64,000 nucleotides of DNA, taken from the NCBI RefSeq assembly GCF_964355755.1, contig NC_092673.1, forward strand, positions 5,890,001 to 5,954,000. The letters run 5' to 3'. Shown here piece after piece: positions 1-64,000 of the stretch; position 1 is the stretch's first letter, and every line of letters starts with the position of its first letter. This DNA comes from Antedon mediterranea. Its lineage: Eukaryota > Animalia > Echinodermata. The notes beneath the pieces were generated by a model. It saw only the letters and a program-made list of their open reading frames with translations, searched no databases and had not been told where the DNA came from. A program made the translations under genes and the position numbers.

Positions 1-1564
1 TTATACCACCGTCATGTGAACAAGTTGAGTATAAAAAATTACAAAACTGCTTTAAAGTAAACATGTATATATAAGTTGGATTAATATGTTTAACCCAACT
101 AAGGAGAGCAGACAAACAGCCCAGCATCAGAAATCAGAAATGTTCAAATGGTTTTCACAACATTGGTATTATGCTGATGATTTACCTGATGACAACATAC
201 TTGGCTCAAAGATTATTCAGCAAACATCTCAGATTCTATCAATTCAGTGATTGCATCTATTGTTATAAATGAAATAGTATTTCCAGTCATATTATTAAAT
301 CTGTGAAAAAAACAAACGAAATGGGTTGATTAATGGAGAAAAACAAAACACATTGCAAAGTAAGTATTTACAATCATTTTTTTTTATATTTGAGAATGGT
401 AATAAGAAATGTTCCCAGAAATTCACTGTCACAATGAGTTGGTACTGTGTGTACCTGTACCCATTCACTGACAAAGGTAATAAACACTGTAGAAACCATA
501 TGACAATCATACATATCCAGGTACCACACAAGATCTCTGCAAATGAATATTATTATTTGTTTGCATAAAATAGAACAGATACGGTAGTTAAATAAATATT
601 TTAAAATAATGCTCTTTTATGCTGAAGCACACATTGGTACATTGATAAATTAGTACTGTATAGACAGAAAATAAAAAAAAATATTACAACAATTGAAAGA
701 AAAAAAAATAGTTAGCTAGTAATATAGCTCAGATAAGAAAATTGGGATATTGTCCTAAATCCTAAAAGAGAACATAGAAATTACAGATTGATTTAAAAAA
801 AGGAATGAGCATATTACATTTTGTTTCTATATATTACTATGGCTTGTCATACTTTATAAAGAAAGTTTGCGTGACAAGTTCTATTAAAAACCAGAGTTCA
901 CAACATTCATATCTATTATTATGAAGACAATGCATTGTATTCAAGTTTTATGACACAGAAACCATTGTTAATGATACTTATATTTATTGATGAGTAATAT
1001 TCTATTTTGCGGGGAGTCAACATTTTATGTCTATATTTATATTATTTATTGTACCACTCATAATGCTAAATATTGTGGTTTATTGTTGTTATAGGAAGAA
1101 CTAATCCTATTGCATCTTCTAAACTCTCTACTAAATTTCAGTTTAATCCAACAAAAAGATTAAGTAATAACTGGTAAGTCTATTTTAATATAGAATTTGT
1201 CTTGTTGCTATAGTTTTTCTTGAAATAAAAGTGTTTAAGCTGTAAATAAAACCTATTTGCTTTAAAATGAAATAACAATATAATAGACGAATATATGTTA
1301 AAGGTTGATTAAAATTGAACACATTAAGAGAAATCAACAAATACAATTTGAATTTTGAGCTGGTAGAGATATAGGCCTGCTTATTAATTATCTGTATAAA
1401 TATACTAAATATATTTAGAAGATATTAATATATATAAATTTTTAAATTCTCATAATGCACCAATAATTGATGATTTGTAAAAATGAACAATATCATAATA
1501 GTAGGTAATACTCAATCTAAATGTTATTGTAGCTATGAACAATGTTGTGTGTAAATTTTTAGAA

Positions 1565-3132
1565 ATGACAACTAAAGAAGAATTTGTAGAATTTCTTGCA
1601 TGTCTAAGTGATAAATATAAGGGTGAGAAACGCTTGTGGCTAAGACTTCTGCTGAATGACCACTGCTCTGGAGAGGTTTTAAGTAGAGAAGATGTCCCAG
1701 CACTTGAATGGTTTAATGAACTTGAAAGCAAAGGTTATATTCAGAATAACCCTACTGATGTAGAAATTCTGTTGGACATTACTAAAGTAACTGAAATGAA
1801 GGAAGCGATAGATTTAATCAAAGAGTTTAAACTGAAGCATCCAAACAACAATGAAGAGTACAACTTCACCAAGGGAAAACCAATAACAGAATATCGCAAA
1901 AGACTCTTCATGGCTTTAAGAGAAAATACTACAAAAGTATCAAAAATGCTTGCCCACTACAGCCTAGGTCATCACAAGTTCAACACTATTTGGGATTTTG
2001 TATTCATCCTGGAGAGGGATAAACTTCTGGTGGATGAAGAGAAGCCAACAGAACGTTTTGCAAAACTTCTCGATAAAAAAGCAAGTGACTTGTTTTTGGG
2101 TAGGCCTACAGAAATTAGGAAAGTGAAGAGAAAAGTTAGCAATCTTGCTAGAAAAACAACTGGAAAAGTGGAAAAGACCAGGATTATGAGTGATGGTAAG
2201 TATTATATTTAAAAATAACAAGTTCTATAAACAATTCACTGCAAGCAATAAATAGATCTTTGAATATTGTATGTTGCAGTACAATCTATATAATTTTAAT
2301 TTGTTAATGTAAACCATTATAGAGTGCTTATTTAGTTTACAATGAAACTTCATCACATGATAAAGTCCTAAACATGGCGTTGATAGTGTTGTAATGCCAT
2401 TTATTGGATGACACAAAAAACAATTTTATAATATCCGTGATATGCATATACAGTATCACATTGAGTTATCTAAACAAAATTTAACATTGCTGTAAATTAT
2501 TATTGGACCCTTATTTTTTTTTTGTAGTGTTTTGATGATTATAGTTTGTTGCGTGTTAAATAATCCTATTGCCATGATTTTCAATAAACCATCTTTGTCG
2601 ATTTACTAGATGGTTTAGTGAGCACATAATGGTAAAGGTTTATTTTAAGCATTTTGTAGTTTCCCATGCATACAATGTTTTTTAGCACACACAGTCCTAT
2701 GCAAAATAGTAAAAAATAACAGTTAAAAAAAAAAAGGTAACAACCAGTTTATCTTTTTATTATTCCTATTACTCATTACAAAATAGAAAAGTTTAGTATT
2801 TGTTTTGATACGCATTTTAACACCGTGTGGTAAGTATCCAACTAATATTTACACAAGTCTTCATAAGCCAATTTATACTGTACATAAGCAAATTTGCTTT
2901 AAAAATACAGAAAGAATCTATTTTGAAGTAGACAAAGTAGGGCTGTTCAGAATTGCATTGTAAAAATATTTTGATGGAAGTTTTACATTTATAGGCCTAA
3001 CATGTAATGGAAGTTTTATTTTTATTTGCAATCTATATATAAATAATAACAACCCAATTAATCTTTACAAGTAAGAATTTGTTTCAAATGAGGTCTTTTG
3101 ACGCAACTTAATCAACAAAGAGTGCCACCAAA

Positions 3133-3175
<43 letters not shown>

Positions 3176-5471
3176 TATAACTTAATAAAGTGTTCTGCTG
3201 TCCATTTATTTTATTAAATATTCATAGTTTCACTTATCATTTCTTTAGGCCAAACTGACAGACAAACTAAAAGTAGGCCTACTACTGCACCAGTAGTACT
3301 CAACGCTGACAGAAAGGTAAAATACCAAAGACTATGAGAGACATAGTACATCTTTAGATAATAAATGTGTTGATAGGCAGCTGTTAATAATAATAAAAAA
3401 AGATGTATTATAATTTAAAATAGATGTCTAAGAAGCACATACACTGAAAAAATTAAATAAATTATGTTATATTTTACAGAAAACAGTATTTGACAGAGAT
3501 TTGGAATGTCAACAAAGATTCACAAATAAAAAAAAAACAAGTGGTAATCTACAAAATTATGGAAACAAAATGGAAAGTAATAATGATCAACATGTTTGTA
3601 AAATTAGATCGGAAATACCAGACTCCTACTTAAATGATAATCAAGCGCAATATCATTGTACTGAGTGTGAAAGGTATCGGTGTGAGCAATGTATCCAACA
3701 ACATATGGATTTGTCTGCACTGAATTGCACATCAGATGCAAATGTAGATGGAACAAGTTCACAAAAATGTTCAGTTCATACTGACAAAAAATTGGACTAT
3801 TACTGCCTTACTTGTAAACTTATGATATGTGAAGATTGCAAACATAGTCATATTGATAGAAGCAATCATAAGATGATACCAATAGAAAAAGCTCTGAATG
3901 ACATTAATCAAACTGTTAATAAAACTATAAAGATAGCTGAAGACATTAAAGAAAAGCTAAATGAAAGATTAGATGTTATCAATAAAGAAAGATCTGAGCT
4001 TGAATCTAATTTTGAGTTAAGCAGAATATCGATTGAAACTCATAAGAATGAAATTATCAGAAAGGTGAATGAGGAATCGAAGGTAATGATAGAAAAGCTT
4101 ACACAGACTTATGAAAAACAAAAAGATGTTATTGATATTCATATTAAAAGTATTGAATTAAAGCTGACACAAGTGAGCTCATTGATTGAATCTATCAATA
4201 AAATGATGAATAAACCACAAGAAACAGAAACTGTTACATCATACATGACAACTATCACTGATGTTGGGAAAAATGTTTTAGCAGATAAATCATTTACTAA
4301 AACAAGTTTTACACTAAAGTTTGTTCCGTCTCAAAGGCTGAGTGAGTTGATGAAACATGAAAGTGTTGGTAAACTTATGATTGTCACGGTTAATAAAGAA
4401 GATTGGAACATTTCAGTCACAAAAGGACAGCTATTTAGTGTGAGAGTATCAAGTCTAGCAGAGAGTGATGTTGGACAATTAACAGCCACACTAACCAACT
4501 TATCAGGTGAGAAATCTCAGAGTAAAGTAACACACAGAAAGGGAAGGTGCACAATAACAGGAAGATGTGATTTGGAAGGAGATTGGCACATGAACATCAC
4601 TGATGAAGCTATGTCGCATGTCATAGGTTCACCAGTGAGTATTAAGGTGGAACCTATTGGACTTGTACAAACGATAGAAAACATATCAGAGTATAAAGAA
4701 CATAATAAAACAGCAAAGGTAACAGATGTAGTATTAGGTACTGATGGATGTATGTTAGTGTCAAGCTACAGTAGAGAGTTAATAAAGGTGGACCAATCAG
4801 GTTGTTTTGTTTCTAGAATACAAATACCACAAAATATACAAGTGAATTACATGCATCAAATAGGCAATGGTCACATGGTGTATAGTGATTATTTAGAAAA
4901 ATGTGTTGTAATGTGTGATAATCAATATTATGAAATCAGAACCTTTGGTAAAGGAGTATTAAAATATCCAGATGGTGTACGAATAAACCAAAAAAACAGG
5001 ATATTGTATGTAGCAGATCGTAAATGTCACTGTGTGTTTAAATTCAATATTGATGATGGTAGTCTATTGGGTAAGATAGGTTCTGAAGGAAGTAAAGCAG
5101 GACAATTGAAAAAACCAACAGATGTTGCTGTAACAAAGGAGGGTCATGCTATTGTTGCTGATCGTGAAAATAGCAGAATACAAATGTTTGATGCTAATGA
5201 TAAGCTGATTAAGATTCTTGTAGCCTATGGTAAAGAAGATGGTAGAGTCTGGGGTCCTTGTGGTATAACTATAGATATGGGTGGAAATATAATAGTGTCC
5301 AGTAATCATAAACTCCAACTATTTGATCAAAATGGTAAATTCATTAAACGAATAGATAAAAAAGATGATGGGTTGAATATGCCATTAGGGATGGCTGTAA
5401 TCTCTAAAAGACCACGAAGAGTTGCAGTAGCAAACCATTTATCCAGCAACATAAAAATATTTAGTTATTAA
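1565..5471 (+). CDS. Gene 1: tandem-DED + RING-less TRIM-NHL protein (DED-DED, linker, partial B-box1, B-box2, coiled coil, filamin-like, NHL propeller), about 896 aa, 3 coding exons
   Basis: Exons are 1565-2195 (tttttag acceptor at 1561-62, ATG at 1565, donor G|gtaag, phase 1), 3249-3316 (ctttag|GC...AAG|gtaaaa, phase 1 to 0) and 3480-5471 (ttttacag|AAA, stop TAA). The joined length is 2691 nt and stays in frame. Motifs: DED-like LWLRLLL..EWFNELESKGYI..VEILLDI and ITEYRKRLF; B-box2 CSVH..YYCLTCKLMICEDC..H; filamin-end HVIGSPVSIKV; NHL repeats such as GSEGSKAGQLKKPTDVAV, IVADRENSRIQMFD and VAVANH..NIKIF. Confidence 0.8.
3133..3178. repeat. (ATT)n microsatellite in intron 1 of gene 1; a shorter counterpart lies at about 57873-57906 in gene 5
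   Basis: A run of ATT repeats is visible directly. Confidence 0.9.
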
Positions 5472-5829
5472 AATAACTAAAAAATGTGTACAACAAATTA
5501 ATTGTAAGTAAAGCATGAATTTCTAATGGTTTTTTGTTTTGATGCACATTTTTCAATTTTGGAGGTCGTCGCATTGCTTGTGTGTGTGTGTGTTGGCAAG
5601 ACACAAGGCCATACAACATCTTGTGACTTTTAACTGAATAGCCAGCCATTTACAATCAGTTGATGTCATGTCATCCAACATCTTACTGCATTGCCAGCTA
5701 TTTACAGTTGATATCATGTCATACAACATTATGTAACTTTTAACTGTATAGTCAGATATTTACAGTTGATTGTTACTGTATAGTGTATACAGCGAGTTAA
5801 AACCAACAGTTTATCATACCAACAATATC

Positions 5830-7090
5830 GGCATGGGTTTGAGGCCGGCTTGTTCCTAGTTCTCAGGCCCGTAGCCAGGGGGGGTTTTTATGGTTCGGGC
5901 GAACCCCCCCTTTACAGCGAACCCCCCTTAACCGACTGCGAACCCCCATCCCCGACATGCCCAATACCTCACCCTCATCTCCAAAAATCCTCCAAATACG
6001 TGCCCCACAGTACAAAAAGTTGTTTGTAAATTGAAAAATTCGTAAACTTGTTCGTGAACCTTCTTCTCGGTATGAGCGTCAACTAGCGATACGTGTCTGT
6101 AAATTTCTGAAAGCTGCAAATGAATTGCCGATTTTAACCTGAAAAATAAATGTTTGGTCCCTGCATGTAACATGATATTGACGCGTCTCATAGCGAACTG
6201 GGGCACGAACGATTCGTACAAAGGACACCGCCAGACAACTGCGTACCTAGTATAATAATTGTTTAGATCACTGGCAGTCAGGCAGCATGCATAAAGTATA
6301 TAGCCTTCCGACGTACATCAGTATTTATGTGTGACTATGAAGTATAATGTATCATAGAGGATTATAGTGAATATTAATATTTTACACTATAATATCTATG
6401 GTATCAAGTACTGTAGTTCACATTATGGCATCCGATTATTTTTTTCTAGACCACCAGCCGATACGTACTAAAATGTATCAATATCACCTATTTACATATT
6501 TATATTCCTCAACAAATTGCTGTAAATAAATATTATAGATAGAGCTAGCAAATAGCATTTGCCTTCAACCAGTGTGCTTTTTTCGGGGCTGCTCCTAGAT
6601 GTACGTTCGCAATCGGCGGTTCCGCACACAGAGCACGCGCATCTAACATACGGCAACACATAGTTATCGTCCTTTAAATTATCGACGTGTTTGAGAAGGA
6701 GGAAAAAAGTACGATCTTTTTGCTCATCGGTAGCATGCTGCACGAGAGTGTCTTTTCCGGCCATCTAGGGGTGTCATTTAACAAAATTCGCTTCGCATCA
6801 GGCCCCACCTCCAGGGGGGGGGGGGGGGGTTGACCCAAATATTTAGTGTCCGAACCCCCCCTTGACAGATCCTGGCTACGGCCCTGGTTCTGGTGGTTGA
6901 ACAAGTCTTCCCAGATAAGGACTATAAACCGTAGTCACAGTTATTAAAGAACCCAGTTCATCATTTGAGATGAGTAGGGGGTTCACAAAAATAGCCCCTG
7001 TATCAGGGTGATTAGCACCTATCTGATAGGACAGTGATTAATTTACTAATGGTAATCCTTGGCGCGGCCACATGTGCCTAAAGACATAAA
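5830..7090 (+). mobile_element. Degraded SINE with a Deu-domain-like core, split by a DNA transposon
   Basis: The stretch gataaggactataaaccgtag...ttaaagaaccca...gagtagggggtt (6913-6982) resembles the recalled Deu-SINE core. It continues across the GTTCT target-site duplication of the inserted element. Confidence 0.4.
5864..6886. mobile_element. Non-autonomous DNA transposon with 16-bp TIRs and a 5-bp TSD (hAT-like, possibly hAT5-type)
   Basis: The left end caggcccgtagccagg (5864) and right end cctggctacggccctg (ending 6886) are inverted repeats with 1 mismatch. GTTCT is duplicated at 5859-63 and 6887-91. There is no transposase ORF. Confidence 0.75.
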
Positions 7091-7146
7091 AAATGATTGT
7101 TGCAACTGAGAGTAAACATTCCTTATGAATGTTTTAAGTTAATTAT

Positions 7147-7404
7147 TAAGTATTAATTATTGTTACGTATAATTTATACCTAAATGTATACACATGACTA
7201 ATGTTTGGCAGTATAAGTAGTTATTTGAAAAAGTACTATTTAACGATCGTTGAATAGTGCGTACTATTGCACGCCATGTGACCCACATTCGTCCAATCAA
7301 ATGACAGGAATTTATATAGGTGTTATATAATAAGTATTAATTATTGTTACGTATAATTTATACCTAAATATATATACATGACTAATGTTTGGCAGTATAA
7401 GTAG
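7147..7404. repeat. 74-bp direct repeat flanking a 110-bp insert
   Basis: taagtattaattattgttacgtataatttatacctaaat...tttggcagtataagtag occurs at 7147-7220 and 7331-7404. Confidence 0.85.
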
Positions 7405-9599
7405 GCCTAATGATTATTATTATTATTTTACTTACTGTTAATGTAATCTTTATAGATTATAGTAAGTGAGCACATTAACTGCAAACAAAAAGACATGAGA
7501 AACAGTATATACTAAAAATGAAATGAACATTGCGGTAGGTGATAAGGTAAAAAAATAGAAGAATTTAGAAAAGAAATGATTTAACATTGTATATACTATT
7601 ATATAATCCCATTGAAATTATTTGCACTTGAACAATTTTGTATGACCTATCAATCCATTTTCCTTACAATGTATTTTATTTCTTGAATTTTTACAATTGG
7701 TATATAGGAAATATAAACTTTAAAAAATACTATGACTATTGAATGGCAATATATAATTATTAGCTTAGTTTTTAATACGCCATAGATATTCATCTGACAC
7801 TATACCAGTCAAACTCTTACTGTACATGTCAAATGAATTTACATGGATTTTTTTTTTATATTTACTGTTCTGATGTTTGCTTGCTATTATTTTGCTTTTT
7901 GAGTAAAGGGAATAAACATATTTTGTATTTATTGAGGGTAACTAGTGGTATAAACATTTTAATTATTTGTTGGTTGTTGTTAAAAGTTGAACCACTTTAA
8001 ATTCAGACTAAACATTATACATTTATTTACAGGATGACAATGTTAATTCTTGAAGAATTTGTTCTGGACAGAAATGAGTTTGAAGAAAAATACTTTCAAC
8101 ATTATAATTATATTATTATTATTATGGATGTATCAAAATTTAGATGTTAACTATATAAAACAATAATATTGTATAGATGTACTGTATTGGAAATCAATAT
8201 ACAAAGCTTACAAATTGATTGAAACAAGTCATGTGACACACAAAATGCATCAAAAGCATGTTGGCACTTTGCATAACAATAATTTTAATGTGAGCAGCGC
8301 TCAAAGAAAATCTACTGATACCAGAGAAAAAAAATTACCATATTCATATTACCTTTTCAATATAGGTATTATGTACGTTATCATTAGAATATGTAATAGA
8401 ATACAAAGGACAAACAAGAAATGTCCATAAAATGTATTGACAATCAATAGATTAGCTCTACAAGAATGATTAAGAAAGTCATGTGACACACAGAACGCAT
8501 TACAATAATGACCTAGGCCTGTGTACTGTTCTTCAATGTGAGTAGCGCTTAAAGAAAGCTATTAGAGGATGTGGAGAGACGGATGGTGGCTTATTAAATT
8601 TTGGTTTAAGAGAATTTACAAGATATTCTACAATTACACACTCTTGAAGAAAGTCTTGGATATAAGATTCAATAAAGTTAATCACATTTTTTCTTAGCAA
8701 CTTTAAATAGATTGGCTGAGCATGACTTAGTTTGTTAACCATCTTTTATTGCAAAATTTGCAATGTTATGTTTAATTACCATATCATTATTATTGTTCAG
8801 GAGGGTTATTAGGAGGCATTTATTCCAAATGATGTTCTATGGGGGGAAATTTATTTGAGGCGGGCGTTTCTTCAAAGCGGGGCATTTATTTGAAAATATA
8901 CGGTAATCTAATCTTCTGATTTCATGACATTTTTTTTTTTTTTGTCTTGTGTGGGGTCTTCCCACTTTTATTATAATTCTCAGATTTATATGTATATATA
9001 TTATATATAAAATAAAGGTACATTGTAGCAATTAATTATTTGTATGAATATTTCTATTTCTGTTGTATATTACTAAGATTGTTACAAGTTAACAAGTAGT
9101 TAAAAAGTAGGCATATTTACATAAAAAGATGATTAATTTCAATATAATAACCATGCTTTCATTTACAATTTTAAAAAGATGTTAATTAAAATATAAAGAT
9201 AAAAGATGGTAATAAAAGTCTATGAACTGTCATTAAAAACGTACTTATAAAATCTTGTTCATGTTCTGGTAGAGAGGCTATAAACTCAGAGGAGGAATAT
9301 AAAATATCCTCCCTTTTCACCAAGACAAAAAGGATGAGATGAAAAAAGAGGAATGCAAAAGTTTGAAAACTAGATAAGGATGATAGAGTGGAATGAAATA
9401 TTTAAATGAAAACCGTAAGGTTAGAGTCCATACACCGTGCAAGTCCAAGATGCCATTTTGGCTCTGTGTGTATGTGAGACGCTTCATACCCGATGACATC
9501 TTATTATAATACTACTTCTACTTCTGTATACAATTTGTAATTGGGAAATAAACAAAACATATTGCATTTTAGAAAACATGAAAAAAAAAACACTTCATA

Positions 9600-10450
9600 C
9601 AGACTATATTCATGCTATCAATTGTAACAGAGTTTCCTTTTTTGCACCCCATTTACGTTGTGCCTTAATGAAGTTACACATATGTTCATTTTCTATTAGA
9701 TTTTTAACTTCAGCAGTGAAAAGAATCCAGATCTTTTTTTTATCATCTTTATCTTTTCTTCCACCATTGGATATTATGTGTACCTTGTATATACAGAATA
9801 AAAACATAGAAATCAATTCATTTACAATATTGTTTTTTGTTCCTGTAACAATTTTAAACCATGTAATATTATCTTCAGCTGGAAAGCAATTAGCCAGCAC
9901 ACCTTTAAATTTGTGCCATGTCCATTGAATGGCATTGCATTCAAACAGCATGTGCTGTTCACTTTCTATCTGATTTATACAATTGTCACATAAATTATTT
10001 TCTGCCAAATTCCATAATTTTAATCTTTTTTTACACGGTAATATTCGATGTAAATTGTAAGAGTTTAAAGTTGAATTGAGCAACTTTAACTATATGTTTC
10101 ATCTTGTATACCTTATAATACCATACTTTATTCCAATCTATTTCTACGTTATTTAGCTCACATTCCCATTTTCTTTGTGAACCTGGTTCAGTGGAACGTT
10201 TGTTTATAAAATATTTATAGTAGATAGATCCTTTAATGTTCTTATGCAACAATGAGTCATTATTACCTACATCTTGATTATTTGTATTGTCTTTTCTAAT
10301 AATTTCTTTCCACCCATTTGGTATGGCATTCATAAGCTGTAAATATTCGATTAAACCATTATGTTTTTTATACAAATTTGAGATTATTTCACCTGCGGTA
10401 CATACTCTATCATTTCATGACATTTTTAATACATTCCTAATAATAATTTT
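9600..10450 (-). mobile_element. 5'-truncated L1/Tx1-like LINE fragment (C-terminus of ORF2 with zinc finger)
   Basis: The frameshifted ORFs 10031-10375 and 9610-10083 read QFNFKLL / HRILPCKKRLKLW..CDNC..ESEQHMLFEC..W, which is typical of the zf-RVT region. Confidence 0.7.
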
Positions 10451-11349
10451 TTATGTTGTAATATCATATAATGAAGAAGGCAACCTTATTGGAAAACAAC
10501 TACAATAGCTTTTATGTGTAAATGTGACTCGTATACAGGAATCGATAAACTGTTGAAAGGTGTTTTGTCGTTGCTAGGGGTAACTGGCAAACAAATTAAA
10601 TGTAAATCATTATAATCAGAACCCTGGATTTTCCCAAATACAAATTTAGTTATGTGGTGCCAGACATGCATCATAAATCCAAAGGGACTCAAATGTTGTC
10701 GGGTGTTGTTTTAATGGCTTCTTATACTTATAAATTAGGATCCATAAATTGCCCTAAACATACTGTATTTTTCCAACACTATATTGTTCAATAGTAGCAA
10801 ACTTTACCTGAAACAGTCTCACATTTACTAAAAAATATTACAGATATTAAAACAAAACAATATATACCCATATTGTTTCTGTCATTGAAACTTTCAGGCC
10901 CTGGCACTTTGCTCTTATTATAATACTATATATTTTTAGCTCAAGATTATGATGTACATGAGAGGAGTTCATATTAAATCTTTAAATCGTCTTATGACAA
11001 AACTGTGTTTTGTTTATCTTTCTTCTTCATATTTTGAGATTAAATTTAAATTTTAGCTAAAGAACTGTTACTATCTTAGTTTTCATGAATAAGGCCTACA
11101 GTACATACATCTTGAATTAACACACCCACATCGATTATTGTTGTTTTTCTACTTACAACTATGATTTTGCAAAAATGAAGTTCTATAACATTTTGTATTA
11201 TTTTTTTAGGATTACCTATATTGTTTCCAGGGGTGTATTGCTTTATACCACAGTTTTCATATAAATGTTGACAAATAACAAAGAAACTCTCATGAAAACT
11301 TGTATTAGTGGATATACCTCTACCAGGTTTATATCACTCATACATATCT

Positions 11350-12510
11350 AATAATAATGTCTTGTGTATAGCGCTTAACCAAAATAACATTTTCTCTAAA
11401 GCGCTACGTCCACAAGGCTCGAAACAAGGTGGAAATTACGGTTTTCAGCAATTGTTTGAAGATGGCAATTGAATTGGCATATTTTATTTATTGTGGAAGA
11501 GTATTCCATAAGGATGGAGCTGTACAAGAGAATGACCGGTCAGCAAAATTGAATATCTACGTGTTCTTGGTTTGGAATAGTCGAGGCGAAGATTTGGATG
11601 AATGACAAGATTTTGGCTAATGTTCTGGAAGGAGACGAGCGATGAATGATATTACGGTGATTGTTTATGAATGGCTTTGTAGGTGAGCGTAAGGATCTTG
11701 AACTCTATGCATTGTTTAACCGGCAGCCAATGTAATGAAACAAGATCTGAGCTGATTGGATCATATTTGCGTTTTTTTAGAATGAGTCGAGCACCAGTAC
11801 GCTGAATGCTCTGAAGTTGATTAAGCAGATTTATATTAATTCCTGATAATAAGCTATTGCAATACCCATTATGGAACTGACAAGGGTGGGGATAGTGATT
11901 TTTGTCAATTCATCAGTAAGCATTTTTCGGACACAGCTTATTATAAAGAGTTGAAAGTTGGTTTTCTTTACAATGTTGGCAACTTGGGCAGACATAGTCA
12001 TACTGCTGTCAAACATGACATGATGATTTTTTACAGGGTTTGTTGATACAATAACATGGCCAGCAACATTTATGGAGTGTAGGTTGATTTTCGCTAACTG
12101 GGATCGGAAACCAAATACGATTACTTCTGTTTTTAACTTCTGAGTTCAATTTAAGAAAGTTTGATGACATCATCTCTGAATTTAAATTCTGATCAAACAT
12201 TCTTCTAGGTTTGATTTTGCTGGACGAACAGCATGCATCGATGTAGGGCAGATAGAGGTATAAATCTGAGTGTCATCTGCGTAAGAATGCATGTCCAAAC
12301 CATATTCGTGGATCAGAGAACCGAGTGGAAATGTGTAAATCATAAATAGAAGTGGTCCGAGTACAGATCCTTGTGGCACTCCACTTGAGTGGATAGCAAA
12401 CAGAGAACATGTCCTTGATACAGACCCGTTGCATTCGGTCACATAGGTAGGATATTAACAATGAGAGTGTTGTACCTGTAAGTTGAAGTCTATGATATCA
12501 AACGCAAATC
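11350..12510 (-). mobile_element. Degraded L2/CR1-group LINE, RT and 3' end
   Basis: GVPQGSVLGPLLFMIY and YADDTQIY lie in ORF 12182-12442. Frameshifted downstream segments follow, and an L2-like 3' end with an (ATT)n tail is near 11350-11405. Confidence 0.75.
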
Positions 12511-12781
12511 AAGAGGATTTAACACAGTAACCATTTTGTATTTTTTGAGTTTTGAACTATATAAGTTTAAACTTTTTCTAGGCTAAGGAAGCTGTTGTTT
12601 TATCAAGCTAGAGAGGCTGATAAGCTCATCTTGTCACCTACCAAAGACTGTTTATTACCATCAATAACAGCCTAGCTTGTATTTTTAGTCAAGCCATTGT
12701 TTCAACCAAGGAAGTCCTTTGTTTCAGAGAAGTTTACTAATAGCATTGGAATGTAGGTTCTTTGTTCTCAGCTGATTCAAC

Positions 12782-14553
12782 ATGCTGCAGTTAATGAACA
12801 GTTCGTTTCTCTTTGTTGTTTTGGCTTCAGCATTATGTGTTATACGTATTAAAACAACGTATAAAACAACAATTGATGATGAATTCACACCCATTATGAA
12901 TCGCCTGATAAAAGAAAACTGGACATCTCCTACTTTTATAAATCCTGACAACTTATCAATTAAATCTCCAATATGCCAACTACTAGCACTTTCCAAGAAA
13001 ACCACCATACTTAGTCGATTAAAGAAGCAAAATCTGATCAAACTGAGTATATCCTTATTATGATTGCTGGTGATGTTGCATCAAATCCTGGACCTGTTAA
13101 CCAACAAGCACAAGATGAGTTCAATTTAAACTGTTTAAAAAACCGAGGTTTACATTTTGTACACCTCAATATTCGTTCGCTACTTCCAAAAATTTCAGAA
13201 CTCCGTTTACTAGCTCAACAAACCAAAGCGGCAGTATCTGAAACTTGGTTAGACAACAGTGTAACAGATGCTGAAGTAGAGATTCAAGGTTATACAATCA
13301 CAAGGAAAGACAGAAATCGAAATAGAGGAGGAGTGTGCATCTACATAAGAAATGATGTATCGTTCAATACAAAACCTGAAATGACTATTGACAGTCTAGA
13401 ATCAATTTGGATTGATATATTCCTACCCAAGTCGAAACCTATTGCTGTTGGATGTTTTTATCGCCCTCCCACTTGTAAAGCATTTCTTGAAAACTTAGAG
13501 TCATCCTTCTTAAACTTAAGATCTGATTGTGAATTGTATCTTTTAGGTGATTTTAATATTAATTTTAATAGTCAAGATGAACCACTATTGAAAAGGTATA
13601 AAGATGTATTTTAGTTTTTTTAATTGTACTAAAATTATAGACATCCCTACTAGAATAACCGATACTACAGCTACTACTCTTGATCATATAATTACCAATT
13701 CAAAAGAAAAAATATTACAATTGGTACTTTAAATGTTGGTCTAAGTGATCACTTGATCACATTTGGTACCCGTAAAATATGGAGATGTCAAATTAACAGA
13801 CATAATACAATACTGTACGTATTCGTAGCATGAGACATTAAAATAAGGAGTCTTTGCTTAACAAACTTGCTAATGTTAATTGGGAGACAACTTTATCATG
13901 TAACGAAGTAAATGAGGCTTGGTTTAGGTTTAAAACTGTATTTTTAGGTGTCATTGACGAAATAGCTCTGGTGAAAGAAGTTAGAATTAAATGTAGAACT
14001 GAACCTCGGATGAATGATAATATCCTTCTGGATATTCGTCAAAGAGACAACACCTACTTTTATTTAAGAAATACCATTGTAAAGACATGTACTCTAAATA
14101 TTGTAAATTAAGAAATAAGATACAAAGAGATGTTAAGAAAGCTAAGTCAGAATATTTCAAAACTAAGATTGAGGAAAACAAGGGTAATCCCAAAAAACTT
14201 TGGCAAACCCTAAAATCTCAAAATACAATTGTACTTAATAATAATGGTCATCCATGCACTGAACCATTTTCTGTAGCTAATCTCTTCAACAAATTTTTCA
14301 CTAATGTTGCTTCTTTGTTAACTGATAAATTACCACATTGTAATAATATATTTGGTGTTAATACTACACACTTCAAACAATACTATAAGAACAAAGGGAT
14401 CAAGAAGAACAGTTTCGTTTTACAAACTATATCTAATGATTTTGTACTTGACCAACTAAATTCTTTAAATCCTAGCAAAAGTACAGGACTTGATAACATT
14501 CCTGCTAGATTTCTTAAGGATGGAGCTAATATTATTGTTCAGCCAATAACACA
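12782..14553 (+). mobile_element. Degraded CR1/L2-group LINE ORF2 (APE endonuclease through to the start of RT), truncated at its 3' end
   Basis: Motifs GDVASNPGP, HLNIRSL, SETWL, GGVCIY, YRPP, GDFNI and SDH, followed by KSTGLDNIPARFLK. There are several stops and frameshifts, and homology ends abruptly at about 14553. Confidence 0.8.
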
Positions 14554-14759
14554 TCTATATATAAATTATGGTTAATTCTGACATAGGCGAGCACAATACC
14601 TTATCTATCTCAGATGTACCGCGAAACGTAGATTTGATAACATTAGTTTTCACATCGACACTATTGTTCCACTTTTGTCTTTTACAACGACAAAATTTAG
14701 CATTATCTATCGAAATTTGTGGATACCACAGGGTTATTTTCACACACTCGCGCTGTTGT

Positions 14760-15952
14760 TAGCGTTGCCAGCGATAAAATTTAAATTATGCCGTATCCTG
14801 TCTCAAATAATGCCAGATTGGGAAAAATAATGCCAGATCCCCAAAATGTGGCCCTAAACAGCGCCACCAACGGTTGTATGTCTAATAAACGTTTGTAAAA
14901 CCCCAACTGACACAAAATAGGGCCTAAAATTGTATCCCTATGTCGTTCAAAATTTATATTTTTAGTTTTGTGAGTAATAACTAATAATTCTAAAAATATC
15001 TGGGGTGCGAAAATGTAATTAGTCTCCAGGACCTCAGCCCCACCATGGTTGATAAGAAAATTTGGAAAAATTCTGATGGCCGGAAATGCCACTTAATTAA
15101 AAAATATGAAATAAAAATATATTTATTAGTGTCTCCAGGATCTTAGCCCACCATAGTTCGAAAATGGCAATTATAATTGAAAATAGGAAATCAAAATATA
15201 TATTAAGTGTCTCCAGGACCTCAGTCCCACCATGGATGGGGCTGAGATACGAAAATTTGGGAAAATAGAGCTGCTCGATGGCCGGAAATGGCACTTAATT
15301 TCAAATATGAAATAAAAATATAATGAAAAATAATAAATAATAAATAATAAAATAAAATGAAATATGGAAAACAAATTCTCTAGAAGTAATTCTTTTTAAA
15401 ATTAGAGCTTCTAAGTTACCGGAAATTGCCATTTTAAGGGTTGGGTAGGGGTGCGGCCGCTTATAATTATGAACTGAAAAAACAAAACTCCTTTCATAAT
15501 GTTTTCGTTCAATTGTCTCTACATTAGTGGGGATCCAATAACCTGCATGAACTCTGAAATAGAGTAACATAATTGGCCAATAGCTAGCCTTTTCGGATTT
15601 GTTGTACTGCCTATATCGCACACACGGTAATTTTTCGAGCAGCCTTCCTATCCGAAGAGTCGATTAAGTCCGAAACGAAAGGATGGAAGAACTATTGTAC
15701 GGAAAACCCGAACAGATCTGTTTTGTACGATATGATATTGCATAAGGTGATAATATGTATTAAATTGCAAGATTTATAAACAAAATATTTTATTTTTGTT
15801 CTGTGATATATTATTTTTTTGGTTGTTCAAAAAACACAAAATTATGCCAGATTATGCTAAAAACGGCTAAATAATGCCGCGGCATTATGCCAGATGCTGT
15901 AGGCCTCCAAATAATGCCAAAAAGCATAATAATGACAGAAATGGCAACTATG
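14760..15952. mobile_element. Non-autonomous hAT-like element with an 8-bp TSD
   Basis: GCTGTTGT is duplicated at 14752-59 and 15953-60. The imperfect TIRs are tagcgttgcca and tggcaactatg. Subterminal (a/t)atgcc repeats and internal tandem gtctccagga..ccccacca units are present. Confidence 0.7.
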
Positions 15953-16679
15953 GCTGTTGTTCAACTGGCTTCCGGGTCCGTCACTTCCGGCAAAATGGCC
16001 GTTGGTGGCGCCATTCAATATTAAATAAAAAAATATTTTAGTGGTTCAACGTATCATGAACTACTGAAATTAATTTGTTTTAGATATTCAACTAATCAAT
16101 TATATTGATTAAAGGCATTTACTTTACGTGAACTACAATTTGTTTTAGTAATTTAACTTTTATTGAAGGCCTTTACTTTTATGTGAACTACAATGTGATT
16201 TTAGTGATTCAACTGAATCATGAACTACAATTTTTGTTTTAGATATTCAAATATCAAATAAAGGCCTTTACTTTACGTGAAATACAATTTGTTTTAGTAA
16301 TTTAACTAATTATTTATGCTATTTATTAATCATTTTATCAAATTTAGGTGCGATTCAATGTTACTATAGGAGGCCATGCCTACCAGGGAAACACCTTTAC
16401 AGTTTATCGATTATTTCTGTTGCTTGCTCTATTTATAATTATAAATGGTGTCTACTACAGTACGACCGAAATATAAGTAGGCTACAAAAGTTGTTATTTG
16501 ATCATTTTGTTCCAAAATTAACAAGATGCTGTTGTCATGATATATTGTGATACAAATGTTAAAGCCCCACTCACTGTCACGCACGTTGATAAACTATGCT
16601 TTTGGTCTCTTGGTACGGTCACGTTAGAGACTGTTTCAGTGATTGATGACCCCTATTAACGGTTTCCTCCTGTGTGTAA

Positions 16680-18021
16680 TGTCGGAGACTGGAATTATAT
16701 AACTATTATTTGTTACTTTTATTGAGAATGATTCTATTCAATTTATTCATATTTTACACTTAAATAATTATTTTGATTGGAACTACTTTATTATTATAGA
16801 ATGTTTGCCTTGGTGATTTTGTACGTATGCGCATTATTATTTAGATAGCGTCGTTGTTATAAGGTTGTGGGGAGAGCAATTACCTCGTGGGAGTTGAGAT
16901 AAAGGCTCGAGGAGGATAAGCCGTGTTTAAGAAGAGTTTAAAGATTGTTAGTTTGTTAATTTTTTGCGAAGAAAACCACTTTAATTGTAAGTCTAGTATG
17001 CTATGCTTCCTCAAGTAGTTTATAGTGATTTTGATTATTAGCTTAAATTAATATTGTTGACGGTAATCGACATTTTAAATGAGAAGTGATGTAACGTAAA
17101 TTAGGCCTAGTAGTAGTAGTGATTACCATGTGATGTCTGCATGGTCGTGTGAATTTGATTACCATATGTAACAATCAAAGACTTTGTATTGTATATAAAT
17201 GAGCTAGAATAATGACAGTAACGGGTTCTATGGCCTTGTTTGCCATGATGTTATGTACTGTATACAGTACTCTTTTATGAAGTTGAAGTTATATTTCACC
17301 TTGTAGGTTGTTTAATCACTTTGATAAGTTGAGAACTGTCTAGAGTTGATCAGTTACCGATCGTTTACATTGAGTTTTTGGTTTCGTCGAGCGCCCTCTA
17401 GCATGTATTCTTATAATGTAAACAACAAAGATGGCGGCGCCCATGTACGATATCGGTAGCGTTAAGTTTCTGATTATGTTGTTGCATATAAGTACGGTAG
17501 TTATATTAGTAGTTGTAATTGATTATTTTAGATGGTTGGTGTTACTGACAATTGCTGACTGCAGTAAATCGAGCTGATTTGAGGGCAACTCGTTTTTAAT
17601 TGTAACTATACTATTACTAAGCTGTGTTAGTGTTACAGGAGGGCATTGCAGGTATTGTGATTGTTTAATAACATTACTATTTTGAGGACTTGCTATGATA
17701 TAATTTCCCGAGTTAAAGATGTGTTATTGGCTGAATGCTATAATGATGTAAACTGATGGAGATAGATAACTTTGAGAAGTTATTATTTGAGTTGTATTAT
17801 TTATGATAAATTGAGGTCATGCGTAGGTATAAGTTGAAGAGTTTACCTTATATCATTGTAATGTTATTTTTCTCTGATTGGTATTACAGGGGTTTGTGTT
17901 TGTGTGTTTTAGTCTGTTTAATGATTCGATTTACGGTCCAGTTTTAATAAACGTCTTACAACGTAAATACAGAACAGAGTGCGAGGTTCATTCTTTTGTT
18001 CTTTGTGTGTGGCCCACGACA
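16680..18021 (+). repeat. 5' LTR of the Gypsy element
   Basis: Runs tgtcggagactgg...gtggcccacgaca, with AATAAA near 17946. It matches 23174-24515. Confidence 0.95.
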
Positions 18022-18024
18022 TTT

Positions 18025-18042
18025 TGGTGGCAGCGGTGGGAT
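18025..18042 (+). promoter_or_regulatory. Primer-binding site complementary to the 3' end of tRNA-Leu
   Basis: TGGTGGCAGCGGTGGGAT lies 3 nt after the LTR and is the reverse complement of ATCCCACCGCTGCCACCA, the recalled 3' end of tRNA-Leu(AAG/TAG). Confidence 0.8.
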
Positions 18043-18306
18043 ATGACTGGATCTATAGACAGAACTGAATTCTAAGAGGAAGCGCGACGAGTGACAATCT
18101 GGTGCTGCAAGTTGGTGTGGTACAGAGACTGATTCAGCTTCAACAGAGAATACCAGACCCCTGAATGCTAGATGACATCAAGATTTTATTGATAGTTTTT
18201 TTTATTGATGCTTGATTTGATTTACATGCTTTTTGTATTGAGATTTTTTTATCACTGTATTTTTTAATTGCTTGTGCATAGTTTCTTCTCCCAACATAGT
18301 ATAGCA

Positions 18307-19911
18307 ATGGCAGAAGCAAACGAAATGATACTGGCGCTGACGGCTGCCTTACAAGGTCTGACAACTCAACGTGGACCGCCTCCAGTGAAGTTAAACAAAT
18401 TCAAGGGTCTTCCGGTAGCTGCTGGAGATCCATCTTTGAAAGAGTGGTTGGACGACTTCAACAGTTACGCAGGGCATTATAACCTGACTGGCGAGGCTAA
18501 AGCTAATTCTCTCCTAGCTCATCTTGGTGGAGCAGCCAAAGAAGAGATTATGTGTCACGAGGACGCTATTAGGAAGAATTATGATCTTGCTGTTAGCAAG
18601 TTAGAGGTGCTTTTTGCCCCGGTGAGTACAGTTCAGTCACTTGGTAGAACGTATCATAGTAGGTGTCAGCTAGATGGAGAGTCTCTAGGTGACTACAGCA
18701 GAGTGTTAATGAGACTATACAAAAGGATGGTGAAGGCAGCTTCGAATGACAACGAGAGGACTGCTTTGGAGAGCTTGAAAGACAATTCGCTTAAAGAACG
18801 GTTTTCAAGTGGAGCGAGGGAACCATGGATGCAAAGAGAATTGCGACGCATTGAGATGGCTCACAAAGGGAAAAGCTTCCAGAAAATGAGAGAAGAAGCA
18901 TTAGAATTCTTTCAACACCAAGAGACGGCAAAACGCAGAGTGCAGATACATGAGGTGGTAGGAGATCCAAACCGTGGAGAAATAGAGGCTCTGAAAGTCG
19001 AGTTGCAGGCTATGCGAGCTCGGTTAGATAGACAAGCGGCAAATGATCGAAGCGGATACGAGAAGACCAATAGGAAGCCCCTTACATGTTATAAGTGCTT
19101 AGAAACCGGCCATAGAAAAGAGAATTGTACAGGTTCGTTCAAGTGCCTACATTGCAAGCAAGAAGGCCATTTCCAGAAAGATTGCCCTGTTCTAGCAGCA
19201 GCAAGTGGAAATCCAGCAGAAGGAATTCCTGGAGTTCCGGTCAGCAGTGTCCATGGAGACGACTCGCAACAGGTTTCGGGATTAGTAGCTAACAGCCCGA
19301 CAGCAAAAATATCTTTAGCCGGTGTTGAACTAGGCTGCGTAATCGATACTGGAGCGGAGACTTCGCTGATCCCTGTCGATGTGTACGATAGAATGATTAA
19401 GGCTAAAGCTGGAGGTAAAGTGCCTGAAGTTACTTACCTAAATATATATGGTGCAAATGGAGAGCCTGTTGAGATTCAAGGGTATGTTGAGTTGCCGATG
19501 AAGTACGGAACAGCAGAGTTGATGGGGAGTTTCTTGATCACCAAACGCTGTGCAGGTATGCGAGGAGAGCAATATCCAGTATTGTTGGGCTGCAACATCT
19601 TGCGGAAGTTGACTAAGCTGAGTGTTCCTCACCAAGATAGCTTTGCATGGAATTTTGTTCGAAGTTTGCTAAGTTCTTCTGAATCTGAACACCCTGAACC
19701 AGTGCAACAAGAAGTTCAAGTAGGACGGTTACAAGTAGCGGCTAAGGTGACACTTCCTGCTCATAGCATTCGCAGAGTAACTTGTCAAGTGCAGAATGTG
19801 ACTGGTACTGTGTTGGTAAGCCCTATGGATTCTGAGAATTTGGTTAAAGTGGTAGAAGGATGCGATGCGGTTAAAGATGGTGTTGTTCCGAGTAATGATA
19901 GAAAACCCTGA
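18307..19911 (+). CDS. gag: Gypsy Gag-protease ORF
   Basis: ATG at 18307; two CCHC knuckles (CYKCLETGHRKENC and CLHCKQEGHFQKDC); aspartic protease motifs VIDTGA and LLGCNIL. Confidence 0.9.
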   Translation: MAEANEMILALTAALQGLTTQRGPPPVKLNKFKGLPVAAGDPSLKEWLDDFNSYAGHYNLTGEAKANSLLAHLGGAAKEEIMCHEDAIRKNYDLAVSKLEVLFAPVSTVQSLGRTYHSRCQLDGESLGDYSRVLMRLYKRMVKAASNDNERTALESLKDNSLKERFSSGAREPWMQRELRRIEMAHKGKSFQKMREEALEFFQHQETAKRRVQIHEVVGDPNRGEIEALKVELQAMRARLDRQAANDRSGYEKTNRKPLTCYKCLETGHRKENCTGSFKCLHCKQEGHFQKDCPVLAAASGNPAEGIPGVPVSSVHGDDSQQVSGLVANSPTAKISLAGVELGCVIDTGAETSLIPVDVYDRMIKAKAGGKVPEVTYLNIYGANGEPVEIQGYVELPMKYGTAELMGSFLITKRCAGMRGEQYPVLLGCNILRKLTKLSVPHQDSFAWNFVRSLLSSSESEHPEPVQQEVQVGRLQVAAKVTLPAHSIRRVTCQVQNVTGTVLVSPMDSENLVKVVEGCDAVKDGVVPSNDRKP

Positions 19912-22900
19912 AGATAGACAAATTAGTTTGCAGAAAGAACGTATAATCGGTATGGTGTCTTCAGTGAACAGCGAGGAAAGGGTAGATCTAGTGGAAGTAG
20001 CAGATGGACTGCAAGTGCATGTGGGAGAGGTGATGGTGTCTCAAGATCATAGAGTATCGGCTGTACCATCCACTCAAGCTAATATTATGGCGAGTGAGGG
20101 GGTAGCTCCAGGTCTCAATTTGGACCATTTAGAAGAAGAAATCAAAATTAAAGTCACCAATTGCATCAACAAATATCCCACGGTCTTTTCTACAGGAGTC
20201 TATGACGTAGGTAGATGCGATCTAATCCCACACTCTATCAAACTAACTACAGATAAATCGGTACAACAACCTTTCAGACGCATTCATCCGCAGAAAATCC
20301 CAGAGGTCAAAGCGATGTTAAATGAGATGGTTAAACAAGAGATTATTCGTCCATCCAAGAGTTCATATGCTAGCCCGATAGTGCTTGTTGCAAAGAAGGA
20401 TGGGACGCTTCGTCTGTGTATAGATTACAGAAAGATTAATGCAGTTACTGTAAAAGATTCATTTCCGCTTCCAAGAATTGACGAAGTTCTAGATATACTG
20501 GGAGGAGCAAAGTACTTTTCAACGCTTGATCTGGCTCATGGTTATTATCAAGTTACCATGGACGATGTGTCTGTTGATAAGACGACTTTCCGTGTACCTT
20601 GGGGATTATACGAATTTTTGAGAATGCCACAAGGACTAAGTAACTCCGCCAATACGTTTCAGAGACTAATGGTTTTTATATTCGCAGACATGAATCTAAA
20701 TGACCTCGTGTTATATCTTGATGATATATTGATATTTTCTGCTACATTAGAAGAACATATGGCTAGATTAGAGAAGGTGTGTTAACAAGGCTGTCAGAAC
20801 ATGGATTGAAACTTAAGGGAAAAAAATGTGATCTCCTGCGACAAGAGGTAGAGTATTTGGGACATGTGGTAAGCGATAGTGGTGTGAGGGTGTCCGAAGA
20901 TAAAGTCAAGAGGATACGAGAGTGGCCAACACCAACATCTGGTAAAGAGGTTAGTTCATTCCTAGGACTTGCCTCTTACTACAGGCGATTTATTCATGGG
21001 TTCTCCCAGATAGCGGCACCATTGCATGCATTGGTAGGAAAGTCTAGGAGTAAAACAGACATTCAAGCGAGGAACTTCAAATGGTCTGATGTCGAAGAGA
21101 AGGCGTTTCAACAGTTAAAGGATATGGTGAGCTCTACACCCGTCTTGGCTTACCCATATTTTCAACAAGACTTTGTACTCGAGGTGGATGCGTCCTTCCA
21201 GGGTCTTGGAGCGTGCTTGATGCAATCAGACACCCAAGGTAAACTGCAAGCAGAGGACTTAGAGGTGCTGAAAGAAATTACAGTGACCTGTCGAGTTTTA
21301 AAGTCGAATTACTTGCCCTGAAGTGGGCGGTGACAGAAAAGTTTAGCTCGTATTTACTTGGCTGCAAGTGCACTGTATACACCGATCACAATCCACTTGT
21401 CCACCTGGAGACAGCAAGATTGGGAGCGACTGAACATCGCTGGGTTGCACAGCTGGCAACGTTCCACTTGGATATCAAGTATAAACCTGGTAAAGAGAAT
21501 AAGTGTGCCGATGCGTTAAGCAGAACTGTTCCAGTTAGCGAGATGGTCAGCGGAATACTCGGAAGTTTACCCAAACCAGAGTTAGATGCTGTTGTAGTCG
21601 AAAGAGTTAGTGTGAGTCGTCCAGCTGTGTTTCCTTCCTATAGCGATCTACAACTCTACCAATTTCAGTGCGAGTCGCCCGAGCTTAGAGAGGTATTGAA
21701 AATGAAAGTTGAAGGATGGGAACCGGGCTGCGAGTTTGATAAGTCTATCAATGGGCTAGCAAGCTGGTTAAAGCAGTGGAACAACCTAAAGCTAATAGAC
21801 GGAATCTTGTATAGAGTGGGTAGAGACGAGGTACACAGAGATGTCAATCAATATGCCGTTCCAGTTAGTATGAGGAGTACCATATTAGATATGTTACATG
21901 ACCAATGGGGACATCAGGGGGTAACGAGAACACTCAAATTACTCTATGCGAGATGTTACTGGCCAGGCGCAAAGACTGCTGTAAAACAACATATCAAAAA
22001 GTGCTTTCGATGTACGGTAAGCAAGAGTCAAGTACCTGCTGTTTGCCCGCCGCTGCGACATCTGTTAGCCTTTAGACCGCTGGAATTGTTGGCTGTTGAC
22101 TTTCTAAAGCTAGACAAGGGGAGAGGCGGGGTGGAAGATGTATTGGTAATGACAGATGCTTTCACCAAATTTGCCATAGCTGTTCCATGCCGGGATCAGA
22201 CTGCAAGAAGCGTAGCCGTAGCCTTAAGAGATGGGTGGTTCTGCTATTATGGTGTGCCAGATCGCATACACTCTGATCAAGGCAAGAACTTTGAGAGTTC
22301 CTTAATTAAAGAACTATGCCTACTGTATGGAATCAACAAATCGCGTACTTCTGGATATCATCCAGCTGGCAATGGGCAGACCGAACGCTTTAATAAACTT
22401 TATGCGCTCTGATGAGGTCCATAAAACCTGCTGAAAAGAGAAGATGGCCTGACGTGATTTCGTATGTTGTATTCATGTACAATAGTACGCCGCATCGAGT
22501 AACTGGGGTAACACCGTACTTTTTGATGATGGGTCGTCACCCTAAACTTCCTATTGACCAATTTTTAAATTCTACAAATGCAGATTGGAATGAAGATTAT
22601 GTTCGGACACAACAAGAATCTATGGAGCTTGCGCATGAAGTAGTGAAGCGCCGACTCGTTCTTGCAGCAGAGTCAGAAGAACGGAGACATAGAACGAGTA
22701 ACTGTGACCCATTCCCTGTGGGTGCTCGAGTGCTGTTAAGACGAGATCATTTCGAAGGTAGACACAAGCTAGAAGATAAATTTGAGAACATGTCATACAT
22801 AGTGATAAGTGTAAACGATGAAAAAGATGTATACGAAGTGAGACCTTTCTGTGGTGGCCTGAGTAAGAGGGTCAACCGTAGACGATTGATTGCTGATCCA

Positions 22901-23131
22901 AGGGAATGTGAAGAGGCGAAGTTGGTCGAGCCAGAGATCCCTAATGCTGTACCTGAAAATTCTTTAGATACAGTTTCGGAAGATTCATCAGAGGACTCAT
23001 CGGAAGATGAAGATGATGTTTGGGCGCAGTTTGGAAACATCCAGATACCCCAACCTGTTCGTAGGTCGTCTCGACAAAGCAAGGGACAACATAGCAACGT
23101 GAACCATCTTCCGCAACCTGCCAGATCATAA
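19865..23131 (+). pseudogene. pol: Gypsy pol (RT, RNase H, integrase) broken by four frame disruptions
   Basis: RT motifs LRLCIDYRKIN, RMPQGL and YLDDILIF; RNase H motifs VDAS and YTDHNPL; integrase motifs H..GH..C..C, SDQG and GNGQTERFN. The frame changes near 19890, 20780, 21246 and 22393. Confidence 0.9.
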
Positions 23132-23173
23132 CTTTTTTTGTCTTTCGGGTCGAAAGGGAATCAGCGAGGAAGA

Positions 23174-24515
23174 TGTCGGAGACTGGAATTATATAACTAT
23201 TATTTGTTACTTTTATTGAGAATGATTCTATTCAATTTATTCATATTTTACACTTAAATAATTATTTTGATTGGAACTACTTTATTATTATAGAATGTTT
23301 GCCTTGGTGATTTTGTACGTATGCGCATTATTATTTAGATAGCGTCGTTGTTATAAGGTTGTGGGGAGAGCAATTACCTCGTGGGAGTTGAGATAAAGGC
23401 TCGAGGAGGATAAGCCGTGTTTAAGAAGAGTTTAAAGATTGTTAGTTTGTTAATTTTTTGCGAAGAAAACCACTTTAATTGTAAGTCTAGTATGCTATGC
23501 TTCCTCAAGTAGTTTATAGTGATTTTGATTATTAGCTTAAATTAATATTGTTGACGGTAATCGACATTTTAAATGAGAAGTGATGTAACGTAAATTAGGC
23601 CTAGTAGTAGTAGTGATTACCATGTGATGTCTGCATGGTCGTGTGAATTTGATTACCATATGTAACAATCAAAGACTTTGTATTGTATATAAATGAGCTA
23701 GAATAATGACAGTAACGGGTTCTATGGCCTTGTTTGCCATGATGTTATGTACTGTATACAGTACTCTTTTATGAAGTTGAAGTTATATTTCACCTTGTAG
23801 GTTGTTTAATCACTTTGATAAGTTGAGAACTGTCTAGAGTTGATCAGTTACCGATCGTTTACATTGAGTTTTTGGTTTCGTCGAGCGCCCTCTAGCATGT
23901 ATTCTTATAATGTAAACAACAAAGATGGCGGCGCCCATGTACGATATCGGTAGCGTTAAGTTTCTGATTATGTTGTTGCATATAAGTACGGTAGTTATAT
24001 TAGTAGTTGTAATTGATTATTTTAGATGGTTGGTGTTACTGACAATTGCTGACTGCAGTAAATCGAGCTGATTTGAGGGCAACTCGTTTTTAATTGTAAC
24101 TATACTATTACTAAGCTGTGTTAGTGTTACAGGAGGGCATTGCAGGTATTGTGATTGTTTAATAACATTACTATTTTGAGGACTTGCTATGATATAATTT
24201 CCCGAGTTAAAGATGTGTTATTGGCTGAATGCTATAATGATGTAAACTGATGGAGATAGATAACTTTGAGAAGTTATTATTTGAGTTGTATTATTTATGA
24301 TAAATTGAGGTCATGCGTAGGTATAAGTTGAAGAGTTTACCTTATATCATTGTAATGTTATTTTTCTCTGATTGGTATTACAGGGGTTTGTGTTTGTGTG
24401 TTTTAGTCTGTTTAATGATTCGATTTACGGTCCAGTTTTAATAAACGTCTTACAACGTAAATACAGAACAGAGTGCGAGGTTCATTCTTTTGTTCTTTGT
24501 GTGTGGCCCACGACA
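23174..24515 (+). repeat. 3' LTR of the Gypsy element
   Basis: Same length as the 5' LTR, and no mismatch was noticed by eye. Confidence 0.95.
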
Positions 24516-24848
24516 GTAACGTTCAGATAATATATATAATAATATAATATGTACAGTATATTATATGTATACTGTTCTTTACAATTATATTATTTGCAAT
24601 TGTTGTAAAGTTTTTACATCATAAATAATCAAATCTATTGAGTAACTTTTCCCCTTTACGTTTCTATAACCACCGATTGCTGTCAAGTGTCTATATATCA
24701 TTACTGACAGGGGACGTAATCAATCATAATTGGCATACATTTTCAGTACAGATTCAAATCTCACACACTCATTCGGCGGAAGACCGAATATAATAATTAG
24801 CCTATATTGTTCTCTATTCATACGTTTTTTAATTTTACTGATTACACT

Positions 24849-27715
24849 ATGCCCAAGATAAAGAAAAAATCAACTACGTTTCACGTCTACTACCGAAGAC
24901 ACCGAAGGACATGCAAAGTACGAAACCGGTTTGATAGCATTCATACAACAACAGTCCCACATAGAATACCCACGTTACCTTATAACTTGCCCTACCACAA
25001 TATACTCTAATTTGCTATACAGTATTACCCTGGAAGCGATATTTTTGGCGTACCTAATTTATGGACCACCATGAAACATCACAAAATAAACATGCATTAC
25101 TCATCAGTCATATGCATAGGTGTCACCCAGGCTTCAATCAGGTACACCCACTAGAGGGTGCGTGAGTGAATTATTTCAGATCACTTGGGTAATGATGACA
25201 ATTCAAAGATAAAATGTAATAAAGACAACGTTTACACAGCAGCTAGTGATGAACCAAAGAGTAATATCAAAGTGTATCAACTAAGATTAGATAGTAGTTG
25301 TGATGTTACAGGTCATGAAGTATTATTAATTGATGAGGAACAGACAAAAACGTCCAATGAAACAATTAAGAAGAATACACGACCTAGAAATGAATTTAAA
25401 CAATATGATATGAATGATGATAACAGTGTCGATATTAAAGATTCAACCAATGCATGCAAAATATCTGATGATGATACTAAAGACGTTGCGTCATTTAGGC
25501 CTAAGGAATACAAAACTACTGTATAGCACAGGGTAATTTTAATCAAGGGCATTCTTGGTTTGGCTATGCACGTGGTAAACAGTGTGTTGTAAATAGTTTG
25601 GTAGCTATTGTTTATTCAACAATGAGGCATGGAAATGAATTTTACAAAAATGATCTTGACACAATATTAACACTTGGAAATTAATTGTATTACTATATTC
25701 AAAAGGATTCGACTATGGATGAGGACCTATTAATGATATCTGAATTGCTGAAAGAATTGGATATTTTGGAACACATTTGTAATATCTCCCAAAGAATCAG
25801 TTTTTGGCATAATAGATGGGAATCTCGAATTAATGGCTGATTATGGAGCCTTGTCATTAAATCAAGCTCTTGAACAAGAATTACACCTGCGTGTTTTATG
25901 AATTTTAACAGAAGTACATTTGCTGTTATCAAACGTATAAATGGTTTCCTTATATTTGAACCACACACGAGAGATCGATTTGGTTGTGTTAGTGAACATG
26001 GAAAGAGTATTTTACTTTACAGTACATCTTGGCAAGGATTATATAGATATTGTACAAGATTAGCCAGATCAATGAACTGTAATTTACATGAAACAGAGTT
26101 TGAAATGACTGGTGTAAATGTTCAAAATAAATCTATGGTTTTATGCTCTGCTTCTGCTGGTATGTTTTGTGATAAATGTGAACATAATAATTCAAGAAAT
26201 GTCGATGTTGATGAACCTAGTACGTCTTATCAGTATAAACAAAAATTATAATGAATAATAATGAATTTGAAGTAAAGGACCAAATCCATTGTAATAAAAA
26301 TGATAATGTTTCAACGAGTAATACGGTAGATGTGAAACTGATGGCGATATTGAAATTGTTAATGTTCAGTATGGAGAAAGACCTGACAAGAATTTTAAAT
26401 ATGTTCCGATCTTAGATGCACAAAAGAAAATAATGTGTAATAAAGTAGACATTAAAAATATGAATGTACCGGTAGGAATTGTGGTATTAACAGAGCTAGT
26501 CATATTGGACATCCTTGTCAAATTAAGAATATTACAGGTGATGGTAATTGTTTTTATCGTGCAATTTCATACATTATTTCTGGGACTGAAGATAATCATT
26601 TAATTTTAAGAAAAGCAATTGGTAATCATTTATTGGAAACAAATGACTTGTTTAGTAATACATTAAGTGATGAATATAGGACAGTTAAGGAATATGTGAT
26701 TAAAAAGAGAGTAATGTATAATGGAACGTGGGCCTCTAATACTGAAATAAGTGCAATGGCAAACTTGCTTAACACAGATATTTATTCTTTCAATGATCAA
26801 CTTTTGATGTGGCAATTGTTTTCTGCAAAAAAGCCCGGAATAATAAATGATGTTACAACTGATAACGGTATATATACTGTATACTAGAAATGTACATTTC
26901 AATGTGGTGAAATCTGTCGATGTCAATTTAAATTATGTTCAGGAAACTATAAGAATTGAGGATAGTGATGATGTGGACATGTCAATAGAAACAAATTTAG
27001 ATCCCAGTGTTATAAAAACTAGTATTTCAATAACTGAAAATACACAAAAAAGAAAATAACTTGATGTACTTGGAGATGCTATAGGACCGAAACATAAACG
27101 TACTGAAAATAGTGGACGACTTCATTCCAATGAGAAAGTAAAGGTTTTAAGAAAGACTAAAAAAAGATCTGAAAAAAATTAAAGACAAAATAACAAAATA
27201 CGAATGAGGATGAAACGTTCAAATAAAAGTACACAGAATGTAGAAAACAAACAGAAAGTAAAGAAACATAATAAAGTGGATGCACTACGAAATAAATATC
27301 AAAATGATTCTGTATATAAAGAGAATAAGAAACGTAAAAGTTAAGGCACACAAAATAAGATATGTTAATGACGATTATAAATGTTATAAAAGAAAGGAAA
27401 ACAGAGAAAGACAAGAGAAAGCGTACAGATGTAAACCCAATTATAATCTCAAAATACGAAGTAACGCGAGACAAAATTACAAAATGAATTTGAATTACCG
27501 AACAACCAAGAAATCCAAAAGTGTTGAAAACTATAAAAAAAATGAAAAATTTAGCCAAGAATTAAGAAAAAAGGAAAAACAGATATCACAATGATTTAAT
27601 ATTTAGAGAAAACTTTAAACAAAAGAATCAACAAAACATGGCACAAAAGTATCGGAATAATTTACAATTCCGACAAAGACTAGCAGCAAAGTATCGAAAT
27701 AGTATTGGGAAAATT
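24849..27715 (+). mobile_element. Degraded Helitron/Helentron-like coding remnant: herpes-tegument (peptidase C76)-like domain, OTU domain and K/R-rich region; Rep/helicase missing
   Basis: QGNFNQGHSWFGYARGKQCVVNSLVAI at about 25529 followed by FLIFEPHTRDRFG; IKNITGDGNCFYRAIS at 26522, GTWASNTEISAMANLL and VHFNVV. There are several frameshifts. This domain pair is known from the N-terminal part of animal Helitron-class proteins. Confidence 0.65.
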
Positions 27716-27766
27716 CATAAGAATACATTTTTTTTTACTTCATTAGCTAGTACTTTGTTTTTGCAG

Positions 27767-28318
27767 ATAGTAGAATAATTGGGGAAATGGCAGAAAGTTA
27801 TATTGAAGAAAACATGTTCTTGGATCTGAAACAAAATCTCAGTAAACTCTATGACGGTGATAGATACTTATGGTTAAGGTTCTGTCTTTATGATCATCTG
27901 GATCTAGGAGACATCACCCAACCAGACAACAATGCACAGGACCTATTTAATGCACTAGAAATCAAAGGTTTCATCACTTCTACTAACGTGAAACTTCTCC
28001 TGGAGGTGACTAAATTAACAGAATATAAGAGTGCTGTAGATCTTGTGATTCAGTATATGAAAGACATTCAGCAAAATACGGATACGGTACAATTGTCACC
28101 ATTCCGTACAAAACTATTTAAGTCATTGAAACAAATTGACCCAAATGCATTCAATAATGTCATTTCTTGCTATGATCTAAAAAAGTTTGATTTAAAAAAA
28201 ATCTGGAACATAGTACTTCATCTGGAAATGAATGGACAGTTAGCAGATGAACCAGGTTTAATAAACAGGTTCGCTAGTTACCTTGGACAACGGTCACAGA
28301 ACATATTGCTAAATAGAG
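27767..28318 (+). CDS. Gene 2 exon: divergent tandem DED pair (type A)
   Basis: FLDLKQNLSKLY..LWLRFCLYDHL..AQDLFNALEIKGFIT..NVKLLLEV resembles FADD and caspase-8 DED1. QLSPFRTKLF..IWNIVLHLEMNG resembles the start of caspase-8 DED2 (QISAYRVML). Confidence 0.7.
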
Positions 28319-31300
28319 GTACGTATAAATAGCTATCTATGTATAGTGTATTTCTAATTAAAATGAATGAAGTAATATTTTCATAACCAGACAATTGGGG
28401 CATCTAGTCAAAATTTGAACAGGGGAAGCATAACTATGCTTCTATATCAGTCCCCTGTTTTTGTAATTCCTGGATTTTCCCCTGAAAAGCTCTAGAATAA
28501 TTGGCATTTATGTGAATCAATTTCAAATGATTTTTAGGCTATTAAACAGTATATTATAACACTAACCCAAAATTATAGTATGCTCTATCAAAATCGTATG
28601 AAAGACTTGTGCTTGTGCACAATTCTCTTTTAGCCATTTTGATGTTGTTCTGTTTCTTTGCGACAGCATGATGGTCAGCCATTTAAAAAATATCTGTCTG
28701 CTATTTTTAATGAAAAACTGTCATTAAATTATATTCCACATGAATTGATTTTTGTATTATTTAAAAAAAATGTATTATATTATATATTTATTTTGAAAGG
28801 TGTAGCACTTCCTGTCACTATCAATTCAAACTGTAAACTGGACAGGCTTACTGATTGTCTGAAATCTCTCGAACAACAGAACAAGTTGAACCAAAGTTTA
28901 CCACCATCCATCAAAGTCAACGGATTAGGAATCAACGATTCAAAAGCATCAATATTTTTTCGTATGTGCACAAAAAATCGAAAAGCTGTAAAGGACTTAA
29001 TGGACATGCATGTGGAGGGCGTGCTCATCCAGGGTTTAGCAGATATTTTAGAACCAGAAAATCGACAGAAGTTTTTTGAAGACTGGACGACTGACATTGT
29101 GCTAAATGAATTCATAGCTGCTTTAAGAAAACTAGGTAAAGGTACAATAAAATAAATTGCTTGATTACTTGCTTGATAATGTTGGGCCGTTGAAAAGCTT
29201 TCAGCTTATGTGACCCATCGCATGTCATATATATAAGTTGTGTCAGTTGACTGTGTATGTAAATGTATTGGAAGGAATGCTGGTCCAATAATCATTAAGA
29301 AGAGTTTTTAAAATATTCAACGTTGAAGCATTGACCACCTCAAATTGGAGGCTATTCCAAGAGTCTATGACCCTACCTGCAAAATAATATTTCTTAACAT
29401 CCAGCCAAGATTTAATTTTATGCAGTTTGTAGTTTTTTGCTCTGGTTGGTGATGGGTTAAACTGAAAAAAAGAAGAAAACTATAACAATTATACAATATA
29501 TTTATGTTTTGTTTAATCTGAAGTTTTTAAAAAGCTTTAACTTTAAATGACATATAATTGTTGTCCCATTCTCCTGAAAATAAAAAAGGTTTCATGAAAT
29601 GGAGAAAATTTATCTTACAGATGCCCTTTCTTCAAGCACTGAAAAGGAAAGCTGTGATGGTAATATGTATTTTCATGTTTATTTAAATTAGAAGCAGTAA
29701 AAATGATATTACTTTTACTTTTTTTGGTACAAAAGTGAGCATTTTGATGCAGTTAAAAAAAGTTTTATATTTGTTAAACAAAGACCAAGTGCTACAAAAC
29801 TAAATCTGACCATGCTTGGGGACATCTGAATATACATTTTTCTAAACTGAGATACTGTACCTTACAATTCTCTGACATATTCCTTGAGAATGGTTTGCAA
29901 GATGTTGCTGTGAAGTTAGGATATCTTTGAAGTTTGGACTTATGAAAGATCCCGAAAAATAAATTGCACTCCTGCATTAACACTACTTCACTTTCTATGC
30001 TTTTTCGGCATAGATATAGGATGTGGGAACACCCTTCATTACCTCTTAAATTGTTCTAGATCCAACTGCATCTCATTTTGAACATTTAGCCTTTGCAATT
30101 AACTTGATTTGATCAAGGAATTGTCTATCCAATTAATTTATATTCATGAACTACTGTTCAAACATTTTAAACCTATATATGTAACTATTATTAGGCCCCT
30201 AACCGTAAAATATCAAATTAAACTTGTTTCTGCATTTTCATTTTCTAGTGTTTCGTTCAATTCAACTTGAACCTTTATTCTTTCAATTGAACAAGAAAAT
30301 GAAGATAAACAATGAATAATGAAAAAATTGAAAATACAAATACTAAAAAAGTAAACAACAGTTAGAACAGGAAAATTCTATTATTCTAACTGAAACTTTT
30401 AGTAGGCTACTTGCCTAAATATTAGATTTTGATATATGGAAGAAACTTAAAATATAGTTCATTACATAATTTGGGACCATTTAAGGTGAGTTTGGGTTTT
30501 ATAGGATGTAAATAATCATATGCAGTGGATATCAGACGAGGGTGAAACAAGAAGGATGACTTCATAACAACATAATTTATAGAAATAAAAAATTACATAA
30601 ATTGTACTTCATTTTTAAATTTAAGGTGTGCAGTTAGTAGTAACTCTTGTTAAGGATGAAAAGTCTTCTTCAGTCACTGACAGTGAGCAACCATATGCAT
30701 TGGAACTTCTTTTCAAACTAATGGAAAAACAGAAAGAGTGGAGTACAACAGCTGTGGCTGAAGTTCATAAAACAATAGAATGTCTAACTGATTATTTTAA
30801 AAGAAAAAATCTACAATTCCAGAAAGTTGAAACAGGAAGTATAGTGTTTCATTTTGTGTCACATGATTCTGAAGCACTGGCAGAGCTATGGAAAATGTAT
30901 TGCAATGAAAGTCTTCACATGAAGTTAGCATCAATATTAGGAACAGATGACCACCAAAAACAGCAGTTGCTTGATATTACAATTCATGAAGAAGACTACA
31001 AAAATGCAATGATAAAACTTGGAGAATTTAGTAAGGAATTATTATTCTAACTTGATACTGATAGGAATAATGTACAGTACTGTATAAAAACATGTATAAA
31101 ATCTGTACCTATCAATAATCACCTATTCGTTTATTATTAATATAAAATTTATTGACAAGAAGAGAGATCGACGTTTCGGTACCATCATAGAACCATTTTC
31201 AAGATCAAGTGAATACAAAACAATAATAATTATGTGCACTAAGCACCAAAGTTGGTGACAGGAAATGCTACTGAGAGCTAATTAAGCAATTAGCTCCTCC

Positions 31301-34300
31301 TACTGAGTTTGTTAGATAAACAATTTAGCTTTGATGGAATCTGTTTATTGAGTGTAGGTTTTAACACAAGTATGGATTGCTTGAAAACTTTAACAATATA
31401 ACTAATAAGATCTAAAGGATAATTCAACTTTTGAAAAACCTTTGTTACATTATCAACCTCTGATAGGAAAATGTCATATGTAGATAACAATTTGTAGGCC
31501 ATATTAAGCATTGTGTGAATTAGATTCAATAAACAAGCTAAATTGTTTATCTAACAAACTCAGTAGGAGGAGCTAATTACTTAATTAGCTCTCAGTAGCA
31601 TTTCCTGTCACCAAATTTGGTGCTTAGTGCACATAATTATTATTGTTTTGTATTCACTTGATCTTGAAAATGGTTCTATGATGGTACCAAAACGTTGATC
31701 TCTCTTTTTGTCAATAAATTTTATATTGAAATTATATAGTAAACGTCTTTTAATTCGTTTATTATCCTTTCTTTAAAATCTTGTGTGGGTTCACTATATG
31801 TATATAATATCCCACTAAGCTTTTCAAAGCAACCAGATATGAAACAGATAATGAAACTACCTTTTTCACATCTGGAAAATGTAACAACTTGTTTGCTTAG
31901 TGTGAATACAATGTTACAATTTACAACTTGTTACAACTTGTAACAATTTATGCAGATGTGAAAAGGGTATAAGATAAGTTTTGTTTTCTTTGACTGGCTA
32001 AATTTGTTTATCTTAACATCCTAGACAAATTCTAACCGCAATTTTGAATAAACTCACTGAAAGTTATAAAAAGTGACGCTTCTGATACAGGCACACTAAA
32101 AAAATGTGTACTGTATTCCACCCAATACTCTTAGAAAACACTATTCAACAAATATGATGGGTATAGTATTAGAGTTTATCAGGGAGAGTAACAATATTTA
32201 GTATATGATCCTTTATTTCTAATACAGTAGATAAACCTTTAGATTTTTTATTTTTATCTTTTTAGATCAAGCTGATCAAACAAGAACTACTAATCCGTCA
32301 ATAGTGCCACTTGATCCCGACACAAAGGTAAATATCAAAGATTGTCAGACTGACAGACAAGCTACAACTAGTAGGCCTACTATTGTATCAACAGTACCAC
32401 CGAACCTGGACACAAAGGTAAATATCAAAGATTGTCAGACTGACAGACAAGCTACAACAAGTACTACTGCATCAACAGTACCACCGAACCTGGACACAAA
32501 GGTAAATATTAAAGAGGGACAAACAATAATCTATGTATAAATTATGCATATTTTGAAGGCTGGCCGGCACAATGCAAATCCTATTCCAAACCAAATAAAA
32601 CATAAATGATCACAAACTGAAACAACTAACTATTATTTTATTGATGTCACAATAATTGTGGAAAAACAGGTTGTTCTGATCAAAGTTTTACCACTTTGAT
32701 ATTTGTAAAAAATAATGAGAATACCTAATAGAACATAGGACTACACAAAAAACAATTCAAGGAATGCTAAAAAATACTTAAAAAACCAAAATATCCAATT
32801 TATTAGTAATACAATGGGTAAAAAATTCCATTAATATAACCAAGCAAATTAAATGAACTTTATCAACAATCTAGACAAAATTATCTTCCACACAAAATAG
32901 AGCATTCAGAATTTAATTATGATTGACACAAAGTATATTTTCAATCTCTCTAGAACTTCATTGTTTAAAGTAGACCATTACTATCAAAACTTACCAGCAT
33001 ACAACATTTAATGGTATAGGTAGAATTGGTCAAGGATCATTTAAACATACAAAATATCTGTTATAAATACATTATCTATGTAAATGTATTACTTTTTTAT
33101 TGGTTGTCTTTAAATCCTATAATGCATCATTCATTGATAGGCCTACTAACATTAAAAATAAATTGTAGAAAAATAATAACATATTGTTTATGATTTTCTA
33201 GAAAATAACCCCGAAAGAGGAATTTGTAGAGTGCCTTGAATGTTTAAGTGATCGATATAAAGGTGACAAACATTTGTGGTTAAGACTTCTGTTACATAAC
33301 CACTGTTCTGGACAGGCATTAAGTAAAGAAGATGTCCCAGCACTTGAATGGTTTAATGAACTTGAAAGGACAGGTTGTATTAATTACAACCCTACTGATG
33401 TAGAAATTCTGTTAGACATTGCTAAAGTAACTGAAGAGAAGAAAGCGATAGATTTAATAGAACAGTTTAAAGTGAAGCATCCTAACAACAATGAAGAGTA
33501 CAACTTTACCGAGGGAAAACCAATCACAGAATATCGCAAACGACTGTTTGCAGCTTTAAGAGAAAATACAACAAGTGTATCAACCATGCTTGCACACTAT
33601 AGCCTAGGTCATCTCAAGGTTAACAACATTTGGGATTTTGTATTCATCCTGGAGAGGGATACACTTCTGGTGGATGAAAGGAGTTCAATGGAACACTTTG
33701 CAAAGCTTCTCGATAAAAAAGCTAGTGACATTTTTTTGGAGAAAGAAAGTAAGAAATTGAAAATGAGACTTGGCCCACTTAGTAATAAATCTGGAAACGA
33801 GGAAGAGAACAAGATTATGAGAGAGGGCAGGGAACAACTCTCTGGAGAGGGTAAGTAAAATATTTTAGAAACAAACTTATAAATAACATAGCTCCATTGT
33901 TTGTAGAGTATGATTCAGGTAAATTTGACTATTTAAAAAATATTCCCATACATATGATTTGCTTTGAATATTTGCATTGGACTTCTTTGAGTAAATTTTA
34001 CTTGGTAAAATTAACTGTATAGTTTGGGTATTGTCGACTGAAAAATTCCAGTGGGTATTGGGAGCCGAGTATCTACTTTGAAAATTCAAATCCACATTAC
34101 AAAACAAAATATCTGATTAATTATATCTTGTAAAGTTGTATAGTTTTATTTGTATTTAGAGCAAACTGACAGACGAGCTACAAGTGCTACTGCATCATTA
34201 GAACCACTTTACTCTAAAACAAAGGTATATAGTAATTAGTTTACAAACTTAAAGGTTTCTATTGTATTACCATACCAAACAAAAATTGTAATTAATGTAA

Positions 34301-36269
34301 TTATGTTTTGTAGGTGTCTGCTAAAACAATGTTGCAGTTCATAGATGAAAATGGTCTTGAGTGCTCAATCTGTCAACAAAGATTCACAAATCCAAAAACA
34401 CTCAGGTGTCTTCATACTTACTGTCTTAACTGCCTGCAATATTTGATCAGACAACATGGTAAGATACGATGTAGAAAATGCCCTCAGATGTATCGACTAA
34501 AAGATGATGACTTGAAACATCTGAAGTGCAATGAAAAGATAAGTTATCTAGTTGAATATGTTGAGAAGATTGAATCTAAAAAAACAGAAATCTGTTCAAG
34601 TTGTACTAATCAACCGAAATACTATTGTTTTAAGTATGAAAAGTATTTGTGTGGGCAATGTATCCAACAGTATAAGAATATGCCTGCACTGAATTCACTG
34701 TACAAACTAGATACAAATGTAGAACATGTGGTAATCCCAATGCAGACACCTAATCAAACTAAGAGAGCTAAAAGCATTAAAAACAAACTAAAGGAAAAGT
34801 TAGATGTTATCACTAAAGACAGATCAGAGCTTGAATCTAATTTCAAGTTAAGCAGAACAGAGATTGAAATCCATGAGAGTACAATTATCAGAAAAGTGAA
34901 GGAGGAGTCTAAGGTAATGATGGCAAATCTTACACAGATTTATGAAGAACAAAGTAAATTTATTGATAATCAAATTGAACATTTGGAATCAAAGCTGACA
35001 CAAGTGAACACACTGACAGACAATAAAATGATGAGTAAACTACCATTATACCAGACAGCAGATGAAATGGAAAAATCACTTAAAACAAAAATTACACCAA
35101 AGTTCATTCCATCTCAAAAGCTGGTTGAGTTAATAACTCATGAAGGTGTTGGTAAACTTATCACTGTTGGTGATGTGCACAAGGTTAATGAAGAAGATGA
35201 GAACATTTCAGTCATAAAAGAGCAGCCATTTAGTGTGAGAGTATCAAGTCTAGCAGAGAGTGATGTTGGTCAACTAACAGCCACACTAAGCAACTCATCA
35301 GGTGATAAATCAATCACTGAAGTAACACACAGAAAAGGAGAGTACACAATAACAGGTAGATGTAATTTGGAAGGAGATTGGCAAATGGATATCATTTATG
35401 GAGATATGTCACATGTCATAGGTTCACCAGTGAGTATCAAGGTGGAACCCTTTGGACTTGTTCACACTATAGATAATTTTACAAAGAATAAATATACAAA
35501 ATTAGGTATTGTGACAGATGTAGCAGTAGATTCCGATGGGTTTATGTTAGTGTCAGACACATATGTTAACAAATTTGATCCATCAGGTAATTTTGATTCT
35601 AGGATACAAATACCACAAAATGTAAAAGTCAATCAGATGCCTAAAAAAGTCAATCGCATGCATCAAATAGGCAATGGTCACATGGTTTATAGTTGTAATT
35701 CAGACAAATGTGTTGTGATGTGTGATAATCAATATCATGAAATCCGAACTTTTGGTAAAGGAGTATTAAAATATCCAAATGGCTTAACAGTAAACCAAAA
35801 GACAAGGATTCTTTATGTAGCAGATTGTGAATGTCACTGTGTGTTTAAATTCAATATTGATGACGGTAGTCTACTGGGTAAGATAGGTTCTGAAGGTCGA
35901 GTAGGTCCATCAGATGTTACTTTAACAAAAGAAGGTCATGTAATTGTTGCTGATTGTAACAATCACAGAATACAAATATTAGATAGTAATGATAATCTGA
36001 TAAAAAATCTTGTAGGCTATGGTAAAAAAAAAAAAATACAAAACTTCCATGCTCCTCAAGGTATAACCACAGATAAGGATGGGAATATAATAGTATCCAG
36101 TATAAATAAACTACAACTATTTGATAAAAATGGTAAATTCATTAAACGAATAGATAAGGAAGATGATGGTTTGGCTATTCCATTAGGGATTGCTGTAATC
36201 TCAAAAAGACCACGAAGAGTAGCAGTGGCAAACCATTCAGCAAATAATTTCAAAATATTTAATTATTAA
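27787..36269 (+). CDS. Gene 2: DED-DED / TRADD-N-like x2 / linker / DED-DED / linker / RING-type TRIM-NHL protein, about 1334 aa, 7 coding exons
   Basis: Exons are 27767-28318 (ATG at 27787), 28800-29135, 30626-31030, 32266-32327, 33202-33850, 34160-34224 and 34314-36269. All are bounded by AG/GT with compatible phases 1,1,1,0,1,0, and the total from the ATG is 4005 nt in frame. The C3HC4 RING is intact (CSIC..CLHTYCLNC..CRKC). Confidence 0.7.
28800..29135 (+). CDS. Gene 2 exon: putative TRADD-N-like domain 1 (phase 1-1)
   Basis: Bounded by aag|GT and G|gtaaag. The sequence ASIFFRMCTKNRKAVKDLMDMHVEGVLIQGLADIL parallels the next exon. Confidence 0.5.
30626..31030 (+). CDS. Gene 2 exon: putative TRADD-N-like domain 2 (phase 1-1)
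   Basis: Bounded by ttaag|GT and A|gtaagg. VETGSIVFHFVSHDSEALAELWKMYCNESLHMKLASIL..LDITIHEEDY fits the recalled GS-strand-ALxxLW pattern of TRADD-N-like domains. Confidence 0.6.
31139..31727. mobile_element. Penelope-like fragment flanked by 193-bp inverted repeats, in intron 3 of gene 2
   Basis: The arms 31139-31331 and 31535-31727 are near-perfect reverse complements. The spacer on the minus strand encodes NLIHTMLNMAYKLLST..EV..VFQKLNYP, typical of the Penelope RT C-terminus. Confidence 0.7.
31858..31969. mobile_element. Small MITE-like element
   Basis: The ends tacctttttcacatctg and cagatgtgaaaagggta are inverted, with TA at both boundaries. Confidence 0.5.
32266..32510 (+). repeat. Tandemly triplicated linker exon with three in-frame splice donors
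   Basis: GACACAAAG|gtaaatat occurs three times, with exon ends at 32327, 32417 and 32501 (spacings of 90 and 84 nt) and no stop codon between them. Confidence 0.85.
33202..33850 (+). CDS. Gene 2 exon: tandem DED pair (type B, paralogous to the first exon of genes 1, 4 and 5)
   Basis: Starts ttctag|AAA ATA ACC (phase 0, with ATA where the paralogues have ATG) and ends G|gtaagt. Confidence 0.75.
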
Positions 36270-36532
36270 GTTAATTATTAAATAATTGAAAAAATGTAAA
36301 GAATTAAATCTTCCTTTAATATATGCCATCAAATAAATGTTAGTGAAAATGATCAACAAAGCAAAAATCATCTAACCTGCAGTGTACATTGAATATCAAT
36401 TGTATTTTTTTAAGTCTTCTAAATAGTATAGAACATTTTTATAACACTGAATTGTATTCTTGCCATTTCCGATTACTGATGCCATGCATTATTTTCTTTT
36501 GTATGATATTTTTAGTGTAGGTAAATAATTAA

Positions 36533-37158
36533 AGCCCCATTCCCTACGTTTTTTAGATTTAATTTAAGATCACAAACTATATTTAATGTAAAAATAATAC
36601 TATATGGTCCTATTGCGATAACTTTTTTCGTCTTTAAACGGTTAAAAATGTGAAAAATAAATCGATTCTAATAATTATAGCGGCCCGCTATAAATCCCAA
36701 AATGCATTGCGCGCGGATTGATATTTTTGTTTTTCACCTGTAATTCGCCCACTTTTCGATCGATCGTGAAGCCAAAACAAATGGAAGACTCCTAACTTTT
36801 CAGCGAAAATACTGGGTTTTCCCCAATTTGTATCAACGGAGTCTGGCAAAAATAGAAAGACAATTAATGCAGCAACTATACAACGTCAGGCTAGGTATAT
36901 AGCTAGCGTACGATGTTCGTACGTTATCGATGTTTACCAGCTAGGCCTACAAAACTAAGCCTAGCTAGGCTAGGCCTAAGACCGTCCACGAGAAGTCGAT
37001 CACCGCGAGCTACTTAGGTAGTGCATTGTTTCTCACTTTTTATCATAATTTACCATAAAACGTACATTTAAGACAAGGAATGACATGGTTTAATGTTTTT
37101 AAAGTGATATATATGTATTATTTTCCAAAAAACGTCCAAAATTGCAGGGAAGGGGTCT
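36533..37158. mobile_element. Non-autonomous Kolobok-like DNA transposon
   Basis: TTAA flanks both sides (36529-32 and 37159-62). The imperfect TIRs are agccccattccctac and gcagggaaggggtct. Confidence 0.6.
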
Positions 37159-37690
37159 TTAATTGTTTACGGATGTTTTACATATTAGACTACCCCTTTT
37201 ACACCGCCAGCAAAAATGCGGAATTGTGTAACCTGGGTCAGACTTGGGACATGTAGGCCGGTGTAAACTACGTAAAAAGTTACCTGGGTCACTGAACTAA
37301 AGAAGTGATGCCATTGACTATGGTGATGCAGAATGTATTCAGCGCAGAGAGATGTTAATAAGTTGAAGGCTAGAGGGCGTACTCCTGACTGGAAATAGAT
37401 TCCAACAGGCGCTAATGCAGTTTCGTACCCACCCCTTAAAATTACTCAAAATTGTTTCAATACTTCATCCCACGAGTTGTCTACAACATTCTGCAAACAT
37501 AATATTGTAAAAAATTGATAATTTTAAACTATTTTTAATCAATTCATAATTGAATACCCTTCAAAAATCCATCGCCAGCTTAGCTTCGTAAAAATCATCG
37601 CTAGGCCTGCCATTAAAAGTATGGAGGCCTCAAAGGACAACAGAATGTTCTCTATATGATCTATAGAGGACGCTGTTATGGTCATGTTAT

Positions 37691-39823
37691 ATGGCTATAA
37701 CAAATACAATAATAAACAATAAAACCCGTAATATCTTTATTGGAGCCGTATATTACCCTCCTTCATCCCCAGGTGCTGATGACACATTGAACATATACTC
37801 AACAGTTGACGAGATTCGTCTAACTAACGCAGATTCACTGATGATTATCCTAGGCGACTTTAATGATTTGAACATCTAACAGAACAACTTGGGATGGTAC
37901 AAGTCATTGATTTTCCAACTGGTTACGTTTTGCTGCTTCAAGGTTTTTATGACCCGTCCAGAACTATATACAAAGCCTAAAAAATGTGCACCCCTTGGGC
38001 GTAGCGACCATAGTAGTATTACCATTCATCCTTGCCATGAGTTGCCACCATCCAAAATATGCGTATGCAAATTAGACCATACAGAGAGTCGTCAGTAAGA
38101 TCGTTTGGACAATGGATAACCAACTATGACTGGAACTGGATGTTCGATCGTAACTTATGCATGAATGAGAAAGTAAATGGCTTAATATCAATGTCTTAAA
38201 AGGTGCATATAATCAAAATTTCCCTGTCAAGCAAATAAGAAAAAGAATAGCTGATCGTCCTTGGATGACTCAAAACGTTCGTCAACTACTTGATGCAAGA
38301 CAGCGAATGTATAACAACTGTACTAAGGCTGAATGGAGACAAACACGCAACGCTATTCAGAAAAGCATTCATTCAGCAAGGAAAAAATTTTATGATAAAT
38401 CAATGCGAGGCCTTAAAAATAATGATCCGGCAACATGGCATCACAATGTACGTAAACTGTGCAATCTAAAAAATCGAAAAATGCTAAAAATCCCTGGCCA
38501 CTCAAATCAAATCAAGACCTTGCAAATAACCACTTTGCATCTGTGTGCCGACAGCTTCCCTTAGTTGATGTAAATGCTCTTCCTGCATATTTGCCTTCAC
38601 CTGAACCCCCACCACAAATTTTTCCTGGACAAATCAAACGATTGATGAACAAACTGAAATCAAAGAAGTCTAGTCACCCTGATGACTTACCAATTAAACT
38701 TATAAAATAGTTTGCCTTTGAAATTGCTGCTCCACTAATGATAATTTGTAAAATAATAAGATCGTAAAATAAATACTAAACTTAGTTCATCCTTTTTTCC
38801 CCTTTGCCAACATCACCTGTGGGATTGCACAGGGTACAATTAAGCTTGGGCCAATTTTGCTTCTCATAAAAGTCAATGATATTTCTATGGAAGGCTGCAG
38901 ATGGTGGAAGTACGTGGATGATCTCACTCTTGGTGACACTGTTAAACATGGTAAAGCCCCTAAACTTCAATCTTGCCTTGATGACCTTACTGAGTGGTGT
39001 GATACAAATCACATGGTCTCTAAACCCTCTAAGTGTCATATCATGAGAGTTAATTTCTTGAAAAGAAATATTTCCCCTCCCAATTATTACCTAGCAATAC
39101 AACAAAATGTTGTTTGTGTATGTGCTCCTTGGATGACTTATCCAGGATGACTTGAAATGGGATAATAATGTCAGTGACATGGTCAAGAGAGGGTTATATA
39201 CGTTATATATTCTTAGAAGGGCCAATGAACCAGTTCATGATATGATATCAGTTTATGTTTGTTATATTCGCCCAATCTTAGAATACATCTGCCTTGTAAG
39301 GCATGGAAGCATCAATACCATTGAAAGAGTGCAAAAGAGAGTTTTACGTGTTATTCTGGGTCCCGCTTTCCACACATATGAGTCAGCTCTTGAGATTACA
39401 AATCTGACCACTGTCGCATCCAGACGAGAGATGTTAATTCTAAAATTTGGAGAAAAGCTCTTGAACTATTTTACCGCATTATTACTAGAGAGCTAATTAA
39501 TATAACTGTTAGTAGAACTAACCATCTTAAAACCTCGCCTGCCCTTACTATAAGTAGAATCCTTAATTTATACAGTACTTAAAATGATCACACACTGGCT
39601 ATGTTATAAATATATACATATATTTGCATTTGTATATAAATGTTGGAGTTTTTAACACAATTTTATTTGTTAACTGACTTTTTCAAATGTTTTAATGTTT
39701 TGTATAAATTTTGTATTTTTTTAATATTTGTGTTTCCATATACTGTATATATTTTTGTAAGTCAACATTATCAGCCTTCTGGCTGAATGTTTTTGACTAT
39801 ATAAACCTGAATAAATAAATAAT
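37691..39823 (+). mobile_element. Degraded CR1/L2-group LINE (APE and RT fragments with an internal deletion)
   Basis: Motifs GAVYYPP, LGDFN, PLGRSDH, KYVDDLT, YIRPILEY and IERVQKR, with many stops. An (AATA)n tail is at about 39810-39823. Confidence 0.75.
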
Positions 39824-40286
39824 AGTTTTTACATGTTCCTTGTGAAATGATGGCTTGGCTTATTACCATGTTTTCTTTTTAAAAATGTACACACCTATAT
39901 ATTATTCTGTTAAAAAATATACCATTATTGAACAAATAAATGTTTTTTGAACTTGAACCTGAACTTGAATTTATAAAAAGATTTTTGTGTTTAATTATGT
40001 TATGTATTCTATTTAATTTAATTTTGTATTGTTGTATGTTATTGTCTTGTCAAATTGTATTTTTGTGAAGGTCCCTAATGATCAGTTTCGGCTTGATGGA
40101 CCACCCTTGTAAAATATTGTTTTACAAGTGAATAGTTGCATCATTATTTAATGCTATATTTTTATTTGTTTTTATGTTATAAATAGTAGATTTACACAAC
40201 AGGAAAGAAGATAAAAAGAAATGAAAAACAGGAAATGGTGTATTTAGTACGAAAGCCCATTAATGCCATTTTAAGTATATGTTTTT

Positions 40287-41370
40287 CGAACGTAATCCGT
40301 TCTAACGAATTAGTAATTCGTTTGAACGGATTAATAATCTGTTCAAACGATTAGTAATCCGTTTGAACAAATTATTAATTTGTTTAAACAAATTATTAAT
40401 TTGTTCAAACAGATTACTAATTTGTTAGAACGAATTAGTAATTCGTTTGAACAAATTAGTAATCCGTTTAAACAAATTACTAATCCGTTTGAACGGATTC
40501 CTAATTTGTTTTAACAAATTATTAATCTGTTTAAACAAATTAGTGATTCGTTTGAACGGATTAGTAATCCGTTCAAACGAATTACAACATGGCACTTGTT
40601 GTATATGTTGCAATTGGTTTGAACGGATTACTAATTCGTTTGAACAGATTACTAATCCATTCAAACGAATTACTAATTTGTTTAAACAGATTAATAATCT
40701 GTTCAAACGAATTAGGAATCCGTCCAAACGGATTAGTAATTTGTTCAAACGAATTAGTAATTTGTTTAAACGAATTAATAATTCGTTCAAACGAATCAAT
40801 TCGTTTAAACAAATTATTAATTTGTTTAAACAAATTACTAATTTGTTTAAACGGATTACTAATTCGTTCAAACGAATACTAATTCGTTCAAACAGATTAG
40901 TAATCCAAACGGATTACTAATTCGTTTGAACAGATTACTAATCCATTCAAACGAATTACTAATTTGTTTAAACAGATTAATAATCTGTTCAAACGAATTA
41001 GGAATCCGTCCAAACGGATTAGTAATTTGTTCAAACGAATTAGTAATTTGTTTAAACGAATTAATAATTCGTTCAAACGAATCAATTCGTTTAAACAAAT
41101 TATTAATTTGTTTAAACAAATTACTAATTTGTTTAAACGGATTACTAATTCGTTCAAACGAATACTAATTCGTTCAAACAGATTAGTAATCCAAACGGAT
41201 TACTAATTCGTTTGAACGAATTAGTAATCCGTTTAAACAAATTATTAATTTGTTTAAACAATTTAGTAATCCGTTTGAACGAATTAGTAATTCATTTGAA
41301 CAAATTAGTAATCCGTTTAAACAAATTAGTAATTCGTTTTAACGGATTAGTAATCCGTTTAAACGAATTA
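40287..41370. repeat. 21-bp quasi-palindromic minisatellite array
   Basis: The unit is approximately gtttaaac(a/g)(a/g)att(a/t)(g/c/t)taat(c/t)(c/t), present in both orientations. There is a higher-order duplication with an offset of about 286 bp (40623 vs 40909) and a short unique spacer at about 40585-40615. Confidence 0.9.
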
Positions 41371-42702
41371 CAACCACAATTCTCGAATACATAGTAATTT
41401 CAGCGTTAAAAAAACTGGCGACTTCCAATGTACATGCAGGACAATAATACATGTCGTTTACAGGAACGAATAAATAAACACGGTGATTTATGTACTCAAC
41501 TAAAATTAGCACCCCGGGAATTACTTCCGAAAAAGAAACTTGTCACAAAATAAGAAACAAACTGAATTTGTGTTTTGTATGTAACATTAGGGTTGAGGGA
41601 TGGGGAAGAGGATGGGTGCAAAGACGAACAATTTTTAAATATATTCTTTATCGATTTAGTAACGAAATATGAATTGGTTTCATGTTTACCACTAACCACA
41701 GTAAAACATTGCGATGTAATACTTTGTTGAAACTATCACCGTCCTAGTCGATTGAAATAGTACAGTACATGTAACGATACATCACTAATACGATGTTTAT
41801 ATTTTTTTGTAGTTACATTATTAATTAATACAAACGTTCAGAAGGAACTGTCAGTAATAAAGTAAACACCTCTATTCGGGGCAAATCGTAAATTCGCTTT
41901 AATCGTCAATAAATAATTATCTAACTCAACTTAATTAGTAGGCCTAATGGTCAATTGTTTCATAGAGCCAATTCATACTTAAGTTGTTTCCTAACCACCA
42001 AAGTTGTTCTGCGTTTAGGGCATGTACTGATCCTTCGTACTGTAGGTCTGTCCTCTACTGGCTTTACAACGCTACTCATGCCAGTGAGGGGAGGGTGGTG
42101 GTGGTTTAGCTGAAATAATAAAGTTGATTGTACATAATAGACGGCGACTGGAAAGGCTAGCTGATTATGCGTTAAAAAAAAAGATTCCACAGATTGGAAA
42201 AAAATGTATCGAATTTCTGTTATGACTGTACTTGTCTTTACGATGCCTGAGGGAATAGACACTTGTGGAACAGAGATTGGAATGTTCCATTTATCGCAGA
42301 TCAAAACATTTGTATAAACGTATATTAAATCTATCAAAATAGTATTTTTTAAAGAAAATTGGCCTGTCTTCAACATTATGATGCTGTACTCAAGCTGTTC
42401 AACCGGTTTTCAGCTATTAAAAACAATTATCGTAGGAGGAGATAGGAAAATGCGAAGCATCCTCGCATTATTGTCTGCGGGTATTTTTCAAGTTGGACAT
42501 CCATTAGACAGTGCATACCACGACCACGAAACACCCCTATTTGGGGCAAATCGTTGAACCTAAATTCGTTTTAATCGTCAATAACTAATTATCTAACTCA
42601 ATTTAATTAGTAAACATGGTTACATCAGATGGTTAAAATCAGTACCGAAAGTACGAACCAACTTTATATACCATCGAGTAAAAATTCCAGAAATAAACCG
42701 CG

Positions 42703-42925
42703 ATTTATCTAATTTTGCCCTTACGTAAATTTATATATAGATACAAATTATACCTTTAGCTTATACTGTATATATCATCAGGAAGAAATTAAAATAATTG
42801 TAATAAAATAAACTTTTATCTAATTTTGCCCTTACGTAAATTTATATATAGATACAAATTATACCTTTAGCTTACTGTATATATCATCAGGAAGAAATTA
42901 AAATAATTGTAATAACATAAACTTT
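42703..42925. repeat. Tandem duplication of about 112 bp (2 copies)
   Basis: tttatctaattttgcccttacgtaaat...aataattgtaataa.ataaactt occurs twice in succession. Confidence 0.85.
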
Positions 42926-43355
42926 GAACAATATTAGGACTAAATTAGCCCTATAACTGATTAAATCTAATTTTTAATTGATAAAATTAATTTTCATGGC
43001 CAGTCAAAAAACTGAAATTTAGGAAAACCACAAAAGTAAAACCTTCTATTGTCACTTAAAATGGTATTTGCTTTGTCACCAACAATATAACCTGCGAGGT
43101 ATTCATTTACACATTCTGTGAAAGGTTGTGTTGTAAATTTTAGGTGCAATGTACTTTTATTTCTAGGGTAAATAACACACAAAATGTACTATTTCTTCAA
43201 TATCCAGCATTATATATTATTAAAAATATACTGTGCATGACAGTCGGAACTGTAGTGAATATTAGATTGTACCTGCAGTTACACATCATTAAACAGTCTG
43301 TATGAAACAATGCTTTTGATTATAATATTGAAAGTAAATTTTGTTCTCTCTTCAG

Positions 43356-46300
43356 CCCATACTGACAGACAACTAATGCAACTACTACTACTTCACTTGA
43401 CCCAAACACAAAGGTAAATCTCAAATACTATCAACAATTATACACAATATATACTATATTAAATGCTTACACAGATCTTAAAGTGGACAGAAACAAACTC
43501 CTCGACATACTCAAACATATTATAGACGAAGATGAACTTAGGATCGTTAGATTTCTGCTGAGTGAAACCGGACTAAATCTAAAAATAAAAGGTGCAAAAG
43601 AACAGCCAATATTCCTAACCAACATCGGCACCCCTCAAGGAGATAGCTTAAGCCCGGTCTTATTCACTGTTTACCTTGAGTCTGCGCTACGAGGAATCAG
43701 AAAAATTATCCAAACAGAAATACCTCAAGAGATATCATATGCTGATGATGTAGATTTTTTGAGTCTAAATAGCAAGCATAATGTAAACGAATTAGAACGC
43801 CATTTATCAACTTTCAACTTAAATGTAAATAAAGAAAAAACAGAACACACTATCGTAAGACGAGAAAAAGAGGACATACAAGAACAATGGAGAAACACGA
43901 AAAAAGTAGGATCGCTCCTTGGGGACAGACAAGACATTATTAGAAGAAAACAACTAGCGCGTGTAGCAATGACCAAACTAAACTCGATGTGGCTTCGAAA
44001 AGATAAAATCAAATTAAAAATACGTATCAAGCTGTACAACTCACTAGTTAAAAGTATATTACTCTACAACTCTGAAACATGGGGACTCACAAAAGAAGAA
44101 GCACATAAACTCGACACATTTCACAGACAGCAACTTCGCAAAATCATAGGTATCAGGTTCCCAGACAGGATATCGAACATTAATTTATACAGAAGGACAG
44201 GAACAAAACCGATTTCATTAGAAATAGTCGACGCAAGATGGAGACTATTGGGTCACATACTTAGACAAGACCCATGTACACCAGCCAACACAGCAATAAG
44301 CTATTATTTCAGCAACACTACCAATATAAAATTTCGAGGAAGACCGAGAACCACCCTACCAATAACTCTCAGCAACGACCTACTCACCCTTTATAAGCAT
44401 AATACAGACATTAAGTATCCCGGACAATTGAAAACCAAGAAAGACATGAAACAACTTAAAGAACTAGCCAATGAAAGATCAGACTGGAAGAAACTAGTAA
44501 AAGAGATTTACGGAGCAGCCCAAGCGGAAATGTCGGCAGACTTTTCAGCGGAAAGGCAGTAATAATATAGATCTTAAAATACCTTATAACTAACTAATGC
44601 AAAGAAAATCTTATTGAGAAGCACTACAATATTGGTATTTTGTAGGCCTATACTAAAATATAAATATATATTATTATTATTATTTTATTATTATAAATAT
44701 TATATTTTTTCTAATGTTCTTCTACTGTAAATCCAGGTAATCCTTACAAAAATGGTTAGTTATATATAAATAAATATTATATTTTACAGATAACTGATAA
44801 AACAGTGTTGAAGTTTGTTGACAAAAGAGATCTGGAATGTTTAATCTGCTTACAAAGATTCACAAATCCAAAAGTGCTTAAGTGTCTTCATACTTATTGT
44901 CTTAACTGCCTGCAAAATTTAATAAGGCGCGGCAAAATAAGATGTCCAAAATGCCGTCATTCGTACAATTTTAAAATAGATGATTTGAAAAGTCTAAAGT
45001 GTAATGACACGATAAGCTATATAGTTCAATTTGTTTGCAAGATTGAATCTGAAAAGCCAGAAACATGTTCAAGTTGTAAAAATAAACCACTATACCATTG
45101 CTCTAATTGTGAAATGTATCTGTGTGGTCAGTGCATCCAACAGCATAAGGATGTGCCTGCATTTAAGAACCATTCACTATATACACTGGATACAAATGAA
45201 AAAGAAAAAAGCAAAGATTCACCAACCTGTTAAACATATTCTCAGTTGCTATAAAAGTAAACATGAAGTGATCTCAATGAAGACAGCTCTGAATGACATT
45301 AATCAAAATGTTACTGAAACTATGAAGATAGCTGAAGGCATTGAGAGAAAATTAAAGAAAAGATTAGATGATATCACCAAAGAAAGAAAAGAGTTTAAAT
45401 CTAGTTTGAAGTTAAGCAGAACAGCAATTGAAATTCATGAGAGTACAGTGATCTGAAAGGTGAAGGAAGAAACCAAGGTACTGATGGAAAATCTTACAGA
45501 GATTTATGAAGAACAAAGCAAAGTTTTTAATATTCAAGTTAAAAATATTGAATCAAAGTTGACAAATTTAAACTCATTGATGGACTCAATCAATAAAATG
45601 ATGAATAAACCAACAGAAACACTTGCATCATATCAGATGAATATCAATGTCATTGGAATTGAGGCAACAGCAGATTTGGATAAATCATTTACTAAAATAA
45701 CAATGACGCCCAAATTTATTCCATCTACAAAGCTGGTTGAGTTAATGAATCATGAAGGTGTTGGTAAACTTATCACTGTTGGTGGTGTATACAAGGTTAA
45801 TAAAAAAGACAAGAACATTTCAGTCACAAAAGGACAGCCATTTAGTGTGAGAGTATCAAGTCTAGCAGAGAGTGATGTTGGTCAATTAACAGCCACAATA
45901 AGTAACTCATCAGGTGAGAAATCAGCCACTGAAGTAGCACTCATAAAGAGAGGGTACACAATAACAGGTAGATGCAAAATGGAAGGATATTGGCACATGG
46001 ATATCATTGGTGGAGCTATGCCACATGTCATAGGTTCACCAGTGAGTATCAAGGTGGAACCTCTTGGACTTTTACATACCATAGATAACATATCAGAGTA
46101 TAAAGAATAATAATAAAACAGCAAAAGTGGCAGATGTAGTATTAGATACTGATGGATGTATGTTAGTGTCAAGCTACAGTAAAGATTTAATAAAATTTGA
46201 TCAATCAGGTGGCTTTGTTTCTAAAATACAAATACTACAAAATGTCAAAGTCAATCAAATGCAACAAATAGGCAATGGTCACATGGTGTATAGCGACAAT

Positions 46301-46871
46301 ATAGACAAATGTGTTGTAATGTGCGATAATCAATAAATGAAATTAGAATATTTGGTAAAGGAGTATTAAAATATCCAGATGGAATAACAGTAAACAAAAA
46401 GACCAGGATTTTATATGTAGTAGATCGTGAATGTCACTATGTGTTCAATATTGATGATGGTAGTCTACTGGGTAAGATAGGTTCTGAAGGCAGTGAACCA
46501 GGTCAAATGAAAAGTTCGTTAGATGTTGCTTTAACAAAGGTGGGTCCATGTGATTGTTGCTGATTATCACAATGACAGAATACAATGTTTGATGCTAATG
46601 ATAAGCTGATTAAGATTCTTGTAGCCTATGGTAAAGAAGATGGTAGAGTCTGGGGTCCTTGTGGTATAACTATAGATATGGATGGAAATATAATAGTGTC
46701 CAGTAATCATAAACTCCAACTATTTGATTCAAATGGTAAATTCATTAAACGAATAGATATTAAGATGATGGGTTGAATGTTCCATTAGGGATTGCTGTAA
46801 TTTCTAAAAGACCAAGAAGAGTTGCAGTGGCAAACTTTAAAGCAAACAATATAAAAATATTTAATTATTAA
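43356..46871 (+). pseudogene. Gene 3: TRIM-NHL pseudogene (linker exon plus RING/B-box1/coiled coil/filamin/NHL exon); no DED exon found
   Basis: The linker exon 43356-43413 is 58 nt and out of frame. The TRIM exon starts at ttttacag|ATA (44790) and has an intact RING and B-box1, a frameshifting deletion of B-box2 at about 45230, and stops or frameshifts at about 45456, 46110, 46336, 46547-46585 and 46760. Confidence 0.85.
43483..44568 (+). mobile_element. 5'-truncated RTE-clade LINE inserted in the intron of pseudogene 3
   Basis: An open RT C-terminal ORF of 359 aa contains GTPQGDSLSPVLF, YADDVD, LLYNSETW, RWRLLGHILR and RGRPRTT, and ends in a short TAA tail. The TSD AGATCTTAAA is at 43473-82 and 44569-78. 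Confidence 0.9.
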
Positions 46872-49376
46872 AAAGCTAAAAACATACAAACAAATCATAA
46901 CCTGTACAGTATACTTTCAACAAATTTAGTTAAATGTCTATAGTGTGAAAGCACAAATTATCTGAACTGAAGCATACAAGAATTATCTTTTTTTTGATAG
47001 TAAACTTCATCTATGTACATTTTATATTCTGTTGTTATATCGTAAGGTGGTTTCCCGATTAATCGTACGATCAAACGGTACTGGGTATGATCAACTAGCG
47101 GTCGTGTTCCCACCTAATCATCCATTCATAGAAGTTCTGATGAAGATATCAATCTGTGGCGACAATAGAATGGACCCGAGACCTGGCTATCTTCGACTTT
47201 AAAAAATAGAAAGTTTAGAAAAATGTTTTTGTTAGACTAGAAATGTATGTTGTATGTATATAGAAAAATGGTTGTAGTTTTCAAAATTACGTTGTATAAG
47301 TTGCGATGTGAAAAACTGTTATTTGATCGTTAGTTGTCATGTACATAAAGCAAAAATATAAATATAATAAAATAAAATAAAAATCGTTAGTAAAACTTTT
47401 AAAAAGAGTAAAGATATAAGGAAGAAAAGCAAAGAGATCATGGAGCGGCTGTACCAGAAAATACAACACTAAGTATTGTAAAGTTAATATATTAAAAAAA
47501 AAAAGAATTTAGGCGATCTTGTCAAAGGTCAAGCGCCTTCATTAAATTACAGTTGAGAAACAGGAATTTGCATAACGAACAAACATCCAAGTGGCCATTT
47601 TTACCACATTTTAACCTCTAACTTTTATCCTAGATTGCGGATGATGTTCAAATGTACTTTAGAACTTTCCCGGTACAATTCCGGTCATATTGATACCCAA
47701 TATGTAAGGGAAATTCGACGTTGTGAGGTGATTTCCCGAATGATCGTAAACGGTACTGGGTATTTTCAACTAGCGTTCTGTACGGTGACCATAGAATGTG
47801 ACCCGAGACGTGACTAACTACGACTAGATAATAAAAAGTTGAGAACATTTTTTTACAAGAATTTTAACAGAAATACGACGTCGGCATGACGTTAGACTAA
47901 CAACCATTAAATTCACGACTTATAGTAAACGTTGTCATAACGTTGTAACAACATCGGTAATCTGACTTTGTCGACGTCTACAGACGTCCAGCCAACGTTA
48001 AATTGCTAGCTGGAATGGTTTTAACTGAATAAATGTGTATGAATGAATGAATTTCACAAAGTATTTTTGCCAACCTGTTTTTAAATGATTTCGCTTTTTA
48101 ATGTTATTTACTTTAACTATAGTAGGCTAACTATTAAATTTTGAAATTTCATCATACTTGTTATTGTTGTTCTTCACAATTGGCTTGCTTGGCTATTAAA
48201 AAACAAAAGTTTAGTAGAAAACTTTTAAATGGCATTCAAATTAACTATAGATAAGATCATACCATAAGTGGCATTATTATTTATTCATATTAAGTTTTTT
48301 TTGGCAAGTTCTGTTATTACCAAAAAAAATATTTATTTCACTTGTGTTTTTAGCATGGCCTACTGTTTGGTTTCTGCTGGAAACCTCAATATCAACCTGT
48401 CAAATGGTTCCATTACTTTTGCTCATGTTAGATTAATGCGGTGTAAGTTTGCTAAACAGCGCATAGAGACTATTTGTATTTTGCGCTATATACATTTAAA
48501 ACCATTAACCATTAACCATTATATTCTTTGGCACATCAAACTTATTTTTTGTTCATGCTTGACAAGTTCTATTCAGAGTTCACATTTAGGTTAAATAAAT
48601 AACACAAAAGATTGTATTCAAGCTTTATAGTGATAAACCATTTTGTTTGTGTCATACTATAATCGCTGCTTACTAAAACATTGTAAGTATTTATTTCCAA
48701 CATTATTACTGTATATAATGTACTTCCATTAGTTTATTTCTGAATTTCAGTGTAAACTAATACAAAATAAGATAAGTTATAAAGCCTATTTTAAAGGAAA
48801 TCTGGGCCTTCTTGTAATAATGTTGGAGAATAGAAGGAAGTTCCATTCTTATAAGACCTAGGGGCCACACAGGTTTATTATTATTGTATTCAAGATTCAT
48901 GGCTGAGAAACCATTTTGTTGACAGTGAAACTATATTTGCTTTCTGTGTGTCTTGTAGCACTTTATATTTAAATACTAAAATACTCATGTACACACATTA
49001 TTGCTAGAAGTTATAAAAAGAACTACTGTTTATGAATTTAAGTTTTAACCAACAGAAAAATAAGAAAAAATTTATTTTACTCATACTAAAAGTTTTATTG
49101 TACTTTAATTATGTTTGGGATAGAAGAAATAGTGTGTTACATTATACAATCTGTTAAATTATAATTTAAAATAGACCAATCAAAACTATTTCTGTGAAGT
49201 TGGTTACTAGTTCCTAGTTCCTTATTCAAATTCAATTAAAGGGACAGTCACAAATATTTTTAAAAACAGATTTTAATACGTAATAACTGTCTAATTGAGT
49301 TGTTATTGCATCAACATGTTAGCCTTGACCTCCTCTACTTCTTCTGGTCAAAGTTCAATAACATTTTATGCATTTA

Positions 49377-49985
49377 CGCCCTCTACGGCGAATAAGTAAC
49401 TGGCTTTTACAAACGTTATAACATTTGACCTACTAAATTTTTTCGAAATATTTTAGTATGAATCGATTACCCTTGACCTACTCTAACAATTGCAACCCCA
49501 GTTCCGCAAACTTTTTTGTGTCTACGGCGAATAAGTAACTGGTTTCACGAACGTTATAACACTTGACCTACTTAATTTGTTCAAAATATTTTGGTATGAA
49601 TCGATCACCCTTGACCTACTCTACCATTTGCCACCCCAGTTCCGCGAACTTTTTTGCGTCTACGCCCTCTATGGCGAATAAGTAACTGGCTTTACAAACT
49701 TTATAACACTCGACCTACTTAATTTTTTAAACATTTTTTGGTATGGATCGATCACCCTTGACCTACTTTACCATTTGCCACTCCAGTTCCACGAACTTTT
49801 TGGCATCTACACCCTCTACGGCGAATAAGTAACTGGCTTTACGAACGTTATAACACTTGACCTACTTAATTTTTTCAAAATATTTTGGTATGAATCGATC
49901 ACTCTTGACCTACTCTACCATTTGCCACCCCAGTTCCACGAACTTTTTTGCGTCTACGCCCTCTACGGCGAATGAGTAACCAACT
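49377..49985. repeat. Tandem repeat of about 147 bp (about 4 units)
   Basis: ctctacggcgaataagtaactgg recurs at about 49381, 49521, 49667, 49814 and 49961. Confidence 0.9.
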
Positions 49986-50203
49986 TCACAGACACATCAA
50001 AACTACAATAACAATCAGCATAAAAATACAAATGATAAATTAGAAATTAATTCACCAAAATGCATATATACAGTGTAAATATTTAAAATGGTATAATGCT
50101 TAATTAAATTGATATTTTGGCTAATATTTATTGTTTTTTTTTTATATTATTATAAATTGTAGGCCTAATTATTATAGCTGCTGATTTTGTATGGTTCTAG
50201 AAA

Positions 50204-52989
50204 ATGGCAACAAAGGAAGAATTTGTAGACTTTCTTTCAAATTTAAATGATAAATATAAAGGTGAGTATTGTTTGTGGCTAAGACTTCTGCTAAATGACC
50301 ACTGCTCTGGAATGGTATTAAGTAAAGAAAATGTACCAGCACTTGAATGGTTTAATGAACTTCAAAGCAAAGGTTATATTCATTATAACCCTACTGATGT
50401 AGACATTTTGTTAGAGATTGCTAAAGTTACTGAGATGAAGGAAGCGGTAGATTTAATAGAACAATTTAAAGTAAAGCATCCAAACAACAATGAAGAGTAC
50501 AACTTTACAAAGGGAAAACCAATAACAGAATATCGCAAAAGACTATTCACAGCTTTAAGAGAAAATACAACAAATGTATCAACCATGCTTGCCCACTACA
50601 GCCTAGGTCATCTTAAGTTCAACACTATTTGGGATTTTGTATTCGTCCTGGAGAGGGATACACTTCTGGTGGATGAAAAGAAGTCAATGGAACGATTTGC
50701 AAAGATTCTCGATAAAAAAGCTAGAGACACTTTTTTGGAGATAAAAAAAATGAAGACAAGACTAAACGCCATTGCTGATGAAGTATCCAGAGAAGAGGAA
50801 GAGAACAAGAATGTATTGCCGGTAGAATATGTTTCAGGTAATTACCATGCATATGATTTGCATGCACAGTTCTTTCCTAAATGTAAATTATTCCTCAGTA
50901 AAGTAATCATGTATATAAAATATTGATATGGGATATTGAGATTTTAGGCTAAACTGGCTGGTGCCACTTTAATAGATTGAAAAAGATCAGCTGCAAACGA
51001 GGCTTAACATAGTAATAGATACTTTTGTAAAGCCAAGTACCTGAAAATATAGGTTCACTGCATGAAAAAGTCAATTATTTCTTATAAACAATAACATTAA
51101 TTTATAGTTTCATTTTCTATACTTTAGAGAAAACTGGCAGACAAGCTACAACAAGTACTGTATCAATCGAACCACTTAAATCTGAAACAAAGGTATATAC
51201 TGTAATAATAATATAGTTTAAAACAATAATATATTAAATTCAAATTTTTGTCTTACATTGATAACTTTGATAATGATGATTAATGTATTATGTTTTACAG
51301 TTGTTTGTTGACAAAAAAAGTCTGGAGTGCTTAATCAAATCAAAAGATTCACTAAACTGTCCACATCACCCAGATAAAAAACTGAAGGAGCATTGCCTAA
51401 CATGTAATCTTACTGCATGTGAAGATTGCAAACATATTCTCAGTTGTTATAGAAATAAACATGAGGTGATTCAACTGCAGACAGCTCTAAAAGCAAGATT
51501 AGATAGTATCACTAAAGAAAAATCAGACTTTGAAGCTAATTTTGAGTTATGCAAAACAAAGATTGAATTTCAAAAGATTAACATTATCAGAAAGGTGGAG
51601 GAAGGAACGCAGATAATAATTGAAAATCTTACACAGATTTATAAAGACCAAAAAGAAGTTATTGAGAGTCAAGTTAAAATTATTGAATCACAGCTAGAGC
51701 AAGTAAACTCCATAAACATAATCAGTAAAACGAGGAATGAAACACAAGAAAAAGAAATTCTTGCATCATACAAGACAACTAACGATTCTGCAGATGAATT
51801 AGATAAACCATTTACTAAAACGAGAATACAGTTCATTCCATCTGCAAATATGGATGACTTATTGAATCATGAAGGTGTTGGTAAACTTGTCACTGTTAGT
51901 GGTGTACACAAGGTTAATAAAGACGATGAGAACATTTCAGTTACATTAGAACAACCATTTTGTGTAAGAGTATCAAGTCTAGCAGAGAGTAATGTTGGTC
52001 AACTAACAGCCACACTAAGCAACTCATTAGGTGAGAAAGCAGTCATTGAATTAGCTCACAGTAAGGGAGAGCACATGATAACAGGTAGATGCAATTTGGA
52101 AGGAGATTGGCAGATGGATATCACTGATGGAGCTATGTCACATGTCATAGGTTCACCAGTAAGTATCAAGGTGGAACCACTTGGACTTGTACATACTATA
52201 GATAACATATCAAAGTATAAAGAACATGCCAAAACACACAAAGTGGCAGATGTAGTATTAGATACTGATGGATGTATACTAGTATCCAGCAAAAGTAAAG
52301 ATATAATAAAGTTTGATCAATCAGGTTCTTTTGTTTCTAGAATACAAATACCACAAAATGTTAAAGTCAATCGAATGCATCAAATAAGCAATCACATGGT
52401 GTATAGTGATAAAACAGAAAAATGTGTTGTAATGTGCAACCATTATCATGAAATCCAAACTTTTGGTAAAGGAGTATTAAAATATCCAAATGGCTTAGCA
52501 GTAAACCAAAAGACCAGGATCTTATATGTAGCAGATCGTGACTGTCACTGTGTGTTTAAATTCAATATTGATGATGGTAAACTATTGGGTCAGATAGGTT
52601 CTAAAGGTAGTAAAGCAGGTCAAATGAATAATCCACAGGATGTTGCTGTAACAAAGGAGGGTCATGTAATTGTTGTTGATGGTAAAGATAGCAAAATACA
52701 AATGTTTGGTGCTAATGATAAGCTGATAAAGATCCTTGTAGACTCCGATGAAGAAGATGGTAAAGTTTACTGGCCTTGTGGTATAACTGTAGATATGGAT
52801 GGAAATATAATAGTATCAAGTAATCATAAACTACAACTATTTGATCAAAATGGTACATTCATTAAACGAATAGATGATAAAGATGATGGGTTGAATGTTC
52901 CATTAGGGATTGCTGTAATCTCAGAAAGACCAAGAAGAGTTGCAGTGGCAAACTTTAAAGCAAACAATATAAAAATATTTAATTATTAA
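50204..52989 (+). CDS. Gene 4: tandem-DED + TRIM-NHL protein lacking RING and B-box1, about 795 aa, 3 coding exons
   Basis: Exons are 50201-50837 (ATG at 50204, donor G|gtaatt), 51128-51192 and 51301-52989, totalling 2388 nt in frame. B-box2 reads CPHHPDKKLKEHCLTCNLTACEDC..H, and the NHL repeats are intact. Confidence 0.8.
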
Positions 52990-54689
52990 AAAGCTAAAAA
53001 CATACAAACAAATCATAACCTGTACAGTATGCTTTCAACAAATTTAGTTAAATGTCTATAGTGTGAAAGCACAAATTATCTGAACTGAAGCATACAAGAA
53101 TTATCTTTTTTTTATAGTAAACTTACTCTATGTACATTTTATATTCTGTTGTTATATAATTATTATTGCTTCTGATTTCTAGCGAGAAATGTATTTCAGA
53201 TGTTTTACATGACTACTAAAATCTGTATTGTATGTTGTTAAAGACAAGGTAAAATTATATACAACTGTAAAGCTATATGTCTAAATGTCTTAAATGTTTA
53301 ATGTCTTATTAATATGCATAGTAAGGAGATTCTCATAAACTAAAAGTCAATGAGTTGATTCAATACTCATTCAGTTAATTACACAGTATTTATGATCATT
53401 TATATTTTTTAAATTTCAGTTGATTTTTTAAAAAATTTGTTTTCATTGTGAAATAATATATCAGCTGTATTAAATTCAACCTGGTACCATGTAATCAAAT
53501 TAAACAAAAACTTGACACTAATAATATAATAATAAGTTTAGCAATTGCCAAAATATTGTCAAGATTATTTTAATCATTTTGACTTGCATTTCAATATGAC
53601 TGTATTTTGTAGAACGCTTTTTGTTACATTTTATTACATTATAAAACAATCAGGTGAATTGTTTCAACAAGGTACCACAATGTACAAAAACACTGGTAAA
53701 AGGAAAAGGTTTAGCAATTTAGCCAATATATAATTGTGTTTATCTTTGATAATGATTTATAAATTTTACTTACAGTTTTCATATAATCTTGATGGAATAT
53801 GTTGTCATACTGTTAACTAGCATGCTACATGGTGCTACAATTGGAGCATAAATAAAAAAGGAAACATGAAAGTGGCCTATATTAGGCCTATATTATATTT
53901 TTTCAAGTAATAAAGGCAAAAGTTTACATAGAAATGTAAAAACGGATTATCTAACCTTGTATATAAGATCACAATAAGATTTATAATAGAAATATATAAC
54001 ATATTTAAACTTGTTTATCTCAGTAGATCAATTTTAATATGCCAGAATCTGATACAACATAATGCATGGATTTACCAAGCCAAGCTCTCTATCTTAATGC
54101 TATATCATCAGATATACACATGTTTTATTAGCTGCTTTGATGTTTTTGGTTGCAACTATTTTTCGATGCTAATTTATTATAATTATTTGTGTGTGTTGAA
54201 AGCAATAAATTGATTGATGTATTATATTTTCTTATTTTTTTTAATGTATTTTTAAATAATTAATGGGGGCATGAGATTACTATACCTTCATCCAGTTCGG
54301 GATTTATGTTCGAAATAATTCAGTTCTAACATAAACTAATGGATAAAAGGGAATTAAAAGGTGCTGGTATCAGACGTGCGGTTTAGGAGGAGATAGAGGA
54401 ACAAATTTTGGCTTAGTGCTATTATATTATAGATATTTAATTCTTAAACTGTGAATTCATTTGGATTCATTTAAAAAAGCGAAGTATCTTCTTTTAAGCC
54501 CTTATTAAGACTTTGATTTGGGTGTTTATAGCATCCTTTTGAGGTTTTCCAACCAGCGAAGACCTAGCCTAGCTAACACAGAACATACTCCATCAAGCCA
54601 GCATCTACAGAGGTCTATGCGGCCTAGGATGAAGCTTACCATTGTAGACGTGTTAAACACATTTAATAACTGGAGGGAAGACACTTTTG

Positions 54690-57600
54690 TACAACCATCA
54701 TGTGAATATGTTACAAAACTGCTCTACGGTAAACTATGTATCTACATGGAGTAAAGAATAATTCTTATTTTTTACTCCATGGTATCTATATAAATATAAG
54801 GTAGCTTAATATGTTCAACCCAAGCAAGAAGAGCAGACAGCAAACTGACCACTATCAGAAATGTTCAAATGGTTTTCACAATATTGGCATTATGCTGAAG
54901 ATTTACCTTATGACAACATAACTTGGCTCAAAGATTATTTGGCAAACATCTCAGATTCTATCAATTCAGTGATTACACCTATTGTTGTAAATGAAGTAGT
55001 ATTTCCAGTCATATTGTTAAATCTGTGAAAAAACAAACGAAATGGGTTGATTAGTGGAGAAAAACAAAACACATTGCAAAGTAAGTATTACAATAATTTT
55101 TGTTATATTTGAGAATGGTAATAAGAAATGTTTCCAGAAATGCACTGTTAAAATGAGTTGGTACTGTAGTATACCTGTAGGCCTACCCATGGACTGACAA
55201 GGGAAAAACACCGAAGAAACCATGACACTCATACATATCCAGGTACCACACAAGATCTCTGCAAATGAATATTACATTTGTTTGCATAAAATAGAACAGA
55301 TTTAAAATGTAAACAAAATTCTTGGTATATAAGGCTAAAATAATGCTCTTTTATGCTGAAGCACACATTGGTACATTGATAAATTAGTACTGTATAGACA
55401 TAAAATTTAAAAAAATATTACAACAATTGAAAAGAAAAACAATTAGTTAGCTAGTAATATAGCTCAGATAAGAACATTGGGATAGTGTCCTAAATCCTAA
55501 AAGATAAAATATTACAGATTGATTTAAAAAAAGCATATTACATTTTGTTTCTGTATTACTATGGCTTGTCATACTTTATAAAGAAAGTTTGCGTGACAAG
55601 TTCTATTAAAGTCCAGAGTTCACAACATTTATATCTATTATATCAAGACAATGTATTGTATTCAAGTTTTATGACACAGAAACCATTGTTAATGATACTT
55701 ATATTTATTGATGAGTAATATTCTATTTTGCGGGGAGTCAAAATTCCATGTCCTATATTTATATTTATTGTACCACTCATACTTCTAAATACTGTGATTT
55801 ATTTTCGCTAGATTATAGGAAGAACTAAATCTATCGCATCTTCTATTACAATACGTTTCAGTTTAATCCAACAAAAAGATATAAAAGTAAGTGGTAATCC
55901 TATTTTAATAATAGAATTTGTCTTGTTGCTGTAGTTGTACTTGTAGTGTATAAGCTGTAAATAAAAACCTTAGAATGAAGAAATTTGCTTTAAAATAATA
56001 TTAAAAAAATAATAGACTAATAATATGTTGTAGAAGATTGATGTAAAAAAAATTTAACACATTAAAAGAAATCAACATATAAAAAAATGCAATTTGAATT
56101 TTGAACTGGTAGAGATCATATTGATTTAAAAATGTAGGCCTTATTAATTACTGTACCTGTATTAAAATATTTATATTATTAACTTTTTAAACTTTTTAAA
56201 TTCTCATAATACACCAACAATTGATGACTTGTAAAAATTTCATGAACAATACCATAATATATAATAGGTAATACTCAATCTAAGTATTATTGTAGCTATG
56301 AATGATTATGTGTGTACGTTTTTTAGAAATGACAACAAAACAAGAATTTGTAAAATTTCTTGCATGCTTAAGTGATAAATATGAAGGTGAGAAACGCTTG
56401 TGGCTAAGACTTCTGCTGAATGACCACTGCTCTGGAGAGGTTTTAAGTAGAGAAGATGTCCCAGCACTTGAATGGTTTAATGAACTTGAAAGCAAAGGTT
56501 ATATTCAGAATAACCCTACTGATGTAGAAATTCTGTTGGACATTACTAAAGTAACTGAAATGAAGGAAGCGATAGATTTAATCAAAGAGTTTAAACTGAA
56601 GCATCCAAACAACAATGAAGAGTACAACTTCACCAAGGGAAAACCAATAACAGAATATCGCAAAAGACTCTTCATGGCTTTAAGAGAAAATACTACAAAA
56701 GTATCAAACATGCTTGCCTATTACAGCCTTGGTCATCACAAGTTCAATACTATTTGGGATTTCGTATTCATCCTGGAGAGGGATAAACTTCTGGTGGATG
56801 AAGAGAAGCCAACAGAACGTTTTGCAAAACTTCTCGATAAAAAAGCAAGTGACTTGTTTTTGGGTAGGCCTACAGAAATTAGGAAAGTGAAGAGAAAAGT
56901 TAGCAATCTTGCTAGAAAAACAACTGGAAAAGTGGAAAAGACCAGGATTATGAGTGATGGTAAGTATTATATTTAAAAATAACAAGTTCTATAAACAATT
57001 CACTGCAAGCAATAAATAGATCTTTGAATATTGTATGTTGCAGTACAATCTATATAATTTTAATTTGTTAATGTAAACTATTTTAGAGTGCATATTTAGT
57101 CTATAATGTACTTCATCACATGATAAAGTCATAAATATGGCTTTGATAGTGTTGTATGCAATTTATCATATTTGGATGACACAATAACAAATTTTATAAT
57201 ATCCGTGATTTGCATATACAGTATCACATTGCTGTAAATTATTATTAGACCCTTATTTTTTTTTTTAGTGTTTTGATGATTATAGTTTGTTGCGTGTTAA
57301 ATTATCCCATTGCTTTGGTTTTCAAAAAACCATCTGTGTATATTTATTACTATATGGTTTAGTGAGCAAATAATGGTAAAGGTTTATTTTAAGCATTTTG
57401 TAGTTTCCCATGCATACAATGTTTTTTAGCACATTGCATATGCAAAATAAAAAACAACAGTTAAAAAAAAGGTAACAACTAGTTTATCTTTTTATTATTC
57501 CTATTACTCATTACAAAATAGAAAATTATTTTATCATATTTGTTTTGATACGCATTTTAACACCGTGTGGTAAGTATCCAACTAATATTTACACAAGTCT

Positions 57601-57872
57601 TCATAAGCCAATTTATACTGTACATAAGCAAATTTGCTTTAAAAATACAGAAAGAATCTATTTTGAAGTAGACAAAGTAGGGCTGTTCAGAATTGCATTG
57701 TAAAAATATTTTGATGGAAGTTTTACATTTATAGGCCTAACATGTAATGGAAGTTTTATTTTTATTTGCAATCTATATATAAATAATAACAACCCAATTA
57801 ATCTTTACAAGTAAGAATTTGTTTCAAATGAGGTCTTTTGACGCAACTTAATCAACAAAGAGTGCCACCAAA

Positions 57873-57903
<31 letters not shown>

Positions 57904-60202
57904 TATAACTTAATAAAGTGTTCTGCTGTCCATTTATTTTAGTAAATATTCATAGTTTCACTTATCATTTCTTTAGGCCAAACTGACAGACAAACTAAAA
58001 GTAGGCCTACTACTGCACCAGTAGTACTCAACGCTGACAGAAAGGTAAAATACCAAAGACTATGAGAGACATAGTACATCTTTAGATAATAAATGTGTTG
58101 ATAGGCAGCTGTTAATAATAATAAAAAAAGATGTATTAGAATTTAAAATAGATGTCTTAGAAGAAGCACATACACTGAAAAAATTAAATAAATTGTGTTA
58201 TATTTTACAGAAAACAGTATTTGACAGAGATTTGGAATGTCAACAAAGATTCACAAATACAAAAGCAACAAGTGGTAATCTACAAAATGATGAAAACAAA
58301 ATGGAAAGTAATAATGATCAACATGTTTGTAAAATTAGATCGGAAATACCAGACTCCTACTTAAATGATAATCAAGCGCAATATCATTGTACTGAGTGTG
58401 AAAGGTATCAGTGTGAGCAATGTATCCAACAACTTATTGATTTGTCTGCACTGAATTGCACATCAGATGCAAATGTAGATGGAAGAAGTTCACAAAAATG
58501 TTCAGTTCATACTGACAAAAAATTGGACTATTACTGCCTTACTTGTAAACTTATGGTATGTGAGGATTGCAAACATAATCATATTGATAGAAGTGATCAT
58601 AAGATGATACCAATAGAAACAGCTCTGAATGACATTAATCAAACTGTTAATAAAACTATAAAGATAGCTGAAGACGTTAAAGAAAAGCTAAATGAAAGAT
58701 TAGATGTTATCAGTAAAGAAAGATCAGAGCTTGAATCTAATTTTGAGTTAAGCAGAACATCGATTGAAACTCATAAGAATGAAATTATCAGAAAGGTGGA
58801 TGAGGAATCGAAGGTTATGATGGAAAAGCTTACACAGACTTATGAAAAACAAAGAGAAGTTATTGATATTCATATTAAAAGTATTGAATCAAAACTGACA
58901 CAAGTGAGCTCATTGATGGAATCTATCAATAAAATGATGAATAAACCACAAGAAACAGAAACTGTTACATCATACATGACAACTATCACTGATGTTGGGA
59001 ATAATGTTTTAGCAGATAAATCATTTACTGAAACAAGAATTGCACCAAAGTTTGTTCCGTCTCAAAGGCTGAGTGCGTTGATGAAACATGAAAGTGTTGG
59101 TAAACTTATGATTGTCAAGGTTAATAAAGAAGATTGGAACATTTCAGTCACAAAAGGACAGCCATTTAGTGTTAGAGTATCAAGTCTAGCAGAGAGTGAT
59201 GTTGGACAATTAACAACCACACTAACCAACTCATCAGGTGAGAAATCTCAGATTAAAGTAACACACAGAAAGGGAGGATACACAATAACAGGAATATGTG
59301 ATTTGGAAGGAGATTGGCACATGGATATCACTGATGGAGCTAAGTCACATGTCATAGGTTCACCAGTGAGTATCAAGGTGGAACCACTTGGACTTGTACA
59401 TACCACAAACATCATATCAGAGTATAAAGAACATGATAAAGAAGATAATGTAACAGATGTAGTATTAGATACTGATGGATGTATGTTAGTGTCAAGCTAC
59501 AGTAAAGACTTAATAAAGTTTGATCAATCAGGTGGCTTTGTTTCTAAAATACAAATACCACAAAATGTAAGTGTCAATTGCATGCATCAAATAGGCAATG
59601 ATCACATGGTGTATAGTGACACAATAGAAAAATGTGTTGTAATGTGTGATAATCAATATCATGAAATCAAAACCTTTGGTAAAGGAGTATTGCAATGTCC
59701 AGAAGGACTGACAGTAAACAAAAAAAGCAGGATCTTATATGTAACAGATCGTGAATGTCACTGTGTGTTTAAATACAATATTGATGATGGTAGACTATTG
59801 GGTCAGATTGGTCCTAAAGGTAGTAAAGCAGGTCAGATGAAACAACCATCAGATGTTGCAGTAACAAAGGATGGTTATTTGATTGTTGCCGATTTTGAAA
59901 ATGACATAATACAAATGTTTGATGATAATGATAAGCTGATAAAGATCCTTGTAAGCTCTGGTAAAAGAGGTGGTAAAGTCTTTTGTCCTCAGGGTATAAC
60001 TATAGATATGGATGGGAACATAATAGTATCCAGTAATCATAAGCTACAACTATTTGATCAAAATGGTAAATTCATTAAACGAATAGATAACAGAGTTGAT
60101 GGGTTGGATGTTCCATGTGGGATTGCTGTAATCTCCAAAAGACCACGAAGAGTGGCAGTTGCAAACCATGAAGCAAATAATGTAAAAATATTTAATTATT
60201 AA
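54690..60202 (+). repeat. Segmental duplication of about 5.5 kb, paralogous to window positions 1-5471
   Basis: Upstream sequence, exons and introns align colinearly. Similarity ends after the stop codon. Confidence 0.9.
56329..60202 (+). CDS. Gene 5: tandem-DED + RING-less TRIM-NHL protein, about 896 aa; closest paralogue of gene 1
   Basis: Exons are 56329-56959, 57977-58044 and 58211-60202. Exon lengths (631, 68 and 1992 nt) and phases are the same as in gene 1. Confidence 0.8.
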
Positions 60203-63200
60203 ATTATATAATAATATACATGATATCCGCTCTGCTTTATGTCATGACTCATTTTTGTTAGTATTCAGCATAGCTGTCATACTGTAGCTAGTAGTATTAA
60301 ACAAATAAAGTGTAAAGCATTGTATATAGGCAGAGATGGAATGTGTTGCTGATGATAACAGAATGAAGATTTGAGGACAGAAATAAGAAAAAAACTGTCA
60401 GCACTATATGAATGCCTTTACTTGAAACATGCTACGTTTAGTCATTTGAACATAGTAGTAAAAAAATGTATACAATTTGCCAAAATTTCAGATAAGGAAA
60501 TAGAGCTAATTAAGTTAAAAGTTATACTGTATTATTAGTGTAATAACATTTCCTAACACAAATTAAACTATATTTGTATTAACTGTGTTTGCTGCTTTAA
60601 TTATGAAATAAACACTTCACTACTGCTGTATTGTATCTTACATTTTGTTTTAATTCAATTCAGAGATTTTAAATTCACAAGCAGAGATTACAATAATTGC
60701 ACACAGTAAAAAAACACATTAATATAAATATTCAGAAAAAAGAAAATAAAAATGAACAATGTAAATGATAATATATTTACAATTTTCATTATGACTTATG
60801 TTACATAAAGGCTTCAAATCTCTGCAGAGCTTGCAATGGAACTGGACAATCTTATACCCTTTTTTCACTATTGACTGGGAGAGGAACATGAGTTGAACTC
60901 GGAGGCAATTTCCGCGGAATGAACTCGAGTTGCACCCATTTACCCTACATTGATCCCCCAGTGTATTAATGTCAATCAAATCAGTACTGTGAGCGCACAC
61001 GTGGAACTTAACTGACTATGGTTTAAACTCTGGAACATATCGACAAATTTCATATGAAAACATAATATAGCTGATTTTACACACAATTTATTTAATTATG
61101 AATGTAGTCCAGTGTTAATTTTTCATTTTGGCTATTAAGATTATCATTGAATTATTGTTTTAAACATTAACAATTCGTTTTCTTTTAAATTAAAACAACT
61201 ATTTCCTCCTTGTAGTAATCTATATTGTTTAAAATATGTTTGTTCAGTATACAGTATCTGTTTCAGTAATTTGTATAGAAATTTTGTTCATAGAGACTTT
61301 TTGGGTGTCCTCTTACTAACTGGGGGTAATTCATTATACACATAGAGAAAAAGGCCTGGCACAGTGAATATTGGAAGTCTCCACCTACCACCAAATCAAA
61401 TTTAATAATTTCATAGAAAAAAAGCTTTTGAGGAGAGTCAATTATGGGATATGTTCGATTACAAGAAACAGGTTCAACTGAGTTGCTGCAATGAGCTAAG
61501 CTTGCTTGTGGGATGGGTCTTTGGTTGGTACTTTGTTTTTTAAAACATTTATAGATAGCTGGTGGTAGAATTGGGAGATGTTGGTAGAAATGGGAGCGGC
61601 CACGTCCACTGGATCCGCCCAAGACAAGAAAATGTGTAAAGGTAGAATATAATATTAAATATGAAGTTTTTTACAAAAACATAGCACAGAAATAACAATA
61701 AAAAAGACACTGCTGTAGCTATACACACAGGTTTTTGGTCAAAATAACACTAATATAGTATAAAAGACAAATATTTTGTGCTTAAATATTGCAGTAAAAT
61801 TAAGAATGGACGGAAAATGTACAGTTTTTATTTCAAATGCAATAACGTACATATAAAGATAAATATAAAACTGAACGAATAAAAGAATGGTTTGAAATTA
61901 TAGTTACTGTGGAATTAAGAATGGACGGAAATGTTATTTTAAAATGCAGTACTGGCTAAGAAACAAGGTGAACATGATATGCATAAATATTGAAAGTTAA
62001 TTAATATTATAAGTTAATTAATATTAAAAGTTAATTATATTCAAGTTTATTATTATATTAAAGTTAATTGTGATATTTTTGTACTTAAGTAGAAAAAAGA
62101 CAATATTTATAAAATGTGTATGAAATAAAATTAAACATCAAATTGAGCACACAAACTTGTTGTAACTAAATGCAATTGAAATCTTAACCATTTAAACATG
62201 AGTAATAAATACATCTACAACTTTCCCAAAATCAGAAACCTTTGACAAAACAAGACTGGCCCAAAATGTTTTGGTTTTTCACAAATCTGAATCCAATTTT
62301 TTTTTTAAAGTACAGAAATAATTTAAAACTTCTGGTTTCTACCTTTTGGAAGTCCAACATTGGGAGAATTGAGAATGATATCAATCGTTTTTATGATAAT
62401 TATGTTATAAAACAACTTCTAATATAAATGTATAATATACATATTTGTATGTGTACAGATATTTGTTAGTAAAAATACATAAACTCTGGTATTGCCAAAA
62501 TGCATTTGTTAAATTATAACATTAAAAATGTTTTCCTTAATAAAAAATAATATATATTTTACACAAAACTATTGATAATACGTATAATAATCATAACGTA
62601 TAAAACAACATATATTTCAGATGAATAAAACACAACTTTTTTATAAAATGATGTTAATATATAACACAAGAAAATGGTTGATAAATTAAAGGTCAACTCT
62701 GGGTGGTAATTGTTTTTTTTATATACAAATGATAATGTATTATATATGATCAGCGACCAGAATAAAGAAATTGTAAAAATTTTCTCCTAATGCTTAAAGA
62801 TGTATTGTCCCCTAAAAACATGAAAAATGAAGATTAATAAAATCAGATTTTAAATAGGCCATTTTGCAGTTTTAATAAAGTTATTCACAAAAAAACAACA
62901 AAAATATTTATTTCACTTAAAAGAAGACAAAATAAACAGTTAATTTTAACCAAAAACTCATTGTCTGACAGACAATTCTAGTATTTTTTTGAGGAAAATT
63001 TAATTTTTTTGATCCAGTTTTTGATTGCAGTGAATAAATATTGTGTGACATTAAAATGGCATATTCAACAAAAGATTTAAACAAATTATTTTTTCAGGGT
63101 GACAATATATCTTTAAACCCAGAGTTGATCTTCAGGAAAATGATGTTATTATGTTTGTTAGAAATAATTTGAATGACATAATAACAATGAAAACAAAAAA

Positions 63201-63229
63201 TAAATGTATAAAATGATGATTTGACGTGA

Positions 63230-63361
63230 TCATAATGTTGTGCGTTGTTTTGAAATAATATATGATGTTGACTCATCAATAGGTGTTTGTTGTTCCTCTT
63301 CGTGATTCAAGAGAGACGCAATCGCTGCTAAGTTTTGCTGATGTATCAGGTTACCTGATGT
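63230..63361 (-). CDS. Possible last coding exon of a convergent neighbouring gene (product unknown)
   Basis: The minus-strand acceptor ttcattttcttcacag is followed by 43 open codons (TSGNLIHQQNLAAIASLLNHEEEQQTPIDESTSYIISKQRTTL) and TGA, then long AT-rich UTR-like sequence. Confidence 0.35.
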   Translation of the reverse strand, partial: TSGNLIHQQNLAAIASLLNHEEEQQTPIDESTSYIISKQRTTL

Positions 63362-64000
63362 CTGTGAAGAAAATGAAATATACAATTTCAAAAATCTGTA
63401 AAATAGTGAAGACTACAGTGTGCATGGACTAGAAAATTCCAGATTTACATAAATGATGCATAACCATCATTGTAATAACCTTGGTTTATAGGCATTACGA
63501 TAATTAACAAGGCATGCTTGTGGTAGTTTGTGTTAGAGAAGACACGTTTCTATGAGCACATCTTGCCTATAGCTCATTAACGCAGCTAACGTTTCTAATG
63601 CGGTGAAATCTTTTGTATAGCGGTGGGATACTTTGGAGATGCTCCCTTGTTTTGGTTGTATTCACTCAAAGAAACAGACAAAATGTAATTGTACTGGTAT
63701 GTAATCTGTTTAGATATTTTAGCAAACCATATTACAAAATGATGCTTGCTAAAGAAGACTCGGAATTTAGAAGCAGAAACAGTCAATTCAATTTTCTTGC
63801 AAGAAATGTGTATGTAAAGTATGTAATAGTGGAAATATTGATTTCATTTGATTTTGAATAAGCCGTTTATACTCAAATGAGATGGATACCTTCCACACCA
63901 TATCACAAACTTGTTCTACATAATTTCATTATTTAAATCCACAGACAAAAACACAATAGTACCACTCTTAAGATATGTTGTATCTACAATTGTATATAAT

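Follow-up and report, generated by a model that had tools for sequence, protein, structure and literature searches.

A crinoid cluster of DED-DED-TRIM-NHL genes with a diversifying propeller face: candidate intracellular sensors

Four intact genes predicted to encode DED-DED-TRIM-NHL proteins, together with one broken copy, lie in a 64-kb stretch of DNA from the crinoid Antedon mediterranea (the window). The DED pair is under purifying selection and the top face of the NHL propeller diversifies, and on balance, with moderate confidence, we read these genes as variable intracellular sensors that signal through DED assembly. In this scheme a tandem DED would head a cassette of B-box, coiled coil and NHL, replacing the RING in three of the four copies. 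In the cytosol, the top face of the NHL would recognise foreign ligands that evolve fast, a protein or some other variable surface being likelier than a fixed RNA element. Clustered molecules would then seed DED assemblies together with the DED-pair caspases of the crinoid itself, or with related effectors. The coiled coil and B-box would provide dimerisation and lattice formation, as is established for TRIM5alpha and pyrin, and DED-DED recruitment would be followed by caspase activation.

An earlier, sequence-only reading had taken neighbouring small and large open reading frames to be single spliced genes. This holds in all four copies, where a DED-pair exon, a linker exon of 65-68 nt and a TRIM-NHL exon join in frame across GT-AG introns of phases 1 and 0, all on the forward strand. 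The g1 coding model (1565-2195/3249-3316/3480-5471; 896 aa) begins with a tandem DED of about 180 aa and a basic tail, ending in a phase-1 donor, and continues through a 68-nt linker. By Pfam, alignment and structure model its TRIM-NHL exon has a deleted RING, a degenerate B-box1, B-box2, a coiled coil, a filamin-like region and a six-bladed NHL (about 4659-5468). In g5 (56329-56959/57977-58044/58211-60202; 896 aa) the DED-pair protein is 98% identical to that of g1 and the 68-nt linker is identical, and the RING-deleted TRIM-NHL exon carries an NHL whose DNA is 14.5% divergent. The g4 model (50204-50837/51128-51192/51301-52989; 795 aa) has a 65-nt linker and has lost both RING and B-box1, leaving B-box2, coiled coil, filamin-like region and NHL. 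The six junctions proposed earlier for these three genes are all GT-AG and in frame. Without the linker, no copy keeps its frame. Each intron offers three to five candidate micro-exons; in three copies the homologous linker is the sole one in frame, and in the fourth it is one of two.

Three points of that reading need correction. The core of the remaining copy, g3 (33202-33850/34160-34224/34314-36269), forms the 3' half of a larger gene with the order DED2-TRADD-N2-DED2-RING. Its first coding exon (27787-28318) encodes a second type of DED pair, some 32% identical to the g1 type and matching Pfam DED below the cut-off (E 0.0022). Next come a likely TRADD-N-like domain (28800-29135), which has no direct Pfam match but is 22% identical to the following exon and matches the same proteins, and a second TRADD-N-like domain (30626-31030; PF20694 at E 0.0028, below cut-off, with PF20694 also in the top Atlas clusters at score 0.94). 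An exon of repeated Thr/Ser-rich linker units with a phase-0 donor (32266-32501) then leads in the gene model to an internal DED-pair exon of the g1 type, with no ATG at its start, a 65-nt linker, and a TRIM-NHL exon with RING, B-box1, coiled coil, filamin-like region and NHL but B-box2 deleted. A 40-nt candidate exon near 29621 breaks the frame and was dropped from this model. Secondly, the RING is gone from three copies; its pattern is intact in g3 and was lost from g1, g4 and g5 through different deletions. Thirdly, the fifth copy is a pseudogene, a RING-TRIM-NHL sequence in five pieces with changing frames and three stops (44790-46870), with a decayed linker exon (43356-43413) followed by a LINE fragment in its intron; no DED exon was found upstream. 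Retroelements are numerous in the window.

Contig 20 of run X5, an RNA run by the program's guess, covers 33444-33849 and 34312-34938 and no other letters, bridging the DED and TRIM exons of g3. The record offsets leave exactly 65 nt between these exons, a length that points to the linker. None of the runs listed as containing this DNA is recorded as RNA. DNA-like runs X1 and X4 pass unspliced through the same introns. Contig depth summed over the TRIM exons in the DNA-like runs lies far above the flanks; we do not take it as copy number. RNA support is confined to g3, with no reads supporting the g1, g4 and g5 junctions; X5 aligned to 49990-60400 showed no splice joint and covered little of g4 and g5, which is not evidence of silence. 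For two of the four genes NCBI already has protein models, assigned to Antedon mediterranea and labelled 'uncharacterized', in which the DEDs are unnamed. P0003 equals the g1 model in length and junctions, the linker included, and P0001 (1392 aa) matches seven exons of the window exactly, from 27787 to 36269.

The proposal that the N-terminal exon is a tandem DED is borne out by its fold model, which has 11 helices (pLDDT 92) and whose top five structural matches are caspase-8 and vFLIP. The best caspase-8 match has Z 15.1 and rmsd 2.9 over 155 aligned residues (residues 6-182), and vFLIP and cFLIP are matched at Z 11.4-12.8. By Foldseek nothing matched at E<=0.001, the best hit being caspase-8 at 1.6e-3; the family profile matches caspase-8 at E 3e-4, and Pfam DED was found in none of the four g1-type exons. 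The modelled two-DED fold spans the entire exon, as in the tandem DEDs of caspase-8/10, cFLIP and vFLIP, but identity to these is 12-16%, the window genes lack a protease domain, and the RxDL and DED2 Phe-Leu motifs are absent. The exposed DED2 Phe-Leu motif extends caspase-8 filaments; in sequence register the window DEDs have Ala-His or Ala-Tyr there, which counts against the sensor reading. The crinoid caspases have Ala-Tyr or Ala-Phe at the same position, so the change is common to them and is not diagnostic of a decoy, and we dropped it as such.

The DED pair has 73 relatives (clusters), and 26 of the 28 looked up are from Antedon. Their partners include NACHT proteins (8), kinases (3), ROC/COR (3), caspases (2) and TIR (1), among others. 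At least ten partner domains are joined to it, and the family is a lineage-restricted expansion of many architectures. Pfam DED is among the best five matches for 46 of the 73 and above cut-off for 11, so that Pfam largely misses this divergent family and the signalling network is under-annotated. Both DED-pair caspases retain the SHG and QACR catalytic motifs. Plausible DED-pair effectors, as suggested earlier, are present in the same species. Against the sensor reading, the window's DED type does not cluster with the caspase DEDs in our phylogeny. Phylogenies in this work are quick trees, combined with separate LG+G4 AU tests.

The same family would also suit inhibitors or regulators, whose DED pair would cap or sequester DED-pair NLR or caspase assemblies in the manner of cFLIP-short and MC159, with the g3 RING ubiquitylating a captured partner and the NHL localising or gating the brake. 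The structural matches to vFLIP and cFLIP, fusions without a catalytic domain, a DED2 without Phe-Leu, the RING kept in g3 and a ubiquitin fusion (P0002) among the closest DED relatives all fit such a role. We nevertheless consider it unlikely: the Phe-Leu change is family-wide, caspases included, and a dedicated brake has no obvious need of the diversifying propeller face described below.

Pfam NHL is found in all four copies, and the six-bladed NHL model matches the propellers of TRIM2, TRIM3 and Thin at E 1e-19 to 1e-17. B-box2 is present in g1, g4 and g5, and B-box1 without B-box2 in g3; the coiled coil was read from sequence and from alignment with named TRIM relatives. Pfam filamin occurs in several relatives and not in the window copies, where the model gives this region beta strands with a pLDDT below 50.

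Selection differs along the protein. DED dN/dS is 0.16-0.43 in six of six pairs, indicating purifying selection. The earlier proposal of the NHL as receptor end is supported, entropy and dN/dS marking it as the variable end. Top-face entropy is 1.28 vs 0.42 in the bottom loops among 11 Antedon paralogues (p 1.5e-5), and 1.76 vs 0.63 among 21 Anneissia proteins. Pooled top-face dN/dS is 1.56-1.92, with a bootstrap interval above 1 and none of 2000 random site sets equally high, for a site class fixed by motif after the entropy values had been seen and among copies where gene conversion can distort dN/dS. Between g1 and g5 the DED, introns, B-box and coiled coil differ by 1-4%, and the NHL by the 14.5% given above. 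Other observations weigh against sensors. Taken pair by pair, top-face dN exceeds dS at p<0.05 in only three of six pairs, which are non-independent; one low-depth X5 contig extends into g4 intron 1; and the protein matches listed included none for g4 or g5. The B-box and coiled coil are near neutrality (dN/dS mostly 0.6-1.5), which, with the lack of B-box2 in g3 and the neighbouring pseudogene, is consistent with some decay.

Decay is the core of another explanation, in which a DED exon of compatible phase came to lie upstream of TRIM-NHL copies that consist of one exon, within a birth-and-death cluster, yielding short-lived products of exon shuffling, most of them functionless as fusions or decaying restriction factors. 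The differing RING deletions, the pseudogene, the near-neutral central domains, seven stand-alone relatives and a window rich in retroelements are in keeping with this, and retrotransposon-driven fusion is proposed for such genes by Kaur et al. (PMC8195603). Yet frame, linker and splice sites are intact in all four copies, compared at dS about 0.3-0.4, the DEDs are constrained, and contig 20 bridges the fusion in g3. Moreover, a second crinoid, Anneissia, has the same pairing in a separately derived DED-pair/B-box/NHL model. We consider this explanation quite improbable. In favour of sensors, Anneissia also has TIR-like/TRIM-NHL models, and the exon-initial Met of the stand-alone relatives is missing in all five window cassettes.

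The sequence-only reading suggested RNA as ligand, by analogy with LIN-41/TRIM71. In a wider form, the proteins would be RNA binders of LIN-41/Brat type, either post-transcriptional regulators or RIG-I-like viral-RNA sensors signalling via the DED pair. In its favour, the NHL domains match those of Thin, TRIM71, TRIM2/3 and Brat both in sequence and in fold, and different RNA-binding modes have arisen on NHL top surfaces (PMC5908797). It is unsupported and very improbable, since the TRIM71 top surface is strongly positive (PMC9634614), whereas the 36 crinoid top positions are the most variable sites, with net charges of +1, -5, +4 and -2 in the four copies and, over 36 paralogues, from -5 to +5, and the top face has no conserved basic patch. 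These charges come from counting residues and do not amount to an electrostatic map.

The crinoid proteins share B-box, coiled coil, six-bladed NHL and a putative filamin-like region with TRIM2, TRIM3, TRIM32/Thin, TRIM71/LIN-41 and Brat. They differ in the N-terminal DED pair, the single phase-0 exon of the cassette, the loss of RING from three of four copies (Brat likewise has none), their multiple copies and a top face that is hypervariable and not basic. Pyrin (PYD-B-box-coiled coil-B30.2) and TRIM5alpha offer a likeness in logic, with a death fold replacing the RING on a TRIM scaffold and a diversifying C-terminal recognition domain; the crinoid genes, known from sequence and models, have a tandem DED and not PYD, and NHL and not B30.2, and the parts are not homologous.

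The closest precedents lie in the lineage-specific DED/TRADD-N expansions of marine invertebrates described by Kaur et al. 2021 (PMC8195603). There, as here, a constant DED module (with TRADD-N in g3) is joined to variable immune domains, TRIM and propeller cassettes included, in retroelement-rich surroundings and on computational evidence alone. Their supplement includes oyster XP_011421835.1 (Ig+DED+TRADD-N+B-box+propeller), and Acropora XP_015777040.1 is TRADD-N+RRM+RING+B-box+CC+filamin+propeller (PMC8195603). The DED plus TRIM-propeller architecture is therefore already known in near form, and the crinoid genes are a variant and not a new kind. It is less unusual than the earlier reading suggested, given also the two NCBI models, in which the DEDs are unnamed. 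The models of g1, g4 and g5 differ in joining tandem DEDs straight to TRIM-NHL with no TRADD-N exon. The crinoid family is absent among 30 BBOX matches examined in the Kaur et al. table, the available text reports no propeller-face selection (PMC8195603), and our literature searches found no description of a crinoid DED-pair/TRIM-NHL family. New here are the purifying selection on DEDs against a diversifying NHL top face, the DED pair common to NLRs, caspases, a TIR enzyme and kinases, and the separate Anneissia model.

A wider proposal, possible but offered tentatively, is that crinoids have a class of NLR-like receptors with TRIM-NHL as their scaffold. Point mutation and gene conversion, pseudogene included, would diversify its propeller face; its single-exon phase-0 cassette would have been joined repeatedly and independently to DED-pair, TIR or TRADD-N outputs, and would feed a DED-pair network, expanded in crinoids, of caspases, TIR NADase and kinases. 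In developmental regulators, NHL propellers are known as conserved modules that bind RNA or protein. The crinoid NHL behaves as a diversifying recognition surface on a death-fold output, and would add a receptor scaffold beside the LRR of NLRs and the B30.2 of pyrin and TRIM5alpha. The g1 and g5 genes form a natural experiment, with nearly identical outputs and different propellers, and the many crinoid TRIM-NHL-like genes that bear no label beyond 'TRIM2-like/TRIM71-like' would acquire an immune role that can be tested.

The window contains four copies of a three-exon unit, all on the forward strand, each with GT-AG introns in phases 1 and 0 and a single terminal stop. These are g1 (1565-5471, 896 aa), the 3' half of g3 (33202-36269), g4 (50204-52989, 795 aa) and g5 (56329-60202, 896 aa), and the frame is lost in all four when the linker exon is skipped. 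B-box2 is present in g1, g4 and g5 and deleted in g3, and an intact RING is found in g3 only. A fifth TRIM-NHL cassette (44790-46870) is a pseudogene, split into five frame segments and carrying three stops, and no DED exon for it is present in the window. The tandem DED-TRIM-NHL cluster described in the sequence-only reading is a real feature, and was rightly identified.

The sequence, from a feather star, encodes proteins identical letter for letter to NCBI entries named 'uncharacterized protein [Antedon mediterranea]'. The database model of g1, P0003 (XP_071947250.1), has the length and junctions of our g1 model. That of g3, P0001 (XP_071947518.1, 1392 aa), maps exactly onto seven exons starting at 27787. 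The predicted third copy is accordingly a longer gene, running from a DED pair through two TRADD-N-like domains and a linker to another DED pair, another linker and RING-TRIM-NHL. No protein matching g4 or g5 was among the matches of the protein searches made. None of the sequencing runs listed is recorded as RNA, and the RNA status of run X5 is a guess. A 1097-nt X5 contig has positions 1-406 placed on 33444-33849 and 471-1097 on 34312-34938, with no other letters placed. These offsets leave exactly the 65-nt linker between the g3 exons, its identity being taken from length. Runs X1 and X4, which are DNA-like, are unspliced through those introns. Low-depth intronic contigs are also present in X5, which is therefore not pure mRNA, and one depth-3 contig extends into g4 intron 1. 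The proposal that the paired ORFs are single spliced genes is upheld by in-frame GT-AG joints in all four copies and by the bridging contig in g3; for g4 and g5 no splice joints were found in the X5 contigs. The fusion is read-supported in one of the four copies, database-modelled in two and predicted in all four.

Stand-alone relatives start with MSAKT, and this methionine is absent at the matching exon start in all five window cassettes. The first in-frame methionine of the four copies falls, in window order, at residue 31, 6, 184 and 31, so that g4 is especially dependent on its upstream exon. The ATG of g1, g4 and g5 sits 2-3 bases past an acceptor-like AG (1561-1565, 50199-50204 and 56325-56329), and because of this each probably has a further upstream exon. 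The g4 acceptor-like AG has the phase of the g3 internal DED exon, and g4 could for this reason form the end of a longer one. The g3 linker exon (32266-32501) contains repeated units that each close on the same donor motif (32320, 32410 and 32494), permitting alternative linker lengths.

The window also contains mobile-element remains. In a Gypsy-type LTR retroelement remnant (18268-23131, forward strand), zinc knuckle, reverse transcriptase, RNase H and integrase are spread over several separate ORFs. LINE-like fragments occur at 9610-10414 (reverse strand), 13015-15092, 38169-39496 and 43366-44562, the last two with Pfam RT matches; that from 43366 starts at the pseudogene linker exon and occupies the pseudogene intron. 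An ORF with an OTU cysteine-protease domain (26456-26887, forward strand, E 2.2e-10), some 0.9 kb upstream of g3 in a region that looks multi-copy, is probably a piece of a decayed mobile element. A low-complexity tandem repeat at 40400-41200 has stop-free frames on both strands, and a 147-bp tandem repeat spans 49521-49993.

Pfam matched none of the four g1-type exons, and the exon at 27787 gave a weak DED score (E 0.0022). A profile built from the five window exons collected 73 representatives, with DED among the best five Pfam families in 46 and above cut-off in 11. The structure model from a 31-row alignment has 11 helices at pLDDT 92, and its best structural match is the caspase-8 tandem DED, at Z 15.1 and rmsd 2.9 over 155 aligned positions (residues 6-182). 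vFLIP MC159 is also a top match (Z 12.8), and both rank above the PYD, DD and CARD entries, which do not exceed Z 10. Foldseek places the same entries on top, yet only at E 1.6e-3; the profile matches caspase-8 at E 3e-4. The death fold ascribed to this exon from sequence was thus found by structure search.

The 28 DED-pair relatives looked up come from Antedon (26), the crinoid Anneissia (1) and Ptychodera (1). Counting the best five families per protein, partner domains among the 73 include NACHT (8), kinase, ROC/COR, ZU5 and MAM (3 each) and caspase (2), with TIR, TPR, very large GTPase, PARP14-like and ubiquitin once each. Both DED-pair caspases retain SHG and QACR. A quick tree of 84 DED pairs places the window type with database proteins P0002 and P0005 (98), not with caspases. 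Homotypic DED partners need not be sister sequences, and any partner of the window DEDs is putative. P0002 has the g3 modules reordered (g1-type DED pair, second DED pair, two TRADD-N-like domains), with a ubiquitin end replacing TRIM-NHL. P0067/P0112 joins a DED pair to a TIR domain under the NCBI name 'NAD(+) hydrolase tir-1-like'. Its accession numbers adjoin those of the two DED-pair caspases P0059 and P0063, and all three have contigs of equal length, which suggests an effector cluster.

A FLIP-like or ubiquitin-based regulator is a rather unlikely alternative. We take the caspase-8 DED2 Phe-Leu motif, in sequence register only, as the reference position for crinoid DED2; the aligned residues are small-plus-aromatic family-wide, and because caspases share the change this position is no guide to activator or decoy. 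Non-functional shuffling is improbable, the DED pair having dN/dS of 0.16-0.43 in all six pairs. For B-box and coiled coil the ratio is mostly 0.6-1.5, and for the whole NHL 0.49-0.67.

The DED exons of g1 and g5 diverge by 2.1%, their introns by 1.2-3.7%, B-box and coiled coil by 3.6-4.1%, and NHL by 14.5%. Because NHL dS is raised too, at 0.22, we read the jump as a tract of duplication or conversion whose end lies near the filamin region, and not selection alone. The clearest conversion patch joins g1 and the pseudogene (5176-5278, 41 consecutive polymorphic columns, p 0.0002); the test gave p under 0.05, uncorrected, in four of ten pairs. On the NHL model the top-face positions are the start of strand a and the b-c turns. 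At the 36 such positions, set by blade motif after an entropy row had been seen, entropy among 11 Antedon paralogues is 1.28, versus 0.42 at 33 bottom-loop positions (p 1.5e-5); in 21 Anneissia proteins the values are 1.76 and 0.63. For the top face the pooled dN/dS is 1.56-1.92; its bootstrap intervals stay above 1, and none of 2000 random 36-site sets matches it. Taken singly, three of six pairs reach p<0.05. An RNA-binding protein is improbable, the window top faces, with net charges between -5 and +4 (+1, -5, +4 and -2 in the four copies), differing from the strongly positive TRIM71 NHL surface described in PMC9634614 and PMC5908797.

We lean somewhat towards a sensor brought together by a multivalent ligand, with DED assembly seeded as a result. 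The NHL face would bind ligand, a multivalent ligand would cluster or oligomerise the sensor, and the clustered DED pairs would seed DED assembly and recruit a partner; the direction of signal is likewise presumed. Such a sensor fits because a conserved, constant output domain is combined with a diversifying ligand face, because of repeated RING loss and birth-and-death turnover, and because the DED pair is common to NLRs and caspases. Pyrin and TRIM5alpha are the comparison systems.

Among 34 TRIM-NHL relatives the DED profile matches P0003 and the Anneissia model P0104 (E 3.5e-17). Three other Anneissia proteins carry a TIR-like domain on the same TRIM-NHL cassette: P0092 and P0107, with weak TIR_2 matches, and P0100, with a similar stretch; in P0092 a TRADD-N-like stretch lies between the two. 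A quick tree nests the four window cassettes together with seven stand-alone Antedon genes (100), away from P0104. For the fused cassettes, AU tests with LG+G4 and fast searches reject a single clade at p 5e-5 on 36 rows, P0111 excluded; for their DED pairs they do so at p 5e-87 on 80 rows, excluding three P0004 repeats and P0112. Independent fusions in Antedon and Anneissia are the simple reading, P0104 being a predicted model; one old fusion with parts later replaced by conversion could also have given this pattern.

Our searches found no literature on DED with TRIM, NHL or B-box in echinoderms or amphioxus, and no account of this family among the papers that other searches listed, most subscription papers lying outside them. 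Kaur et al. 2021 (PMC8195603) describe DED/TRADD-N expansions in marine invertebrates, fused to TRIM ligases and propellers. An oyster Ig+DED+TRADD-N+B-box+propeller protein is among the BBOX matches listed in its supplement (at least 30), and the rest of its supplements may hold a closer case. The window genes are a new variety within an already known sort of modular invertebrate immune gene. The direct join of tandem DED to TRIM-NHL, its likely repeated origin and the diversification of the NHL face give the family its added interest.

What the first reader, a model, noticed from the sequence alone, without database searches (positions are those of the whole stretch)
27767..36269. Seven-exon signalling platform: 4 DEDs + 2 TRADD-N-like domains + intact RING TRIM-NHL
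Seen in sequence: six scattered ORFs plus a micro-exon chain into one 4005-nt frame with matching intron phases. The type-B DED exon has ATA where its paralogues have the start ATG, which is consistent with it being internal here. This is the only intact copy with a complete C3HC4 RING. Established: TRADD-N binds TRAF2 in TNF signalling, and DEDs recruit caspase-8/FADD. Inference: one polypeptide may combine sensing (NHL), ubiquitin ligation (RING), TRAF/NF-kB recruitment and caspase recruitment, acting as the master or helper for the RING-less paralogues.
Basis: partly seen in the sequence, partly recalled or inferred. Interest (0 to 1): 0.8.

Follow-up and report, generated by a model that had tools for sequence, protein, structure and literature searches.

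The report
Feather-star death-domain TRIM fusion gene
This feather-star gene joins two pairs of death effector domains and two likely TRADD-N switch domains to a TRIM-NHL protein whose RING has lost key enzyme-contact residues, so it likely works as an immune scaffold rather than a master ubiquitin ligase, a new arrangement within a family already described in marine invertebrates.

Summary
The frame is real: seven GT-AG exons, 4005 nt, no stops. It matches RefSeq XP_071947518.1 of Antedon mediterranea. Spliced contigs from one RNA-like run join TRADD-like exon 2 to the repeat exon, and the second DED exon to the RING exon. A weaker joint (23 letters) links the two halves. The first two junctions were not seen. 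Corrections: exon 4 reads past 32327 (152 or 236 nt), and a 39-nt micro-exon probably lies at 29621-29659. The second DED exon folds like caspase-8 tandem DEDs (Z 14.6). TRADD-N identity is likely, but below Pfam's cutoff, and the fold test was inconclusive. 'Intact TRIM' is wrong. B-box 2 is deleted, B-box 1 keeps 5 of 8 ligands, and the RING ends CRKCP where TRIM2 has CPVCR, losing the linchpin arginine. The gene looks like an exon-shuffled chimera of a DED-TRADD-N-ubiquitin paralogue and the local DED-TRIM-NHL unit. Kaur et al. 2021 already describe DED+TRADD-N expansions with TRIM fusions and say TRAF is not a universal partner. Verdict: new variant of a known kind; the 'master E3/TRAF platform' reading is not supported.

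The parts
27767..28318 (+). Exon 1, tandem DED pair type A (ATG at 27787; an in-frame phase-1 splice acceptor lies at 27767, so the true 5' end may lie upstream)
   Evidence: 30% identical to DED-B, E 2.6e-26; family HMMs iE 4e-13 and 6.8e-7; Pfam DED 18.5 bits, below the cutoff of 35.9; not folded on its own
28800..29135 (+). Exon 2, TRADD-N-like domain T1 (phase 1-1), 'AS' at the beta2-beta3 turn
   Evidence: leave-out HMM 42.1 bits, iE 8.8e-14; hhalign 95.6% to the T2 family; Atlas 0.93; no Pfam hit; no spliced contig seen
29621..29659 (+).
   Evidence: AG/GT, keeps the frame; best score (tied with a shorter form from the same acceptor) among 28 candidate exons against the T1-T2 linker of paralogue P0002; no RNA cover
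30626..31030 (+). Exon 3, TRADD-N-like domain T2 (phase 1-1), canonical 'GS' motif
   Evidence: Pfam TRADD-like_N 18.1 bits, E 0.0025, cutoff 23.7; Atlas 0.92; spliced to 32266 in run X1
32266..32501 (+). Exon 4, Ser/Thr-rich linker of three tandem copies of the local phase 1-0 micro-exon; donors at 32327, 32417 and 32501, all in frame; RNA supports 32417 or 32501
33202..33850 (+). Exon 5, tandem DED pair type B; ATA in place of the paralogues' ATG
   Evidence: AF2 pLDDT 86.6; caspase-8 tDED Z 14.6, rmsd 3.1, 157 aligned
34160..34224 (+). Exon 6, 65-nt phase 1-0 micro-exon
   Evidence: the length of the gap in spliced X1 contig 4 fits it exactly (its letters were not shown)
34314..36269 (+). 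Exon 7: RING (34362-34481; Pro codon at the linchpin position 34482-34484), degenerate B-box 1, no B-box 2, coiled coil, filamin-like region (by position, no Pfam hit), NHL propeller
   Evidence: X1 contig identical over 34312-34938

Best explanation
It is a spliced feather-star gene, likely born by exon shuffling, whose protein likely acts as an immune or cell-death scaffold: the NHL end is predicted to sense a ligand, and the four death effector domains would then seed DED assemblies, while the RING is likely a weak or inactive ligase. Shown: the open frame, the 3' splice joints, the tandem-DED fold of exon 5, the loss of both B-boxes and of the RING linchpin, and a paralogue (P0002) carrying the same DED-A/T1/T2 block in front of ubiquitin. 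Inferred from TRIM family knowledge: the coiled coil dimerises the protein, so eight DEDs are presented together. Inferred from Kaur et al. 2021: the TRADD-N-like pair is a conformational switch between constant and variable parts, not necessarily a TRAF dock. Inferred from the fold: the DED partners are a caspase-8-, FADD- or cFLIP-like protein, or the DED-B pairs of the neighbouring paralogues.
For: Frame and phases. RefSeq model identical in all aligned blocks. Joints 31030>32266 (GT-AG, 151 letters on the short side), repeat end>33202 (23 letters) and 33850>micro-exon>34314; DNA-like runs give intron-containing contigs there. DED-B model: the top 12 of the VIA rows are DED proteins, best Z 14.6. 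T1 and T2 are homologous and carry the tiny+Ser motif, as do 20 of 20 family rows under a permissive pattern. Relatives combine DED pairs and/or the T domain with ubiquitin, LRR, TIR, Roc, B-box or propeller tails, the pattern of PMC8195603 section 11. RING CRKCP against TRIM2 CPVCR; the R64 mutation ablates TRIM2; RNF38 R454P binds E2~Ub 32.8-fold weaker (PMC12326332 Table 1). Selection holds the frame: DED-B dN/dS 0.32-0.41, and 14 of 20 indels against the broken neighbour are multiples of three.
Against: Exon 1-2 and 2-3 joints were not seen; the only contig over the exon-2 acceptor is unspliced. The middle joint has 23 letters on one side, under the tool's 31-letter rule. All RNA support is one sample whose RNA status is a guess and which also holds intronic contigs. 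No single contig spans the gene. T1 and T2 stay below Pfam's cutoff, and the T1+T2 model is poor (pLDDT 60.6). RING dN/dS against the neighbour is 0.19 over 48 codons, and TRIM32 is active with a non-basic linchpin (PMC11992055), so the RING may still work. No partner or ligand was tested.
Confidence: 0.58

Rival explanations
1. Active master E3 platform: the RING ubiquitinates, TRADD-N recruits TRAFs, DEDs recruit caspase-8, and the RING-less paralogues borrow its activity through coiled-coil heterodimers.
For: All 8 zinc ligands are kept; RING dN/dS 0.19; only open-frame RING copy among 5 in the window; TRIM2 can rescue TRIM3 by heterodimerising (PMC9732051 abstract); the TRADD-N serine is kept.
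Against: Loop-2 Pro, the next residue and the linchpin Arg are all replaced, while the broken neighbour keeps CPKCR. Both B-boxes are lost. MATH is not a universal TRADD-N partner. The rest of the genome could not be searched, so other RING copies may exist.
Confidence: 0.12
2. DED decoy or brake: with tandem DEDs and no caspase it caps caspase-8-type filaments, like cFLIP-S or the viral FLIP MC159, and dampens cell death.
For: FLIP and MC159 structures are among the top fold matches (Z 12.9, 12.7, 11.4); there is no protease domain; DEDD2, the vertebrate DED+TRADD-N protein, is described as a negative regulator.
Against: Caspase-8 tDED scores at least as high (Z 14.6), and the fold cannot tell activator from inhibitor. 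The variable tails of the relatives fit effector deployment better.
Confidence: 0.17
3. A decaying read-through chimera: a truncated DED-TRADD-N gene, cut off upstream by transposon insertion, splices into a degenerating DED-TRIM-NHL copy and has little function.
For: Orphan in-frame acceptor at 27767 directly below OTU-bearing transposon-like debris; loss of B-boxes and linchpin; NHL indels and a 13-A run; a singleton protein cluster; pseudogenised neighbour.
Against: The 1956-nt exon stays open despite many indels. Pairwise dN/dS is no higher than between the other open copies (0.69-0.78 against 0.68-0.74). The ATG-to-ATA change makes exon 5 depend on upstream exons. The sequence is identical in a second sample over 33444-33849 and 34312-34938.
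Confidence: 0.13

Closest known systems
Invertebrate DED+TRADD-N lineage-specific expansions (DEDD2 and NCOA6 clades; Kaur et al. 2021, PMC8195603; read sections 8, 11, 12, 13, search passages and part 64 of 93 of supplement file 4)
   Same: DED plus TRADD-N constant part with a variable tail; TRIM E3 and polyubiquitin fusions named; tandem TRADD-N known; echinoderm expansions known; transposons nearby.
   Different: A DED pair on both sides of a TRADD-N pair followed by RING-TRIM-NHL was not in the rows seen (none of the 6 'RING' rows has a DED; 30 of 30 BBOX places seen; 9 of 43 DED+DED places seen; file cut when stored). A search of 12 of the 13 supplement files found the crinoid Anneissia only in alignment rows of file 2. 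Here the gene keeps introns, which points to exon shuffling rather than retrocopy insertion.
Acropora XP_015777040.1 (TRADD-N+RRM+RRM+RING+B-box+coiled coil+filamin+propeller), Crassostrea XP_011421835.1 (Ig+DED+TRADD-N+B-box+propeller), Branchiostoma XP_002605833.1 (DED+DED+TRADD-N+...+propeller)
   Same: TRADD-N fused to a TRIM-NHL-type tail, with or without DEDs.
   Different: None has four DEDs with two TRADD-N domains and a RING; the sequences were not compared here.
Class VII TRIM-NHL ligases (TRIM2, TRIM3, TRIM71; TRIM56 for the RING)
   Same: RING best matches TRIM2 (E 3e-12) and TRIM56; propeller best matches TRIM71 (E 6e-29).
   Different: No intact B-box; linchpin Arg and loop-2 Pro replaced; about 740 extra N-terminal residues.
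Caspase-8 / cFLIP / MC159 tandem DEDs
   Same: Tandem DED fold, Z 14.6, rmsd 3.1, 157 aligned; Foldseek TM 0.67, E 4.7e-3.
   Different: About 14% identity, no caspase domain, two such pairs in one chain.
TRADD (TRADD-N binding the TRAF2 MATH domain)
   Same: Likely the same small alpha/beta domain with the conserved serine.
   Different: No death domain; the classic TRADD clade is confined to vertebrates; TRAF binding is untested.

Membership tests
DED+TRADD-N invertebrate expansions (Kaur 2021) | Death-like domain, usually DED, next to TRADD-N | tested here: met
   DED-B folds as a tandem DED; DED-A is homologous to it and 46% identical to P0007, whose DEDs pass Pfam's cutoff
DED+TRADD-N invertebrate expansions (Kaur 2021) | TRADD-N profile match | tested here: inconclusive
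   T2 18.1 bits against a cutoff of 23.7; T1 no Pfam hit; Atlas 0.93 and 0.92 to clusters with PF20694 on 18-54% of members
DED+TRADD-N invertebrate expansions (Kaur 2021) | tiny+Ser/Cys motif at the beta2-beta3 turn | tested here: met
   T1 'AS', T2 'GS'; 20 of 20 rows with a pattern that allowed G/A/T/N/S first (motif)
DED+TRADD-N invertebrate expansions (Kaur 2021) | RRM/ferredoxin-like alpha-beta plait fold | tested here: inconclusive
   Model pLDDT 60.6; it builds one sheet from strands of both domains; best Z 6.5-6.6 to ferredoxin/ACT-like folds
DED+TRADD-N invertebrate expansions (Kaur 2021) | Paralogues with variable effector tails | tested here: met
   P0002 with ubiquitin in the same species and contig; unnamed relatives with LRR, TIR, Roc, B-box
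TRIM (RBCC) / class VII TRIM-NHL | C3HC4 RING | tested here: met
   8 of 8 ligands; Pfam above cutoff
TRIM (RBCC) / class VII TRIM-NHL | At least one intact B-box | tested here: not met
   No Pfam hit; B-box 1 has 5 of 8 ligands, B-box 2 is deleted. It derives from a TRIM-NHL but is not a complete one.
TRIM (RBCC) / class VII TRIM-NHL | Coiled coil and NHL propeller | tested here: met
   NHL 66.6 bits; TRIM71 E 6e-29; the coiled-coil region aligns with the paralogues but was not modelled
Active RING E3 ligase | Basic linchpin after the last Cys and E2-contacting loop-2 Pro | tested here: not met
   CRKCP against TRIM2 CPVCR; exceptions such as TRIM32 exist
Active RING E3 ligase | E2~Ub discharge activity | not testable with these tools
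   needs a bench assay
TRADD-type TRAF adaptor | Binding to a TRAF MATH domain | not tested
   No host TRAF sequence was fetched

The most novel reading that the evidence does not exclude
Crinoids have evolved a family of DED-TRIM-NHL receptors in which an NHL propeller senses RNA or protein and directly nucleates caspase-8-type DED filaments. This locus would record the conversion of a TRIM ligase into a ligase-dead filament scaffold: RINGs deleted in three copies, linchpin lost in this one, DED and TRADD-N exons plugged in by phase-compatible shuffling.
Probability: 0.2. Interest if true: 0.7.

Novelty: new variant of a known kind. Interest (0 to 1): 0.38.

Why it matters
It extends the marine-invertebrate DED+TRADD-N expansions to crinoids and shows their building mechanism at exon level: single-exon phase 1-1 modules (DED pair, T1, T2) and a phase 1-0 adaptor micro-exon that can plug them onto different tails (ubiquitin in P0002, TRIM-NHL here). 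If the scaffold reading holds, it is a compact test case for how TRADD-N domains act outside TNF signalling, and for a TRIM turning into a pseudoligase. The class itself, including TRIM fusions, was predicted in 2021, so the surprise is moderate.

Tried and rejected
No whole genome is held, so copy number outside the window is unknown. Parts without cover in X1 (exon 1-2 and 2-3 junctions, micro-exon 29621-29659) are not taken as evidence of absence. The joint table was cut (139 rows not shown), so absence of the spliced joints in the DNA-like runs is not shown. The third homologue search looked only at proteins of 1919-5000 residues and found none; it says nothing. TRADD was not among the listed rows in three fold searches of the poor T1+T2 model; this does not exclude it. 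A profile of A1 against PDB sequences found nothing significant. Complex prediction of DED-A with T1+T2 gave no answer (score 0.00, alignments not used). P0017 (DUF5018 repeats) was dropped as a chance hit among the 16; P0010 was left out of alignment A1 but used in scripts. The 8 listed X1 variants in exons 1-4 (5 replacement, 3 silent) are too few to read. The two-gene reading at 31030/32266 is rejected by the spliced contig. Paper searches with no hit: crinoid+TRIM+death effector domain, TRIM+NHL+death effector domain+echinoderm, DED-TRIM phrases, TRIM+NHL+expansion+invertebrate+death domain. Passages of PMC2575513 had no whole-word TRIM, RING, B-box or NHL mention. Earlier findings of this scan: none.
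Full report
Observation. A search with exon 3 returned one protein, P0001. It is RefSeq XP_071947518.1 of Antedon mediterranea, a crinoid. P0001 is identical to the window's chain in all aligned blocks but has 58 more residues, because exon 4 runs to 32501. The gene model therefore already exists in a public annotation, as an uncharacterized protein.

Splicing. Five runs hold the stretch, none on record as RNA; four were laid. Runs X2, X3 and X5 (one sample) give intron-containing contigs such as 27586-31189, 33650-34216 and 34203-34938. X1 (another sample; RNA is a guess) gives spliced ones. One 1097-nt contig covers 33444-33849 and 34312-34938 with no other letter, and its 64-letter gap is exactly what exon 6 needs. 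A third joins a repeat end to 33202 with 23 letters on the short side, below the tool's 31-letter rule. Those letters fit the ends of repeats 2 and 3 (32417, 32501), which are identical to each other and differ from the end at 32327. So T2, linker, DED-B and RING are most likely one transcript, and exon 4 is 152 or 236 nt, both in frame. The exon 1-2 and 2-3 joints were not seen. X1 also holds intronic contigs, one of them across the exon-2 acceptor. A 39-nt phase 1-1 segment at 29621-29659 keeps the frame and scores best (tied with a shorter form of itself) among 28 candidates against the T1-T2 linker of paralogue P0002; it has no RNA cover.

The DEDs. Pfam gives only a sub-threshold DED hit for exon 1 and none for exon 5. 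The exon 5 model is confident (pLDDT 86.6). Its best Foldseek matches are caspase-8/cFLIP tandem DEDs (TM 0.67, E 4.7e-3; none under 0.001). A search of 48,161 chains puts DED proteins in the top 12 rows, best Z 14.6, rmsd 3.1, 157 aligned. Exon 1 was not folded. It is 30% identical to exon 5 (E 2.6e-26), both halves match HMMs built from relatives, and it is 46% identical to P0007, whose DED passes Pfam's cutoff. Four DEDs is well supported.

The TRADD-N-like pair. T2 hits TRADD-like_N at 18.1 bits (cutoff 23.7); T1 hits nothing in Pfam. An HMM built from 13 relatives without P0001 or P0002 finds T2 at 103 bits and T1 at 42 bits, and hhalign gives 95.6%, so they are homologous. The Atlas returns clusters with PF20694 on 18-54% of members at 0.92-0.93 for both. 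The tiny+Ser/Cys motif that Kaur et al. give as the family hallmark (PMC8195603 section 8) is present in both and in 20 of 20 family rows under a permissive pattern. The fold test was inconclusive. The T1+T2 model is weak (pLDDT 60.6, pTM 0.50), builds one sheet from strands of both domains, and matches ferredoxin/ACT-like folds at Z 6.6 or less. I rate TRADD-N identity as likely, not proven.

The TRIM part is not intact. The RING has all eight ligands and is closest to TRIM2 and TRIM56. It ends CRKCP where TRIM2 has CPVCR and the broken neighbour has CPKCR. In TRIM2, P61 and V62 contact the E2 and mutation of linchpin R64 ablates activity (PMC9732051 section 8; mapping these numbers onto CPVCR is my inference). 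In RNF38, Pro at the linchpin weakens E2~Ub binding 32.8-fold (PMC12326332 sections 6, 7 and passages; its activity was not in the passages seen). Against this, TRIM32 is active with Ser there (PMC11992055 passages), and the RING shows dN/dS 0.19 against the neighbour over 48 codons. B-box 1 keeps 5 of 8 ligands and B-box 2 is deleted. Pfam finds B-boxes above the cutoff in two paralogues but not here. These changes are present in the spliced X1 contig, so they are not assembly errors.

Origin. The window holds four DED-B/micro-exon/TRIM-NHL units (1562-5471, 33202-36269, 50201-52989, 56326-60202) and a broken RING-bearing copy with a LINE between its micro-exon and TRIM exon (43356-46871). 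DED-A, T1 and T2 occur once in the window. On trees, window T1 pairs with P0002 T1 (98/97) and the five DED-B sequences form one group (96/96); DED-A pairs with P0002's second pair at 85/95, not starred. Exon 4 is a triplicated relative of the local phase 1-0 micro-exon. Exon 1 has an in-frame phase-1 acceptor at 27767, and exon 5 has ATA where its three paralogues have ATG. The simplest reading (inference) is that a DED-A/T1/T2 block of 1-1 exons was joined to a DED-B/TRIM-NHL unit through a copy of the adaptor micro-exon. The frame has since been kept: 14 of 20 indels against the broken copy are multiples of three, and five of the other six sit where that copy also differs from a third paralogue. 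DED-B dN/dS is 0.32-0.41; TRIM dN/dS is 0.69-0.78, like that between the other copies.

Mechanism. Most likely (0.58) it is a sensor-scaffold. The NHL end binds a ligand (inferred from TRIM-NHL and from PMC8195603 section 13). The coiled coil dimerises (established for TRIMs, recalled). The TRADD-N-like pair switches conformation (the Kaur model, section 12). The DED pairs then seed or join DED assemblies (inferred from the fold). The RING is probably weak or dead.

Comparison and novelty. Kaur et al. describe invertebrate expansions with a constant DED+TRADD-N part and variable tails, including TRIM E3 and polyubiquitin, note nearby retrotransposons, and state that MATH is not a universal partner. 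Their supplement lists TRADD-N with RING-B-box-coiled coil-filamin-propeller in Acropora, DED+TRADD-N+B-box+propeller in Crassostrea, DED+DED+TRADD-N+propeller in amphioxus, and tandem TRADD-N with propellers in Stylophora. The exact arrangement here was not in the rows I saw, but the file was cut and only 9 of 43 DED+DED places were read. Four paper searches found no DED-TRIM-NHL report; the library lacks most subscription papers. Relatives P0006-P0019 come from a library without names, so their species are unknown. Verdict: a real, probably expressed chimeric gene, a new variant of a known kind; interest 0.38.

Noticed in passing
window 16679-24515: Gypsy-type LTR retrotransposon with two 1343-nt LTRs that are 100% identical (recent insertion); gag-pol is split over several frames.
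   Followed up: partly
window 25874-26887: OTU protease fragment (Pfam 41.6 bits) and a neighbouring fragment in repeated DNA just upstream of exon 1; likely Helitron/Helentron debris, since such elements carry OTU domains (PMC9741609 passages). It may have cut off earlier exons of the gene.
   Followed up: partly
window 43356-46871: Broken paralogue with a canonical CPKCR RING and an intact B-box 1, several frameshifts, a LINE ORF (43366-44562) between its micro-exon and TRIM exon, and no DED exon found upstream in the window.
   Followed up: partly
window 63-5472 and 54788-60203: About 5.4-kb duplication at 90% identity carrying two DED-B/TRIM-NHL units; their DED exons are 97% identical in protein while the TRIM parts are 84%. 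P0003 (XP_071947250.1) is the first of them.
   Followed up: partly
P0002 (XP_071948568.1, outside the window): Paralogue with DED-B, DED-A, T1, T2 and a C-terminal ubiquitin domain ending in Gly-Gly plus a short tail; three isoform records.
   Followed up: partly
P0006-P0019 (unnamed library): Relatives join the T domain to LRRs, TIR, Roc, B-box/coiled coil, a propeller-like tail or further DED pairs, suggesting a larger shuffled family.
   Followed up: partly
window 40280-41479: 21-nt minisatellite array with blocks in both orientations.
   Followed up: no
window 31132-31734: 200-nt inverted repeat, 96% complementary, in intron 3; MITE-like.
   Followed up: no
window 36024-36036: Run of 13 A inside the NHL coding region, in frame here but prone to slippage.
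   Followed up: no
window 36409-37500; 49383-49993; 13015-14575; 38169-39496: Very high-copy repeat just downstream of the gene, a ~147-nt tandem repeat and two sets of LINE-like fragments.
   Followed up: no
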